Shown here piece by piece: positions 1 to 64,000 of a stretch of DNA of 64,000 bases. The position numbers and the translations under genes were made by a program. How positions within the stretch are numbered: the first letter of the stretch is position 1; every line of letters starts with the position of its first letter. The notes under the pieces are model-generated. The model searched no databases. It had not been told where the DNA came from and worked only from the letters and a program-made list of their open reading frames with translations. The stretch is from the NCBI RefSeq assembly GCF_006345805.1, contig NC_043010.1, positions 26,288,001 to 26,352,000 of the forward strand, read 5' to 3'. This stretch comes from Octopus sinensis (Eukaryota).

Positions 1-288
1 CACATATTCTTGCTTCAACAGCAAGCTCCGTTCCTCACCAAGCCTTCCTCCCCTGTGTGTACAATTACTCTCAAATACCAGGGCACACGTACAATATCAT
101 AGAACAATTAGTGCACCATCTATAATATAAATTATAATAATACTAATTCTTGGTGCAAATACTAATTTTGGTACAAGGTTCGCAATCTTAAGGGATTACA
201 TGAACTCCAATACTTGACTGGTACTTATTTTGTCAATCTCAAAAGAGTGAAAGGCTTGGTTGGGTGTTTACATGCTATTTAACCCATA

Positions 289-683
289 GGCGCAGGAGTG
301 GCTGTGTGGTAAGTAGCTTGCTTCCCAATCACATGGTATCTGGTTTAGTCCCACTGCATGGCACCTTGGGCAAGAAGTGTTTTCTGCTATAGCCTCGGGC
401 CGACCAAAGCTTTGTAAGTGGATTTGATAGATGGAAACTGAAAGAAGCCCGTCATATATATATGTATGTATGTATTTGTGTGCCTGTGTTTGTCCCACCA
501 CCATTGCTTGACAACTGAGGCTGGTGTGTTTATGTCCCTGTAACTTAGCAGTTCACCAAAACAGATCAATAGAATAAGTACTAGGCTTACAAAGAGTAAG
601 TCCTAGGGTCAATTTGTTCAACTAAAAGTGGTGCTCCAGCATGGCCACAAGCAAATGACTGAAACAAGTAAAAGAATAAAAGA
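289..683 (+). mobile_element. tRNA-derived SINE, family A, near full length, CpG-decayed copy
   Basis: Head GGCGCAGGAGTGGCTGTGTGGTAAG with A/B-box-like motifs, CACCTTGGGCAAG core, internal TA/TG tract and tail GGTGCTCCAGCATGGCC..GACTGAAACAAGTAAAAGA. Aligns with copies at 25537, 9872, 50580 and 55378. Confidence 0.9.
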
Positions 684-851
684 ACAGCTGGGATCCTGAC
701 AGGTTCTACTATTCTGGGTCAGAGAAGACGTAGGAACAATAATGGCTAAGAAGTAGTTCCACACTCCTTGAAATCCTGGAGGATACAGTGTCCTGACTGA
801 ATATTGGATACAACAGGCTCATTATAACTATATGAGAGGCAGCCGCTACAT

Positions 852-1448
852 CCTGAGTTCAAATTCCGCCAAGGTTGACTTTGCCTTTCATCCTTTCGGG
901 GTTGATCAAATAAGTACCAGTTATGCACTGGAGTCGATATAATTGACTTAATCCGTTTGTCTGTCCTTGTTTGTCCTCTCTGTGTGTAGCACCTTGTGGG
1001 CAGTAAAGAAATAAGGAACATTAGCATGCTGGGCGAAATGCTTGGCGATATTTCATCTCTCTTCATGTTCTAAGTTCAAATTCAGCCTAAGTCAACTTTG
1101 CCTTTCATCCTTTTGTGGTCGATAAATTAAGTACCAGTTGTGTACTGGGGTCAATCTAATCGAATGGCACCCCCTCCCCAAGCATTTCAGGCATTGTGCC
1201 TAGAGTAGAAAAGATTATTACTATATGAGGATGCGAGGCAGCAAGCTGGCACAATCATTTGCATGCTGGACAAAACGCTCAGCAGCATTTCACCCATCTT
1301 CATGCTTTGAATTCAAATTCCACTGAGGTCAACTTTTGCCTTTCATCCTTTCAGGGTCGCTAAAGAACCAGTCAAGCACTGGGATCGATGTAATCAACTT
1401 CCTCCTCCTCCGAATTTGTTAGCCATGTGCCAAAATTTGAAACGATTA
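852..1448 (+). mobile_element. Three tandem SINE family B copies (Meta-domain-like core)
   Basis: GAGTTCAAATTCCGCC..GACTTTGCCTTTCATCCTTTCGGGGTCGATAAA..AAGTACCAG repeated at about 852-1014, 1019-1220 and 1236-1448, with different 3' tails. Confidence 0.85.
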
Positions 1449-2123
1449 CCACATGAGGAGTCTACCTATCATATGACCAATCACGTTAAAAGAAAACTTT
1501 TACCACTATGCCTAATATCAGGAAATATGGCGCACATGCAATAATTATCATACAGCTTTTATGAAATTTCTTGATGTCTTATGTAAAATCATGAAATGAA
1601 TGCTAATTTTCAAAAGAGAAATATTTATCACCTTCAATTCAATAAAACAAACTCCTCCTCCCATAACTACACTGTCTACCTCTCTTTTCTTTCACTCTTC
1701 CTGCACCTCTTATGCTAATTTTCTCCATCTCTCCTTTACTCACTCTTCCCCTCTCTTTATATAATGTAAGGCATGACTAGAGAAAGCATCTGACCGATAT
1801 TTATATTGTTTTATTATATAGAAACAGTTCCCGTCTCCAGTCCAGCCATTGCCAAAAACACAGAGGAGCAGCAGTTGTATAATGGCCACCCTGTGTAATA
1901 GCCATGTAGTGTATTATGCTAACTAGCCACCCCTTTGTGCATAATACACTTTCAACTACAATCAACATACACATATACATACCAGCCACCATGCGAGGTC
2001 CACAATTCCCCCCACATACCTCATGTCAAACCATGGAGGCCAAGGATATCGTGAATCTATAGCATGAATGTCCCCGACAACTATCTGGTCACTATTTAGG
2101 CCTAGGTCATGACACTTTTTAAA

Positions 2124-2348
2124 CCCTTCAGCATTCAAACTGGCTATATCAGGGTCCAAACACTCAACCTACTTGTTACATGTTCAAACTGTCTAGATCA
2201 GGCCTCTCATGCCTACCCTACAATGTCATTCTAAAAATCAACAGTCACAACATTGAAATCATGAAGTTACTTGATAATGCATGACTAATTCAAAACCATG
2301 TGACTAAATAAGCATCACTTTTAACAAAGAAATCTGAATGCTAACAGA
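2124..2348. mobile_element. Decayed piggyBac-type MITE (putative)
   Basis: Left end TTAAACCCTTCAGCATTCA and right end TGAATGCTAACAGAATAA are imperfect inverted termini in TTAA-like context. Confidence 0.45.
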
Positions 2349-2944
2349 ATAAATGTAACACTCCTCATCTCATCCCCAGAATCTTTTCCTGCAATAACCA
2401 TTGAGGGTAGTTGTGCCATTCCTAGAAGGGCAGTAACAGTTTCAATCTCACTGGTCTCAGAAAGTCAGCAAAGGCCATACACAAGTACTGCCCTTTCCTC
2501 CAAACCCAACTAACAAAATGAAAAAAGGCACTCAAGCCACTTTTTAGGGGTATATAGGACTACAAATATCGGCGAGTTGTTTCTTTTCCTAAGATGGTAT
2601 AGGGGCTTGGCTGCAATTTCTAGCAAATTGAGCAATCATATTAGATGCCTCTGTAAATGGTGGACGATGTTTACTCCAAATGGTACAAAGAGGTCATAAC
2701 GTAAACAGACTTCTGGAGAGAGAGAGGGGGATGGAGAGATTCCATTCACCATGTGTGTGTGTGTGTGTGTGTGTGTGTCAGATACAATAATTGACTTCGA
2801 GTAGTTGTAGTTCCGTTGACATACTGCAGTGTTGACAGTCACTGAGTTACGAACATTAATATCAACACCACCATCATCACCATCATCAACTGTAAGAAAT
2901 ATATGCATACTAACAACCAAAAATAAATATTTCCACCACCACCA

Positions 2945-3062
2945 ATATCCTTTCAAGGCCAGCAAGTTCGGGGGAGGGGGTAGGTCGATTACATCGACCT
3001 CTGTGCTCAACTTATACTTATTTTATCGACCCTGAAAGGATGAAAGGCAAAGTCGACCTTCC
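2945..3062 (-). mobile_element. SINE family B fragment
   Basis: GTCGATTACATCGAC..TTTTATCGACCCTGAAAGGATGAAAGGCAAAGTCGACCT is the reverse complement of the family B core. Confidence 0.8.
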
Positions 3063-3683
3063 ACTATTAAGACGATACGATATTAAAAAAAAAATTTTTG
3101 AGAGATCTGGCTCCTATTTCTAGCAGGCATTTCTGTTGCTCTTTGTTGAGGTTATAGTTGTTTTTGCTTTTCTTGCTTAAGAGCAATTTATACGGAATTT
3201 ATACCCAAGAACACAAAAACGGTTGAAGCGCCGTTAAACATCTTGCCCGGCGTGCTACCGATTCCGCCAGCTCACCGCTTGACTGCTACCACTACGAATA
3301 CCAACAGCATTATTATACACGAGACCATGTGGGAGCCTCCACTTACGTACTCGTTCGAAAGCTAGAAATAGCAGCCAAATGTTCCTCAATTCTCATCCTG
3401 TTGTGAAACTTCTAAAATACGAAATTGTCAAAAACGTTCAGAGTAAACCGTGTTCTACATGAGAAATTCTACCAGTATTCGAAGTTTTAAATTGTTTAAC
3501 CAAAATAAATTAATGGAAAAATCTGTTATTGAGATGGAATAGATCCGAAGAACATTATTGATAATGCAGTTTTAGACAATTCTAAACAAAGGCGGAATGA
3601 TCAGGCAGCAGCATTTGATTGTACGTCGTCTCTATCAGTGCTGACCTGGGGTTAAACAACAATACACGCAAAGAAGCTCCGAT

Positions 3684-3975
3684 AGGCGCAGGCATAGCTG
3701 TGTTGTTAAGAAACTCGCTTTGCAACCCTGTAGTTTCGGGTTCAATCCCAGCTGTAGGCACCTTGGCCAAGCGTCTCCTAATTTTGCCATGGGCTGACCA
3801 ATGCCTTGTGAATGAATTTGATAGACGGAAACTGTGTGGAATCCCTTCGTACATATGTGTATGTATATGTGTGTATATAAGTGTCTGTGTTTGTGTTGGC
3901 AACTGCCGTCAGTTTGTGTCCCCGTAACTTAGCGATTCGGCAAAAGAGAACAGCTAGAATATGTACCAGATTAAA
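3684..3975 (+). mobile_element. SINE family A, diverged copy
   Basis: AGGCGCAGGCATAGCTGTG..GGTTCAATCCC..GGCACCTTGGCCAAG..GACGGAAACTG..CCCCGTAACTTAGCGATTCGGCAAAAGAG. Confidence 0.8.
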
Positions 3976-4406
3976 AAAAAAAGTAAAAGATAAATGTATA
4001 GAAGTGAAATGGGCTGTAGCACTTTACTATTGATTTCCTATGCAGCAGGCGTCTCCGAGTATTTGTTCTGTTTCATTGACGTCGACCAACACCTGTTGGA
4101 CACGCATTAACCACAGAGCTTCGATCTGTTAGAAATAGCAGCCAAGTACTGCTCAAAATATACCTTACTGCCTTTTACAAAAAGGGACACAATGGATATG
4201 ATATGCTCTTGAATTCTCAACGTATAGGTCACGGCTGGAATTCCTCTGATCATACAAAACCAACTTTATAAACACGAAACCAACGGTGTGGGGATGGGAA
4301 GAGCTAACAATAACCGCCAAAATGTCCCTCAAATTGCAGTATATTGTTTTCGTACAAAATTAGTCAGGTTGGTCACGGTTGTGACGCCTTCTAGCGAAAG
4401 GACTGC

Positions 4407-4959
4407 GGCAAGACTTCCGCCCGTCCTCCACTCCCCAAAACCACCCTTTAAAACTATTTTTTTCGACACAAACCCCCCTTTTCGGCTACGAGGAATACGA
4501 ATCTGTAAAAAAAATTGGCAAAAATCGACATTTCTAAATCACCCCCACCTCCATTTCCTTCATTTTAAACTTTTTTCACAATTTTCCCCCCAAAATATGC
4601 GGAAAAATACGGAAATTATGATTCTGAAAAAAATTTCCAAAAATCTTAAGAATTTTTTTTTAAGAATTTTTTTCTAAATATGCGGGAAAATACGGACGTC
4701 ATGATTCGGGACAAAAATTTCAAACCATTTCTGTACTTACGGTTAGGGTTACGGTTTTAAGGTTACGGTTAGGGTTTTAGGGTTAGGGTTAGGGTTTTAG
4801 GGTTAGTGTTGGGGAAAAAAGTCAAAATTGTAGAAGTTGCGAGGGAAAGGGGGGAGGACCGTCACAATGCCGATTTTTGGCAATATTCCGAAAACGGGGA
4901 AAAAAATTAGAAAAATAAACAAATTTGGGAGAAAATGGGGGGGGGGCGAAAGTCTTTCC
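4407..4959. mobile_element. Non-autonomous DNA transposon (MITE) with GG/CC termini, 8-bp TSD and internal TTAGGG-like tract; Merlin-like
   Basis: Perfect TSD AGGACTGC at 4399-4406 and 4960-4967. TIRs GGCAAGACTTCCGCCC and GGGCGAAAGTCTTTCC. TTAGGG/TTACGG tract at about 4737-4806. Confidence 0.85.
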
Positions 4960-5399
4960 AGGACTGCTCTGCTCGATGAAGGATGGCCTGGGGTTAAGCA
5001 ACAAAAGCAAAAACAACTATAACCTCAACAAAGAGCAACTGAAATGTCTGCTAGAAATAGCAGCCAGATCTCTCTCTCTCAAAAAAAAGTATCATATCGT
5101 CTTAATAGTGGAAGGACATGTCAGATATAAACACAGTCCGAGACAAGCTGCTTAAAATAAAAATCAAATGGTCACGGCTGGATTACCCTTCATCAGCACC
5201 TGCCCATTCGGTAAACAACGAGAACACCAAGAACATCACCATCATCGCCATTTAGTGCAACCAACTTCTTCAACAAGCATTCATTACTTCGATAATATCA
5301 ACAGCAAGGATATTTCCACCAGCACCAACAACGCCAATAACAACAACAGCATCAACGTATCTCCCAACAACACCAAGAACAATAATATATTCATCACCT

Positions 5400-5600
5400 T
5401 GGCATCAGGGCCAGCAATTTTCGGGGGATGAGTTAAGTCGATTACATCAACCCCAGTGCTTGACTGGTACTTTTATCGACGCCCTAAAGAATAAAAAACA
5501 AACTCGACCTCGGTGGATTTTCGCCTCAGAACTAATGACGGACAAAATGCTGCTAAGCACTTTGTCCGGCGTGCTAACGATTCTTTCAGCTCACCGCCTT
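5400..5600 (-). mobile_element. SINE family B
   Basis: AAGTCGATTACATCAACCCCAGTGCTTGACTGGTAC..GGCGTGCTAACGATTC..CAGCTCACCGCC, from the tail to the tRNA head on the minus strand. Confidence 0.8.
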
Positions 5601-6901
5601 ATCTGCTAGAAAATAATACTTAAATTTCTCACAAATAACAAACAAAACACTGCCGCCACCGTCTTAAAAGAGAAAAGAACCATTAGACAATGTAGTCCTC
5701 GACGTCTGAAAACAATAACCAAAAACGAGAGAGAGAGAAGATAGTCAAGGTCCTAGGTTTGTTTAATCAGGGCTAATCTAAGATTTATTAAACAACAATA
5801 AAGCCAAGTAAGACAACAACACGTGTAATGTTATTTTACTTCAGGTCAGTATTAATCAACTAAGCCCTATGATAAATGTATATTCCAGCCGTGATCACCA
5901 CGCTTAAAGGGTGATCTTTGCGACCACCCCTGCTGTTTGGGCGCACGTTGTATTCCTGTAATTTGGTGGACGTAGACACTGAACAAAACAACGAACAACA
6001 ACGAATAACAACACCAAACATAATCGAACCGATTAATCGATCTTCATCAATCACATCAATCACATCCAGCAAAACGACGAGGGATGGCGGGAAGGAGTGA
6101 GCAGCTATTACACAGTCGCTAAATTTGCTAGAAATAACAGCAAAATACCTTTTAAAACCATCTTCTAACCGACTTAACAATACAAAAGTAACAGATATGT
6201 TTGATAAAAACAAACAGGATGGTCATAACTGGAATGGAACATATTATTAGGTGTGTGTGTGTTGTATACCAGGACAAACCTGGGGCTAAACATCTACAAA
6301 TATTACTACTAGTATTCTTATAAAAACTAGTACTACTCCTAGTACAGCTACTACAATTCTTACTACAGTAATTACTACGACTATTCTATTGCTGCTGCTG
6401 CTGTTGCCGCTCTTATTACTACACTAGTAACTGCTACAACGACTCTTACAAGTACTACTACTATTGCTACTACTACTACTACTACTACTACAGCAACAAC
6501 AACAATCAACATGTTGAATGTTGTCAACAGTAAACAAAGGCATCGGGTTAATTTATGCAAGAAGCTTGTGGTTGAAAACGAGAGGACAAACAAACGAATT
6601 GGCGGTGGGACAGTCGACTGGATTGTGTGTGTGTGTGCAGAAAGTTACAGACAGACACGCCTAGACATGTTCTTAACTAGGAAGTTATTTACTACGTCTA
6701 GACGTAATTCAAATAATACATACAGAGATAAACAGATAGATAAATAGACAGAGAGACAGAGAGAGAGACAGACAGACAGACATACACATATACGTATAAA
6801 TTTATGAATATATAGATATGCATACATATAGGTATGTGCGTGTGTATATATATATGTATACACACATATATACATCATATAGCTTGGATTTTAACCCAAT
6901 A

Positions 6902-6942
<41 letters not shown>

Positions 6943-7297
6943 ATTGGTGAATTGAAGAAATGGAGCTGAACGCAGATTGAACAGAAATCGTTTTATTTCA
7001 TTCTACACGTGTTTCGAAAGGTTGTGGTTGACGGTAACAATGGGAGTAGGGTAGAGAGCCCCAATAGCATCCCCAGCATCATTTCCCGCAATAGCAGCAC
7101 CACGGGCAGTAGCAATGACAGCACTCTGATAGATAGTGGAGAATCAGGGGTTATTCCTATAGTTAATAGTGACGTAGTGGAAAATAGAGTAGTAAGCGGC
7201 TGCAGGTCTCGGAACGAATATAGTGACAGGAACGCAGTTCTAATTTCAGAAACTAATCCTAGCAGATTAAGATTCACGTCGGCGAACTCCAAGATCA

Positions 7298-7665
7298 AAA
7301 AACGCCGTCTACCAATGCAAGGTTTACACGGACTCAGATGTCTTCACTTATGTAGGGGCATCATCCTCAAGATTGTCTTTGCGTGTCTCCAACCATTACG
7401 CAACTTTTCGGGACGTGAACAAGCGCCAGACCACGGGACTCAGTAAGCTAATATGGCGACTGAAGGATACGAACTTAAGCTATAGGCTGGAATGGTCAAT
7501 TTGTCGGTGGCCCTCCCATTTGATAGGGGCAGAAGACAGTGCAACCTTTGTGTCTCCGAACTCTTCCATATTTTGTTTGCCAGAGGCCGGATGGTAAACG
7601 GGCTCTTACAGTCGGCTTTTCGATGCCCCCATTGGCGGCGTTACACTTATCTGGCTTTTAAATAG
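7298..7665 (+). pseudogene. PLE GIY-YIG endonuclease C-terminal domain, frameshifted (Naiad-like motif pattern)
   Basis: Frame reads KNAVYQCKVYTDSDVFTYVGASSSRLSLRVSNHYATFRDVNKRQTTGLSKLIWRLKDTNLSYRLEWSI, then after shifts CNLCVSELFHI and CPHWRR. Shows AVY-YVG motif, catalytic R and CxxC..E. Confidence 0.75.
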
Positions 7666-8260
7666 CGTTTATAAATAATACCGGCACCCATAGCCCTTAG
7701 TAACAGATTCTGAAATAGCCTTTAAGATATCTACGACTAACCACTGCAAGGGGAATTACTCCTGTAAGACAAACGGGGCTTGGTTTTTTCACAGCGGGGG
7801 GTTTCCTTGACAAGGCAGGCTTAGATGAACACACACACACATAAAACATAATATATATATATATATTTTTTTTCTTTCTGCCATCCAACGGTTATCACGG
7901 CAGTAGCCACTGACAGCCGAACGATCAAACGCACACACGTACACAAAAAATGTTTTCTACCCCTACGCCAACACACACATATATAGAACAGTATACACAC
8001 ACACACGTCTCTAAGTAGATTTTTTCTCGCCCCTTATAAAACCCAATATTCCTTAAATAGTCAGAACTTTATTCTCGGTCACAAAGAACATCTATACACC
8101 CTCACCCACATGATTGACCGATGCCTGACCCGTTGAATTCTTCAGCCACCGGTTCTCAACATACACTGATAAACAGTTCGCCATGGGCTCTTAGGAGCAT
8201 AGTTCGATTTGTTTTTGCTCCGCCTCTGTTCTGTTTTTGTTTTTCCAACGGATTTCCTTT

Positions 8261-8348
8261 TTTCTTCCTGAAGAGAAAGACACAATATGGTCCCATTATT
8301 CAATCGGATTTTGGTAATTTGTGCCTTTCGAAACACGTGTAGAATGAA
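8261..8348 (+). ncRNA. Type I hammerhead ribozyme in PLE pLTR
   Basis: CTGAAGA (8268-8274), stem II GAAAGACACAA/TTGTGCCTTTC, GAAA (8330-8333), palindromic stem III ACACGTGT, GUA cleavage after 8341, stem I TTCTTC/GAATGAA (imperfect). Confidence 0.75.
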
Positions 8349-8576
8349 ATAAAACGATTTCTGTTCAATCTGCGTTCAGCTCCATTTCTTCAATTCCAAT
8401 AATGTTTTAATTTCAATTATCCGCACCAACGCACGGTTGCAACGCCAGATGGTTGTACCTCCAACCGGTGTTTACTGCTGTGATTTTTGCTACTAAGGTA
8501 TCGGTTAAACTTTTGATTAATCTACTACAAGATTATTCATCTTTCTATTTCACATTATATATATATATATATATTA

Positions 8577-8621
<45 letters not shown>

Positions 8622-8919
8622 TTTCAACAATTGAGGGTAAAATTAATTAATTAATTAATTAATTTCACCAAGTATTCAGTATGCAAAGGGACCATTTAAG
8701 GCGAATTCAAATTATTACATTATATAAAAGGGCTTAGTAAAATAAATTACTTTGCCGCATACTGAACTCGTTAGAAATAGCAGCTAAAAAAATTTTTTAT
8801 AAAACTATTTCTAACACTTAAAGAAAACCTCTCTCATATAGTGTTTGCTCAATTCAACTCAAGGAAGTATGGGGGTAGAGACATTAAAAAATCAAATGCA
8901 AAGGTTATTTGAGGTTATA

Positions 8920-8957
<38 letters not shown>

Positions 8958-8961
<4 letters not shown>

Positions 8962-9146
8962 GGAGAGAATTCACAAAAAGAAAAACAAAAGACGAAGGCA
9001 GGTGTTGTAGACAACAAACAGATGTATTAGTATAACGCTCGGGAAAGGAAAAAGTCTTTAATGTTTCGAACCTACGCTCTTCTACAGAAAGGGACACGGA
9101 AAGAAACAAGGAGAGAAAATAAAGAATGTGTAGTGGTTAGCGATAC
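8958..9146 (-). mobile_element. Solo PLE (Neptune-like) pLTR with minimal hammerhead-like motif at 9054-9092
   Basis: Minus strand CCTTT-CTGTAGA-AGAGCGTAGGTTC-GAAACATTAAAGAC. Same family at 49125-49320 and related at 13380-13572 and 56885-57082. Abuts (TA)n. Confidence 0.75.
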
Positions 9147-9619
9147 ACACATACATATAACGGGAAACACTAGTACACATACACGAGTTTGTGTGTGTGT
9201 GCGCGCGCGCGAATGTGAGTGTGTGTGTGTGCGAATGTGAGTGTGTCTGGTGTGTGTGTGCGAATGTGAGTGTGTCTGGTGTGTGTGTGAGCTGGGAAAA
9301 TACTTTTTAACCAAACTATTTTATTTTCAATTTCAATGGTATTCATACAAAACAATGAAATGTATGCAAATTTGAAAAATGAAAAAAATGAAACTATTAA
9401 TTACTTTAAATTTAAATTAAGGGAATTAAATTTCTCATTTGTATTTTTGCAATGAAAGTCATCAATAACAATAAATTCTGTTTAAGTATCAATTAATTTA
9501 CAAATGAAATGCATTGATAATTCCATATAAGGAAGCGCGACAATGTTAGCGTGACCAAGCCACTGACAATAAGACAACCAATATTTTGTGTATGTAATAT
9601 ATCATATCAAAGTATATAT

Positions 9620-9671
<52 letters not shown>

Positions 9672-9742
9672 ATATATATACACACATATATATACATGTA
9701 TGTATGTATGTATGTATGTAAGCATGCATAGTTGGGATGCAG

Positions 9743-9780
<38 letters not shown>

Positions 9781-9833
9781 TTTCTAGTTTCAGCTCAGAG
9801 CTGCGGCCATGCTGATGCACCGCCGTATATATA

Positions 9834-9871
<38 letters not shown>

Positions 9872-9873
<2 letters not shown>

Positions 9874-10151
9874 TTTTATTTGTTTCAGTCAGTTGACTGC
9901 GGCCATGCTGGAGCATCGCTTTAGCCGAACAAATCAACCCCAGGATTTATTCTTTGTAAACCTAGTACTTATTCTATCGGTTTCTTTTGCCGAACCGCTA
10001 TGTTACGGGGACGTAAACACACCAACATCGGTTGTCAAGCGGTGGTGGGAGACAAACACAGACACACAACCATATATACATATATATATATATGTACGAC
10101 GGGCTTCTTTCAGTTTCCATCTACCAAATCCACTCACAAGGTGCCACGCAG
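9872..10151 (-). mobile_element. SINE family A, 5'-truncated
   Basis: TTGTTTCAGTCAGTTGACTGCGGCCATGCTGGAGCA..GCCGAACCGCTA..ACGACGGGCTTCTTTCAGTTTCC. Confidence 0.85.
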
Positions 10152-10171
10152 TATATATATATATATATATA

Positions 10172-11152
10172 CTAGCATTAAAGACCCGTCGTTGCCGGGT
10201 CATAGTGCTAGTGCATGTATATATGTGTATATATATGTGTACATATTACATGTACATCTATATATATACATCTACACATAAAATACAAAATACAAAGTTA
10301 TATCTTGATATCGCTAGTGATAACAATACTCAAAATATATAACAGACTGGAATTGTTAGCCCGTCTCTTGTAATTTCGATCAATTGTATCTTGTCTCCCT
10401 CTTGTATAGAAGTGTGGCGACAATCCAGCCTACCTCTACTTCTGTGGGGGGGGGGCATTTAAATTTTTTTTTCCGGGACGTCCTATGTCCCAGATATAAA
10501 GGTAAAAATAAAATATTTCCACTTTGCAAGTTCGAGACGAGTACTCCCTTGCACGCTCAGTTGACTCGAACCTTGCTTCTATTGTGGCGAATTTACCGCC
10601 TCTGATTAGATACCTTTTATAGTCGCACCAAGACATTTTTCGAAGGTGCTTTCCTCCAGGTGTTCAAATCTTTTTTCTCTACATTGTATACTTTATAGAC
10701 AATAGACTTTACTTTAATTTAAATTTTTATTATCCATCTGGACTATTCCATTTCTGCACGCTAATTTTATTTTTAATTTATTCCCATTCATGTGAAACCA
10801 CTTATTCAAGTTCAAATCATTAATGCAATTTTATACCAATTGCTATTTTTACTTTTGTTATGTTACGATTATATTATACTTTAGTTTGATTTTAATTATT
10901 ACTTACTACATATAATTCAATTATTATTATTTTTATTGTTAAAGTGAAAGTATCTGACATAAAATAGAGAAAAGTTTTAGTTTCACTTTTAACACGTAAT
11001 ACTGAAATAGTGGAGAAGATATGATATTGCTATGGGCTCGCTCTAGGCAAGAAGTTGAACTTTTTTTTTTGCCCATGAAACTACATGGACCCAAGTAAGG
11101 CATGTGTAAAATTTGAATGAAATTGGTTCCGTAGTTCTCAAGTTTTAGGGAA

Positions 11153-11187
<35 letters not shown>

Positions 11188-11215
11188 CACATTCTCAATT
11201 TTATATATATAAAGA
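10172..11215 (-). mobile_element. Non-autonomous Helitron
   Basis: Minus strand starts A^TCTTTATATATATAAAA then (TGTC)n, and ends with hairpin GACCCGGCAACGACGGGTC then CTAG^T. No TSD. Confidence 0.8.
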
Positions 11216-11841
11216 TGACACTTAAGCAAAATGCTAAGCGAGATCGAACCGGGGACCTCGTAGATTGCGATGTTAATTTCTTAAGCATTCGGCTACGTTT
11301 GTTTCCATGTATATACGTATTTATATCCAGCCAGTCAGCCAGCCAGCTAGCCATCTATACAAGCGCGCGCGCACACACACACACACATCTACGTGCTGGC
11401 ATGCATGCATCCGTCCACACATTCATCTATTCAATCATATATCAATCCAAGTACACATACATACAAACACATACATACATACACATATGCACCACAGACA
11501 AACATATATGCATACATATAACCACACACATATATATAGGTACATAATGTGATGAATAAGAGAAGCATTCTTGTAAACTATTTTCCTTCATCTCAATAAA
11601 TATGAAAACATGAAAAAGAAAATAATGAATAAAATAAATACATAATTCAAACGATAACATCATGGAATATAATAAACCAAAGTAAATGGAAACCCGTCTG
11701 TGTGTGTGTGTGCATAATAAATATACGCATCACTTTCAGTCCCTGCTTGTGTGTGTGAACATATATATATATATATATATAAAGTTAATCCAAACAAGAA
11801 AAACTAAGGACAACAACGCAAGGATGGGGAAACAAATAAAG

Positions 11842-11845
<4 letters not shown>

Positions 11846-11926
<81 letters not shown>

Positions 11927-12357
11927 TATATACATATATACATATACATATTACATATATATACATATACATATATACATATACATATACATATATACCT
12001 ATACATAACATAATACATAACATATACATATATACCTATACATATACATATATTACATATATATATAAATATTATATATATACATATAATAATACATATA
12101 TATATACATATATATATATATACATATATATACATATATATATATACAAATATATATATATATACACATAATATACATATATATATACATAATATATACA
12201 TATATATATATACATATATTATATATATATACATATATATGTTGTATATATATATATATAGATATATATAGATATATATTATATATCTGTATATATATAT
12301 ATACGTATATATATATATGTATACGTATATATATATATGTATACATATATATATATA
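11846..12357. repeat. (TA)n/(TACA)n microsatellite array
   Basis: About 500 bp of TA/TACA repeats. Confidence 0.95.
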
Positions 12358-12358
12358 T

Positions 12359-13572
12359 TCCTTGTACATCGGACAAGGGACGCCGCTGGCTGACCGGTTC
12401 GCGGAAACACCTTTCGTGACATCCATTGCGAACGACACACCGGTCCACGCCATTTCCGCTCCACTGGTCACTCCTTGCAACACCTATCTGTGTTCGGTTT
12501 GTCCTTACACAGAGGCCCATCCGGATTCCCGTTTGCGCCCGTGGAACAGGAATAATCTTCTCTCTTCGCTCTTATACGCCATTTGGTCTCAACTCTCCCT
12601 CCCTCCTCATCTAACCCCCTCTCCCCCCTCCTCACCTATCCTTTCTTCCCCCGACCCCTATTTCTTCAGTCCCTCATCCTTTCACCCCTACTCCTTCCCT
12701 TCTTCCCCTCTTTCTCCCTCCCTCTTTCCCCTTCCTCTGCTCCCTCACTCCCTCTCTCCCTCTCTCTTCCCCCTCTCCCTCTTTCCTCCTTCATCCCCCT
12801 CCCTCCCCTTCCTTCTCCCCAATCCTCTCCTCTTCCCCCTTCTCCTCCCCCTCTTCTTCCCCTCCCCTTCTCTCCCCCTCTTCTCCCCCTCCCCTATTCT
12901 CCTCACTACACCACACATGACTTTACACATCACATCACATATGATGTGGCCCATAATAATACACACACCATAATACATACTAATACGTACTAATACATAC
13001 TAGTACATACTAATACTTACACCAACCCTATACATACACACGTCCAGACCCCGCATACGCCTTATACTCTCTCTCACACACACACACACACACCTATACA
13101 TACCAATACGTACTAATTACATACTAATACATCACCAACCCCATACATACGCACGTCCAGACCAATCCTATGCACTAATACTCTCTCATACACACACACA
13201 ACCCTTATTACATACTAATACATACACCAACCCTATACATACAACATCCAGACCCTCCCACGCACTTTTAGCTGGTCCCCTCAACCCGTTATCAACCCTA
13301 TTATCTCCTTATTTCGCTCTCGCGTCTCATGTTTGATCTTGACCTCTGGCCGAAATCAGATCGCCATGTGATTCGTGTAGCTACTGCACGCTTTTTTTCT
13401 CTCCTTCTTTCTGTGTTTTCTCTCTCTGTGTATCTTTCTGTTGAAGAGCGTAGGGCTCGAAACGTTAAAGACTTGTTTTATTTATATTTCCTGAGCGCCA
13501 TACTAATACAATTGTTCGTTTGTTTTCCACCTGCCTTCGTCTTTTGTTTATTTTCATTAAAGCTTCCCGTTA
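12359..13572 (+). mobile_element. 5'-truncated Neptune-like Penelope element (GIY-YIG remnant, C/T-rich 3' UTR, pLTR)
   Basis: 12359-12596 encodes, with frameshifts, LYIGQ..LADRFAE(H)..[22 protein letters not shown]. This is followed by a polypyrimidine tract and a pLTR with a minimal hammerhead-like motif at 13433-13471. Bounded by (TA)n. Confidence 0.8.
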
Positions 13573-13604
<32 letters not shown>

Positions 13605-13768
13605 TAGTTAATCCAAACATGAAAACACAAAGAGAAAACACAACAACGCGAGGACGTGGAACAAATATAGTATTATTGGACGGTCAGGAAAGAAGGAAAG
13701 AAGGAGGGTTTAACGTTTCGAGCGGAGCTCTTCGTCGGAAACATAGGAGAAGGAAAGATCCAGAGAAC
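13605..13768 (-). mobile_element. Solo PLE pLTR (second Neptune-like family) with minimal hammerhead at 13708-13742
   Basis: Minus strand GTTT-CCGACGA-AGAGCTCCGCTC-GAAACGTTA-AAC. Same family at 60955-61415; end fragment at 11782-11845. Confidence 0.75.
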
Positions 13769-14565
13769 ACACACACACACACCACAAGACGCACAAATAT
13801 GTATGTATGTATGTATGAATGTGTGTATGTATGTATGTATGTATGTATGTATGTATGTATGTATGTATGTGTGTGTGTATGTATGAATGTGTACACGCTT
13901 ATATATCAACACAGACTTTTGTAACACTCTATCAAGGAACTGAATCTCACATTTCCTCTTCCCCTCACACATATCCATACATATACACATTTCCAGACGT
14001 ACACGTACACACACACAAACAGTTTATTTCAAAGACACGCGCAGACAAACGTAAACATCCTCTCACATTCTTGTTTTGTATTTTTCCTTCTCATACACTT
14101 TCACCAAAAACATATATATACTCTCACATAAATGTATTTGTGTGTGTGTGTGCGTGTATGTATATATACATATATACACATACATACACACACGCACATA
14201 TTTACACTTTTCAACACATTTTCAACCGTATACTCATACATGAATCTAAACACAGACATACATTCATACACTTACATACATATAAGCATGCATACATACA
14301 GGCACCCACACATACATAGTATGCATTACATACACATACTTAACGTACTACCCATGCATACACACAAAGCTAATACAGGTAAACAAACAATACATACACA
14401 CGTACCTACACTCACGTACATACCTGTGCATGAATACATACCGTTACATACTTATATATGCACATATTCACGTACTTACCCTCATCTATATAAACACTTG
14501 CATACGTACCCTTATATACATGCACTAACGTAAATACATTCACGTATGTACCCATGCGTACATAC

Positions 14566-14616
<51 letters not shown>

Positions 14617-16499
14617 CGCATACACATTTTCACGTACATGCTCATTCACACACTTGCGTACGTACCATTATGTACCCACATGCACGTACATACACTAACA
14701 TGCATTCACGTACGTGTCTAAGTATGCATACGTGCACGTATGCACAAACATACACTAAAGTAAAATTCATTTACATACATACATGCACACATATTCACAT
14801 AAGAACACAAATATACACTTATGTACCCATGCATACACATAAATACGTACCCATACATACACACACTTGCATGCGTACTCCTATGTAAACACATACATAT
14901 ATACATCCATACTCACGTACGGACCCACCTATACATACATCTATCACGTACGTACACATTACCATTAACTCATACATACACACACACACACACACTCACA
15001 GCACAACATATTTACGTCTCACATACACACACACATTAAATTCTTCGAAAAAAAATTAAAAAATGGTCGTCTGCATTTTCAAAAATTTCTTTTAAAGGAA
15101 TGTGACATTGTTTTTTCTGAGTGGATACATCAGATAAAATGGAGGGAAGAGATGCTCTGTGCACCACCATCGTGTTTTGTAAATAATAGTTAGTCATATA
15201 CTAAAACGATGATCCTATGCAACCAACAGAACACATTTTTCTTTCAATTTTGTAACAGACTCTCATACATGCAACACAAACGCACACGCCACTCACACTT
15301 ACACTCCCTCTCACTCAAACACATTTACACTCAGACACTGGCTCCCTTTCATACACACGTACGCATATCCTCCCCCCTCGTATAAACACTGGCTCTCTTG
15401 CATACACATGTACACACATCCTCTTTCTCTTTCTCTTACACTCATACGCACTCACACTCAAACATTGGCTCTTTTACATACACTCATACATTTCCTCCCT
15501 CTCTCTCTCTCTCTTTCACTCTATCACTTGCACTCATAAACACTGGCGCTCTGCATACACACGTACATATGTACTCTCTTTCTCTCTCCCTCCTCTCTCA
15601 CATGCACCCACACTCATAAACACTGGCTCTTTTACACACACATGCACACATATCCTCTCTTTCTGTGATACATATACACACGCACACACATGGGCACTTT
15701 GCACACACACACACACTCTCTTTTCTTTCACACGAGCGCAGACAAACATACACACAAATATATACACACTTTGTTCGGCTTGCGTGCCTTCCTCTTCCCT
15801 TCACATTTTCACTCACACACATTCTTTACTCTCTCTCTCATACAAAGTTTCTCTCTCACATAGTTTCTTACTATCTCTCTCTCTCTCTCTCTCTTTCTCA
15901 CGTATACCCATCATTTCACTCATTCTCTCTTTTTGTCTCTCTCTCACTCACATACACACCTTTCTCAAACAATTTTCTATCTTTCACCCCCTACACTAAC
16001 TCTCTCCCTCCCCCTCTCTCTCTCTCACTCTATTATCCTTGCTACGTGAAGTTCGCTTCACCATTTTTCTAAGTGACACGCATCGACTTTTAGGTGCTCA
16101 AGATGAGATCAGATGGTGGAACCCTGTTGACATTTGGTCTGGTTGTAAACGTGTATCCATCTGTCTGTCTATCGATCTTTCAGTCTTATTGTCTTACTAT
16201 CTCCTCGTCTCTCTCTCTCTCTCATACGTACGTACGTACGTACATACACATACATACATACATACATACATACATACATACATACATACATACAAGTTTG
16301 GTGATGCAAGAAAATAGAAATCAAAACATGAGTAAATACATGTTTTTGTTTATTAATAATCGGTTCAAGTTACAGAGTGACTCAGGGCCAACGCACGAAA
16401 CTCTCGGCCCATGAGTCACTCTGTAACTTCTGCCGATTATTAATCTTTAAAAAATTACATGTACTGATATGCACACATATATAATACACACATACAAAA

Positions 16500-16546
<47 letters not shown>

Positions 16547-16700
16547 CATACATGAGTCGTCTAAGAGTCCGTAAGTCAGGGGAAAGATGCTCTCGTATAT
16601 GTCATTTCGAATAACAACCATAAACATATAGATTCATATGTATATATGTGCAAGGCAGACAGACAGACAGATAGGTAGATAGATAGGTAGATAGATAGAC

Positions 16701-16751
<51 letters not shown>

Positions 16752-16836
16752 TAGGTAGATAGATAGATAAGTAGATAGATAGATAGATTGATACATACAT
16801 ACATACATACATACATACATACATACATACATACAT

Positions 16837-16967
16837 AAGTTTCTTCATTGGCCACACAGGGCTGCACACAAATGGTACAAATTACAAGGTAGAGCTTTTC
16901 TTTTGGGGGATGAGAAAAAAAAAGTGGCTTAGGTTTTCGATCAAAAGGGATCGTAAAAGGGAAAAAA

Positions 16968-16998
<31 letters not shown>

Positions 16999-17894
16999 AA
17001 AAAAGAAACAAAAAAGAAAGAAAAAGAAGAAGAAAAAAAGGGGAAGAGGAAAAAAAAACGATCAATAGGGATCGTGTATCACAGGGTCATGATGTACGGT
17101 GTAAAAAGGGAGGCAGATAAGGTTTATCCGTGGGAAGAAAAGCCTACGAAAAAGACCACGGTAACCTCGGTCAATATTGTTATGTGTTACCACATTTGTT
17201 TGCAAGTGGGTAACCCTCTGTTTTCAATTTCTGGGTTCATAGGATTATGCCCAAGGTGGCTTCGTCATTCATCGTGCCATCTTGCTACATTCACCCATCT
17301 TTTTTTTTAAACATTCGCTAGACAAAACTTGCCTCTCTACTCTCACTTTCCTTTTCAAGTGGTACTTGAAGAAGTTGATGAGAGATTGACCAGAGAGGAA
17401 AGTGTTTGTCTCCAATCCTTTCAGACGCGTCCAACAGATACATTCTTTCGCCATAGCCACAAGGATGATTGAAAAACAGCTCTTCCTTCCCGTTTGAAGG
17501 AAGGAGGCGTGACAATATTGACGATAGACTCAGCTGATAAACCGACTCGTCCCACCGTGACAGGCATTTGTTCGACATAGCCCACAGGTTGGAAATTGTT
17601 GGACACTGCACGAGTGCGTGCAGAACGGTTTCGTCGCTCTGACCGCATCTCGGGCAGGTCGGCCGCGTGTTTCTCGAGCCGGGTCTGTAGAGCTTATCCC
17701 GAACGGGTAGCGCTTCTCGGTAGCACTGCCAGGCCAGGGATCTCTGGAAGTTGTCCATGGGCCCTGGCCCAAAAGTCGTCCCGAACAGGCGGGTCAGGTA
17801 TTCCTCGTCGACGTCCAGGTTCGCCCCGAGCTCGTCGTCGTACCTCCCCTCCACTAATCCCCTATAGAATGCTTGTAAAGTTAAGTTGCATCGA
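16837..17894 (-). mobile_element. Tx1/L1-group non-LTR retrotransposon 3' fragment (zf-RVT CCHC region plus 3' UTR)
   Basis: ORF 17318-18292(-) contains RSLAWQCYREALPVRDKL..CPRCGQSDETVLHALVQC. 3' end CAGCCCTGTGTGGCCAATGAAGAAACTTA runs into (TGTA)n. Confidence 0.85.
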
Positions 17895-17947
17895 GGTAGG
17901 TAGGTAGGTAGGTAGGTGGTAGGTAGGTAGGTAGGTAGGTAGGTAGG

Positions 17948-18010
<63 letters not shown>

Positions 18011-18048
18011 GTAGGTAAGTAGGTAGGTAGGTAGGTAGGTAGGTAGAT

Positions 18049-18593
18049 AAGTTTCTTTATTGGCCACACAGGGCTGCACACAGATGGGACGAATTACAAG
18101 GTAGAGCTTTTCTTTTTGGGAATGAAAAAAAAACAAAAAAGAGAAACAAAAAAAAAGTGGCGTAGGTTTTCGATCAAAAGGGATCGTGAAAGGGAAAAAA
18201 GAAGAAAAAAGAGAAACAAAAAGAAACAAAAGAAAAGAAAAAGGAAAACAGAAAAAAGAGGGAAAAAAGAGGAAAAAAAGAAAAACGATCAATAGGGATC
18301 GTGTATCACAGTGTCATGATGTACGGAGTAAAGGGGGGAAGCGGATGAGGTTTATCCGTGGGAAGAAAAGCCTACGAAAAAGACCATGGTAACCTCGGTC
18401 AATATTGTATATGTTCCACATTTGTTTGCAAGTGGGTAACCCTCTGTTTTCAATTTCTGGGTTATAGGACTAGCTCAAGGTGGCTCGTCATTCATACGTG
18501 CCATCCTTGCGACATTCCACCCATCTTTTTTTAAAACATTCGCTAGATAAAACTTGCCTCTCTACTCTCACTTTCCTTTTCAAGTGGTACTTG

Positions 18594-18598
<5 letters not shown>
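18049..18598 (-). mobile_element. Second, shorter copy of the same Tx1-like element
   Basis: Closely similar to 16837-17375; flanked by (TAGG)n/(TAGA)n. Confidence 0.85.
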
Positions 18599-18690
<92 letters not shown>

Positions 18691-18964
18691 AAACTGGACT
18701 TAATCCGTCATCCAGATTAAAATCATCGCCTGGCTCCTTGAGTGCCGTTAACGGAGTTCATTCTATTGTAAACTATGAGGCTAAGTTTCCCATTTGAGAG
18801 TACCTCCCTCTCTCCCTCCGACCAGTTTTAGAGGCTCTGTAAAGGATCGCAAGAGCATTGCCCTTCCCCACTGATTAAAACTGGGGATGGGGGGTATGGG
18901 TATATGCCAGCATGTACGTGCCAACCACAAAGACGCAATTGTTTTCACGGGAACTTCGTCATTT

Positions 18965-19105
18965 ATCGATAAACTGCGTCCCTCGGGATTTCCTGACAGA
19001 CACCTCTGAAGAAAAATTACCTTGAATATTTTTAGCAGTGCGGCCTGCCAGATGAAGTTCTCTGTCTCTTTTTTTGGGTGGAAAAATAAAGGGTGCCCAA
19101 CCCTG
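18965..19105. mobile_element. Decayed hAT-type MITE; related copy at about 20378-20505
   Basis: CAGGGTTGGGCACCC terminus and GCCGCACT.CTAAAA.ATT..CAAGGTAATTTTT shared with 20422-20455. Confidence 0.45.
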
Positions 19106-19476
19106 TTCTTCGTTGTCGTTCGACCAGTTAGAAATAGCTAGCTGGTCCCGAAACAGCTAACTGGTCCGTACCATCCCGAAATGAGGAAAGGACACATTAG
19201 ATACAGTCCTAAATATCTTCCCTCATCTGACGAAATGGCCATCTGACGGGAATGTCAACTCGGTCAGGGCTAACCTGGGACTAAACAACACCAGCTTTCA
19301 GTTTTAATCTTGATCGTTGAGAATTTGTGCGTGTGTGTATGCATATAAAACACACTGCAAAGACATCACAAAAACTGTTACAGTTTCATGTTCCCGTTCG
19401 TCGGATTGAGAATGGAACAAAAATAAGGTTATATGCATAAATATACAATTATGTTGGTAGATACACATTTGTGTGA

Positions 19477-19547
<71 letters not shown>

Positions 19548-22022
19548 TGTATATGTATATATATATATAATATATATATAAAGTGGTAGAAAACTGTCAA
19601 CAGTTTCTGTTTTCGGGAAACGAACAAACGAAGGAGTCTTTGAGCAACTTGCGGCCCGAGGGACACTGCTATACACATGGCGATGATCCCTGCTTTATGC
19701 ATCTTGCTTTTCGAAAAAGGTTGCCCGCGCCTCCTCTACATAACCACTCGACATGCAAGAACTAACAGCCAAAAATCTCCATCAAGTCACAACTGACTGT
19801 CTTTAAATAAAGTTATGGCAATTTGGAAAAAAAAAGACGAGACAGATTAAAAAAAAAAAAAGACAACAGTAACTTGGTTCTAGTAATTTCGGAGGAGAGT
19901 ATAACGATCAATACGACATTGGTAGATAGTTTATCGACCCCAGAAGGATAGTGGCAAAGTCGAATTCGGTGTGATTTGAACTCAGAGCTTTATTTTTGTT
20001 AATACCATATCAACTCAGCTTCGGTAAACACGTGATCAAAGACGATCACCACTTCGTTTCCAGTGGGATTATCATACCCGTTTCGTTAGAAGTGAAGTGC
20101 ATCTCCAACTGCGTTATATAATGTCCTTCTTGTAGACAATTGGGTGTCCTTCAGGGAGATTTAGTTACTACTTTTAGCAAATTGTAAGATCAAATTGTAA
20201 GTGGTCTGGTTTCGTTGCGTAAACCTGTTCTTGTTATTGTTTGGCCTCAGGTCAGTCTGATCTAGTTGTAGACTTACGATGAAAGACACTCCAGAAGTGA
20301 CCATGTTATCCCACCCTCGTAGGTTGGTGAAGGTGCTAAGTAACTATAAACCCAAATAAAAATGCAGTTCTTTAGTCCAAGCTGGAGCAACCTTTCCCGA
20401 AAAACAGGCCGCACCAGATGAGCCGCACTACTAAAACATTTCAAGGTAATTTTTTCGTAAGGCGTGCCATTCCGAATGTCCCGCGGGCCTCAGTTACTCA
20501 TGACTCGTTTAGTTCGTAATTTCACAACAATGTTTTGAGGCAAAAAGTACCTCAGGAAATGGAATGATAGAATAACAGAAGAATGGAGGAATGGAACAAC
20601 AGAATAATAGAATGACTGAGAGAAGAAGAGAATGATGGAATGAATGCTCGTGTCATTCCATTTCTTTCGTTTCTTCAACAAACGCGACGTTTGTTCGTTA
20701 AATCGAATGAAATAAAGCGATTAGATTTACAAAATAAGAACTGGAATCGGTAAAAATCGTGTCAAAGCACAGACTCGAGAAGACTCGACTTACGGTTGGT
20801 GGGGGTGGGGAGGTGGCCAATGTCACTCATTGAGAGGCGAGAGAACGTGAAATATCGATAAGAAATAGTAATGAGTTGTATGCATCCCACGCAAATCGAT
20901 ACGAGAAAGAAATAAAGAAAGAAGGAGATTAAAAGAGGTATATATAGACAGAGAAAGGGAGGGAGAAAGACTAGAAGACAGAGAGAGAAAATGAGACAGA
21001 GAAAAGAAAGAGCGACAGAGAGGGAAAGATAGACACAAGGAGACCGACAGACAGACAGAAGATAGATAGCTAGAGACAGAAAGGGAGAGACAAAGAGTGA
21101 AAGACTGAGAGAAATAGAGAGGGGGTGAGGAAACAAGCAGACAGAAAAAAGACAGAGAAAAAGAAACAAAGAGAGGTAGAGATGCAGGGAGAACTTAGAG
21201 ATAGAGAGACAAATAGTCAGAAGGAGAGAGAGAGAGACAAAGAGAAAAAGGGAGAAGAGATGAGGGACCCTATATAAATGAAAAAAAATTGTGGTGCTGA
21301 ATAATTCCTGTGCGTAACCTTAGAAAGGACCTGTTGCTGTTATGGTTGTTCAGCCCCTGGATCAAGTATCGGTTGACACGTTTTGTGGTGGTGGTAGAAG
21401 TGAAGGTGGTTTCTTTTGTAGATGTTTATATGTACGTGTGGTGTTTAAGCGTTTACGTGTGTGTGTGTGTGTACACCTATGTGGTGTTTGGGTGTTTATG
21501 TATGTTTTGTACGTGTATATATGTGACATTTTATGTGCATTATGTGTGATATTTTACGTGCACGTATGCACATATTTATATATGTGTGAGGTGTTTATGC
21601 ATGTGTGATATTTTGGTTGTTAATATATCTAGTATTTTGTCTATGTGTAAGTGCGTATAAGTAGTGGTGCTATTTGGCTATTATTATGTTATTATGTTAA
21701 TATTATTTTAGCCCTAGGTTAGAACAAATTGAGTAGACCTATCTACAACCAAGTGTTCCAATTGTGGCCATCGCGTTCTTTCTTTCCATCTGTTTCGGAC
21801 ATAGTGAGTCAAATATTACATTTCAAAACGTGTCTTTCTCACTAATCCCGCTTTTTCAAGACGGTTGGCATGATTTGAGGGAGATTTTACCTTCTGTTTC
21901 TAGCGGATCGAGTGACCACAGAGACTCTCTTTGATGTCTCGAGCACTGACCTGACTTAATCAATAGAAATCAGGCATCAGTAGTTCAATTAAAGCTGAAG
22001 ATTCTTGTAATTTTATTGAAGA

Positions 22023-22534
22023 CTAGCAGTATCGCCCGGCGTTGCTCGGGTTTGTAAGGGAAAAAACTATATAAGCATTTTTAGAGAGTTACTTCCCTTA
22101 TAGATGCCAATTCGGGCTTTCTTAGCCATTTCTGTTTTGGTGTCTTCAAGCCATGAAGTCGTTGTTCTAAAAGAACGCTGTCTCCTTGACAACGCTTTAC
22201 GACGTTGATTTCCTTACACTCCCTTCCCCACAGCTTCACGAGGGAGGGAAGAAGGGGGAGAAGCAAACACAGGTGCAGGTGTGACCATGGATGCCAACTC
22301 CGCCGCCATCGACACGCGAAAAAATATGCATTAAAATGGAATAAAAAATTGTTAAATTAATTTTTAAATCGTAGACTCATCGTAGACGCGCGCTAATACC
22401 CAGACGGGCTCGATATGAATCACGACTATAAGATACCCGAATTTGGTTAAACTGCACCGCAAAATGTGGGAGTAGTTAGGAATCTAAATCGAAGGGGACA
22501 GACACTCACACAACTACAGTTTTATATATATAGA
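22023..22534 (-). mobile_element. Non-autonomous Helitron (second family)
   Basis: Minus strand 5' A^TCTATATATATAAAA and 3' hairpin CCCGAGCAACGCCGGG followed by ATACTGCTAG^T. Confidence 0.8.
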
Positions 22535-22645
22535 TAATAAACATTAAATAATTTCGCTTATGTTTGTTTATCGACGTAATTTTCTTTATGATTTTCTCTT
22601 GAACCGTTTATTTCGCGGGCTTTGCTAACACACACGACTGGGTGT

Positions 22646-22737
<92 letters not shown>

Positions 22738-22939
22738 CGTGAGTGCGTGCGTGAGCGAGTGTGTGCGCGTGTGGATCTATATAGAGTCAGCATGCGTGTA
22801 AGTCGATCAATATGTACATGTGTATTATTGCTTAAATATGAGTTTACGTGGTTTGGGGTTCGTAGCTATGTTTATATATGTGGCTGAGAAGGAACGATGA
22901 TGCCTAGCTGGAGGTGTGATATCCCAAAATAAACTTGAG

Positions 22940-23300
22940 GCCGAATACCTACAAGGGCAAATATCTTCTACTATAGCCCAAGACTGACCAAAGCCTTGTG
23001 AATAGATTTGGAAGACGAAAACTGAAAGATCACCATTTGTGTATACATATGCATAAAGCCTGTGTGTATGTGTGTGTATATATGTATGTGTGTATGTCTT
23101 TTCCTTTGTGTATGCTCCCACCACACCACCAATGCTAGACAATCGGTGTTGAATTGTTTGTGTTCCCATAACTTGGCATTTCAGCAAACGAAATTGATAG
23201 AATAGGTAGCGGACTGTGAAAAATAAATACTTGGGTTCATTTGTTTGACTAAAACCCTTCAAGGTGAAACCCCAGCATGGCCACAGTCCAATAAAAGATA
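22940..23300 (+). mobile_element. SINE family A, diverged and 5'-truncated
   Basis: GGGCAAATATCTTCTACTATAGCC..GACGAAAACTGAAAGA..CCCAGCATGGCCACAGTC. Confidence 0.75.
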
Positions 23301-23530
23301 CAGGCACAATAGGTGGGGATCCCATATCAGTAGGATGATGAGGACGATGCGCTGTAAGTCCGTCGAGAAAGAAGGCCTCGAAACAGTGCATCATTTCCTC
23401 TGATGACTCCTGAAACCTGGCATCTGGTATGCTAAGTTTTCCACCGACTGCACTAGTAAAAGCAAGCTGTTTCCCAAGTCTCTAAACGTATCTTTGTTTC
23501 CGTTTTATTAGTATGGTTTCTTTGTGCGTA

Positions 23531-23990
23531 CGAGGGCGTGCTGAAAAGTTCTTGGCTCTAGGTAAAAGAAAATACAGGAGGATCAGTTATTTTATTCAAC
23601 ATATTCCCCTCTCAGATTCATACACTTATTGCAGCGGTCCTTCAGGTTCTCTAAGCCCTGTAAAAAAACTTGGAAGGTTGGGTCTCCAAATACGCTTTTC
23701 GCGATATCCTTACAGCCAAGAACTTTTCAGCACCGCCACCTCGCATGTATGTGTGTGTGTGTGTGTGTGTACACAAAGGGGTGCTGAAAAATTCCTGGCT
23801 TTAGATAAAAGAAAATACAAGAAGATCAGTTAATTACGATATTATCCAACATGTTCCCCTCTCAGATTCACACACTCATTGCAGTGGTCCTTCAATTTTT
23901 CTAAGCCCTGTAAAAGAACTCGGAAGGTTGGGCCTCTAAGCAGGCCTTTCGTAACACCCTTAATTCCTGTAATTTATAAGCACCCCTTTG
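23531..23990. mobile_element. Two adjacent mariner-type MITEs (23531-23743 and 23774-23990)
   Basis: TIR CGAGGG.GTGCTGAAAAGTTC.TGGCT and AGCCA.GAACTTTTCAGCAC..CCTCG in TA-like context; third copy at 47471-47691. Confidence 0.8.
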
Positions 23991-24666
23991 TGTGTATGCG
24001 TGTGTAGTTGTGTGGTTAAAAAGTTTACTTCCCAAACATATGGTCCCAGGTTCAGTTCCACTGCGTGGCACCTTGAATGTCTTCTACTACAGCCTAGGGA
24101 CGACCAAAGCCGAGTGAGTGAAATTAACTGAAACTGAAAGAAACCCGTCGTATGTGTGTGTGTGCGCGCGCCCATGTACAGACAGCCTGGTATCAGATTC
24201 TGTCACATCCCAAGGCAATAGGGTGAGATTCAAATGTGATTTCGCTGCTAACTTTGGCAAGTCGAACAACGAAGTTCTTCAGTTTTATGTATGTGTGCGC
24301 GCGCCTCATCTGGTTTCTTGTTTCGATGTTGTAGGAGAAAATGAGAGTATTTGTATGTATGTATCTATATGGTGTACGTGTACTTGGCGCTTGTATATGT
24401 TATGTATGTTCATGTGCGAATTTGTGTGTGTGTGTGTATACGCACACACGCATATATCCATTTTTATGTGCGTTTCTGCGCGTACGTAATTAGTAAGTTT
24501 GACAGGTCATACATACATACATACATACATGTATGTATATATGTGGTTTATAATTACGAGCGTTTGTATTTTGTGTCAATGAATGCGTGGAATGCGACGC
24601 TAGCATGTCCTTGTGTGAACATATGAATGACTGCATATATGTATATGCATGTATGTGTGGATTATA

Positions 24667-24701
<35 letters not shown>

Positions 24702-25015
24702 GCCGCGGCCTTAGGGCTAAAACATTTTAAAGGATTTTAAGGATATATTATATATGCGCGTGCACGCACACACACACACACGCATTCATACAAAAGTGGG
24801 TGATCCTGAAGTTTTACCGTTTCCAAAGACTATTTGCAGAAATAATAGTTAATTTAAGATAAGCGCACATCAAGTGATCTCGTTTTGAGACACACCGTAA
24901 ATGGAGTCTTGACAAAACCGTTGACAACATTTTGGCGGGGAGGGAGGAAAATGGTTAACAATATCCTCCAGTTCAAAACATTTCGCAGTCTCTCTCTCTC
25001 TCTCTCTCTCTTTAT

Positions 25016-25048
<33 letters not shown>

Positions 25049-25244
25049 TATTATATATATATATATATGTTAAGGTATGTAGAAAAATACAACACGGACA
25101 AGAACGAAACTCATAGAAGACGATACAATAAACATGGACAGACATTCGAACCCCTCAGTCTTCAGTCAAGAACCGGCTCATCGTAGTAATTTCGGCTGAT
25201 TAATATATATATATTATATATATATAATATATATATATATATAA

Positions 25245-25466
25245 TATACAATATGTTACATTACTCGGTAGTCAAGATAAAATTCTGAGTTTCAGATGCC
25301 GAAGTGGAAATCCACAACACAATCTCTTCGGTTATCTGGCTAGATACAGATAACCGAAGAGATGGTGTTGTGGTTCCACTTCGGCATCTGAAACTCAGAG
25401 TCTTATCTTGACTACCGAGTAATGTAAATATTGTATAGATAAATTTCCTCTATCTTACCGTTTTAT

Positions 25467-25470
<4 letters not shown>
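25245..25470 (+). mobile_element. Foldback PLE-type pLTR unit in (TA)n with hammerhead at 25348-25408
   Basis: 25245-25338 is the reverse complement of 25347-25437. Right arm reads AGATAA-CCGAAGA-GATG..CATCT-GAAA-CTCAGAG-TC-TTATCT. Confidence 0.7.
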
Positions 25471-25525
<55 letters not shown>

Positions 25526-25536
25526 GATATAATGTG

Positions 25537-25923
25537 GAGCGCAGGAGTGGGTGTGGTAAGTAGCTTGCTAACCAACCACATGGTTCCAGGTTCAGTCCCA
25601 CTGCGTGGCACCTTGGGCAAGTGTCTTCTGCTATAGCCTCGGGCCGACCAATGCCTTGTGAGTGGATTTGGTAGACGAAAACTGAAAGAAGCCCGTCGTA
25701 TATATGTATATATATTTGTGTGTGTGTGTTTGTCCCCCTAGCATTGCTTGACAACCGATGCTGGTGTGTTTACGTCCCCGTCACTTAGCGGTTCGGCAAA
25801 AGAGACCGATAGAATAAGTACTGGGCTTACAAAGAATAAGTCCCGGGGTCGATTTGCTCGACTAAAGGCGGTGCTCCAGCATGGCCGCAGTCAAATGACT
25901 GAAACAAGTAAAAGAGTAAAGAG
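25537..25923 (+). mobile_element. SINE family A, full length, CpG-intact copy
   Basis: Complete head-core-tail ending GGCGGTGCTCCAGCATGGCCGCAGTCAAATGACTGAAACAAGTAAAAGAGTAAAGAG. Confidence 0.92.
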
Positions 25924-26083
25924 ATATATATATATATAAAATATGTGTGTGTGTGTGTGTTATATATAGATAGATACATGAATATACACGCAGACACACA
26001 TATTTACATATATATATATTTACAAATTTACACATATGCATGTGTATCTATGAACACTCAGTTTCTCTCCCTCTCTCTCTTTC

Positions 26084-26126
<43 letters not shown>

Positions 26127-28334
26127 ATTTACACACAAGAATTACATCGGAGGAGACCTTGTGTCTACGAAATAAATCAATATTTCGCTTTTATTTAAAC
26201 ATACAAAGTTGCACATAAGAGCTTCCACCCCGCCATCACCACCCACACACCCTGACACATAAACCAACCAACGAGGGAGCGCCTATGTGGTCACTCCGTT
26301 TGCAAGAAATAACAGTCAAAATCTCCCTCAAATCTACATTTCTGAACATCATTGTAAAGGGAAACATTGGCTGATGTGTGTGTGGGGGGGGGGGTATTTA
26401 TTTATTTTTGTTTTGTTTTGATGCGTCATATATATCAAACGGACGAGATGGTCGCGGATGGAATGTTTCTGATTTGATCATAGGTTTATTTGGTCAGACC
26501 TGACCCGGGGTTAAACAACAACAAACAACTGACAATGTCCCAGACACCACCACCAAACCCTACTATACAGCATAATACACACACACATACATACACATAC
26601 ACATGATACACATACAATATACACATACAACTATACAACATAATACACATACACACGCACACACACAAATACCTGACTTGCTAAAAATAGCACCCTAATA
26701 TCCCTCAAACTTCACCTTTGAAAAAGATAAAACAACTCAAGACTAAGGTAATCCTTAAGACGGTCATGGTTGGAATGCCATGCTCCATCGTAGTCGCCCT
26801 GGTGCTACATTTGTACCAGTAATAGCCTCTTTACACGTACATATCAACAAGCGAAAACTACTACAATTTGCACACAAACACCACCACCACCACTACTACT
26901 ACGAACCCTACTCGTATATAAACATCACGAGCACTGCAATAAGCACCAAACAGTTTCCCCATCACACACATACATACACACATATACACACAAACCTGTA
27001 TACATAACAGATACACGCACGCGCAGATGCAGACTCACATTATACGTATTAACGCGCGCGGCCGTTGTTCCTTCTGTGATTTGATTCATAAACGTGCATA
27101 TAATTATAATAATTCCAAGAGATTAAGTTGAGCAAGAAATGGCGATAGCAATATTTTGGAAATGTGTCTATGTGTACGTGTGTGTATGTGTACGTGTGTG
27201 TATGTGTTATATTACGTATACATACATCATATATACATTTACATAGACACGTAAACATATATGTATGTGTGTATAAGCCGTTTGTACTGTTTCTTTAATC
27301 CCAGGACGACATTCCAGGCGTGACCACTTCATCTTTTATTTAGACCATACACACAAACACACACACATAACTGTTTTATCCGTGTTTCTCCGTTCTAAAG
27401 ACAACAGTGTGGTTTGAGGTGGCTTGGGCAGCTATTTCTAGGAGAGCGTCTAACGTTTGTATTTCCGTGTGGAAGGAAGTCAGCCAAGTCTGACTGAGTC
27501 CTCTCGTCCACCATCAATTTAAAATGTTGAGCCTACGAAGAGAGAGAGAAGTCGGGAGGGGGGACAAAAGAAAGAAAGAAAGAAAGTAAAAAAGGAGGTG
27601 AGAACCACATTATTACATGGGAAAAGATGGAGAGAGACCGAGAATTCCAATATTGCCAAATATTTTTCTCATTCGTAAAATTGCTTTCCATGGGTTAAAC
27701 AGGCTCAAAATCCAAGTCGAACGAATGACGGAACCTGTATGCAGTTGATCGACCTGTTAGAAGTCGCAGCGATATCGCCCTCAGAACAACGTTAATAATT
27801 CAATAAACGGAAGGGATAGCAACCAGGTTTGCTGCCCAATAGCATCCTGGGGTCAACGGTAAAAGAATTCATACCAGGGCATATATCCAAAGACGTGGTC
27901 CTAGGTTATTATACTACGCGAATTTATGAGGGAAAGTGATTGTATTGTAAAATGTTCTGGATAGACATTCGCTAAGTAGCACCGCCACCACCACCACCAC
28001 CACAAGCAGCAAGAGTAGTAGCAGCAACTGAGTTCAAATCCAGCCGAGGTCGACTTCAGTCTCAGGATATCGATAATATAAAGAACCAGTCGAGCAGTAG
28101 AGTCGATTCTATTTTATATATAAGAACACACGCTGCACCTAGACCCAGCCGTGAGTCGGATCTACGGTTTAAACTGGATTTGGTACTTATATATCTACAG
28201 TATCCAAATGATACTCCTACGGTTATTTTACCCCATTGTTAACCCTATGTTATGGTACCTAGCCATTTCTGGAGTCCTGCGTTGATGAACCTAGATTCTA
28301 TTGAATCCTAAAACTAATCTCCTCTCTCTCTCTC

Positions 28335-28337
<3 letters not shown>

Positions 28338-28383
<46 letters not shown>

Positions 28384-28604
28384 ATATATTATATGTATAT
28401 ATCTATATATATATATTTAATATTAAATATATATATATATATATATATATTATTATATATAGATATTTATATTATATATATATATATAGTAATATATATA
28501 TATATTAAGATATATTATTATTATATATATATATATATTATATATATTATATATATTATATATAATATATATATATATATATATGATATATATATAGATA
28601 TTAG

Positions 28605-28639
<35 letters not shown>

Positions 28640-28661
28640 ATATTATATATATATATATATG

Positions 28662-28694
<33 letters not shown>

Positions 28695-28984
28695 TATATA
28701 TTATATATATATATATTATATATATTATAATATATATGATTATATATATATATATTATATATTATATATATTATATATATATATATATTATATATTATAT
28801 TATATTATATATATTTATATATATATATTACTATATATATTATATATATATAGTATATATATATATATATATTATAATATATATATATTATATATATATA
28901 TATTATATATATATATATAATTATATATATATATATTATATATATATAATATATTATAGTATATATATATATATAATATATATA

Positions 28985-29064
<80 letters not shown>

Positions 29065-29125
29065 ATATATATTATTATATATATATATTATATATATATA
29101 TAATTATATATATATATTATATTAT

Positions 29126-29171
<46 letters not shown>

Positions 29172-29237
29172 TATATTTATATTATTATATATATATAGTA
29201 TAATATATATCTTATATATATCTATATTATATATATA
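28338..29237. repeat. Long imperfect (TA)n array
   Basis: About 900 bp, almost purely A/T. Confidence 0.95.
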
Positions 29238-30860
29238 CTTCTTTACTCTTTTACTCTTTTACTTGTTTCAGCCATCCGGCTGAGGCCATGCTGGGGCCAC
29301 CGCCCTTGTTGCTACCTCTCTAAGTCCAGTTTGCCGTGGCTGGCCACTGATCTAAGAGAGAGTTTGTAGCTGCTGCCCTTAGGTTACCTTCGTACCTTGC
29401 AGTGGGTTCATCTGGGATCCCGGAAAGCAGCTTGTCTAGATGTTTTTTGAAAATGTCCACATCCGCATCATGTAGATCTCTTAGTTTTCTTGGCAGTTTG
29501 TTGAACAGCTGAGGGCCCCTGAACCCCAGGCTATTACAGTATCTGCTCCTTACCCTGGATGTGGAAGACGGGACCTTTGGCACCACACAGTGGACTGTAC
29601 GGGGATTGGAACAGCTCTCAATTCCAAAATTTGGTGCTAGTCCCTCCAGGATTTTCCATATGTATATCACTGCATATCTCTCTCGTCTTCGGTCCAAGGA
29701 GTACAAATGAGTTCCCTAGCCTCTCCCAATAGTTTTTTTCTTTCATGGTGGTGGAAATCCTCTTGGTGAAATGTCTTTGGATTTTGTCCAAGCTCTGTGG
29801 TTAGTTTGACACTATGCGGTGACCACAGTTGAGCAGCAGTAGTCTAGGCGGCTTAGGACAAAGTCCTCCATAGTGTCAACATGGTCTCGCCGTCTCTTGT
29901 CCGGAATGTCCTCAGGATCCAGCCAGTGAGTCGTCTGCACATTGTCGCCACCTTCGCGATGTGTGAAGAAAAGATTGCATCGTCACTCATGTCTATCCCC
30001 AGGTCCCGTATTGATTTCGATACTGGGATTTCGATCCCTCCTGGACCAGTATAGTTGTGTTGTAATGTATATGTGTTTACAGCTTGATATTGTAGGCTTG
30101 AATTTACCAGCATTAAATTGCATGTTGTTTTCTTCAGCCCATTTGTATATGGCATCCAGATCTTGTTGTAAAAGGTCAGCATCAGCTGGGTTTTTAATTG
30201 CCTGTGCTACCTTTGTGTCATCAGCATAGCTAGTGAGGGATGTTGTTTGTGCTACCAAGGGCATGTCAGAGAGCGCCACCAAAAACAGCAGGGTCCCAAG
30301 ACTGTGCCCTGTGGCACCCCGCTTGCTATTGGTGTCTTTCCCGAGAGGGCTCCATGGGCTGCAACCATCTGGCTTCTGTCCTTCAGGAAGTCATGTATCC
30401 ACTCACCTACTTTTCCTGTTATGCCGAGTCTGAGTAATTTGTGACATATCACTCCGTGGTCGACTTTGTCAAAGGCCTTCGCAAAGTCGAGATTACACCA
30501 ATCCACCTGTGAGCGATCCAGTAGTTGTTTCAGTACCCAGTCGTAGTGTTGTAACAGACTGCGTAAGGCAGCTTCTTCCTGGGCGAAAGCCATGCTGTGT
30601 GTCAGTGAGACGGTTAGTTTCTTCGAGGAACGTGATCAGTTTTTTTCTGATGATTCGTTCCATGACCTTACTTATGTGTGACGTCAGGGAGACTGGCCTG
30701 TAGTTTTTGGCCTCTGCTCTACTCCCTCCTTTGTGGATAGGGCATATGGTGCCTTCTTTTAGCGCCCTGGGGCAGTTTACCGTTAGCCAAGGAACCACTG
30801 AAGAGCATCTTCAGTGGTCCCGCTAGGGCATGCCGCATTTTTTAGGAGGACTGCTGGAAA
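29238..30860 (-). mobile_element. 5'-truncated CR1/L2-group LINE, reverse transcriptase pseudogene with 3' tail
   Basis: Frameshifted RT: PIHKGGSRAEAKNYRPVSLTSHISKVMER..QHGFRPGRSCL..LDFAKAFDKVDH..GVPQGTVLGP..SYADDTK..LQQDLDAIYKWAEENNMQFNAGKF..YSLDRRRERY. Tail (GTAAAAGA)n. Confidence 0.92.
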
Positions 30861-31094
30861 TAATATATATATATAATTATATATATAATATTATATATAT
30901 ATATATATATTATATATATGTTATATTATATATTATATATATATTTATATATATATATTTATATATATAATATTATATATATTAATATATATATATATAT
31001 AATATATTATATATATATATATTATATATATATATATATTATATCTATAATATATATATTATATATTATTATATATATATATATTAATATATAT

Positions 31095-31128
<34 letters not shown>

Positions 31129-31143
31129 AATATTATATATATA

Positions 31144-31185
<42 letters not shown>

Positions 31186-31324
31186 ATATATTATATATAT
31201 ATATATTATATATATATATATATAATATATAATTATATATATATATAGTATATATATATATATAATTATATATATATATATTATATATATATATTATATA
31301 TATATACTATATATATTTATATAT

Positions 31325-31375
<51 letters not shown>

Positions 31376-31537
31376 ATAGATTATATATAATATATATTAT
31401 ATATATATATATTATATTATATATATATATGATATATATATATATATTATATATATATATATTTATATATATATATATTATATAGATATATGATTATATA
31501 TATATAGATATTATATTATATAGAATTATATATATAA

Positions 31538-31587
<50 letters not shown>

Positions 31588-31607
31588 TATATATATATAT
31601 ATATTAC

Positions 31608-31640
<33 letters not shown>

Positions 31641-31768
31641 TTTATATATATATATATATATATTATATAATATATATTATATAATATATATATATTATAT
31701 ATATATATATATATATAGAATATATAATATATATTATATTATTATATATATATATATATATAGATATA

Positions 31769-31841
<73 letters not shown>

Positions 31842-32259
31842 ATATAATTATATAATATATATATATATAATTATATATATATATATATATTATATTATAT
31901 ATATATAAATATAATATATAAATAATATATATATATATATATAATATTTATAATCATATATATAAATATAATAATAATATATATATATATAATATATATA
32001 TATAATAATATATATAATAATATATATATAATATATATCTATAATATATATATATTATATATATATAATATATACTATATATATAATATATATATATAAT
32101 TTCTATATATAATAATATAATATATATATATAATATATATATATATATTATATATATATATATATAATATATATTATATATATATATAATATTATATATT
32201 ATATAATATATACTATATATATATATATATATAATATATATATATATATAATAATATAT

Positions 32260-32306
<47 letters not shown>

Positions 32307-32410
32307 ATATATATATATATAATATATATATATCTATATAAATATATATATATATATATAATATATATATTATATATAATATATATATATATAATATATA
32401 TATATATTAT
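30861..32410. repeat. Very long imperfect (TA)n array
   Basis: About 1550 bp, almost purely A/T. Confidence 0.95.
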
Positions 32411-32959
32411 GGGGGTGGGCGTGGGTAGGAAAGACGTTTCGTGTCCCTCAGGCAGCCTTCGAATTTTTCTATCCAAAACTTTTTTTTAACCATATTGACA
32501 CGCTTTTGTTTATAGACTTATCTGCTTCCAGTCTTGATATTCCAAAAGAAAAAGAAAGAAAATGGAATTCATGTTCCCCCGAAGTTTAGAAAATTCTTTA
32601 AAATGTACATTCCAGTATAACGCATCCTAGACGTGAATGGAAAATGAATGAAGACGACAGCAGTGGCAAAGAAAGCTGCTAGAATTTAGTAGGGGGCGGC
32701 GGGTGTGGGGAGGAAGAGATGGTTGTGGTGATAAGTGTTATAAGATGTTACAAGACGAGACGAAAGAAAACCCACCCACAAACGAAGGAAGATGACGAAA
32801 AGAAAAGAAAATACAAGATAAACAATTTATACAGAATGAGTTCGGGTTAGGACAGTGGCGGTAATGTAGCTTCGAATCTGATAAGGTAGAACACTTTTGT
32901 TAGTTTTGTATTTTAATAACGGGAAATGAAAATAACAAAATAAAAACTGTTAGCGAACG

Positions 32960-32998
<39 letters not shown>

Positions 32999-33296
32999 AT
33001 ATATATATACATACATACACACACACACACACAGAGAGCCTTTCACTAATGCCTTATTAATTAAAGCTGGGGACGACAAAGATCTTTGCTTTCGAGTGCT
33101 GGGGTGCCCTGAAGCCCTAGGTCTCTCTCTGTCTCACTCTCTCTCTTCCTCTCTCGTTATCTTTCTTTCTCTATGTGTGTGTAGTATAATTACAACGTAC
33201 GCATACATCACAAAAATTGGAGAAGCAGAATAAAACTCAGTAGTTCCACTCTTCAAATCAGTATAATTAATGGTAAATGGTAAACGATTCTAAATT

Positions 33297-33374
<78 letters not shown>

Positions 33375-33429
33375 ATTCTTTCACTAGTCCTATTTACATA
33401 CATAGACATACAAACGCACATATATACGC

Positions 33430-33460
<31 letters not shown>

Positions 33461-34227
33461 CATGAGTGTGTGTGTCTACTTAGTTGACAGTTTTCAATTA
33501 TCGCATTTGAAACCAAGCAAAATTAACAAAGAGAAAGAAAAGAAGGAGGGGGGGCCTAACGAGCATATTAAGAGGACGGGTGTTACGTTAAATGAATGCT
33601 TGCGATGGTAGTAGGTTGCTATGCAAATAAAAATGGTGCAGGACAATGACAGAAGTAGACTAAAAATAATTAAGATATACAGTTGATTGCGGCGTGGTGA
33701 TGGCGGTGGTTGTCAAGCACTGGTTAAGCAGACCTATGATCAAAGCCATTCCAACCGTGACCTTTGGGGGGGTTTTTTGGGGTTTTTTTTTGTTTTTACA
33801 GTGCCGACTGTACAAAGGATTGCATTATCGGATTTATGTCACCCCACCACCATTTCATTATTGGTGATAATAAGGGTTGTCTAGCACGGGTCAAGCGGAC
33901 CTTTGATGGAAGCCATTCCAGAGGTGACCATCTTGCATTTGTTTTTTCGGGGGGGGGGGGGTTTGCAGTGTATCAAGGACTACATTATCAAATGTGTATG
34001 TGCGTGTATGTGTGTGTGTGTGTGTGGGTGGGTGTGTCAACTTGCCTTTATTTCATGATAGTTGTGTGTGATTTGAAATGAAATTCGGCTACTATTTCTA
34101 GCAGGTTGAACAACCACATAGAGGCTTCGTCGTTGACGATGAATATAATGATGCCGTTGTTGTTTAGCCCCAAGCCGTCCCTGAACGAACAGACCTACAA
34201 TCAAAGTCTTTACAATCATGACATACC

Positions 34228-34396
34228 CAGGGCTGTCTTAGCACCATTATAAGTCCTCGACGCAAACATTAAGGCAGTGAGTCTTATAGTACTTAACTGA
34301 CAGCAATCCGCAACATACATAGATCCGAATTAGGCCCCTCGACCCGAGAGGCCCCTGAACAATTTCCCCGTGTGTCCGTGCCTTAAGACGTCGCTG
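34228..34396. mobile_element. hAT-type MITE
   Basis: TIRs CAGGGCTGTCTTA and TAAGACGTCGCTG; imperfect 8-bp TSD GACATACC / GACATCTC. Confidence 0.6.
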
Positions 34397-35379
34397 GACA
34401 TCTCCCTCAGTTTTATTTTTTTTTAGCAATGTGTCAATTATTTTAAGGCAGTAAGGTGTAATTTGCAGGCAAGTTTGCTGCAATTTCTAGTCAGTCATAC
34501 GACTTCATAGAAACCATCTCATTTGATCGTTCATAGTAAAGGTTGTTAATTAAAATTGGCGGACGATGTAGACTAGTAACATCCCCCTTCGACGCCGTAA
34601 GTAGAGATGGTAAGACTAAATATATAAAAAGTTGGCAGGTTCCGTGTTAAAAACCAGCACCAGAAGATCTCACGAAAATTGAAAACATTACGCCTTTTAA
34701 ATGATGGTGACGTCCCTGTGGATTGAGTCTTTAAACTGGAAGTTGCTTAGCTTCTGTTCCAAATCCATCGCTGCCAGCACTTAGCAGCGGGCTTTGAATC
34801 ATACTACCGTTTATATGACACCTTAGCAACAACAAAAAGAAATGGGAAACAGATTATTACCACTATATCTCGTGTTCTCCTTCCGTCCACTCCATAACCA
34901 CAACCATCACCCATCACTGCTATCCTCCACCTCATCATCACCCATCACAGCTCGTCCATTCACTAAATTTGAAGTCGTGTATCCAGAGTAAAGTGTAAAA
35001 TCTAATTTAAAAACTGGCGGGTTGGGAGAATCATTACAGCTAAGTGGATAAAGACACGGTATGCGAGGTTCGCTCAGCTGAAGAACACGACTCAGTTAAT
35101 AACCAATGTCTGGCATAGTTCTTTCCTTCACCGTGTGCCATAAAAGATTCCAGCCGCTTATTTTTGTTGTTCGGGTTGGACTGTGCCACATGCAATTTAG
35201 AAATAGTGCGAAATGCCTCAGATTACTTCGGTATATAAATACTAACTTCTTTTTCTTGCTTTTTTTTTTTTCTCACGGCCTTCGTCAAAGAAAAATCTAC
35301 GTTGCTGAGAGCCACTGAGTATAGGAATTTCAGTGGGTTGTTTTGGAGTGTAGGAGGAGGAACGTGACATTTGGAGTAT

Positions 35380-35960
35380 AGGAAATTAATCGATAACATT
35401 CATCGTTTCCAGTACTTCGTTGATACTTAATTTTACCGACCTCCAAAGTATAAAAGACAAAGTTGACCTTGGCGGGATTTGAACTCGGAACGTAGAGAGC
35501 CAGAAGAAAAAGTGCATGGCATTTTCTACTTTTTACAGCGTTTTAACGATTCTATTAATGAACAAGGTCACAGATTTGGGTGACAGGCTTAGTCGATTAA
35601 AATAACATCCTAGTACTTGACTGGAACTTTATTTTATCGACCCTTAGCCCCAGAAGAATGAAAGCATATCTGATCTCAGTTGGATTTCAACCCAGAACGT
35701 AAACAAGCCGAAACAAACACCACAGGGTATTTATGTCCGACGCCCTGACACTGTTTATCTTCGGCCACAAAAGCACAAATGTGAGGAAGAAAGGGTCCGT
35801 GCATTATATTGACTCCAGTACTTAATTGTTACTTTTATTCCACCGACACCAGAAAGATGAAGTTGACCTTGGTGGTATTTGAACCAAGAATGCACAGGGT
35901 CATTAACGAATTAGACGACGACATTTTGCTTGTCTCTCTACCGCTACTGCCAACCTACAA
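35380..35960 (-). mobile_element. Cluster of three old SINE family B copies
   Basis: Repeated AGTACTT..TTTTA.CGAC..GA.CTT.G..GGATTTGAAC motifs; more copies at about 36840-37010 and 37270-37490. Confidence 0.65.
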
Positions 35961-36076
35961 ATAACAAAGTTGATGGTAATCATATTATTATATTTGTACA
36001 GACTTACAAGACTTTCACTGATATCAAGTATTGTATTGCAAAGCAATATTTACTCTGGTCTCCCTAGCGTTTCTGT

Positions 36077-36300
36077 GACGGCGCGTGGTCTAGTGGTTAG
36101 GTTGTACTCACGATTGCAAAATCGCGGTTTCGATTCCCGGATCCAGAGGCGCGCTGTTCTCTTCTATTTACGTTGCTCCAGTCCACCAAGCAGTAAATGA
36201 ATAACTCCGTGACAGACATCCCGTTCAGGGAGGAACATTGTTACATCAGTCACTAAACACGCCATGGAAACCGGGTAGCCAGCCCTGTAACTTCTAGGAC
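36077..36300 (+). mobile_element. tRNA-headed CORE-like SINE (third family), diverged
   Basis: GGCGCGTGGTCTAGTGGTTAG..GGTTTCGATTCCCGG..TTGCTCCAGTCCACC.AGC; related to 51010-51386(-). Confidence 0.55.
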
Positions 36301-37076
36301 ATAGGACAGTAATGCCTGGGGGACTTCTTTAACTATTGTTTCTGTTGCTTCACTAAAACTTTTATGCGTTCACGGATTTACTAATCGGAAATTATCGAGG
36401 GTCCTTTCCCCAGAAGCGCTTCGGTTTTGACTTACAAAACTGGGCATGTTTCGATTCTGCAACCAAACTGACCCGTCTCGATCGGTAAGAGAACAAACTG
36501 TGGTTATATTCCTACGTTGTGACTCCACTACTGGGGCCAATCGAATGAGGGCTTTCCTTCCCTCTCATGTCTAACAGCACACACCTTAAATGACAAGGAA
36601 ACTTTTGTGTATGGCATTGAAGAAAATAGTCGATAGATCTCCTCGGTGTCTACCCGTCTGCCTTAATACCCTTTCTAATTGCCTCCTCGGATTCGTGCAC
36701 TAGCTCCCCTTCTAATCTACCCTTATCTATCGCTGCTTCTTCGCTAAATCCTGTCGATTCTATTCTAATCACTCTTATCAACAACAACGATTTTATATAG
36801 AGACGCAAGGCTAAAGATATGAGAAGATGTCAACAACGATTAGTTACTATCAAGTCTATTACTTCACTGGTGACATTATTTTATCGATTGTGATAGAATG
36901 AAATGCAAAACTGAACTCGTTGATCACAGTGGAATTTGAACACGGAATGTTAGGAGACAGAACAATATTTCATGATACTTTGTCTGATGGTCTAACAATT
37001 CCACCAGTTCAGTACCTTTCTTATGAGGGCGAGAGATAGATACGTGTGTGTGTGTGTGTGCGTGCACGCACGCACG

Positions 37077-37110
<34 letters not shown>

Positions 37111-40009
37111 AAGGTGGGGAGAGACAGAGAGCATTAATGTGTAAAAGCTAATCATTTTTAACCGAGGTACGGAAACACAAACCAATCTAGAAGCGGGGGA
37201 GATGGAGAAGTCGGATATAATCGATCAGATCGAATTCGGTACTTATTCTTTCAATCCCACCCGGATTAATGATTCTAATTTTGGCACAAGATCAGTCGTT
37301 TTTTGGAGGAGTGGTGGGGTGCAAATCGATAACATCGACTCCCCCCGCTAGTACTTGACAGTTACTTTAGAAAGAATGAGGGCGAAGTTGACTCCGGCAG
37401 AATTTGAACTGAGAACGTAACGAAGCTGGAAGTAATACTGCTAGGAATTTTTCTCCGATGCGCTTAACGATTCTGCCACCCCGCCGCTTTACTCAGATTA
37501 ATAGTAGGGATGATAACGACAAAGATAATGATGATTTTTTCGAATCAGACGACAATTTTTTTCGGAGCAGACTATATACAATTATTTGGATTAATTCTTC
37601 TGTCATGATAAAATGGCTGGTAGTTATTTCTCGTGGGACGAAAAACTAAACGCTACTATTTTGAGATGTTTCAATCGGTTGCTCTGTAACATTCATCTAC
37701 AGCAGTAACGAGATGGGTTTTGAATCAATTTGGATTGTGCACTGACTACAGAATGCCACCCACGTATACACCTCCATGCATGTAACCAGCCCCCTCCAAG
37801 TAGTTATCGCGCTAGGTTGCCGAGAGGACTTGAACATACTCTTGCGTCTGACGGCCATTTCAGTGTCGACCACAGTTTGGGGTTAACTAAATGTTTCGAA
37901 GAAATTGTGAAAGAGGAGGAAAAGAGTGAAGGGCAAAGGTAGTTTCGAGTAGAGAGTGACTCTCAGCAAGCAGAGTGTTAGTGAAGACTAGCGTCAGAAA
38001 ATGAAAAAGAAGGGAAAAGAGCGTGAGTAGTGAAAGGGATTAAAGTTTCAGCGAAAACGACAGAGAGGAAGAAAGAGGAAGGTGATCCAGTGGAAAATTA
38101 AATGAAAGAAAAAGTGGGGGGGGATATAAGAAATAGAACGAAGGAGAAAAGGAAATCGGAGAGAGAGAGAGAGAATGAGAGAATAACAGTGAGAAAAGGC
38201 AGGGACAAATGGAAAACAAGAGTAAGAAAATAAAGGGGTGAAAAGAAAACGCGATGAGAAAGAGTAAAACACGAAAAGCTAGGAAGATAGAGAGAGGGGG
38301 AATACAAGAAAAAGAGAAAAAACGGGGGAGAAGTCGGAGAGGAAAATGCGAAAGGATAGGAAAAATACAGTGGGGGAGAGAGAGAAAATGAGAGAAATAG
38401 AGAGAGGAAGGGAAAGAGAAACAGGTAAGGAAGAAGAAAAGAAAAACGAAAGGGCAAAATGAGGAGAAAGAGAAGAGGACAAAGAGAGGGGGAGAGAAAC
38501 AGTGAAAGCGCAGAAAGAGAGAGAGAGGAAGACACAAGATTTAGAGATGGATCGAAAGAACGCGCGAGATGCTTAACAAAAACAAAGAAAGAAAGGAGAA
38601 TGAAAATTTAAGGTTTTCTAATCAAGCGAACAATTGAAAGATGATCCAGTGATGCCGAGAGATGGGGAATGTGATAAAAAAAAAAGAAGAGCAAATAGAC
38701 AAGAAAATAATGGAAAGAGAAGGAGGGAAAATAAACTTGTGGTAATGAAAAAGGAACGAATATAAGCAGCTAATGCTGCTTGCTTGCCAGCGATGAGGAA
38801 GAGGGATAAGGAATCATGTGAAGGTTGCCCTAAAAGGTCTCCACCTTTTATTTAAAATGAAAGGTGATTAAGTATCTATTTATCAGGTCCTACAAGACGA
38901 ACAAACATACGGAGAAGGTAAAGAGGAATTAAAACAGAGAGGAAGAAAGAGAGAGCGGTACTAAAAAGGCTGCACGTATTTGTTGTGTGTGTGGGTGTGG
39001 GTGTGTAACTGAGAGAGAGAGAGAGAGAGATTACTCGCGAACATTGTTCTTAACACCTTGCAGGTCGACTTCTGGTCATGCAAACCTGTAATCAAGAGGC
39101 ATTTCTGGTCGTGACAATTTTCTTTCTCCGTTTCTTTATCTATTTTATTTTTCTGCGAAAAATTAAAAGGGTTTTCGGGGAGGGAGAGCAATTTCGTTTT
39201 CTTTCTTTTTTTTTCTTATCAAAATAATAATAATAATAATAATAATAATCATACGATGCCAAATGTAAGGTCTACAGGTCCCACAGTTATCAAGTGCCAG
39301 ACATTTAAGCTAGATCTACAGTGAACAGTTTATTTAGAAGATGACTGTTGTTGCTGTTGGTGGTGGTGGAGGTGGAGGTAGTAGCAGTGGTTTTGCTCGT
39401 GGGAGCGGGTACACATTGGAGGACCAACCACAAATAAGGTCACTGTCCGGAAAATACCGTGCGCGCGCGCAAGCGTTTGTTAATATATTTGGGATACTGT
39501 TCGCCATTAATGAGACACATTCATATACACAGTTAAGTTACAGCCCCTTCTCCCAGCCAAGTAAATAAATTGACTGAGTTTGGGGAATATTTATTGTTGT
39601 GTCCCACAGAGCAAAGAATTAGGTACATTTTTTTATTCTTTATTTTTATATATAATTTCCGTTCATTTCCCCCCTCCCACCTCATATAGCAGGAATAACA
39701 AGTCTGAATTTTTCCCTCCACGTCAAAATTATTGCTTAATATTTGTATTCCACCCCACAGTCCAATTCCGTGCTCCCTTTTCCTTCCTCACGAAGCAGTG
39801 AAAGATATGTCAAAACTCAGACATAATTTTGTGAAATTCATTCTTAATTTCATTGAATTACCTCCCCTTTCTATTATAGAGTTCTTAACAGTTAAGAGAC
39901 GAAATTTCAATTATCTGATAATTTCTTACGCAGGTCATTAAATATAAGGGTCCTTAAATTATTCAAATTCATGCCTATTTACCTGTTTGAGATATATCCC
40001 TTACGTCAT

Positions 40010-40043
<34 letters not shown>

Positions 40044-40330
40044 ATATAATATATATATACACATATGTGGGGGGTGACGTGTGTGCGCGCGCGTGAGGAT
40101 TAACAGACTGATTTAGCTCCTCATGTTACCTAAGGTTTTGTTGACGTGAAAGTGCGACCATCTCCTCAGACATACTGAACGTCCGAGGAGAAGGGCGTGT
40201 TTTCATATCCACGAAACTTCAAGTAACATGAGGACCTAAGTACTCAATAAGTTCAACTCTGACAATGTGCTGACTGCTACTTATCTTCGTTTTTTCCCCT
40301 CAACTCGTATATGTGTGAATGTGCGTGTGT

Positions 40331-40370
<40 letters not shown>

Positions 40371-40905
40371 TTTGTAGGCACATAATACAAATTACTACAG
40401 GCCAACTATCTTCGAAATCTGTTTTTTTTTTATATATATAAAAACTACTCCCCGCTGAACAAAGCAGATTTGAGAGTAGGCCAGGCTCAGCTGAGAAAGT
40501 CTAGTAAGACCGAAACATGCCCGTAATTTGACCCCCACCTTGTTTGTAAAACAACAGAGACAGATTTTCCACAAAGCTTTAATAGTAATTGAGTGGAATT
40601 AATTCGAAATTTCTTTAAATGAATTTTTAAAAATTTTATTTTAAGAGTCGCTAACAACTATCGTTAGGCCTTTGTTTTCTTTCTCAATCTAAGACTGAAA
40701 TTTCAATACATTTACAAATTTCTTAGGAACAGCATTTAGTACAAAGCCACTTGTCTTAGTTCATTATTTCTCTAAATTCATTTAATTTTTCAACTCTAGG
40801 CAGTGCTCCAACATCGCCGCAATCTAATAACTGAAACAAGTAAAAGAGATAGACAGACAGACAAATAGATAGATAGATAGACAAAGATATTTACATACAT
40901 ATATA

Positions 40906-40942
<37 letters not shown>

Positions 40943-41071
40943 CATACACACACACTCAATAGATATGTGCATGAGATAAAGAGGAAGAGGGGTGGAGGGA
41001 CCGACATATTAAGATAAATCAATATCTATGTATCTATGTATGGATCTCTGTATGTGAGTTACAAGTGAGCC

Positions 41072-41345
41072 GTGTACGTGTGTTCGTGTGTGTATGCGCG
41101 CTCGAGAAGAACCTATAAATGTGTGTGTGTGTGTGTGTATGTGTGTGTGTGTGTGTACATGTGTGTATGTGTGTGTGTGTTCGTGTGTGTGTTTATGCGC
41201 GTTCGAGTGGAACCTATAAATGTGTGTGTGTGTGTACATGTGTGTATGTGTGTGTGTGTTCGTGTGTGTGTGTTTATGCGCGTTCGAGTAGAACCTATAA
41301 ATGTGTGTGTGTACATGTGTGTGTGTACATGTGTGTGTGTACGTG
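41072..41345. repeat. Compound minisatellite with three units built on (TG)n
   Basis: Unit core TATGCGCG.TCGAG..GAACCTATAAATGTG at about 41093, 41194 and 41275. Confidence 0.85.
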
Positions 41346-41779
41346 CGTTTGGCAAAGAAAGTGACGCCGTTGAGAACAGAGACAAATCAACTGCAACAAC
41401 TTCCAACTACAGTCCCACCACCGACCACAGGACAACACTCGACTTCGTAGGTGGAGAAATTAACACAAATATAATATATACATTCACACATCCAGGCAGG
41501 CAGACTCGCACGCGCGCACACACAAACACACACACAAATACATATATTTAGAAGGAAAAATGGAAAGCATAAATTTTACATATAATTCATAATTCCATTG
41601 AGCTCTGAATTAACATGGGTGTATTTTAATACGTTTATACATCAATTCTATATTTAGATATGTATGTATGCATGTACATATGTGTGTATGCGTATATGTA
41701 ATTGTAGACGTGACACGAGGGGGAGGAAGAAGAGAGAGAGAGATTTCTGATGAAATTCAATTTTTCAAAATTCACGAAA

Positions 41780-42740
41780 TCCTTCGTGCTGGGTGTTGGA
41801 CACAAAACAAAATGCCTACCAAAAACATTTGCCCCACTTTCGTTGTGTTCCGTGTTCAAAACCCACCGAAGTTCAACTTAGCTTTTCATCCTGATTAATC
41901 AATTCCCTAACTACCTTTACCGTCAAACTGCAGGCCTTGTGCTTGTGTCAGAAACAATTATTATAATTATAATAATTATTATCATTATTACCTTGTTTTG
42001 TTTTTTGTTGGGTTTTTTTATGTAAACTCTTTGTGGTCAATAAAGAAATCATTCTAATCTGGGTTCAAATTCTGCCGAAGACAACTTTGCCTTCCTTCTA
42101 TCCTTTCAAAGTTTCGATAAAATAAAGTCTTAATCTGGGGTCGATGATACCGACTGACCCACAACCCTTGAAACTCCTCCCTTCAAAACTGCAATTTTGT
42201 GCCTTCTGTTAGAAATAATTATAATTATCACATTCGGGGTTCCAATTCAACCGGGAACAACTTAGGGTTAACCCTAACTCTAAACCTAACCCTAAGCCTT
42301 ACGTCCTTTCGAGAGATCTAAAAAATAAAGTACCAGTCAAGTACTGGTGTCGATGTTATCGACTAAACCCCTAAACCCCTTCAAAATTACTAGTCTTGTG
42401 CTTATGTGGGAAAAATTATTATTATCATTACTGTTAGACTTTTCAATCTTTTGAGGTCGATAAAATAAGTACCAGTTGATCACTGGGGTCGATGTAATCG
42501 ACTTAACCCCGTCCCCCGAAATTGCAGGCCTTTTGCCGGATTTTGAAACCATTGTTCTAATTATTAATATTACATTTGGGGGTCTGAATCCCACCGAAGG
42601 CAACTTTGCCTTCCATATCCCCTTCTATGCTTTTGGGAGATCGATGAATTGAAGAACCAATAAAATATTGGGCCCAATATAATCGATTATCCCCTCCCCC
42701 AAATTTCAGACCTTGTAAGTATATTAGAAAGAATTTTTGC
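41780..42740 (+). mobile_element. Cluster of at least five SINE family B fragments
   Basis: Repeated CAACTTTGCCTT..GTCGATAAAATAAGTACCAG..GGGTCGATG motifs. Confidence 0.75.
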
Positions 42741-43125
42741 TATGGAACGCTTTACAACCAAGACTAATAACTAAAATGGTTTATTCATCATCACAGCGCG
42801 AACAAGCCAAAAATGGGTTAAATTATAGTAGAACTGAAAATACTAAATGTATTTTTGAGAATATGGAAGAATATCTGAAGAATTGGCGAGGGAAATAGCT
42901 ATATTGGTATTTACATTGAAAATCGTGAATTTCATTATGTTTTTGCGACTTTCACACTGGCTGAGTATATCTAACTTGAAAACATATCGACTTAAAAAAA
43001 CATTTACAAAATGTAAACACACACACGTTGGTGTATGTGTGCATGCGAGTATATGTATAGTATTTTGAAGATAAACATATTAGTACGTTATACATATATA
43101 TTAGATAGATAGATAGATAGATATA

Positions 43126-43190
<65 letters not shown>

Positions 43191-43263
43191 CAAAGATATT
43201 TAGATGCAAGCTATGTTTATGACATAGTAGGGATTGTATCTATGCAGTAGTAATTGACAGTGA

Positions 43264-43303
<40 letters not shown>

Positions 43304-43381
43304 AAAGTGAATGGAGTAAAAGTAAAAAGGTTGGTGGCTAAAATCAAAACCAGGAAAAATATTTTTTTAAACATCATAGAC

Positions 43382-43428
<47 letters not shown>

Positions 43429-43430
43429 AA

Positions 43431-43476
<46 letters not shown>

Positions 43477-44275
43477 CACACAGAGACAGAGAGAAAGAGA
43501 GAGAATCCAAAGAGAATTCTTTGATTTTTAAAATCCATCGCCACCCTTCTCAAAAAAATATAATATAAAAACAGAACAGAAATGAAAAGGAACATGACAG
43601 GTTTAACAGAAGGTGTGTATGTATAAATAGGGGTTAAGATAGTGATGTGTATGTATGTATGTATGTATGTACAATTAATAATATAGACTATGCTATTTGT
43701 GTATGTTTTTTTTTGTTTCAATTCTTATGAAAAATAATTAACGTGGATGTATTTTTTTCAGCTGAATAAAGATCGATGGATAAATCGAATATATATATGT
43801 AACAGATATGTAGATATATAAATATATATTTCAATGTTTACCTCTAATGTAGCCATAGTTGATCCGAAGGAAGACTTATTGTAAAAAGTCGTTGAAGGAA
43901 AGGCAAGATATAAAGTGAGGTTGGCGGCCAAAAACTACGCAAAGAGGCGAGGCGCTTCAGTTAAACAAATCCAGGCAATGTGCGCGCGCGCGTGTGTGTG
44001 TCAATGTCTTTCTCTCTCTCTGTCGCGATACGATTGTGTAGACGTGTGTGTGTGAGTGAGAGTGTGCGCGAGCGTATTTGCGCGCGCGAATGTGTGCTTG
44101 TGTGTATATGTATATACATATATATGTGTGTGCGTGTATATATATATATTTATATATGTGTGCGTGTGTTTGCTATTACATGTATTTTTATTTATATTTT
44201 ATTCATTTATTTATATGCGCGCGTGCGTAAGTGTACGTGTATTCATGTGTCTGCTTATGTGTGTGTGCCTGAAAG

Positions 44276-44312
<37 letters not shown>

Positions 44313-46053
44313 TGTATGTATGTATGTACGTATGTAAATGTGTGTATATGCAAGAGTATAGCTTTTATTTATGTTTCTGAGTGAGGGTGCGAGGGTGTAT
44401 GTGCAAGTGTGTGGGTTTTATTTACAGTTCTGTGTGTGCGTGTATGTTGCGTATAAGGAGGATTAGTGTGAGTTGACGTTCGAGTGCGACTTTGTGGAGG
44501 AGATGAGTGGAGAGAAAGTGGAAGGGTGAGGTGTGCGTTTTATGTATTTCTATGTGTATGTATGTATGTGTGCGTTTGTTTGCTTTCTGTACGTGCCTTA
44601 TTTATAAGGGTAAGAGTATGGATTTGTATGTGTGTCTGTATGCATGTGTGTCTAAAAGTGTTTGTTTCTGTTCGTAAGTTTGTGTGCGTGTGTGTATGTG
44701 TGAGTGAAGGTGTATATGCCTTTGTATGTACGTTGTTTATAAGGGTGAGATTATGGGTTTGTGTGTGTGTGTGTGTGTGCATTCGTGCAAGTATGTTAAT
44801 TTATGTTTCCGTACGTGTTTTATGTGTGTAAGGGGTTGTGGTACGTGTGTGTGTGTGTGAAATGTTGTGCGAGTTTGTGTGTGTGTGTGTGTCAAATGTT
44901 TGTGTGTATGTGTGAGTGTGAACGTGTGACTTTGTGGAGGGTGAGAAAGAGGAGGGTGTGTGTGAGAAGGAGGGTATCTTTGTGGGAGGAGAGGAAGTGT
45001 GCGCGCGTACGCGTTTTGTGTGTGTACGTGAAGGTTCGTGATTTAGTGAACGGCGGTGGGGGGGAGTATGTAGAATCATCGTATGTATGTGTAAGACAAA
45101 TTGAGGGAGAGTGTGTGTATGTGAAAAAAGAAAACGAGGGGATGTGCGTTTTGTGGACGTGTGTGTGCAACAAAATTAATGTTTTCCATTAAATGTGATG
45201 ATGGCGGCGGGGGAAGAAGCTGTTTTTGAATAATAACGGTAATGTGCAAGTGTGTGCGCGAGCGCAGCGTATTCAGCCTGCGTGCACGCGTGTGTCTGTG
45301 TTTATGCAAAGGTGTATGTAGTAAGAGTGAATATATTCACCAGTACATTATATTTTATATGGGTGTGTGTGTGTGTATCCCTATGTTTGTGTGTAAAAAT
45401 AAGAAAGGGTTTGAGGGAGAAAGAGGAAGTGAAAATAAGTTTATATATATATATATATAAAGGGGTGCTGTATACATTCTTTGAAAGTGTTTGTGTATGT
45501 ATTTATATTTATGGATGTATATGTGTGTGTGTGTGTGTGTGCGTGTCTGAGTGTGTATGTAAGGACATGTGTATGTATATGTGTGTATATATATATATAT
45601 GGACTACGTATGTACATATACATATATATGTGTATGTGTGCGCGTTTGGGGACGATGGGAAAGAAAGAGGAGAAACAAAACGGTTGACGTGCGTTCATCA
45701 TCATCGTCGTCGTCGTAATCAGCAACAACCTTAAGTATTCATATCTTTTATTTCGGATAAATATATCGGTGACGTTGTGTATGTATGTGCATATATCTGT
45801 GCGTATATGTCCATATCTACATTCATTTGTGTATGTTTGAGTAGCTGTATAAGAATATTTGTGTATATGTGTATCTGTGTATGTAGCTATGTATGTGTAT
45901 GTATGAATGTATGTGTATATGTATTCATATACGCGTGTGTGTTTATGTATGTTTGCGCGCGTTTTTATGCGCGCGCTCACGCTTGTTCTACGTTAGGTAC
46001 GATAAAACGCGTTCGTGCAAGTGTATTGGTTACTAAGTGTGTGTGTGTGTGTT

Positions 46054-46128
<75 letters not shown>

Positions 46129-46517
46129 ATGAGTGCGTGCGAGCATTGCTAATGTAGGTAAATCTTTTGTGACTACACAAAATTCGCGTTCCTGATTATT
46201 GTGTCACTGTGTGTGTCACTATGTGTGTGAGTATGTGTGTGTGTGTTCAAACGTGGGAGGCTTCACTGTGTGGGCGGTTCTTTGTGTATCGTCGCTGTTA
46301 CCAGGAGGGGTGGGAAGGGAAGAAACACGATTCGAACCCGCGCGCTTATCTTTCTAGTTTAGTCAACATCAAATTGCACTCACTTCAGCAGATAAGGATT
46401 ATAGAGAAGTGCTAGAAACAGCAGTCGTATCGCTTTCAAATCACACGTCGTTGTATACACACACTATACACACGCATATACATATGGGAGTGTGTGTATG
46501 TTATATGTGTGAGTATG

Positions 46518-46552
<35 letters not shown>

Positions 46553-46588
46553 GCACACATGGATGCATATATACTACTAAAAGGTATG

Positions 46589-47355
46589 GGATCTTTTCCT
46601 TTTGAACGGCAATTTTCAACACAATTTCTAGTTAACTAAACACTTTTAAACTTCGTATACTGGTAGAATGTGCCAAAATAAAACATTTTTTTCTCTTGGC
46701 TTTCTTGAGAAAATTGTAATTTTTAAGTTTAACGTAGTTTAATTTTTCGAATTTTAACCAATCCTATGGCCTCTATTGAGCTAAAATCATTTGCTGCGTC
46801 TAAAACAGACAACCTCCTGTCAGTAACCCTAACCCTCACCCTAACCCTAACCCTAAATTTTAGCCTTTCGGTTTTTTTTTTCTTAATTATTAAATTAATT
46901 TAAGGATAACAATTAAGAAAAAAAAAACCAAAGCAATGGAAAATAATTTTAATTTAACAATTAAGAAAATAAAACGAAGGGCTAAAACGAAAACAAAAAC
47001 TCAAAGCAAAAACAGAACGAATAATTTTAGACACACGCGTAACAATTAAATTAATTTAAAAATCAAGAAAAAAAAGACGAAAGGCTAAAATTTAGGGTTA
47101 GGGTTAGAGTTAAGTTAGTGACAGGATGTTGTCTCAGTTTTAGATGCAGCAAATGATTTTAGTTCAATAGAGGCCATAGGATTGGTTAAAATTCGAAAAA
47201 TTAAACTACGTTAAACTTACAAATTTCAATTTTCTCAAGAAAGCCAAGAGAAAAAAAATGTTTTATTTTGACACATTCTACCAGTACACGAAGTTTAAAA
47301 GTGTTTAGTTAACTAGAAATTGTGTTGAAAACTGCCGTTCAAAAGGAAAAGATCC
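46589..47355. mobile_element. Foldback MITE with arms of about 290 bp, GG/CC termini, 8-bp TSD and (TAACCC)n/(TTAGGG)n in both arms; Merlin-like
   Basis: TSD AAGGTATG at 46581-46588 and 47356-47363. Termini GGATCTTTTCCTTTTGAACGGCA and TGCCGTTCAAAAGGAAAAGATCC. Confidence 0.92.
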
Positions 47356-47412
47356 AAGGTATGTATATATGTATATACATACACATGTATACATACATAT
47401 ATATATATAAAT

Positions 47413-47455
<43 letters not shown>

Positions 47456-47470
47456 GTGTGTGTGTGTGTA

Positions 47471-47691
47471 CGAAGGGGTGCTGAAAATTCCCTGGCTTGG
47501 TTAAAAGAAAATACAGGAGGATCAGTTAATTATGATTTTATTCAACATATTCCCCTCTCAAATTGTTCTTACTGCAGCAGTCCTTCAGTTTTTCTAAGCC
47601 CTGTTAAAAAACTTGGAAGGTTGGGCCTCCAACCAGGCCTTTCTCGAAACCCTTAAAGCCAGGAAGCCAGGAACTTTTCAGCACTCCTTCG
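47471..47691. mobile_element. Mariner-type MITE (same family as 23531)
   Basis: TA-CGAAGGGGTGCTGAAAATTCCCTGGCT ... AGCCAGGAACTTTTCAGCACTCCTTCG. Confidence 0.85.
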
Positions 47692-47707
47692 TGTATATAT
47701 ATATATA

Positions 47708-47746
<39 letters not shown>

Positions 47747-48074
47747 ATACATACATATATATATATATGATTATGATAGATTCTCTTGTAGTGAACCACA
47801 AATGGGTGTTCATAAAATATAGCGGTAATCATATACATGTGTGTGTGTGTGTAATCATTTAACGTCTGACATGCTGGCATGGGTTGGACAGTTCAACAGG
47901 ATTTGACAAGTTGGATGACTTAGGCCCAAACTCCAATGTTTGCGTTCACCTGGTTTCTGCAACTGCATGCTCTTCCTAATTTCAGACACTTTACAGGGTG
48001 TCCTGGGTATTTTATTTTCTAGCACCAGCTCTTGAGAAAGAGGATGAGGAGGAGTATATATCTGTATGTATGTA

Positions 48075-48958
48075 CAAGGTGTCCTAAAAGTCCCTGATCA
48101 GTTTCAATTTTTAATAACTCTTCTTAAATTTAAAAATAAATGCATTAAAGTTTGATTCAGTATAAAGGACATAATAGAAATTAATATTCACGAGTCAAAT
48201 TTTGCAACACCGCTACATCACATATGGAAAATGACATCACTTAAATCGCAACCATTTTCGGCTTCACATGCCCATGCTCTTTCCAAAACTTGCACCATAG
48301 CACCCTCAAGAGTTTCAGACCCCACTTCTCTGATTTCTCTATTGATGTCCTCCTTTAGTTGCACCAGAGTCTCTGGTTTGTTGATGTAAACCCTCTCTTT
48401 CAGGTATCCCTACAAGAAAAATCCAAGCTAGTCAAGTTTAGGGAATGTGAAGGCCAGTTGACATTGCTGTAGCAGAAGATTATTCTCTCTCCAAAGCACT
48501 GCCATAGCAACTGCATTGTTTTTCTTGTGGTATGGGCAGTTTCCCCCTCTTGCTGGAGCCATGTGTGGGGTCTACTTTGAATGGCCTCCATGTTCCCTGT
48601 ATTAGCCCAGATTTTTTCTTGTAGGGATATCTGAAAGAGAGGGTTTACATCAACAAACCAGAGACCCTGGTGCAACTAAAGGAGGACATCAATAGAGAAA
48701 TCAGAGAAGTGGGGTCTGAAACTCTTGAGGGTATTATGGTGCAAGTTTTGGAAAGAGCAAGGGCGTGCGAAGCTGAAAATTGTTACCATTTAAGTGATGT
48801 CATTTTCCATATGTGATGTAGCGGTGTTGCAAAATTTGACTTGTGAATATTAATTTCTATTATGTCCTTTATACTGAATCAAACTTTAATGCATTTATTT
48901 TTAAATTTAAGGAAGTTATTAAAAATTGAAACCCATCAGTGACTTTTGGGACACCCTG
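48075..48958. mobile_element. Foldback Tc1/mariner derivative built from two inverted copies of a rosa (DD41D)-like transposase 3' end
   Basis: TA flanks; arms 48075-48423 and 48610-48958 are inverted. Peptides WLQQEGETAHT..WPSHSLNLTSLDF and GYLKERVYINKPETLVQLKEDI. Confidence 0.9.
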
Positions 48959-49124
48959 TATATATCATCATTGTTTTAACATCTAATTTTCCATGCTTCA
49001 TTGGGTCAGACAATTTATTGAACCATATTTTCCTTCTTTGTCTCGCTTTGTTTCTATCTATGTATGTGTGTGTTACATAAGTGCTATGTGTATGTATGTA
49101 TGTATGTATGTATTATGTATTTGC

Positions 49125-49317
49125 CATGATAGATCGCTAGCCACTACACATCCTTTATTTTTCTCTCCTTGTTTCTTTCTGTGTCCCTTTCTGTAGAAGA
49201 GCGTAGGCTCGAAACATTAAAGACTTTTTCCCTTCCCGAGCGTTATACTAATACATCTGTTTGTTGTCTACACCACCTGTCTTCGTCTTATGTTTTTCTT
49301 TTTGTGAATTCTCCCCC

Positions 49318-49320
<3 letters not shown>
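49125..49320 (+). mobile_element. Solo PLE pLTR with minimal hammerhead-like motif at 49187-49222
   Basis: CTTT-CTGTAGA-AGAGCGTAGGCTC-GAAACATTA-AAG; reverse complement of the 8958-9146 family. Confidence 0.75.
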
Positions 49321-49369
<49 letters not shown>

Positions 49370-49371
<2 letters not shown>

Positions 49372-50473
49372 GTGTGGGGCATAAAGATCTCCCACATTTT
49401 GATTGACTATAAAAAAAACTCTTTAGGGAAAAACTGATTATATTTCTAAATAGTACATAAATAATACTTTTGTTTTTATGGGCTTTAAAAATTATATCAG
49501 ACAAATGGCAGCCATTGTAGGCAATACATTAATGGAGTCATTTCTGGAAGTTCTCCATGATTCTCAGTGTCATCTCAGGTGGATTTTCATTGATTTCCTC
49601 TTTGATCCTTTCCTTCAAATCCTCAAAAGTTGAAGGACAATGTTGGGAAACCTTTTCCTTTAGGTATCCTCAAAGGAAAAAGTCACAAGGGTTTAAATCT
49701 GGAGACCTTGCCAGCCACCCCACATCTCCCTTTAAAGAGATCAAATGCCCAGGAAACATTTCCCCCAACACTCTGAGCGAATGTCATGTTGTGTGAGCTG
49801 TAGCCCCATCCTGTTGAAACCACATGTCCTGTACCCAAATCACCCTGTTCAGTGTGCAGAAAGGCCTCCAACATTCCAATCTAGTGACTGGAGGTAACAG
49901 TTACTGTTGCACCACCTTCTTCAAAAAAAGTACAGGCCAATCACACCAAAGTCAGCAACTGTAAACCAAACAGTTACACGAGGAGAGTGAAATGGTTGTT
50001 GGTGAACTTCATGAGGATTATGTTCAGCTCAGTAGCAAAAATTCTGCTTGTCTGCAGCTCTATTGATATGGAAGTGAACCTCATCAGTACTCAAAAGAAC
50101 AGCTGCAGTGGGAACTTGTGCTCTGCAATGATCTGTATCATTTAATTATTGAGCCAACATCATTTTGTAAGGATGCAGTGTCAAATCAGCACGCAGAATC
50201 CTCCTCAAACTCCAACTTGATATCCCTAGTGCTATGCTATACACACAAGTGAAACACTTTGGCAATTGCTGAATGGATGCTCTTACTACTGCCATATTTT
50301 CTGAAGTTCTAACAGTCTAGGGAACAACTCCATCAATGTATTGACAACAATAGCCACTATTTGTCTGAAGTATTTTTATGTACTTTTTAGAAATATAATC
50401 AGTTATTTCCTTGATAGTTGTGTTCATTTTTTATATCCATTCAAAATGTGGGAGATCTTTATGTCCCACCCTG
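49370..50473 (-). mobile_element. Decayed Tc1/mariner element (rosa/DD41D-like), internally deleted
   Basis: TIRs CAGTGTGGGGCATAAAGATCTCCCACATTTTGA and TCAAAATGTGGGAGATCTTTATGTCCCACCCTG-TA. Minus strand WFQQDGATAHT..WLARSPDLNPCDFFL*GYLKEKV. Confidence 0.9.
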
Positions 50474-50579
50474 TATAATGCCTGCAGCCATTGGAATCTG
50501 ACAATTTGACTATAAAGTTAAGCACTTTATGAATGTGAAACCATTGGTCATGCTATGACCAGACATATTCTTTTAATCA

Positions 50580-50791
50580 TTTCTTTGTTTCAGTCATTTG
50601 ACTGCAGCCATGCTGGAGCACTGCCTTTATTTGAACAAATCAACCCCAGGACTTTATTCTTTGTAAGCCTAGTACGTATTCTATCCCTCTCATTCGCCGA
50701 ACTACTAAGTTACCGGGGACATAAACACACTAACATCAGTTGTCAAGTGATTGTTGGGGGACAGACACAGACACAGAAACACACAAACACA

Positions 50792-50833
<42 letters not shown>

Positions 50834-50996
50834 CAACGGGCTTCTTTTAGTTTCTGTCTACCAAATTCACTCACAAGGCTTTGGTCCACTTAAGGCTATA
50901 GTAGAAGACATTTGTCTAAGGTGCCATGCAGTGGGACTGAACCCAGAACCATGTGGTTGGTAAGCAATCTACTAACCACACAGCCATTCCTGCACC
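50580..50996 (-). mobile_element. SINE family A, near full length, CpG-decayed
   Basis: TTGTTTCAGTCATTTGACTGCAGCCATGCTGGAGCA ... ACCACACAGCCATTCCTGCACC. Confidence 0.9.
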
Positions 50997-51009
50997 TATG
51001 CTTAAAGGG

Positions 51010-51386
51010 TCATGAATGAACATGGGATTGCACCTAGAAAGTTACCCTCCAAGGCACAAGTCCAGGTAAGGTTGTTTATGGAAGACCAGCAGTTGCCCAT
51101 GCATACCAGCCTCCCTTCTCCACATCAGCCTCCTCTCTCCACACCAGCCTCCCATCTCCACACCAGCCTCCCCTCTCCACACCACCAATGTTATCTAAGG
51201 AAAAGGCAAAAGGGGCTGATACAGCTTGGCACCAGTGATGTTGTAACTTGGTCTACAGCTGAGTGAACTGAAAGAACATGAATTAAAGTGTCTTGCTCAA
51301 GAACACAATACACAGCTCGGTCTGGGAATCAAACTCACAACCACACAATTGTGAACTCAACACTCTAACCACTGAGCCACACACCT
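51010..51386 (-). mobile_element. tRNA-headed CORE-like SINE
   Basis: Minus strand GGTGTGTGGCTCAGTGGTTAGAG..GAGTTTGATTCCC..TGTGTTCTTGAGCAAGACACTT. Confidence 0.7.
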
Positions 51387-51973
51387 GTGTTTAACTTCAT
51401 GTAAATATATATATATCCTTTATCTTTTCCTTGTTTCACTCATCAGACTGTGGTCATACACATATACTACCTTGAAGGACTTTTAGTTAAATAAATCAAC
51501 CACAGGACTTAATTTTTCTCAAGTCTGGTACTTTATCTTATCACTCTTTTTTGCTGAACCACTAATTTAAGGGTGAGTGTAAACAACCCGACACTAATTG
51601 TGAAGGTGTTGTGCAGGGAACAAACACAGAGAGAAAGATACACACACATGCATGCATGCACACACATGCATTGCATATTTGCAACAGGCTTCCACAAGGT
51701 TTCCATTTGCCAAATTCATCCACAAGACATTAATCAGTCTGCAGCTTCAGTAGAAATCACTTGCCCAAACAACATTGTGGGATTGAACTTGAAACCATGT
51801 GGTTGCAAATTGAGCATCTTAACCACACAACCATGTATGAGTGTTTGTGTATGTGCATGTGCATTATGTGGGCATGTATGTATAAATGTATGCATATTTG
51901 TGTGCATATAGATACATGTATATACATGTGTGTGTACATAAGTGTATGCATATTTGTATACATCTATATATTT

Positions 51974-52157
51974 ATTTCTTTATTGCTCATAGGGGGCTAA
52001 ACATAGAGGGGACAAACAAGGACAGACAAACGGATTAAGTAACTGTTACTTATTTAATTGACCCCAAAAGGATGAAAGGCAAAGTCGACGTCAGCGGAAT
52101 TTGAACTCAGAACGTAATGGCAGACAAAATACTGCTAACGATTCTGCCAGCTCACTG
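51974..52157 (-). mobile_element. SINE family B with Tx1-like tail
   Basis: Minus-strand tail GTCCTTGTTTGTCCCCTCTATGTTTAGCCCCCTATGAGCAATAAAGAAATA plus family B core. Confidence 0.85.
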
Positions 52158-52242
52158 TGTATTTGTATGCATATAGATAGGAGGGGGTGCATGTGTGTGT
52201 ATGTGTGTGTGTGCATAGAGATAGATATATATATTTAAACAT

Positions 52243-52346
52243 TCACCTGAGGAGGTGCATTTTACATCTCAGATGTATGATAATGATTACACCACATCTC
52301 ACCAATGCACTACAGATGTAAAAATGTTCCAAAACAATCGTAGTGA
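52243..52346 (+). ncRNA. Decayed type I hammerhead with long stem II
   Basis: TCAC-CTGAGGA-GG..CATTTTACATCT../..AGATGTAAAAATG..CC-AAAA(G12A)-CAATCG-TA-GTGA. Confidence 0.6.
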
Positions 52347-54845
52347 TTTTACATAAAAAATATCATTCATTCCATTTTATGTTTGTGTGTTATGCTTTGA
52401 AGCAGTAGACTACCCAGAAATCTTCAACTTGGATCCAGCAAAAGAATACACTCCAAATCCTTGTTAGAATACTCATGCAAGCAAAGCAAAGACTGATTAA
52501 ACTGTAACAGCTTGGAGTCATAAAATGGTTGATAATAAAGTCAAACTAATTATAGATATTCTGAATGTATTTAATACATTTGTTTCAGATGATTATGCGA
52601 GAGAGAAAGAATTCGTCTTTTACATAAAACTTTCTTCAGTTAAGACATTTTTAAATATATTCCTTATAAAATAAAGATAAAAGAATGCAAATTGCTTAAA
52701 TTCACAACTTAATGGCAGTGATATGAAAAGGAAAAGGAAAAAAGAAGAAACAGGGACAAAGGAAAATATAAATCAAACCCTAAAATTTGTTTTCAATTTT
52801 TTAGGTTTCAAATTTGCCAAAAGAATCTACCTCGGTTTGTCAGATGAAAGACCATTTTTTTTATGGCAATAGTTGGCTGGTTTAACAGGATCCAGCTAAC
52901 CACAAGGCTGTGCCAAACCCCACTGTTGGCTTTGGCATGGCTTCCACAGCAAGACATCCTTCCTAATGCCAATCACCTAATAGAGTCTACTGGGTCCTAT
53001 TGTTGTTTTTTTTCTTGCCCACAGCACTAGTGAGGTGACCAAGTAATCTAGCCTCACAGAAAAGGGAAAAAGACCCCATGACTATGTGTTGATGGGAAGT
53101 ATTGCAAGGAGGAGGTGATTTTATACCAGATGCAGATGTACGACAGAGGGACAAGAATAAGTATCCTGCATTGATGCGGTTACATGGTTGCTCCCCCTTC
53201 CCCCATTAGGCTTATTTTTCTTTAGGCCAGCAGACTTGTATTAGTTGTTTTGATGTGTGTGTTCGTGCATTAATTGTATTGTGATACATGTATGGTTCCC
53301 ATACCAAAATTTTAATTAAAACAAACAAATTAACACATGACAGCTGAAGCACGGCCCTAATGGTCAAAAAGCCTTTAGTAAGAAAATTTTAATGAATTTG
53401 CTAAGAATATAAGAAATAACACAGATGCCAAATAGTTGGATAGCTGAGTTGACACCACAACCAAGCCACAGTAGTTCCACTTAATTGGTCAATTAACAAG
53501 CCAATCAGAGTCAAACCAACACATGAATCAACTTTCTAGAACTTTCTCATTTAGCCCTGTATAAAGGTGGATTTTGGTGGTAACCCCAGAATGTTGAGGC
53601 CATTTCTTAACTTCTCAAGTCTTCATTATCTCACCAGTTATTGGCAAATAGAAGACACAGATTTTGTTGTCATAAATATGGAGCAATCATTTTCCAATTG
53701 TGATAGGCCAACCTCAATTGCTATGCCTGTTAAATTGTTGTAGATCCCAACAATGTGTCTCTCCCAGTGTGTAACTGACATTGTTATTTTTTATCCCAGG
53801 ATCAACACAGAAAGCAGTGTGAGCAGTAAATAAAGAGCTGTTGTTTGCAAGTGCTGTTCATTACTCCTATGCCCAACCCTAGAAATACGTTTTCATTCAC
53901 CAGCAACAACCACAACAACAACAACAAATCCAAAACATATTCAATTCTTAAAAATAAAACCCATGAAGGTATGGACACACTGAACTTCATTGTTCAAACC
54001 AGTTGTAAAAAACTAATAAGAAAACACCAAAAATCTAAAATAAAAAAAACCCATAAACAGTTGTGTATTTAACGAAACAAATATAAAAGAAAAGCTGTTG
54101 CTTATGTGCATTTGTGTGTAACCCAACACAATGTGTTGCATGGACAGGCCATCAGCAACAAAACTGGCAACATTACCAAGCTGCCAAGAAAGCAGGGTAG
54201 GTTTTGTTGGATTCTTTGCAGATGGAAAACAAAACCTGTCAAAGGGAAGATGAACTTGGTAGAGTCAATGGCCACCCAACAAATGGGAGTCAGAGATCCG
54301 TCTGTTACCCTTTGTTTAGACATCTCTCTAAGATAAGAAAAACTCTAATGTAACATTTGTGGCTTTGTTTGCATCCAGTGATGTAGATTAATCTTTCCTC
54401 TTGAGAAAATATATATATGTTGTTTAGAGAGTGGGATTGACTCTGTGAAGGCCTTTCTGTAATTTAAAAGGAACAGGCATCAATTGATTTTTAAAATCTT
54501 TGTTATGTCTAATATATTATGGCTGGCCATAGCTTTTAAAAAGCAAAAACATACAAAGAAAAATTCCACGATGGCATGAAAGCATGAATCAGTATCGTTG
54601 GTAAGTTTGCCTAACACCTATTGCAAGAGGTGTCCATTGTTTTCACACTTGTGAGAAAGAGCGTAAGTTCCTAGCAGGACTGAAGAACTACATCCAGTAT
54701 TCCTCAAAGCAGCTTGATTTCTAGCAGCACCATCACTTGAACAATCAAATTGCAGCCATCATGTGCATGTGAGTGTGTGTGTGCATGTGTACATATATGT
54801 ATGTGTGTGTGTAAATATATATATATATATTGTGTATATGTATAT

Positions 54846-55275
54846 AAGAACACAAAAGGCGTGTAAAATTTACAGCAGCTGTTTCAGTCGAATTTTGTTG
54901 ATGTATCCATTGATCACATCATAGGACATAATGCATTATCTTCAGGTAAAATTTTAATCATGTATAAACAGGTGACAGAGTATTCTGATGATGTTTTGGA
55001 TAAGTGGTATTTTAAATAAGAACATTCAGATTTATAGAAAAATTAGAAGGCGTGGCTATAAAGAGTATGTAAGAAGCAGAGAGATCAAACGATTCTATTA
55101 CTTCAAAACATTTATCTTAATTAGTTTATAGCCAATACTGGCTTCTGAAAACATACAAGAAACCAAACATGCTGTAGCCAAGAGATGTCCTTAAGCCAGG
55201 AAGATATGTTGTCAGTTAAGTGAGATAAAAGAAAGCAAACCTCAGGGCAGCAAAAAGCCATAAATCTGTCATTAA
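54846..55275 (-). mobile_element. PLE-type repeat with decayed hammerhead (54869-54950); inverted homolog at 58999-59442
   Basis: Minus strand TTTAC-CTGAAGA-..-GAAA-CAGCTG-CT-GTAAA. Shared blocks such as GAGATAAAAGAAAGCAAA.CTCAGGGCAGCA and CATCATAGGACATAAT are found inverted at 59.0-59.4 kb. Confidence 0.6.
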
Positions 55276-55611
55276 TTTCTTACACATGTATACACCCACA
55301 CACTCACATGTACATTCACATATATACAGACGCACAAACATATGTACACACACTCACATAAATACATACATAGCCATACTCTCTTTTACTCTTTTACCCT
55401 TTTGTTTCAGTCATTTGACTGCAACCGTGCTGGAGCACCACCTTTAGTCGAACTAATCGACACCCAGAACTTATTCTTTGTAAGCCTAGTACTTATTTTA
55501 TCGGAATCTTTTGCTGAACCACTAAGTTACAGGGATGTAAATACACCAACATCAGTTGTCAAGCCACTGTGGGGGAACAAACACAGACACACAAACATAT
55601 ACATACATATA

Positions 55612-56855
55612 TTGGGTTGTCAGGAAAGTTCATGCCGATTTATAGCAGCTTACCTTCTGACTTATTTTAGAACATGGTTGAGTCCATAAAATAGGATTTG
55701 ACTACACCTCCATTTAGAGCACAGTTTAAGCTATCTTTTCATGAAAGAAAGTTTATGTTCCTATAACTTGTGTTAATTTTGTAACCCTTTAAAATGGAAG
55801 ATAAGAAAGTTCATTTCGGCACTTGATGCTTTTCTTTTTCCGTAAAGGGAAATATGCCTCACAAGCAACCAAAGAAATATGCGCAGTTTACAGTGATATT
55901 TCTTTATCTGAAAGAACAGTACAGAAGTGGTTCGCAAGGTTCCAAGCTGGAGATTGTAGTCTTATTGATAAAGAGCGATCAGGCAGATCATCCACTACAG
56001 ATGATGATCAAATCAAGTCATTAATTGAGAATAACCCAAATTGCATGACCTGTGAATTGGTAGAAAGCCTCAACCTATCAAAATCTGTCATTCATGAGCA
56101 CCTGATAAAGCTTGGGTACACAAATTGCTACGATGTTTGGCTACCACATGAGTTCAGTGATTCACTTTATAAAATGAATGAAAACGCGCCTTTTTTAAAG
56201 TAAATTGTGACAGGTGATGAGAAATGGATTATCTACCGAAATGTTCAGAGAAAGCGATCCTGGAGTAAGCAACATGAGCCACCCTTAACCATCCCAAAAG
56301 CGGGACTTTACCCTAAAAAAGTCTTGCTTTGCGTCTGGTGGGAATGGAAAGGAATTCTGCACTATGAGCTTCTCTCAAGTAACCAGACAATTAATTACAA
56401 GAAATACTGCACACAACTGGATGAGTTAAAAGCAGCAATTCAAGAGAAACATCCAGAATTGGCCAACAGGAAGGATGTTGTTTTCCAACATGATAATGCA
56501 AGACTGCATTGGGAACCAGACAAAAATTGCTGCAGCTCGGCTGGGATATGTTACCCCACCCTTCATATTCACCAAATATTGCCCCTTCAGATTTCCACTT
56601 ATTCAGGTCTCTGCAGAATAGTCTTAATGGTAAAAATTCAATTCCTTGGATGACATAAAAAGATACCTTTTGATGAATTCTTTGCCATGAAACCACCTCA
56701 ATTCTGGGAAGAGGGTATTTTCAAGTTAAAGGAAAGATGGAGACGTATTGTGCAACAAAATGGTTCATATTTGGTTGATTAAAATTATAATGGCAAGTAT
56801 TTATTGACCTTTTTCTTTCCTTTAAAAATTGGCACAATCTTTCCGGACAACCTAA
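55612..56855 (+). mobile_element. Near-full-length mariner (DD34D), mellifera-subfamily-like, pseudogenised transposase at about 55794-56782
   Basis: TA-TTGGGTTGTCAGGAAAG ... CTTTCCGGACAACCTAA-TA. Peptides MEDKKVHF..LFFFRKGK..QKWFARF..WLPHE..VTGDEKWI..HDNAR. Confidence 0.93.
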
Positions 56856-56884
56856 TATATATGTATGTATGTATGTATGTATAT

Positions 56885-57082
56885 CCAGCCACCATGATTG
56901 ATTGCCAGCTGCAAAAGCTTTTTTTATTCTCTCTCTGTTTATTTCCTTGTGTTCCTTTCTGTTGAAGAGCGTAGGCTCAAAACATAAAAGACTTTCTCAC
57001 CTTCCTGAGTGTTAAACTAATACACCTGCTTGTTGTTTATACACCTGTCTTTGTCTTTTGTTTTTCTGTAAATTTCAACTAT
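56885..57082 (+). mobile_element. Solo PLE pLTR with decayed minimal hammerhead at 56955-56990
   Basis: CTTT-CTGTTGA-AGAGCGTAGGCTC-AAAACATA-AAAG. Confidence 0.7.
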
Positions 57083-57329
57083 ATATAAATAAATAAATAT
57101 AAATATATATATATATATATATAATATATATATATATATGTATATATATATTTGTGTTTGTGTGTGTACGACAGGCTTCTTTCAGTTTCCATCTACCAAA
57201 TCCACTCACAAGGCTTTAGTCAGCCTGAAACTAAAACAGAAGACACTTGCCCAAGGTGTCACATAGCGGGACTGAACCCAGAACCATGTGTTTGGTAAGC
57301 AATCTATTTACCACACAGCCACCACTGTG

Positions 57330-58587
57330 CAAGAAAGTTCTTGCAGAATTTTTTATTTTGGCTTTAAATGATGTATTTTTAAATTAATTTTCATTAAATT
57401 ACTTTGACTTTATATATCATTTTAAAGCCTGTATTTTGCCCTATCTAATCGTGTTACTCTTTTTCTTTTTGAATAATTAAGCCATTTTTTCTGGAACGTT
57501 GAATACAACATGGACAAAAAGCAAATTCGCACAATTTTCTTATTCCATTTCAAGCTAGGCTGAAAAGCTACTGAAACAGCTCGTGATATCAACAATGCGT
57601 TTGGCCCAAGAACCACTAATGAACGTACAGCACAAAGGTGGTTTAAGAAATTTTGTAGCTGTGACAAGAGTCTTGAAGATGAAAAGCATAGTGGTCGGCC
57701 ATCGGATGTTGATAACGATCAACTAAGAGCCTTAGTTGAAGCCAATCCATGCACAACTGTTCGAGAGCTTGCTTCTGAAGTAGACGTAACATGTATGACA
57801 ATTTCCAACCACTTGAAAGAGATTGGAAAAACAAAAATACTTGAGAAATGGGTGCCACACAAATTGAACGACAACCAATTTGAAGTGTCATTTTCCCTTC
57901 TTTTACACAACAAGAACGACCCGTTTCTCAACTGGATTGTGACTTGTGATGAAAAGTGGATTATTCATGACAACTGGTGACACTCAGCTCAGTGGTTGGA
58001 CACCGACAAAGATCCACGGCACTTCCTGAAGCCAAAGTTGCCCCAAAAGAAGGCCATGGTGACTGTTTCGTGGTCTGCGGCCAGTCTCATCCATCACAAC
58101 TTTTTGGATCCAGATGAAAACATTATGGCAGAGAAGTACTGTCAGCAAATGGATGAAATGCATAAGAAACTCTGACAACAACAGCCAACATTTGTCAATA
58201 GAAAAGGACCAATTCTTCTCCACGACAACACTCGGCCACATGTCGCACAACTGACCCTGCAGAAGTTAAACAAATTAGGCTACGAAACTCATCTGCCATA
58301 CTCACCAGACCTCTCGCCTACCGACTAACACTTTTTCAAGCATCTCGACAACTTCCTGCATGAGAAATGCTTCAAAACTGAAGACGATGCCAAACACACC
58401 TTCAATGACTTCATCGCCACCAGAAAGCAGAATTTTTATGCTACTGCATAAATAAACTTGTTTTGCGTTGGCAAAAGTGTGTTGATTCTGATGGTGTTTA
58501 TTTCGATTAATAAAGTTTTGTTTGAGCCGAGATATGTGCAACTGAATTTAAAGGTTAAAAACCGCAAGAACTTCCTTGACAACCAAA
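57330..58587 (+). mobile_element. Mariner (DD34D), cecropia-subfamily/Hsmar1-like, pseudogenised transposase at about 57510-58510; left TIR clipped
   Basis: MDKKQIRTIFLFHFKLG*KATETARDINNAFGP..SGRPSDVDNDQLRA..WVPHKL..VTCDEKWI..LLHDNTRPH..YSPDLSPTD. Right TIR AAAACCGCAAGAACTTCCTTGACAACCAAA-TA. Confidence 0.93.
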
Positions 58588-58998
58588 TACATATATACAA
58601 GAAACATATTTTCCTATTTTTAACCACTTACCTAAAAGACTTCAAATAATACTTCTTGGCTGCTCTTTATCCATACTCAGTCATTTAGTTACGTTACTCA
58701 TCTCATTTAAATATTATTCAAGTCTTTAAATAGTATGTCATTGGCCTCTTGGTTGTGCATTCTCATTTCATTTATATTCACTAAATAGTGAAATATTTCA
58801 TAATCTGTTGTATGACCTCCTAACTCTCTGTTATTTGTCCACACTTTCTTATGTATCTTTTTTTTATATTATAATATTTGATATAAGTATATAAATGTAG
58901 GCTTCTGTGTGTGCGTGCACATGTGTATGTGTGTCTGTGTCTGTATATATATATATATATGTGTGTGTCTGCCTGTGTGTATGTACATGTGTAAAAAA

Positions 58999-59442
58999 AT
59001 GAAGACAGTTTTATGACTTTCTGCTGCCCTGAGATTTGCTTTCTTTTATCTCACTTAACTGCAAGATATATCTTCTTGTCTTTAGTAACCTCAGGACATC
59101 TCTTGGCTACAGCATGTCTGTGTTTTTTGGAGTTCTTACAGCCAATATTATCTATGAACTAATTAAGATAAATGTTTTCAAATAATAGTCTCTTTGCCTC
59201 TCTCATATCCATTACTGCCACACCTTCAAATTTTTCTATAAATTCATGTTATTTTTAAATACCACCTATACAAAACTGTTGGTTGGATTCATCATCATCA
59301 AGGTATTCTCTCACCTGTATACACCTGTTTAAAATTCTACCTGAATGTGATGGATTATGTCCTATGATGTAATCTATGAATATATGAATAAGATTCTACC
59401 GAAGCAGCTGTTCTAAATTTTAAACCCCATTTGTGCTCTTCA
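58999..59442 (+). mobile_element. Second copy of the 54846-55275 repeat, opposite orientation
   Basis: TGCTGCCCTGAGATTTGCTTTCTTTTATCTCACTTAACTG..GGACATCTCTTGGCTACAGCATG..ATTATGTCCTATGATG. Confidence 0.7.
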
Positions 59443-59810
59443 ATATATACTTACACTTATATATATATACAAAGTGAGATAGGGGTTATGAGTGTAACCC
59501 ACTATGGGATATCATTTATACAATATACTGCCAGTAAAGTACCCAGAAAGGCTAATACATAAATGCTAACAATTGCAATGCAATTAATTAATTTATTGTA
59601 TTATATGGGCGAAGGTAAAATGTTTTACCTCAAATTCATAATACAAAATAAGAAAATGGAGGAATAGATTTCTTCCAATCATCAACTACTAGATAATACC
59701 AATTCATATAATTTATTAACTAATTATTTAGGAACATCCAGATCAAACAGAATAAAACAGTACACATCAATAAGTAAAATAATACCATAAGAACAATACA
59801 TATAAAATGG

Positions 59811-59936
59811 ATCTTACAGCTGTTTCAGCCTGTAGATAAGAGTATCTCATTATGCTCATATTAGTCAGATGTATTGAGGTAATATGCAGTTAAAAATGAG
59901 TTACTTATAAATATATCTCAAGGCCTCGTCAGAGAT
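59811..59936 (-). ncRNA. Type I hammerhead ribozyme with intact core and 99-nt stem II, in a PLE-type repeat (about 59470-60020)
   Basis: Minus strand ATCT-CTGACGA-GGCCT..(long hairpin)..AGGCT-GAAA-CAGCTG-TA-AGAT. Confidence 0.75.
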
Positions 59937-60126
59937 TATAAAGTACAATTATAAAGGTATAAAATGAAGATATAAAGTGCAAATATGAATATTAAAGAAA
60001 GTACACATATACAAGAATAAGCATATATACATATATACATATACATATAAGTGTATATGCACCTACATATACATATATACAAGTATATACATAATAATAT
60101 ACATACACATACACATATATATATAT

Positions 60127-60160
<34 letters not shown>

Positions 60161-60311
60161 GGAAAAAAATCTATATACCATATAGATTTCTGGTGCATCC
60201 AAGTTAAGTACCATATTCATGTGAATTCAACACTTGAATCTTAATTGCTTGTACCTTATATATATATATATATATATATACATACATATATATACATTAC
60301 ATATATATATA

Positions 60312-60906
60312 TATATATTTAGTGAGGGAAGAAATGGAGCTGAACGAAGATTTTACAAAATTCCTTTTTATTATTTTCTACATATGTTTCAAAGGCTGCA
60401 AAGTCCCTAATTCGGATTGAATAAGGAGACCATTTTGCAGCTTTCTCTTCAGGAAAAACCAGGAACTTAAATCTCCAACAAAATGCGCAGCAAGCTTTTC
60501 GACAAACGCTCTCTAGAAGCCCATGGTATGAATGGTGCCATTCATACCATGGGCTCCTAGAGAGCGTTTGTCAAAAAGCTTGCTGCGCATTTTGTTGGAG
60601 ATTTAAGTTCCTGGTTTTTCCTGAAGAGAAAGCTGCAAAATGGTCTCCTTATTCAATCCGAATTAGGGACTTTGCAGCCTTTGAAACATATGTAGAAAAT
60701 AATAAAAAGGAATTTTGTAAAATCTTCGTTCAGCTCCATTTCTTCCCTCACTAAATATATAAAACTTCAAATTTCCGCACTAAGGCACGGTTTTGAGAGC
60801 CCATGGTCGTAACCTCAACCGTGATTTTTCTGTTGGGATTTTTGCTACCCAGGTATCGGTTATAATTTGAATAATCCGTAACAAGATAATTCATTTATCC
60901 ATTTCA

Positions 60907-60910
<4 letters not shown>
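60312..60910 (+). mobile_element. Non-coding PLE foldback: 450-bp near-perfect palindrome (60312-60761) plus 3' tail, in (TA)n, with a hammerhead on each strand
   Basis: Arms meet at GAATGG-TG-CCATTC (centre 60536/60537). Hammerheads at 60616-60699(+) and 60374-60457(-). Homologous to 8180-8555. Confidence 0.88.
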
Positions 60911-60954
<44 letters not shown>

Positions 60955-60959
<5 letters not shown>

Positions 60960-61415
60960 AACCAAACATGAAAACACAAAGAGAAAACACAACACAAGGA
61001 CGTGGAACAAGTACAGTATTATTGGACGCTCAGGAAAGAAGGAAAGGAGGGTTTAACGTTTTGAGCGGAGCTCTTCATCAGAAACATAGGAAAAGGAAAG
61101 ATCTAAAGAAGGGAAGACGGAGGAAAAAAAATCGCCAACGGTACACATGCGGTCACATTTTGAATGCAAATTTTTTTCTAAAAAATCGCAGTGGCGCATG
61201 AGAGGCGTGAAGCAGAGTCCCCTACTGAGGAGAGAGCGCTCGGCAGCGGAAAGGGGGTGGGTGGGGTGTATAGTGACAACAGTGCGAGGGAACAAGGCGG
61301 TGGGATGGGTGGGATTAGGAAGAGGGCGTGCAGAGGTGTGGGGAGGAGGGTTGGAATTGTTGGGTGAGGTTGGGTAGGGGTGGGAATGTCAGGGTGGGGT
61401 GTGTGGGTCTGCAGA
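60955..61415 (-). mobile_element. PLE 3' end/pLTR (family of 13605-13768) with minimal hammerhead at 61051-61085
   Basis: Minus strand GTTT-CTGATGA-AGAGCTCCGCTC-AAAACGTTA-AAC, with C-rich UTR upstream and TA flanks. Confidence 0.8.
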
Positions 61416-61492
61416 GGGTATATATATATATATATATATACACACATTACATATATATACATATACATATATATACATACATACATACACAC

Positions 61493-61537
<45 letters not shown>

Positions 61538-61588
61538 TATATATACATATATACCTATACATATATATATACTTATACATATATACAC

Positions 61589-61625
<37 letters not shown>

Positions 61626-61627
61626 TA

Positions 61628-62175
61628 CTAGCTTAAAAGCTGTTCTATCAGGGGGCAGTTTTAAGCTTAGTATATAGCTTCCTGAATGGGAAGATCTGCA
61701 AACAGATCACTAATTTGTTTGAGAGAATTTGTTGCAATTGCTTCCTCCAGAGTCATATCCCAATGAGGATCATATTCATCGCAAAAAAATCATGTAAAAA
61801 AAAATCACTGAAAATAATTACAGTAATGAAAGAATAGATATACAAAATTTCAGGATTGCAGGTCTGGATTCGGTCCAGAATGTTTTTCATTTACTCACAG
61901 TGTTATCCCTTGGATTATAAAAATTGTTATCATACAAAACAATTTGTCACAAAAAGTTACATAAAAGATCACCAAAAACAATCACAGTAATGAAAACTTG
62001 GGGATCTAAACTTTCAGGATTATGGGTCCTGATTCGGCTCATAATGTTTTTAATTTACTCACAGAGTCAGCCTGATTCCAAAATGGTATGATATGTTGGG
62101 CTATGGCCTCTAAGAGTAAAGTTGGGAAAGTGTGACACACTGACATGAACATATATTTTATTATATTATAGTATT
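61628..62175 (-). mobile_element. Putative non-autonomous Helitron with an internal diverged duplication
   Basis: A-CTAG end next to hairpin GCTTAAAAGCTG..CAGTTTTAAGC; 61803-61901 resembles 61968-62064. 5' TC end not clear. Confidence 0.5.
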
Positions 62176-62182
62176 ATATTAA

Positions 62183-62332
62183 GGCGGCAAGCTGGTAGAA
62201 TCGTTAGCACGCCGGGTGAAATGCTTAGAGGTATTTTGTCTGCTGTTAGGTTTTAAGTTCGAATTCCGACAAGGTTGACTTTGCCTTTTATCCTCTCAGA
62301 GGTTGATAAAATTAGTATCAGTTATGTACTGG
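62183..62332 (+). mobile_element. SINE family B, 3'-truncated
   Basis: GGCGGCAAGCTGGTAGAATCGTTAGCACGCCGGG..GTTCGAATTCCG..GACTTTGCCTTT. Confidence 0.85.
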
Positions 62333-62651
62333 TCATCGGCGTGTGACAATCACAGTTGTTGATGAGAAGTAGGTTCCCTTTGAAAATACTGATAAGGCAC
62401 AGAAAGTGTGTCTATGGCCAGCTGGAGGAGGTGTCCTCCTGGGGCTACAAACTACAGTAGCATCCACCCTCAGGGGTTAGCCATATTTAAATGGCAAATA
62501 TGCGTCACGATGTGTTGTAGCTACTGTTTATAACTCGCTCTGAGATTTATTATTGCTTGTTTACACGTTTTCGATATCAGTGTCTATCGATACTGGAAAA
62601 AGGTTTAAGTATTTGTGAAGGGAACCAACTTCTCATTGACAACCATGATTG

Positions 62652-63199
62652 GGACGAGTACAGCTGTCGGCTGGGTCTATGATTAAGATGATACCGCCAA
62701 CTGGACTCTCGAAGGAAGGTGAGGCATGTTTTCACTGCACGGTTGCAGTAATAAAAGAATGCATGTGGCGTACAAGAATGGAAGGAATCGCAATAGGATC
62801 CTTTGTCTCAGGCCCCGGCTTGCTCACTTACTTCAGATATCATCTGAAGAGCAAAATGGGGCTGGAAAAGAAGATCTTACCACGAGGTGTGTATGAAAAA
62901 AGATGGAAGGACGTGGCAAAAAAGGTGGGTGCCAGAAACCCAGCTTAACTATGGATGGAGGAGAGGAAAGAAAAGCTGCGGGGCCTTATAGGTTGCCGGG
63001 GTTTAAAATATCGGTAAGATCACAAGTTAATGTAATGTTGTAATGTTCTATTAAGTCAATGCAAAGGACCATTTAAATTTTGTTTAAGGAATAATCCATA
63101 TATTATGGAAAATTTTTAATCGAACCACTTAACTGTTTTTTGTATGTATGTCCTGTATTGTCCTTCTATGTAATGATTTTCTAATCGTAATAAAGAAAT
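62652..63199 (+). mobile_element. 5'-truncated Tx1-like element (ORF2 C-terminus plus 3' UTR) with 19-bp TSD
   Basis: GRVQLSAGSMIKMIPPTGLSKEGEACF..FRYHLKSK is homologous to GRVGLSAESIVNIVTPPSFKREGRAVF..FKYHLKRK at 17.3-17.6 kb. Ends AATAAAGAAAT. TSD TCAT(T/C)GACAACCATGATTG at 62633-62651 and 63200-63218. Confidence 0.8.
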
Positions 63200-63446
63200 T
63201 CATCGACAACCATGATTGTTACTCGTCTAGGGACCCCTCTTTCATCTGCGTTTTGAGAATTTTGCTGCCTTTTTGTTGAGTGAGTTCGTATTTTTTGTTC
63301 GTCGTTGTTTGTGTTACTCGTGAATTGAACAGTTGTCCGTTGTGTAACAGTAATTTTCGCCCTACGGGGCGGAAAATTCTGTGTTTAAACATTGACATTA
63401 CCTTCGAGGTAATTTTTTTGAAACATTTGTTCTCATAATTTGAGAA

Positions 63447-64000
63447 ATGGAGTTCGACTTGGTGTCGAGGAGTGACTTTCCCGTGATGGGAAAAGGTGAA
63501 CAAAAGGATACCGAAGTCAAAAAACAGTCTTTTTCGGCCGCAGTGGGCGGAACCGTAACGGATGTAGAATTCAAGATTGAACAGTTATTCGAATACCGGA
63601 ACTTGGTAAAAACGGAAGGCAATGAAATTAAACTGGTACCGCCGCAAGCGAAGGTACAGGAAATAAAGGCAAAGACAGTTGTATACAAAGTTTATAGCAA
63701 CAAAGAAAAAAAATAATGGATGTCAAGAACGAGATAGTAGAAAAGTGCTTGTCCTCGGTGTGGAACAAAATTCGCCACGTTGTTCGAGGTGCTCGCAGCG
63801 CTACCGTTGAAGCACATTCCGACTCGGCTGATGTGGCAAGAGAGGTGTCATCAATGACCTTGAAAAATGAGGATATCATGTTGCTACCTTCGTATATGGG
63901 AAAAAGAACAGCCAAACTACATGTAGAGGATATACCAAGAGGGTATGATATAATGTGGGTAGCAGCGGCAGTCCTGCACAACGTAGAGCGGGAAGTTTCA
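63447..64000 (+). pseudogene. Probable Tx1-like ORF1 N-terminal region, one frameshift in an A-run near 63710, running off the window
   Basis: MEFDLVSRSD..VYKVYSNKEKK continues as IMDVKNEIVEKCL..RGARSATVE..LLPSYMGKRTAKLHVEDIP. Normal amino-acid composition and retroelement context; the family call is inference. Confidence 0.6.

Follow-up and report, generated by a model that had tools for sequence, protein, structure and literature searches.

Hammerhead-bearing ends of PLEs and their inverted units in TA repeats of Octopus sinensis DNA

Several described systems resemble the locus analysed here. Hydra-clade PLEs (Craig et al. 2021, PMC8557442), which include the octopus element Hydra-1_Obim, have in common with its Hydra-type families an RT followed by a C-terminal GIY-YIG domain, a DKT motif (seen in families A and D), a CxxC..E..N..CxH arrangement, a (TA)n target and hammerheads with a palindromic stem III. 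Neptune-type PLEs (Cervera and de la Pena 2014, PMC4209133) resemble one of its subfamilies, B2, in their DKG motif, CX4CxxC linker and GIY-YIG domain, and in a minimal hammerhead that has a CG palindrome and a single base separating positions 9 and 10.1; the same study already reported hammerhead pairs on opposite strands at spacings of 100-700 bp, numerous lone motifs left by truncated PLEs, and a U3-A8 core. In vitro work on a lizard PLE, the Poseidon element PAc (Frangieh et al. 2024, PMC11167929), revealed two internal RT start sites between which the tail lies, an AT-rich target of which both strands are cut and extended, and a predicted protein dimer, all but the last probably paralleled here; hammerhead cleavage was dispensable in that system. 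Non-LTR retrozymes (bioRxiv 10.64898/2026.07.22.740005) are likewise coding-free, with a type I hammerhead and an origin in PLE pLTRs, but consist of at least two consecutive hammerhead units in tandem, whereas the units of the present locus are single or head-to-head. PLE hammerheads, inverted pLTRs, tails, TA targeting and octopus Hydra elements are all already published; to these the copies described below add a rule that can be counted: in four families, each start site accounts for one arm.

The window, a stretch of 64,000 nucleotides (NC_043010.1, 26,288,001 to 26,352,000), was credited in a preliminary description with about 12 type I hammerheads. Hammerhead-like sequence is present at all 13 listed sites. 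Under a descriptor comprising the core, a 4-bp stem II base, stem III and a 3-bp stem I, the core is intact at four (8268+, 59932-, 60452- and 60621+), with no such match in any of 12 local shuffles or in the reversed window. Allowing at most one core change yields eight sites, against 0-2 in the 12 shuffles, adding 13438+ (A6U), 13738- (U4C), 25354+ (U4C) and 61081- (G12A). The type I pattern (CUGANGA / GAAA / NUH, three stems) is accordingly matched exactly at 4/13 sites and with one change at four; the remaining five (9054, 49187, 52243, 54869 and 56955) are decayed, with at least two defects each. Judged on sequence, the motifs are genuine, and self-cleavage is predicted for the intact ones, as dimers only. 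An Rfam scan of the window returned no hammerhead family among the matches listed (150 of 237), which comprised only microsatellite-driven miRNA.

The 13 sites fall into six DNA families (A, B, C, D, F and G), in line with the five or more proposed earlier, although A, C and D encode related proteins (Table 1). Family A occupies the sites at 8.3/60.5 kb and family B those at 9.1/13.4/13.7/49.2/57.0/61.1 kb; a seventh family, E, is present as a 3' half only, in the 16.3 kb unit. The TA borders noted earlier also hold: a (TA)4+ run lies within 10 nt of 13 of 17 unit ends, compared with 3.6% of random positions. Stem III, described as too short for a monomer, is predicted to form no hairpin alone and a self-dimer in all five cases folded. 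Dimer cleavage of PLE hammerheads is credited to Lunse et al. in a review.

Table 1. Hammerhead-bearing and related units of the window.
Feature	Position	Strand	Remarks
A1 inverted arm	6935..7021	-	outer end at inner start site; hammerhead 3' half only
A1 5'-truncated Hydra-like PLE	7021..8555	+	96-98% identity to open-frame copies; tblastn
A1 type I hammerhead	8261..8347	+	intact core CUGAAGA; 55-nt stem II region
B1 solo pLTR	8962..9144	-	decayed minimal hammerhead; CUGUAGA, broken stem III
B3 3' end	13331..13570	+	minimal hammerhead; A6U at 13438
B2 solo pLTR, Neptune-type	13605..13770	-	minimal hammerhead; U4C at 13738
Family E old foldback	16296..16460	+	arms about 16352-16389 and 16406-16444
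Family C foldback, Hydra clade	25249..25469	+	hammerhead 25348-25409
B1 solo pLTR	49120..49316	+	decayed minimal hammerhead
Family F fragment	52235..52400	+	long-stem hammerhead with G12A
Family G fragment	54831..55000	-	hammerhead with altered cleavage triplet
B1 solo pLTR	56885..57079	+	decayed minimal hammerhead
Family G second copy	59293..59449	+	79%; more decayed; absent from the preliminary list
Family D 3' end and tail, Hydra-like	59470..60022	-	intact hammerhead 59932-59811
A2 foldback	60319..60906	+	hammerheads at 60452- and 60621+
B2 pLTR and ORF fragment	60956..61415	-	pLTR 60956-61185; hammerhead with G12A

The families at 8.3/60.5, 25.3 and 59.9 kb are the ends of Hydra-type elements encoding RT and GIY-YIG, an assignment based on motifs and on comparison by eye with a published supplement alignment rather than on an RT tree. 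The A1 unit runs from a Ser/Asn-rich linker through a frameshifted GIY-YIG region (to about 7662) and a 3' UTR to the hammerhead (stem III ACACGUGU, GUA cleavage site), with the inner site at about 8407 followed by the tail. Upstream of the hammerhead, copies 96-98% identical to it carry open frames 720-923 aa long that encode RT and, C-terminally, GIY-YIG; a partial tandem (L078) and an inverted copy (L073) also occur. The family A protein has the DKT motif, RWL where the Hydra clade has RWK, and a long Ser/Asn-rich linker with a single Cys; since it lacks CxCX5C, the family is named Hydra-like, and its 3.6-kb unit is a further difference from the clade. The protein went unrecognised in a Pfam search, and a protein search with it retrieved 264 relatives at 30-45% identity. 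In the A2 foldback, an inverted arm (60319-60535) is followed by a sense arm (60538-60761) and a tail (60762-60906).

Frames related to that of family A lie upstream of the family C and D hammerheads in other genomic copies. The endonuclease translations of all three families lack CCHH and have CxxC and CxH flanking a conserved E and N, as in the Hydra clade, and the copies examined show its (TA)n insertion preference. Two family C copies (L085 and L099) contain the clade's CxCX5C linker, and the family D protein has DKT and RWK motifs. The family C hammerhead combines a CCGAAGA core and stem III ACUC-A-GAGU with an additional U ahead of GAAA, where Hydra-clade motifs often have an extra pyrimidine (PMC8557442), and departs from those motifs in carrying U4C in 28/28 parsed copies. 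The family D hammerhead has a 97-nt stem II region and stem III ACAGCUGU; families A, D and F have stem II regions of 55-97 nt, where those of the Hydra motifs listed in PMC8557442 measure about 10-25 nt. By eye, the window families differ from Hydra-1_Obim.

The B2 subfamily (13.7/61.1 kb) belongs to a Neptune-type element, assigned by motifs rather than by a tree that would separate Neptune from Nematis. Four copies (L319, L320, L322 and L323) encode DKG, a CX2-5CxxC linker and, at the C terminus, a GIY-YIG domain, the protein matches Pfam RVT_1 and GIY-YIG, both below cut-off, and the pLTR at 61.1 kb is attached behind a piece of this element's N-terminal ORF region. The B1 subfamily differs from Neptune-type minimal motifs (PMC4209133) by A6U in 27 of 28 parsed copies, and this fixed change may mark a dead ribozyme. 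The family E foldback, which has relatives with a U3-A8 core, bears its tail on the inverted left arm. No parent ORF for family F was found within 1.5 kb of 20 copies, and family G is described from its two window copies.

Element ORFs were traced for A, B2, C and D, not for B1, B3, E, F and G; in those four, as in EN+ PLEs, a single ORF encoding RT and GIY-YIG lies upstream of a hammerhead pLTR. The features expected of EN+ PLE copies (5' truncation, partial tandems, an inverted 5' copy and an optional tail) were all seen. The window motifs are, on these grounds, pLTR ends of ordinary, mostly truncated PLEs in TA repeats, and the previously proposed link to PLE pLTRs stands, the same ends running into RT/GIY-YIG frames in other copies. 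The coding-free palindromes reported at 16.3, 25.2 and 60.3 kb exist and lack ORFs, but the first holds the 3' half-motif only and the second one whole motif rather than two.

Turning to the ends of these units, the Hydra-type families show two fixed end points each, one being the tail end and the other an inner site lying 60-175 nt upstream of it, and TA adjoins both. A tail-only search gave 30 loci, that of the window included. An inverted arm is present in 23, and its outer end falls at -145 to -147 in every one, with sense-arm 5' ends spread from -137 to -1221; the junctions comprise 12 with 1-5 nt of overlap, two blunt and nine with filler. Outer ends are of different kind, one tail and one inner, in 18 of 19 pairs from C, D and ORF-picked A1, where the tail played no part in the sampling (P about 4e-5 for a probability of 0.5); in tail-picked A1 copies the other end is inner in 18 and tail in one. 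Two same-kind pairs exist, L262 (tail/tail) and a neighbour of L083 (inner/inner). These samples are the best 30-40 among as many as 3232 candidates, ordered by their similarity to the window copy, and are therefore biased by subfamily. Non-self A2 ends fall within -364..-372 in 8/51 cases (5/29 loci), only seven lying farther out, and the spot where junctions cluster is likely the RNA 5' end. At 20 foldback loci the left arm is closest to its own right arm in 15, tied in three and lower in two; gene conversion could be an alternative source of this arm identity.

We think it probable that the motifs are 3' ends of truncated PLEs and that the palindromes were made once per insertion, by joining two cDNAs. 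The PLE protein would cut both strands of a TA target and prime one cDNA at each start site; both cDNAs, likely copied off the same RNA, would stop early and be joined. Priming at start sites near the RNA 5' end would let both run off, giving a near-perfect coding-free foldback, and stalling at hammerhead stems would give the shorter forms. The hammerheads would be passive passengers, the intact ones cleaving as dimers only and not in a foldback transcript. For the machinery itself we lean, with some reserve, towards an asymmetric protein dimer that primes a tail-site and an inner-site cDNA, one on either target strand, from one and the same RNA, with the stops set by the hammerhead stems and the 5' end of the RNA. 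The fixed one-of-each outer ends would arise because two RT start sites are used singly on opposite strands, which fits the lizard element; those in vitro data come from a Poseidon element rather than Hydra, with tails of 30-40 nt against 60-175 nt here, and the main text of that paper (PMC11167929) neither ties the two sites to inverted arms nor states a one-of-each rule.

The head-to-head joining invites comparison with LINE-1. In its twin priming, cDNA synthesis is primed from each end of the broken target and the two cDNAs are joined inverted. The term appears in bioRxiv 10.1101/2024.12.14.628481. The window PLEs differ in that their second start lies at a fixed position close to the first, and the arms therefore duplicate each other.

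Some of the foldback or inverted mini-units might instead be non-autonomous elements, transcribed and copied whole by a PLE protein, an explanation we consider unlikely. Chlamys PLEs of that kind are known (PMC8557442), a 588-nt layout recurs at 20 or more distinct loci, the junction of a 168-nt A1 unit is the same at eight loci, and 26 of 29 other B1 copies have their start either just inside that of the query or no more than 17 nt upstream of it, which makes B1 a unit of fixed size. However, the 588-nt matches came from a foldback query, and their centres vary inside one subfamily while the same centre type recurs across subfamilies; a common inversion point suggested by that query was rejected once the tail-only query showed selection by query. 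The 168-nt junction has 6-nt microhomology and ragged left ends, it sits on three tail (subfamily) backgrounds also seen in non-junction copies, and five further loci join the unit's left end to other partners, and the clade-inherited shared junction of a propagating family is improbable in the copies examined. Inversion points, posed beforehand as either shared or unique, are neither but clustered. The retrozyme-like class envisaged in the preliminary description is not supported, since the window holds no tandem hammerhead array, junctions vary by locus and the ends continue into RT/GIY-YIG frames; its other option, recurring products of target-primed insertion, is supported.

A snap-back origin, in which one cDNA or an antisense template primes itself and the tail arises by endonuclease resolution, has been proposed for rotifer PLEs (PMC3846280, PMC8557442) and would suit arms that mirror locus-private changes, as well as symmetric centres (L001, L002 and L006) that could be hairpin loops. 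We regard it as distinctly unlikely here: the majority of junctions are asymmetric, skewed one way or the other by as much as 900 nt, nine loci (L073, L068, L087, L093, L101, L203, L204, L206 and L207) carry the tail on the inverted arm, and in four of 23 (L036, L038, L048 and L059) the arms have little or no common sequence and are therefore not products of self-copying. Long-read data can produce perfect palindromes, and a genuine inverted repeat at 48.1-48.9 kb proved to be mariner-derived and was rejected from the set. An origin of the palindromes in sequencing or assembly errors, or as DNA transposons that target TA (MITEs), is nonetheless highly improbable, since the units are asymmetric, with one-sided tails and different TA arrays on their flanks, RT frames continue from them, and head-to-head A1-end joints are likewise present in contigs from two further public runs (X2 and X12).

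Joining of two cDNAs primed at fixed sites would, if true, account together for the inverted pLTR, the tail on one side only and the foldbacks without coding sequence, and would predict that perfect hairpin loci number in the thousands and serve as sources of dsRNA. The one-of-each rule addresses an integration step named as open by Craig et al. (PMC8557442), and the 2024 in vitro system (PMC11167929) could test it directly; no statement of the rule was found in the literature searched, though subscription papers and bioRxiv supplements could contain one. Hammerheads with long stems or variant cores (U4C or A6U fixed family-wide) offer a way to test whether ribozyme activity is required by PLEs.

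As for the RNA, it had been suggested that such units seed the genome with dsRNA and self-cleaving RNA. In the modelled foldback transcript the ribozyme core is predicted to be fully paired, which would make dsRNA plausible and cleavage unlikely. The A1 end is covered by four contig sets presumed to be RNA, from which strand, start, end and level are not readable. Hammerhead cleavage as the source of cDNA ends was rejected for most, nearby ends running at least 3 nt past the site; the end at L250 is compatible with such cleavage.

The preliminary description had placed hammerhead motifs of at least five sequence families almost entirely in units bordered by TA/TG microsatellites, and this is largely borne out. 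Hammerhead-like sequence is present at 13/13 sites, five of them decayed, which sort into six DNA families. A descriptor scan of the window for the type I pattern found intact cores at four sites (table), against none in any of 12 shuffles, and eight sites against 0–2 in shuffles when up to one core change was allowed. The window is rich in microsatellites (130 TRF rows), and 13/17 unit ends have a TA run no more than 10 nt away, compared with 3.6% at random; in this count, one family D end was placed 27 nt off and likewise adjoins TA. Stem III, said to be too short to fold as a monomer, gave a hairpin in 0/5 folded cases and a self-dimer in 5/5 (−3.5 to −13.1 kcal/mol). Behind the palindrome at 16.3 kb lies a seventh family, for which 14/25 loci could be parsed, showing a UUGAUAA (U3–A8) core together with a GUC site and a stem II of 4 bp; in the window, only the 3′ half of this hammerhead is left. 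Among parsed copies, the others being truncated or outside the pattern, the core word is CUGAAGA in 10/12 for family A2, intact in 20/20 for D, U4C in 28/28 for C, and A6U in 27/28 for B1. U4C and A6C are reported in PMC3088659 to be weak yet natural variants.

The hammerhead feature is real and mostly known already. Cervera and de la Pena (PMC4209133) report minimal hammerheads of Penelope-like elements (PLEs), dimer dependence, opposite-strand pairs 100–700 bp apart, and the U3–A8 core. A Hydra element from an octopus is described by Craig et al. (PMC8557442), as are tails, insertion targeted to TA, and copies in inverted orientation; the window units therefore belong to known kinds. A GIY-YIG fragment from the window was searched against the 2.72-Gb genome (best 150 scored of 12511 candidates), and six fetched copies contain open frames of 598–923 aa, with an A1-type hammerhead downstream in five and a related end in the sixth. 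The copy at locus L078 forms a partial tandem whose unit measures 3.64 kb, and at L073 a 5′ copy is present in inverted orientation. The family A protein has DKT and CxxC..E..N..CxH and lacks CCHH, traits given for Hydra in PMC8557442; it has no CxCX5C linker, and we therefore term it Hydra-like. Family C copies continue upstream into frames 32–49% identical to it, with CxCX5C; family D adjoins a frame whose RT is 45–50% identical (L327). In most of eight fetched regions, family B2 borders an RT that bears the DKG motif and is accompanied by GIY-YIG and a CX4CxxC linker, a combination of Neptune type; B1 and B3 are relatives of B2 at the DNA level. These ORF links cover families A, C, D, and B2, with E, F, and G unlinked. 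Published Hydra hammerheads (PMC8557442) share the palindromic stems III and extra pyrimidine before GAAA, whereas the stem II regions of families A, D, and F are longer.

Turning to the foldbacks, in which an inverted and a sense arm meet head to head, we consider them probably recurring insertion products; a propagating foldback class is improbable. With the 588-nt unit as query, its layout proved common to more than 20 loci among the best 40 scored of 3232 candidates. Their centres, however, differ by a few bases, and arms are mostly closest to their own partner: in 20 distinct loci (leaving out duplicates, L013, and L017), the left arm matched its own right arm better than any other in 15, equally well in 3, and less well in 2, with mean identity to other loci of 0.90–0.94. 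A tail-only query, which removes junction bias, gave the best 30 loci of 1832 candidates. An inverted arm is present in 23/30, its outer end falling in every case between −145 and −147, counted from the end of the tail; inner ends are scattered from −137 to −1221, and the 23 junctions comprise 12 with 1–5 nt overlap, 2 blunt, and 9 with filler. Only 3/29 other tail-picked loci hold a near-symmetric foldback like that of the window. In A1, one junction, which makes a 168-nt unit, is common to eight loci. It has 6-nt microhomology at the hammerhead stem II base, its left ends are ragged, and it stands on three tail backgrounds, each also found in copies lacking the junction; five further loci, from a search biased towards such ends, link its left end to other partners. 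Recurrence accounts for this unit more simply, with propagation a less likely alternative.

Two types of 3′ terminus, tail and inner, occur in every Hydra-type family; among ORF-picked A1 copies, 5/12 stop at the former and 7/12 at the latter. Two-armed insertions have unlike ends in 23/23 A2 and 18/19 A1 cases picked by tail (P = 5e-4 for A1, leaving out L235, L239, very short arms), and in 18/19 pairs not chosen by tail (10 from C, where one neighbour has two ends of the same kind; 6 from D; 2 from A1; leaving out L201 and arms cut by the locus edge). The tail was found on either arm. No statement of this one-of-each rule was found in the literature searched, within that library's limits.

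A self-priming model for the inverted arm (PMC3846280) leaves unexplained both the asymmetric junctions and the arms without overlap. In a lizard PLE (Frangieh et al., PMC11167929), two internal RT start sites bound the tail, both strands of AT-rich DNA are cut and extended, a dimer is predicted, and hammerhead cleavage is dispensable. Probably, one cDNA begins at each start site, on opposite strands, and the two are then joined. Mirrored private changes suggest that the same RNA served both arms, a pattern that gene conversion could mimic. At L073 and L078 the tail runs on into the ORF start, so start sites lie also near the mRNA 5′ end; priming there would give short run-off cDNAs and hence coding-free units.

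The edges of A2, B1, and B2 are likely RNA 5′ ends. Of 51 ends in tail-picked A2 loci, 8 cluster at −364..−372, from five loci and therefore not independent, and only 7 lie farther out; 3/29 other B1 copies reach >17 nt beyond the query start; and the B2 pLTR starts at one position, at a word resembling an initiator. Self-cleaving RNA from the foldback loci, as earlier proposed, is not borne out by predicted folds: when RNA from the units at 60.3 and 25.2 kb is folded in silico, each of the seven core bases has a pairing probability of 1.0, and the family C core is mostly paired even without the inverted arm. Such pairing points to dsRNA rather than active ribozyme; these loci would, if transcribed, be a dsRNA source with the ribozyme inactive. 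Retrozymes are defined as tandem arrays in bioRxiv 10.64898/2026.07.22.740005, and the nearest arrangement observed is the triple B2 pLTR at L319.

Features in the window and at other loci (L numbers)
Position	Feature	Remark
8268+, 59932-, 60452-, 60621+	Intact hammerhead cores
7271-7594	GIY-YIG search fragment
L074:2088-4727 (-), L327:3800-4430	RT–endonuclease linker long and Ser/Asn-rich (families A, D)	Resembles Asn-rich inserts reported in rotifer PLEs
L319:6754-7596	Three consecutive B2 pLTRs, 280-nt period, TA runs between	Behind near-full Neptune-type element
60956-61415; L295, L297, L298, L304, L308, L315, L316	B2 chimeras: variable-end N-terminal ORF fragment joined to fixed-start pLTR	Likely template jumps from RNA 5′ end
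49120-49316	Example copy of B1, ~197-nt unit, fixed ends, 2553 first-look candidates	Could be SINE-like passenger or run-off cDNA
11783-11847 (-)	B2 3′ fragment lacking hammerhead	Flanked by TA arrays
25069-25202 (-)	Short unit flanked by TA arrays, CUGAAGA at 25165	Perhaps a further decayed pLTR
48123-48911	Inverted repeat, 299-nt arms (96%), each with C-terminal part of transposase, mariner-like by its motif	DNA-transposon foldback, hammerhead absent
46675-47268	Inverted 135-nt arms (93%), 324 nt apart
17318-18313	Non-LTR remnant (zf-RVT)
29320-30810	Remnant of RT-bearing element, interrupted by long TA arrays
55805-56653, 57564-57980	Remnants of two mariner transposases
4737-4814, 46824-46856	Short interstitial repeats, TTAGGG type

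Follow-up and report, generated by a model that had tools for sequence, protein, structure and literature searches.

Hammerhead ribozymes are known from the pLTRs of Penelope-like retroelements (PLEs), where their function is an open question (PMC8557442, as far as its available text goes; PMC11167929). Those described in the available part of PMC4209133 are inactive alone and show slow or low activity as dimers only, and the hammerhead of PAc (Poseidon, Anolis) undergoes protein-assisted cleavage, with uncut RNA serving as the template (PMC11167929). The search cited in the accessible sections of PMC8557442 used a 7–17-nt spacer, and eight cases with 35–50 nt were recorded there only as 'half cores', so that some PLEs thought to be hammerhead-less may have long-arm ones. 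In the available portion of File S2 of that paper, the longest entries are two plant PLE-X motifs of ~45–55 nt.

The window analysed here, a single stretch of 64 kb, contains a genuine hammerhead, and its setting, the pLTR of a PLE, is a known one. What appears to be new is its long-arm architecture: no published report of a PLE hammerhead with a ~100-nt domain II was found in the literature searched, although the supplements of PMC4209133, Lunse 2017 and Repbase/Dfam might contain examples or the present family itself.

The hammerhead motif and its 99-nt domain II

The segment 59811–59936, read on the minus strand, carries the complete core of a type I hammerhead (CUGANGA, GAAA and NUH, with three helices and stem I open). 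From 5′ to 3′, it consists of the 5′ strand of stem I (AUCU, 59933–59936), the catalytic core CUGACGA (C3–A9, 59926–59932), the 99-nt domain II (59827–59925), the core GAAA (G12–A15.1, 59823–59826), the palindromic stem III ACAGCUGU (59816–59823; a predicted 8-bp intermolecular duplex of −11.1 kcal/mol), A17 (59815) and the 3′ strand of stem I (AGAU, 59811–59814). CUGACGA, GAAA, GUA, the AUCU/AGAU stem I and the palindrome all lie where the preliminary description had put them. The predicted scissile bond, which it had placed between 59815 and 59814, agrees with the established hammerhead consensus (GUA↓AGAU).

Domain II is predicted to form an irregular rod of five to six helices, a reading drawn from the fold z-score, pair counts and the tree null given below. 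The three stem II segments that had been proposed earlier, GGCCU/AGGCU, AGUAACUCAUU/AAUGAGAUACU and CAUAUUA/UAAUAUG, are all there, the first being closed by a G.U pair (10.1–11.1) and the second interrupted by one A.A mismatch, but two additional predicted helices had been overlooked, namely AGAUA/UAUCU (59918–59914/59838–59834) and an apical UCA/UGA. The central proposal, that a type I hammerhead with a canonical core has a long domain II made up of several helices, is supported. The Rfam hammerhead models gave no matches at the gathering threshold in the 64-kb window, so the remark that standard searches would miss the motif holds for Rfam.

A length-relaxed scan of the window recovered three motifs, the 99-nt-arm hammerhead and two copies of a motif with a 55-nt arm; this sister hammerhead, 570 bp from the 99-nt-arm motif, had gone unnoticed, as had the fact that the 99-nt-arm hammerhead is a repeat unit of a PLE with hundreds of copies. 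A near-perfect 450-bp palindrome at 60312–60761 holds two type I hammerheads with a 55-nt domain II (60452–60379, minus strand; 60621–60694, plus strand) and has the appearance of a PLE that inserted into TA as a fold-back. A second PLE family occupies 6938–8400, where an inverted truncated pLTR and a frameshifted Hydra-like endonuclease end (7298–7653) are followed by a 55-nt-arm hammerhead at 8268.

A donor-like GUAAG (59813–59817, minus strand) overlaps the cut site and reads GUAAGU in some subfamilies, in which stem I is down to 2 pairs; no spliced joint from this site was found in the contigs of runs presumed to be RNA. Domain II could itself contain a spliceosomal intron of 75 nt, from GU at 59904 to AG at 59830, the removal of which would leave an ordinary short stem II. 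GU, AG and a CUAAU branch-like motif do occur in the window sequence, and an intron abuts the hammerhead in the Penelope element of D. virilis (available part of PMC4209133). However, the AG is missing from whole subfamilies (CAUGGC, UUGGCU), and no such joint was seen in the contigs of five presumed RNA runs, several of which cross the region unspliced. A domain II intron was rejected on these two grounds and appears very improbable.

The host element

The hammerhead lies in a 5′-truncated copy of a Hydra-like PLE (about 59458–60110, minus strand), which was delimited by colinear blastn matches and comprises the end of the 3′ UTR, the hammerhead-bearing pLTR and the 5′ leader, without an ORF. 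It is colinear with 28 other genomic loci at 84–93% identity (blastn), and longer copies reach ~2.9–3 kb upstream to the GIY-YIG stop codon (2.9 kb in L031, for example). Copies of the family end recurrently at two 3′ points, and comparison of the loci showed 59458–59641 (minus strand) to be the ~180-nt 'tail' that separates them; at L057, where the units are in tandem, the tail continues toward the ORF start. The copy sits in a TA microsatellite, with TA runs on both sides: a TA-rich run at the 3′ junction (59443–59467) and a (TA)n run at the 5′ junction (60116–60160), each the likely target. The extent of 5′ truncation varies among copies, and inverted partial copies are often attached to main copies. 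The window copy is a lone truncated insertion, probably dead where it sits.

Linkage to a coding region was observed in loci chosen by the 3′ end of the endonuclease alone. In eight of these 20 loci (L057, L058, L060, L062, L068, L069, L072 and L073) the endonuclease end is followed, in the same orientation, by a long-arm hammerhead of full length, and the full consensus core and palindrome are present in copies found in this way, for which the core was not used in the search. L057 is a pLTR–ORF–pLTR direct repeat with a long-arm hammerhead in both repeats, 4.6 kb apart. The ORF, as translated from L057, L058 and L060, encodes a reverse transcriptase (RT) with a C-terminal GIY-YIG domain; it is broken in all copies examined and starts about 490 nt downstream of the hammerhead in tandem units. 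Its motifs are RWK, DKT, YRDD, CxCX5C, RVYIG, CxxC and CxH, represented in L057 by RRIRWKVF and HSDKTSN in the RT region; the strings CNCRIKDNC, KCSLC and CLH, read by eye, occur in the linker and endonuclease, without CCHH. Pfam returned no match to the RT family in the ORF and only a sub-threshold GIY-YIG match (E 0.013), so the Hydra assignment rests on motifs read by eye.

A single RT and GIY-YIG ORF, direct or inverted pLTRs, 5′ truncation and an optional tail are the features of an EN+ PLE. The RWK and DKT motifs, the CxCX5C, CxxC and CxH motifs without CCHH, and insertion into (TA)n are those of the Hydra clade, to which the element likely belongs. It differs from the clade in size (generally <3 kb there), having an ORF of ~2.8 kb, a 3′ UTR of ~2.9 kb and a leader of ~0.6 kb. 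In the ORF, the RT and the zinc-finger linker are also separated by a long low-complexity stretch rich in Asn (L057 3440–4370). In the leader just ahead of the ORF (L057 1746–1906), ~150–160 nt are skipped in contigs from two runs, with GC..AG ends in one; this stretch is possibly a 5′ UTR intron of a related family.

Animal type I hammerheads often occur in short non-coding repeats (available part of PMC7229834), and the window copy, which has no ORF, could be taken for a non-autonomous retrozyme or a SINE-like hammerhead repeat. However, the family has no short tandem units, such as the 170–400-nt non-coding units of non-LTR retrozymes, and its copies are variably 5′-truncated pieces of an ORF-bearing element of ~6 kb. 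The ORF linkage refutes such an origin, the probability of which we regard as negligible.

The window holds several other repeats. A 79% inverted pair is found at 54837–54993 and 59293–59449, and on the minus strand the first member carries CUGAAGA...GAAACAGCUG, which resembles a hammerhead in degenerate form. There are two broken transposase remnants (55805–56653 and 57564–58400), presumably mariner-like according to their motifs, and a fragmented reverse transcriptase (29320–30810, minus strand), which we take, on the same kind of evidence, to be of the LINE type. A degenerate interstitial TTAGGG array is located at 4737–4814.

Copy number and related families

The genome searched is 2.72 Gb in size and microsatellite-rich. 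A 321-bp query produced 1,495 first-look candidates, of which the 40 that were scored proved to be 87–100% identical. Both core halves separated by an 82–108-nt spacer matched 564 times genome-wide, compared with no match of the reversed pattern; the motif is therefore not a product of chance. With a looser pattern (70–100-nt spacer) there were 1,135 matches; among the first 20 loci, 14 belonged to this long-arm family and 6 were without clean stem II closure, so that this count includes non-hammerheads. The sister class (40–70-nt spacer) contributes 5,492 genome matches, among them several unrelated-looking families, and long-arm matches total about 6,000 in this one genome. The covariance model R1 gave 27 matches on the collected loci; genome-wide, remote families were sought by pattern only. 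Hammerheads with an ordinary 16-nt stem II occur in inverted pairs at two loci (L056 and L067), and thus short-arm PLE families coexist in the genome. The long arm is also spanned by contigs that bear the code of a second organism, and five runs presumed to be RNA (organisms A and B) have contigs over the motif, which indicate its presence only.

Folding and conservation of domain II

Taken alone, domain II of the window copy has a predicted folding energy of −21.8 kcal/mol (z −3.6); for the 146-nt region the z-score is −2.0, with 6 of 200 shuffles folding equally well. Domain II is 90–109 nt long in all 22 representatives, which are 59–90% identical to the window copy, and its fold has a z-score of −2 or lower in 17 of them. 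Pairing was evaluated in two sequence-only alignments, A1 (20 of the 22 representatives, L080 and L101 being excluded) and A3 (15 rows of A1 and 7 new sequences, with the indel-rich L062, L074, L078, L090 and L095 excluded). In these alignments the structure, which was selected from the very sequences it was scored on, has 79–80% of its cells paired and 10–11 pairs with changes on both sides. Such double changes are present in the middle, distal and apical helices (AU10/GC7/GU3/CG1 and GC9/AU8/GU2 being examples of pair columns). The covariation score was higher than in any of 500 shuffles or any slid control (A1 and A3); the number of double-changed pairs was not above that in shuffles (64/500 and 243/500).

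As a tree null, independent-site drift was simulated on the tree. For the 28 pairs outside the search pattern, it equalled the observed pairing and covariation in none of 600 runs from a random start tip and in 1 of 600 runs that started from the best-paired tips. Outside domain II the alignments carry less information: the invariance of the core in A1 and A3 is largely imposed by the search patterns, and stem III, invariant across the alignment, is partly fixed by them. Stem I is weak, with one double change in 3 of 20 sequences and only 2–3 pairs in several subfamilies. The helix covariation of a type I hammerhead is thus found for domain II overall, and the covariation check among homologues that had been proposed earlier revealed structural conservation across subfamilies.

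Hammerheads in other systems tolerate long stem insertions. The long domain II might be a tolerated insertion, in which the basal 5–9 pairs matter and the remainder is an AT-rich fold-back inherited by descent. Default RNAalifold is consistent with this, as it retains the basal helix and a decoy pairing only, without the distal rod (with RIBOSUM settings the rod is recovered). The distal and apical helices taken singly have no significant covariation (56–104/600, tree null), 5 of the 22 representatives have folds with z-scores that do not improve on −2, and the pairing registers slip between subfamilies. However, the length stays at 90–109 nt down to 59% identity, the combined 28 pairs exceed the tree null, double changes extend to the middle, distal and apical helices, and the unrelated sister family is likewise long-armed. 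A tolerated insertion is accordingly a possibility that we take seriously but doubt. We favour instead a domain II rod, with registers able to slip, that is likely, though short of proven, to be maintained by selection, judging from the aligned copies. The long arm would most likely be a folding or protein-binding scaffold, outside the chemistry.

Predicted folding, cut site and 3′ ends

With folding models that leave out core tertiary energy, the active monomer fold of the window copy lies 5.5 kcal/mol above the predicted minimum (4.8–15 kcal/mol in all 20 sequences), and a decoy pairing of the core CUG with the stem III CAG has a probability of >0.5 in 14 of the 20. The active dimer is predicted at −56.5 kcal/mol, compared with −51.6 kcal/mol for two free monomers, and a misfolded dimer at −64.1 kcal/mol is predicted to be lower than the active one. 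The monomer is thus predicted to misfold into an inactive form, and cleavage by the window hammerhead, according to these models, is likely to take place in dimers. The predicted monomer and dimer energies fit the published PLE hammerheads (PMC4209133, available part; PAc, PMC11167929).

In the window subfamily, sequence continues across the cut site at 224 places and begins there at 2. The 18 cut-site matches consist of 2 element copies starting at the site and 16 chance matches, which is not significant (control position, 0). In the sister family, starts at the cut site showed no clear excess (17 of the 30 examined, against 10 of 10 for a control position). Thus, the template appears to be mostly uncut or re-joined RNA. 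The copies have two discrete 3′ end points: of 59 loci, 32 have their first TA run after the cut site at +171 to +216, 19 at +332 to +392 and 8 elsewhere (10 duplicate loci and loci with a non-matching core were skipped).

These observations bear on whether the hammerhead is catalytically vestigial, its fold being kept for a different role, for example in RT binding, in translation initiation ahead of the ORF, or as a promoter or splice signal. Such a role would agree with the cost of the active monomer in 20 of 20 sequences, the decoy pairing in 14 of 20, the weak stem I, the lack of a clear cut-site footprint, the donor-like GUAAG overlapping the cut site and the position of the motif ~490 nt ahead of the ORF in tandem units, and viral 5′-UTR hammerheads have been tied to translation initiation (available part of PMC13725137). 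Nevertheless, we consider it unlikely. The consensus core and palindrome are intact in copies found via the endonuclease end, without use of the core, published PLE hammerheads as a rule cleave slowly and depend on a dimer or on protein (PMC4209133, available part; PMC11167929), and the energies above ignore the tertiary contribution of the core.

Proposed mode of action and significance

Taken together, the window motif is probably a pLTR type I hammerhead of a PLE, likely of the Hydra clade. Its ~100-nt domain II, shared across the family, is likely a rod under selection, and cleavage is predicted to occur only in dimers, likely with help from the protein that the element encodes. Tandem pLTR–ORF–pLTR units would be transcribed, and the monomer RNA would mostly rest in the inactive fold with the core CUG paired to the stem III CAG. 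Two hammerheads would then pair via ACAGCUGU and slowly cut at GUA↓A, so that the multimer is processed. Reverse transcription would mostly use uncut RNA, with starts ~185 or ~360 nt beyond the cut site, and sequence from either side of this site would for that reason be present in nearly all copies.

A more speculative suggestion, which we offer tentatively, is that several PLE lineages here turned stem II into a large structured module (~55 or ~100 nt) with a function either in translation initiation or, for the RT-endonuclease, as a switch or docking site. If so, this animal group would harbour thousands of protein-gated ribozymes that standard searches fail to reveal. With a domain II 4–9 times the published length, compensatory changes and many natural variants, the family offers a test of whether the arm gates cleavage or binds the protein of the element. 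The ~6,000 long-arm matches in one genome also indicate that length-capped descriptors undercount ribozymes.

Comparison with known systems

The element shares with Hydra-clade PLEs, including Hydra-1_Obim, the C-terminal GIY-YIG domain and the RWK, DKT, CxCX5C, CxxC and CxH motifs, as well as (TA)n targets and a type I hammerhead that has a short stem III and lies close to the 3′ end (PMC8557442; this and the following comparisons with that paper and with PMC4209133 refer to their available parts). However, the core halves are separated by ~11–25 nt in 26 Hydra hammerheads (22–23 nt in Hydra-1_Obim; PMC8557442 File S2) and by 90–109 nt here. Hydra elements are generally <3 kb (PMC8557442), whereas the unit described here is ~6 kb long; its 3′ UTR takes up ~3 kb, and its ORF has an Asn-rich insert. 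Stem III is a perfect loop-less palindrome, unlike that of Hydra-clade hammerheads (PMC8557442).

In the latter respect the motif resembles the minimal, palindromic PLE hammerheads, with which it shares the pLTR position, short stem I, palindromic stem III and predicted need for a dimer (PMC4209133). Helix II of those hammerheads, described as 'larger than usual', has 6–8 bp, compared with five to six stacked helices here. Their 10.1–11.1 pair is a fixed G-C, whereas G.U, A-U or G-C is found in the present family, which, unlike them, has no extra nucleotide between 9 and 10.1 (PMC4209133).

Similarities to PAc include copies that span the cut site, AT-rich targets and a tail delimited, downstream of the hammerhead, by two internal RT start sites, which the two 3′ end points mirror here (PMC11167929). 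The tail is 30–40 bp long in PAc and ~180 nt here, and the ORF, which in PAc starts inside stem II, begins ~600 nt further downstream in the present element (PMC11167929). An enlarged domain II (~45–55 nt) is also found in PLE-X1_sMoe and PLE-X1_sTam, where it was flagged as non-canonical (available portion of PMC8557442 File S2). These two are plant, endonuclease-less elements whose domain II, a short stem with a large loop, has half the length of the multi-helix arm found here.
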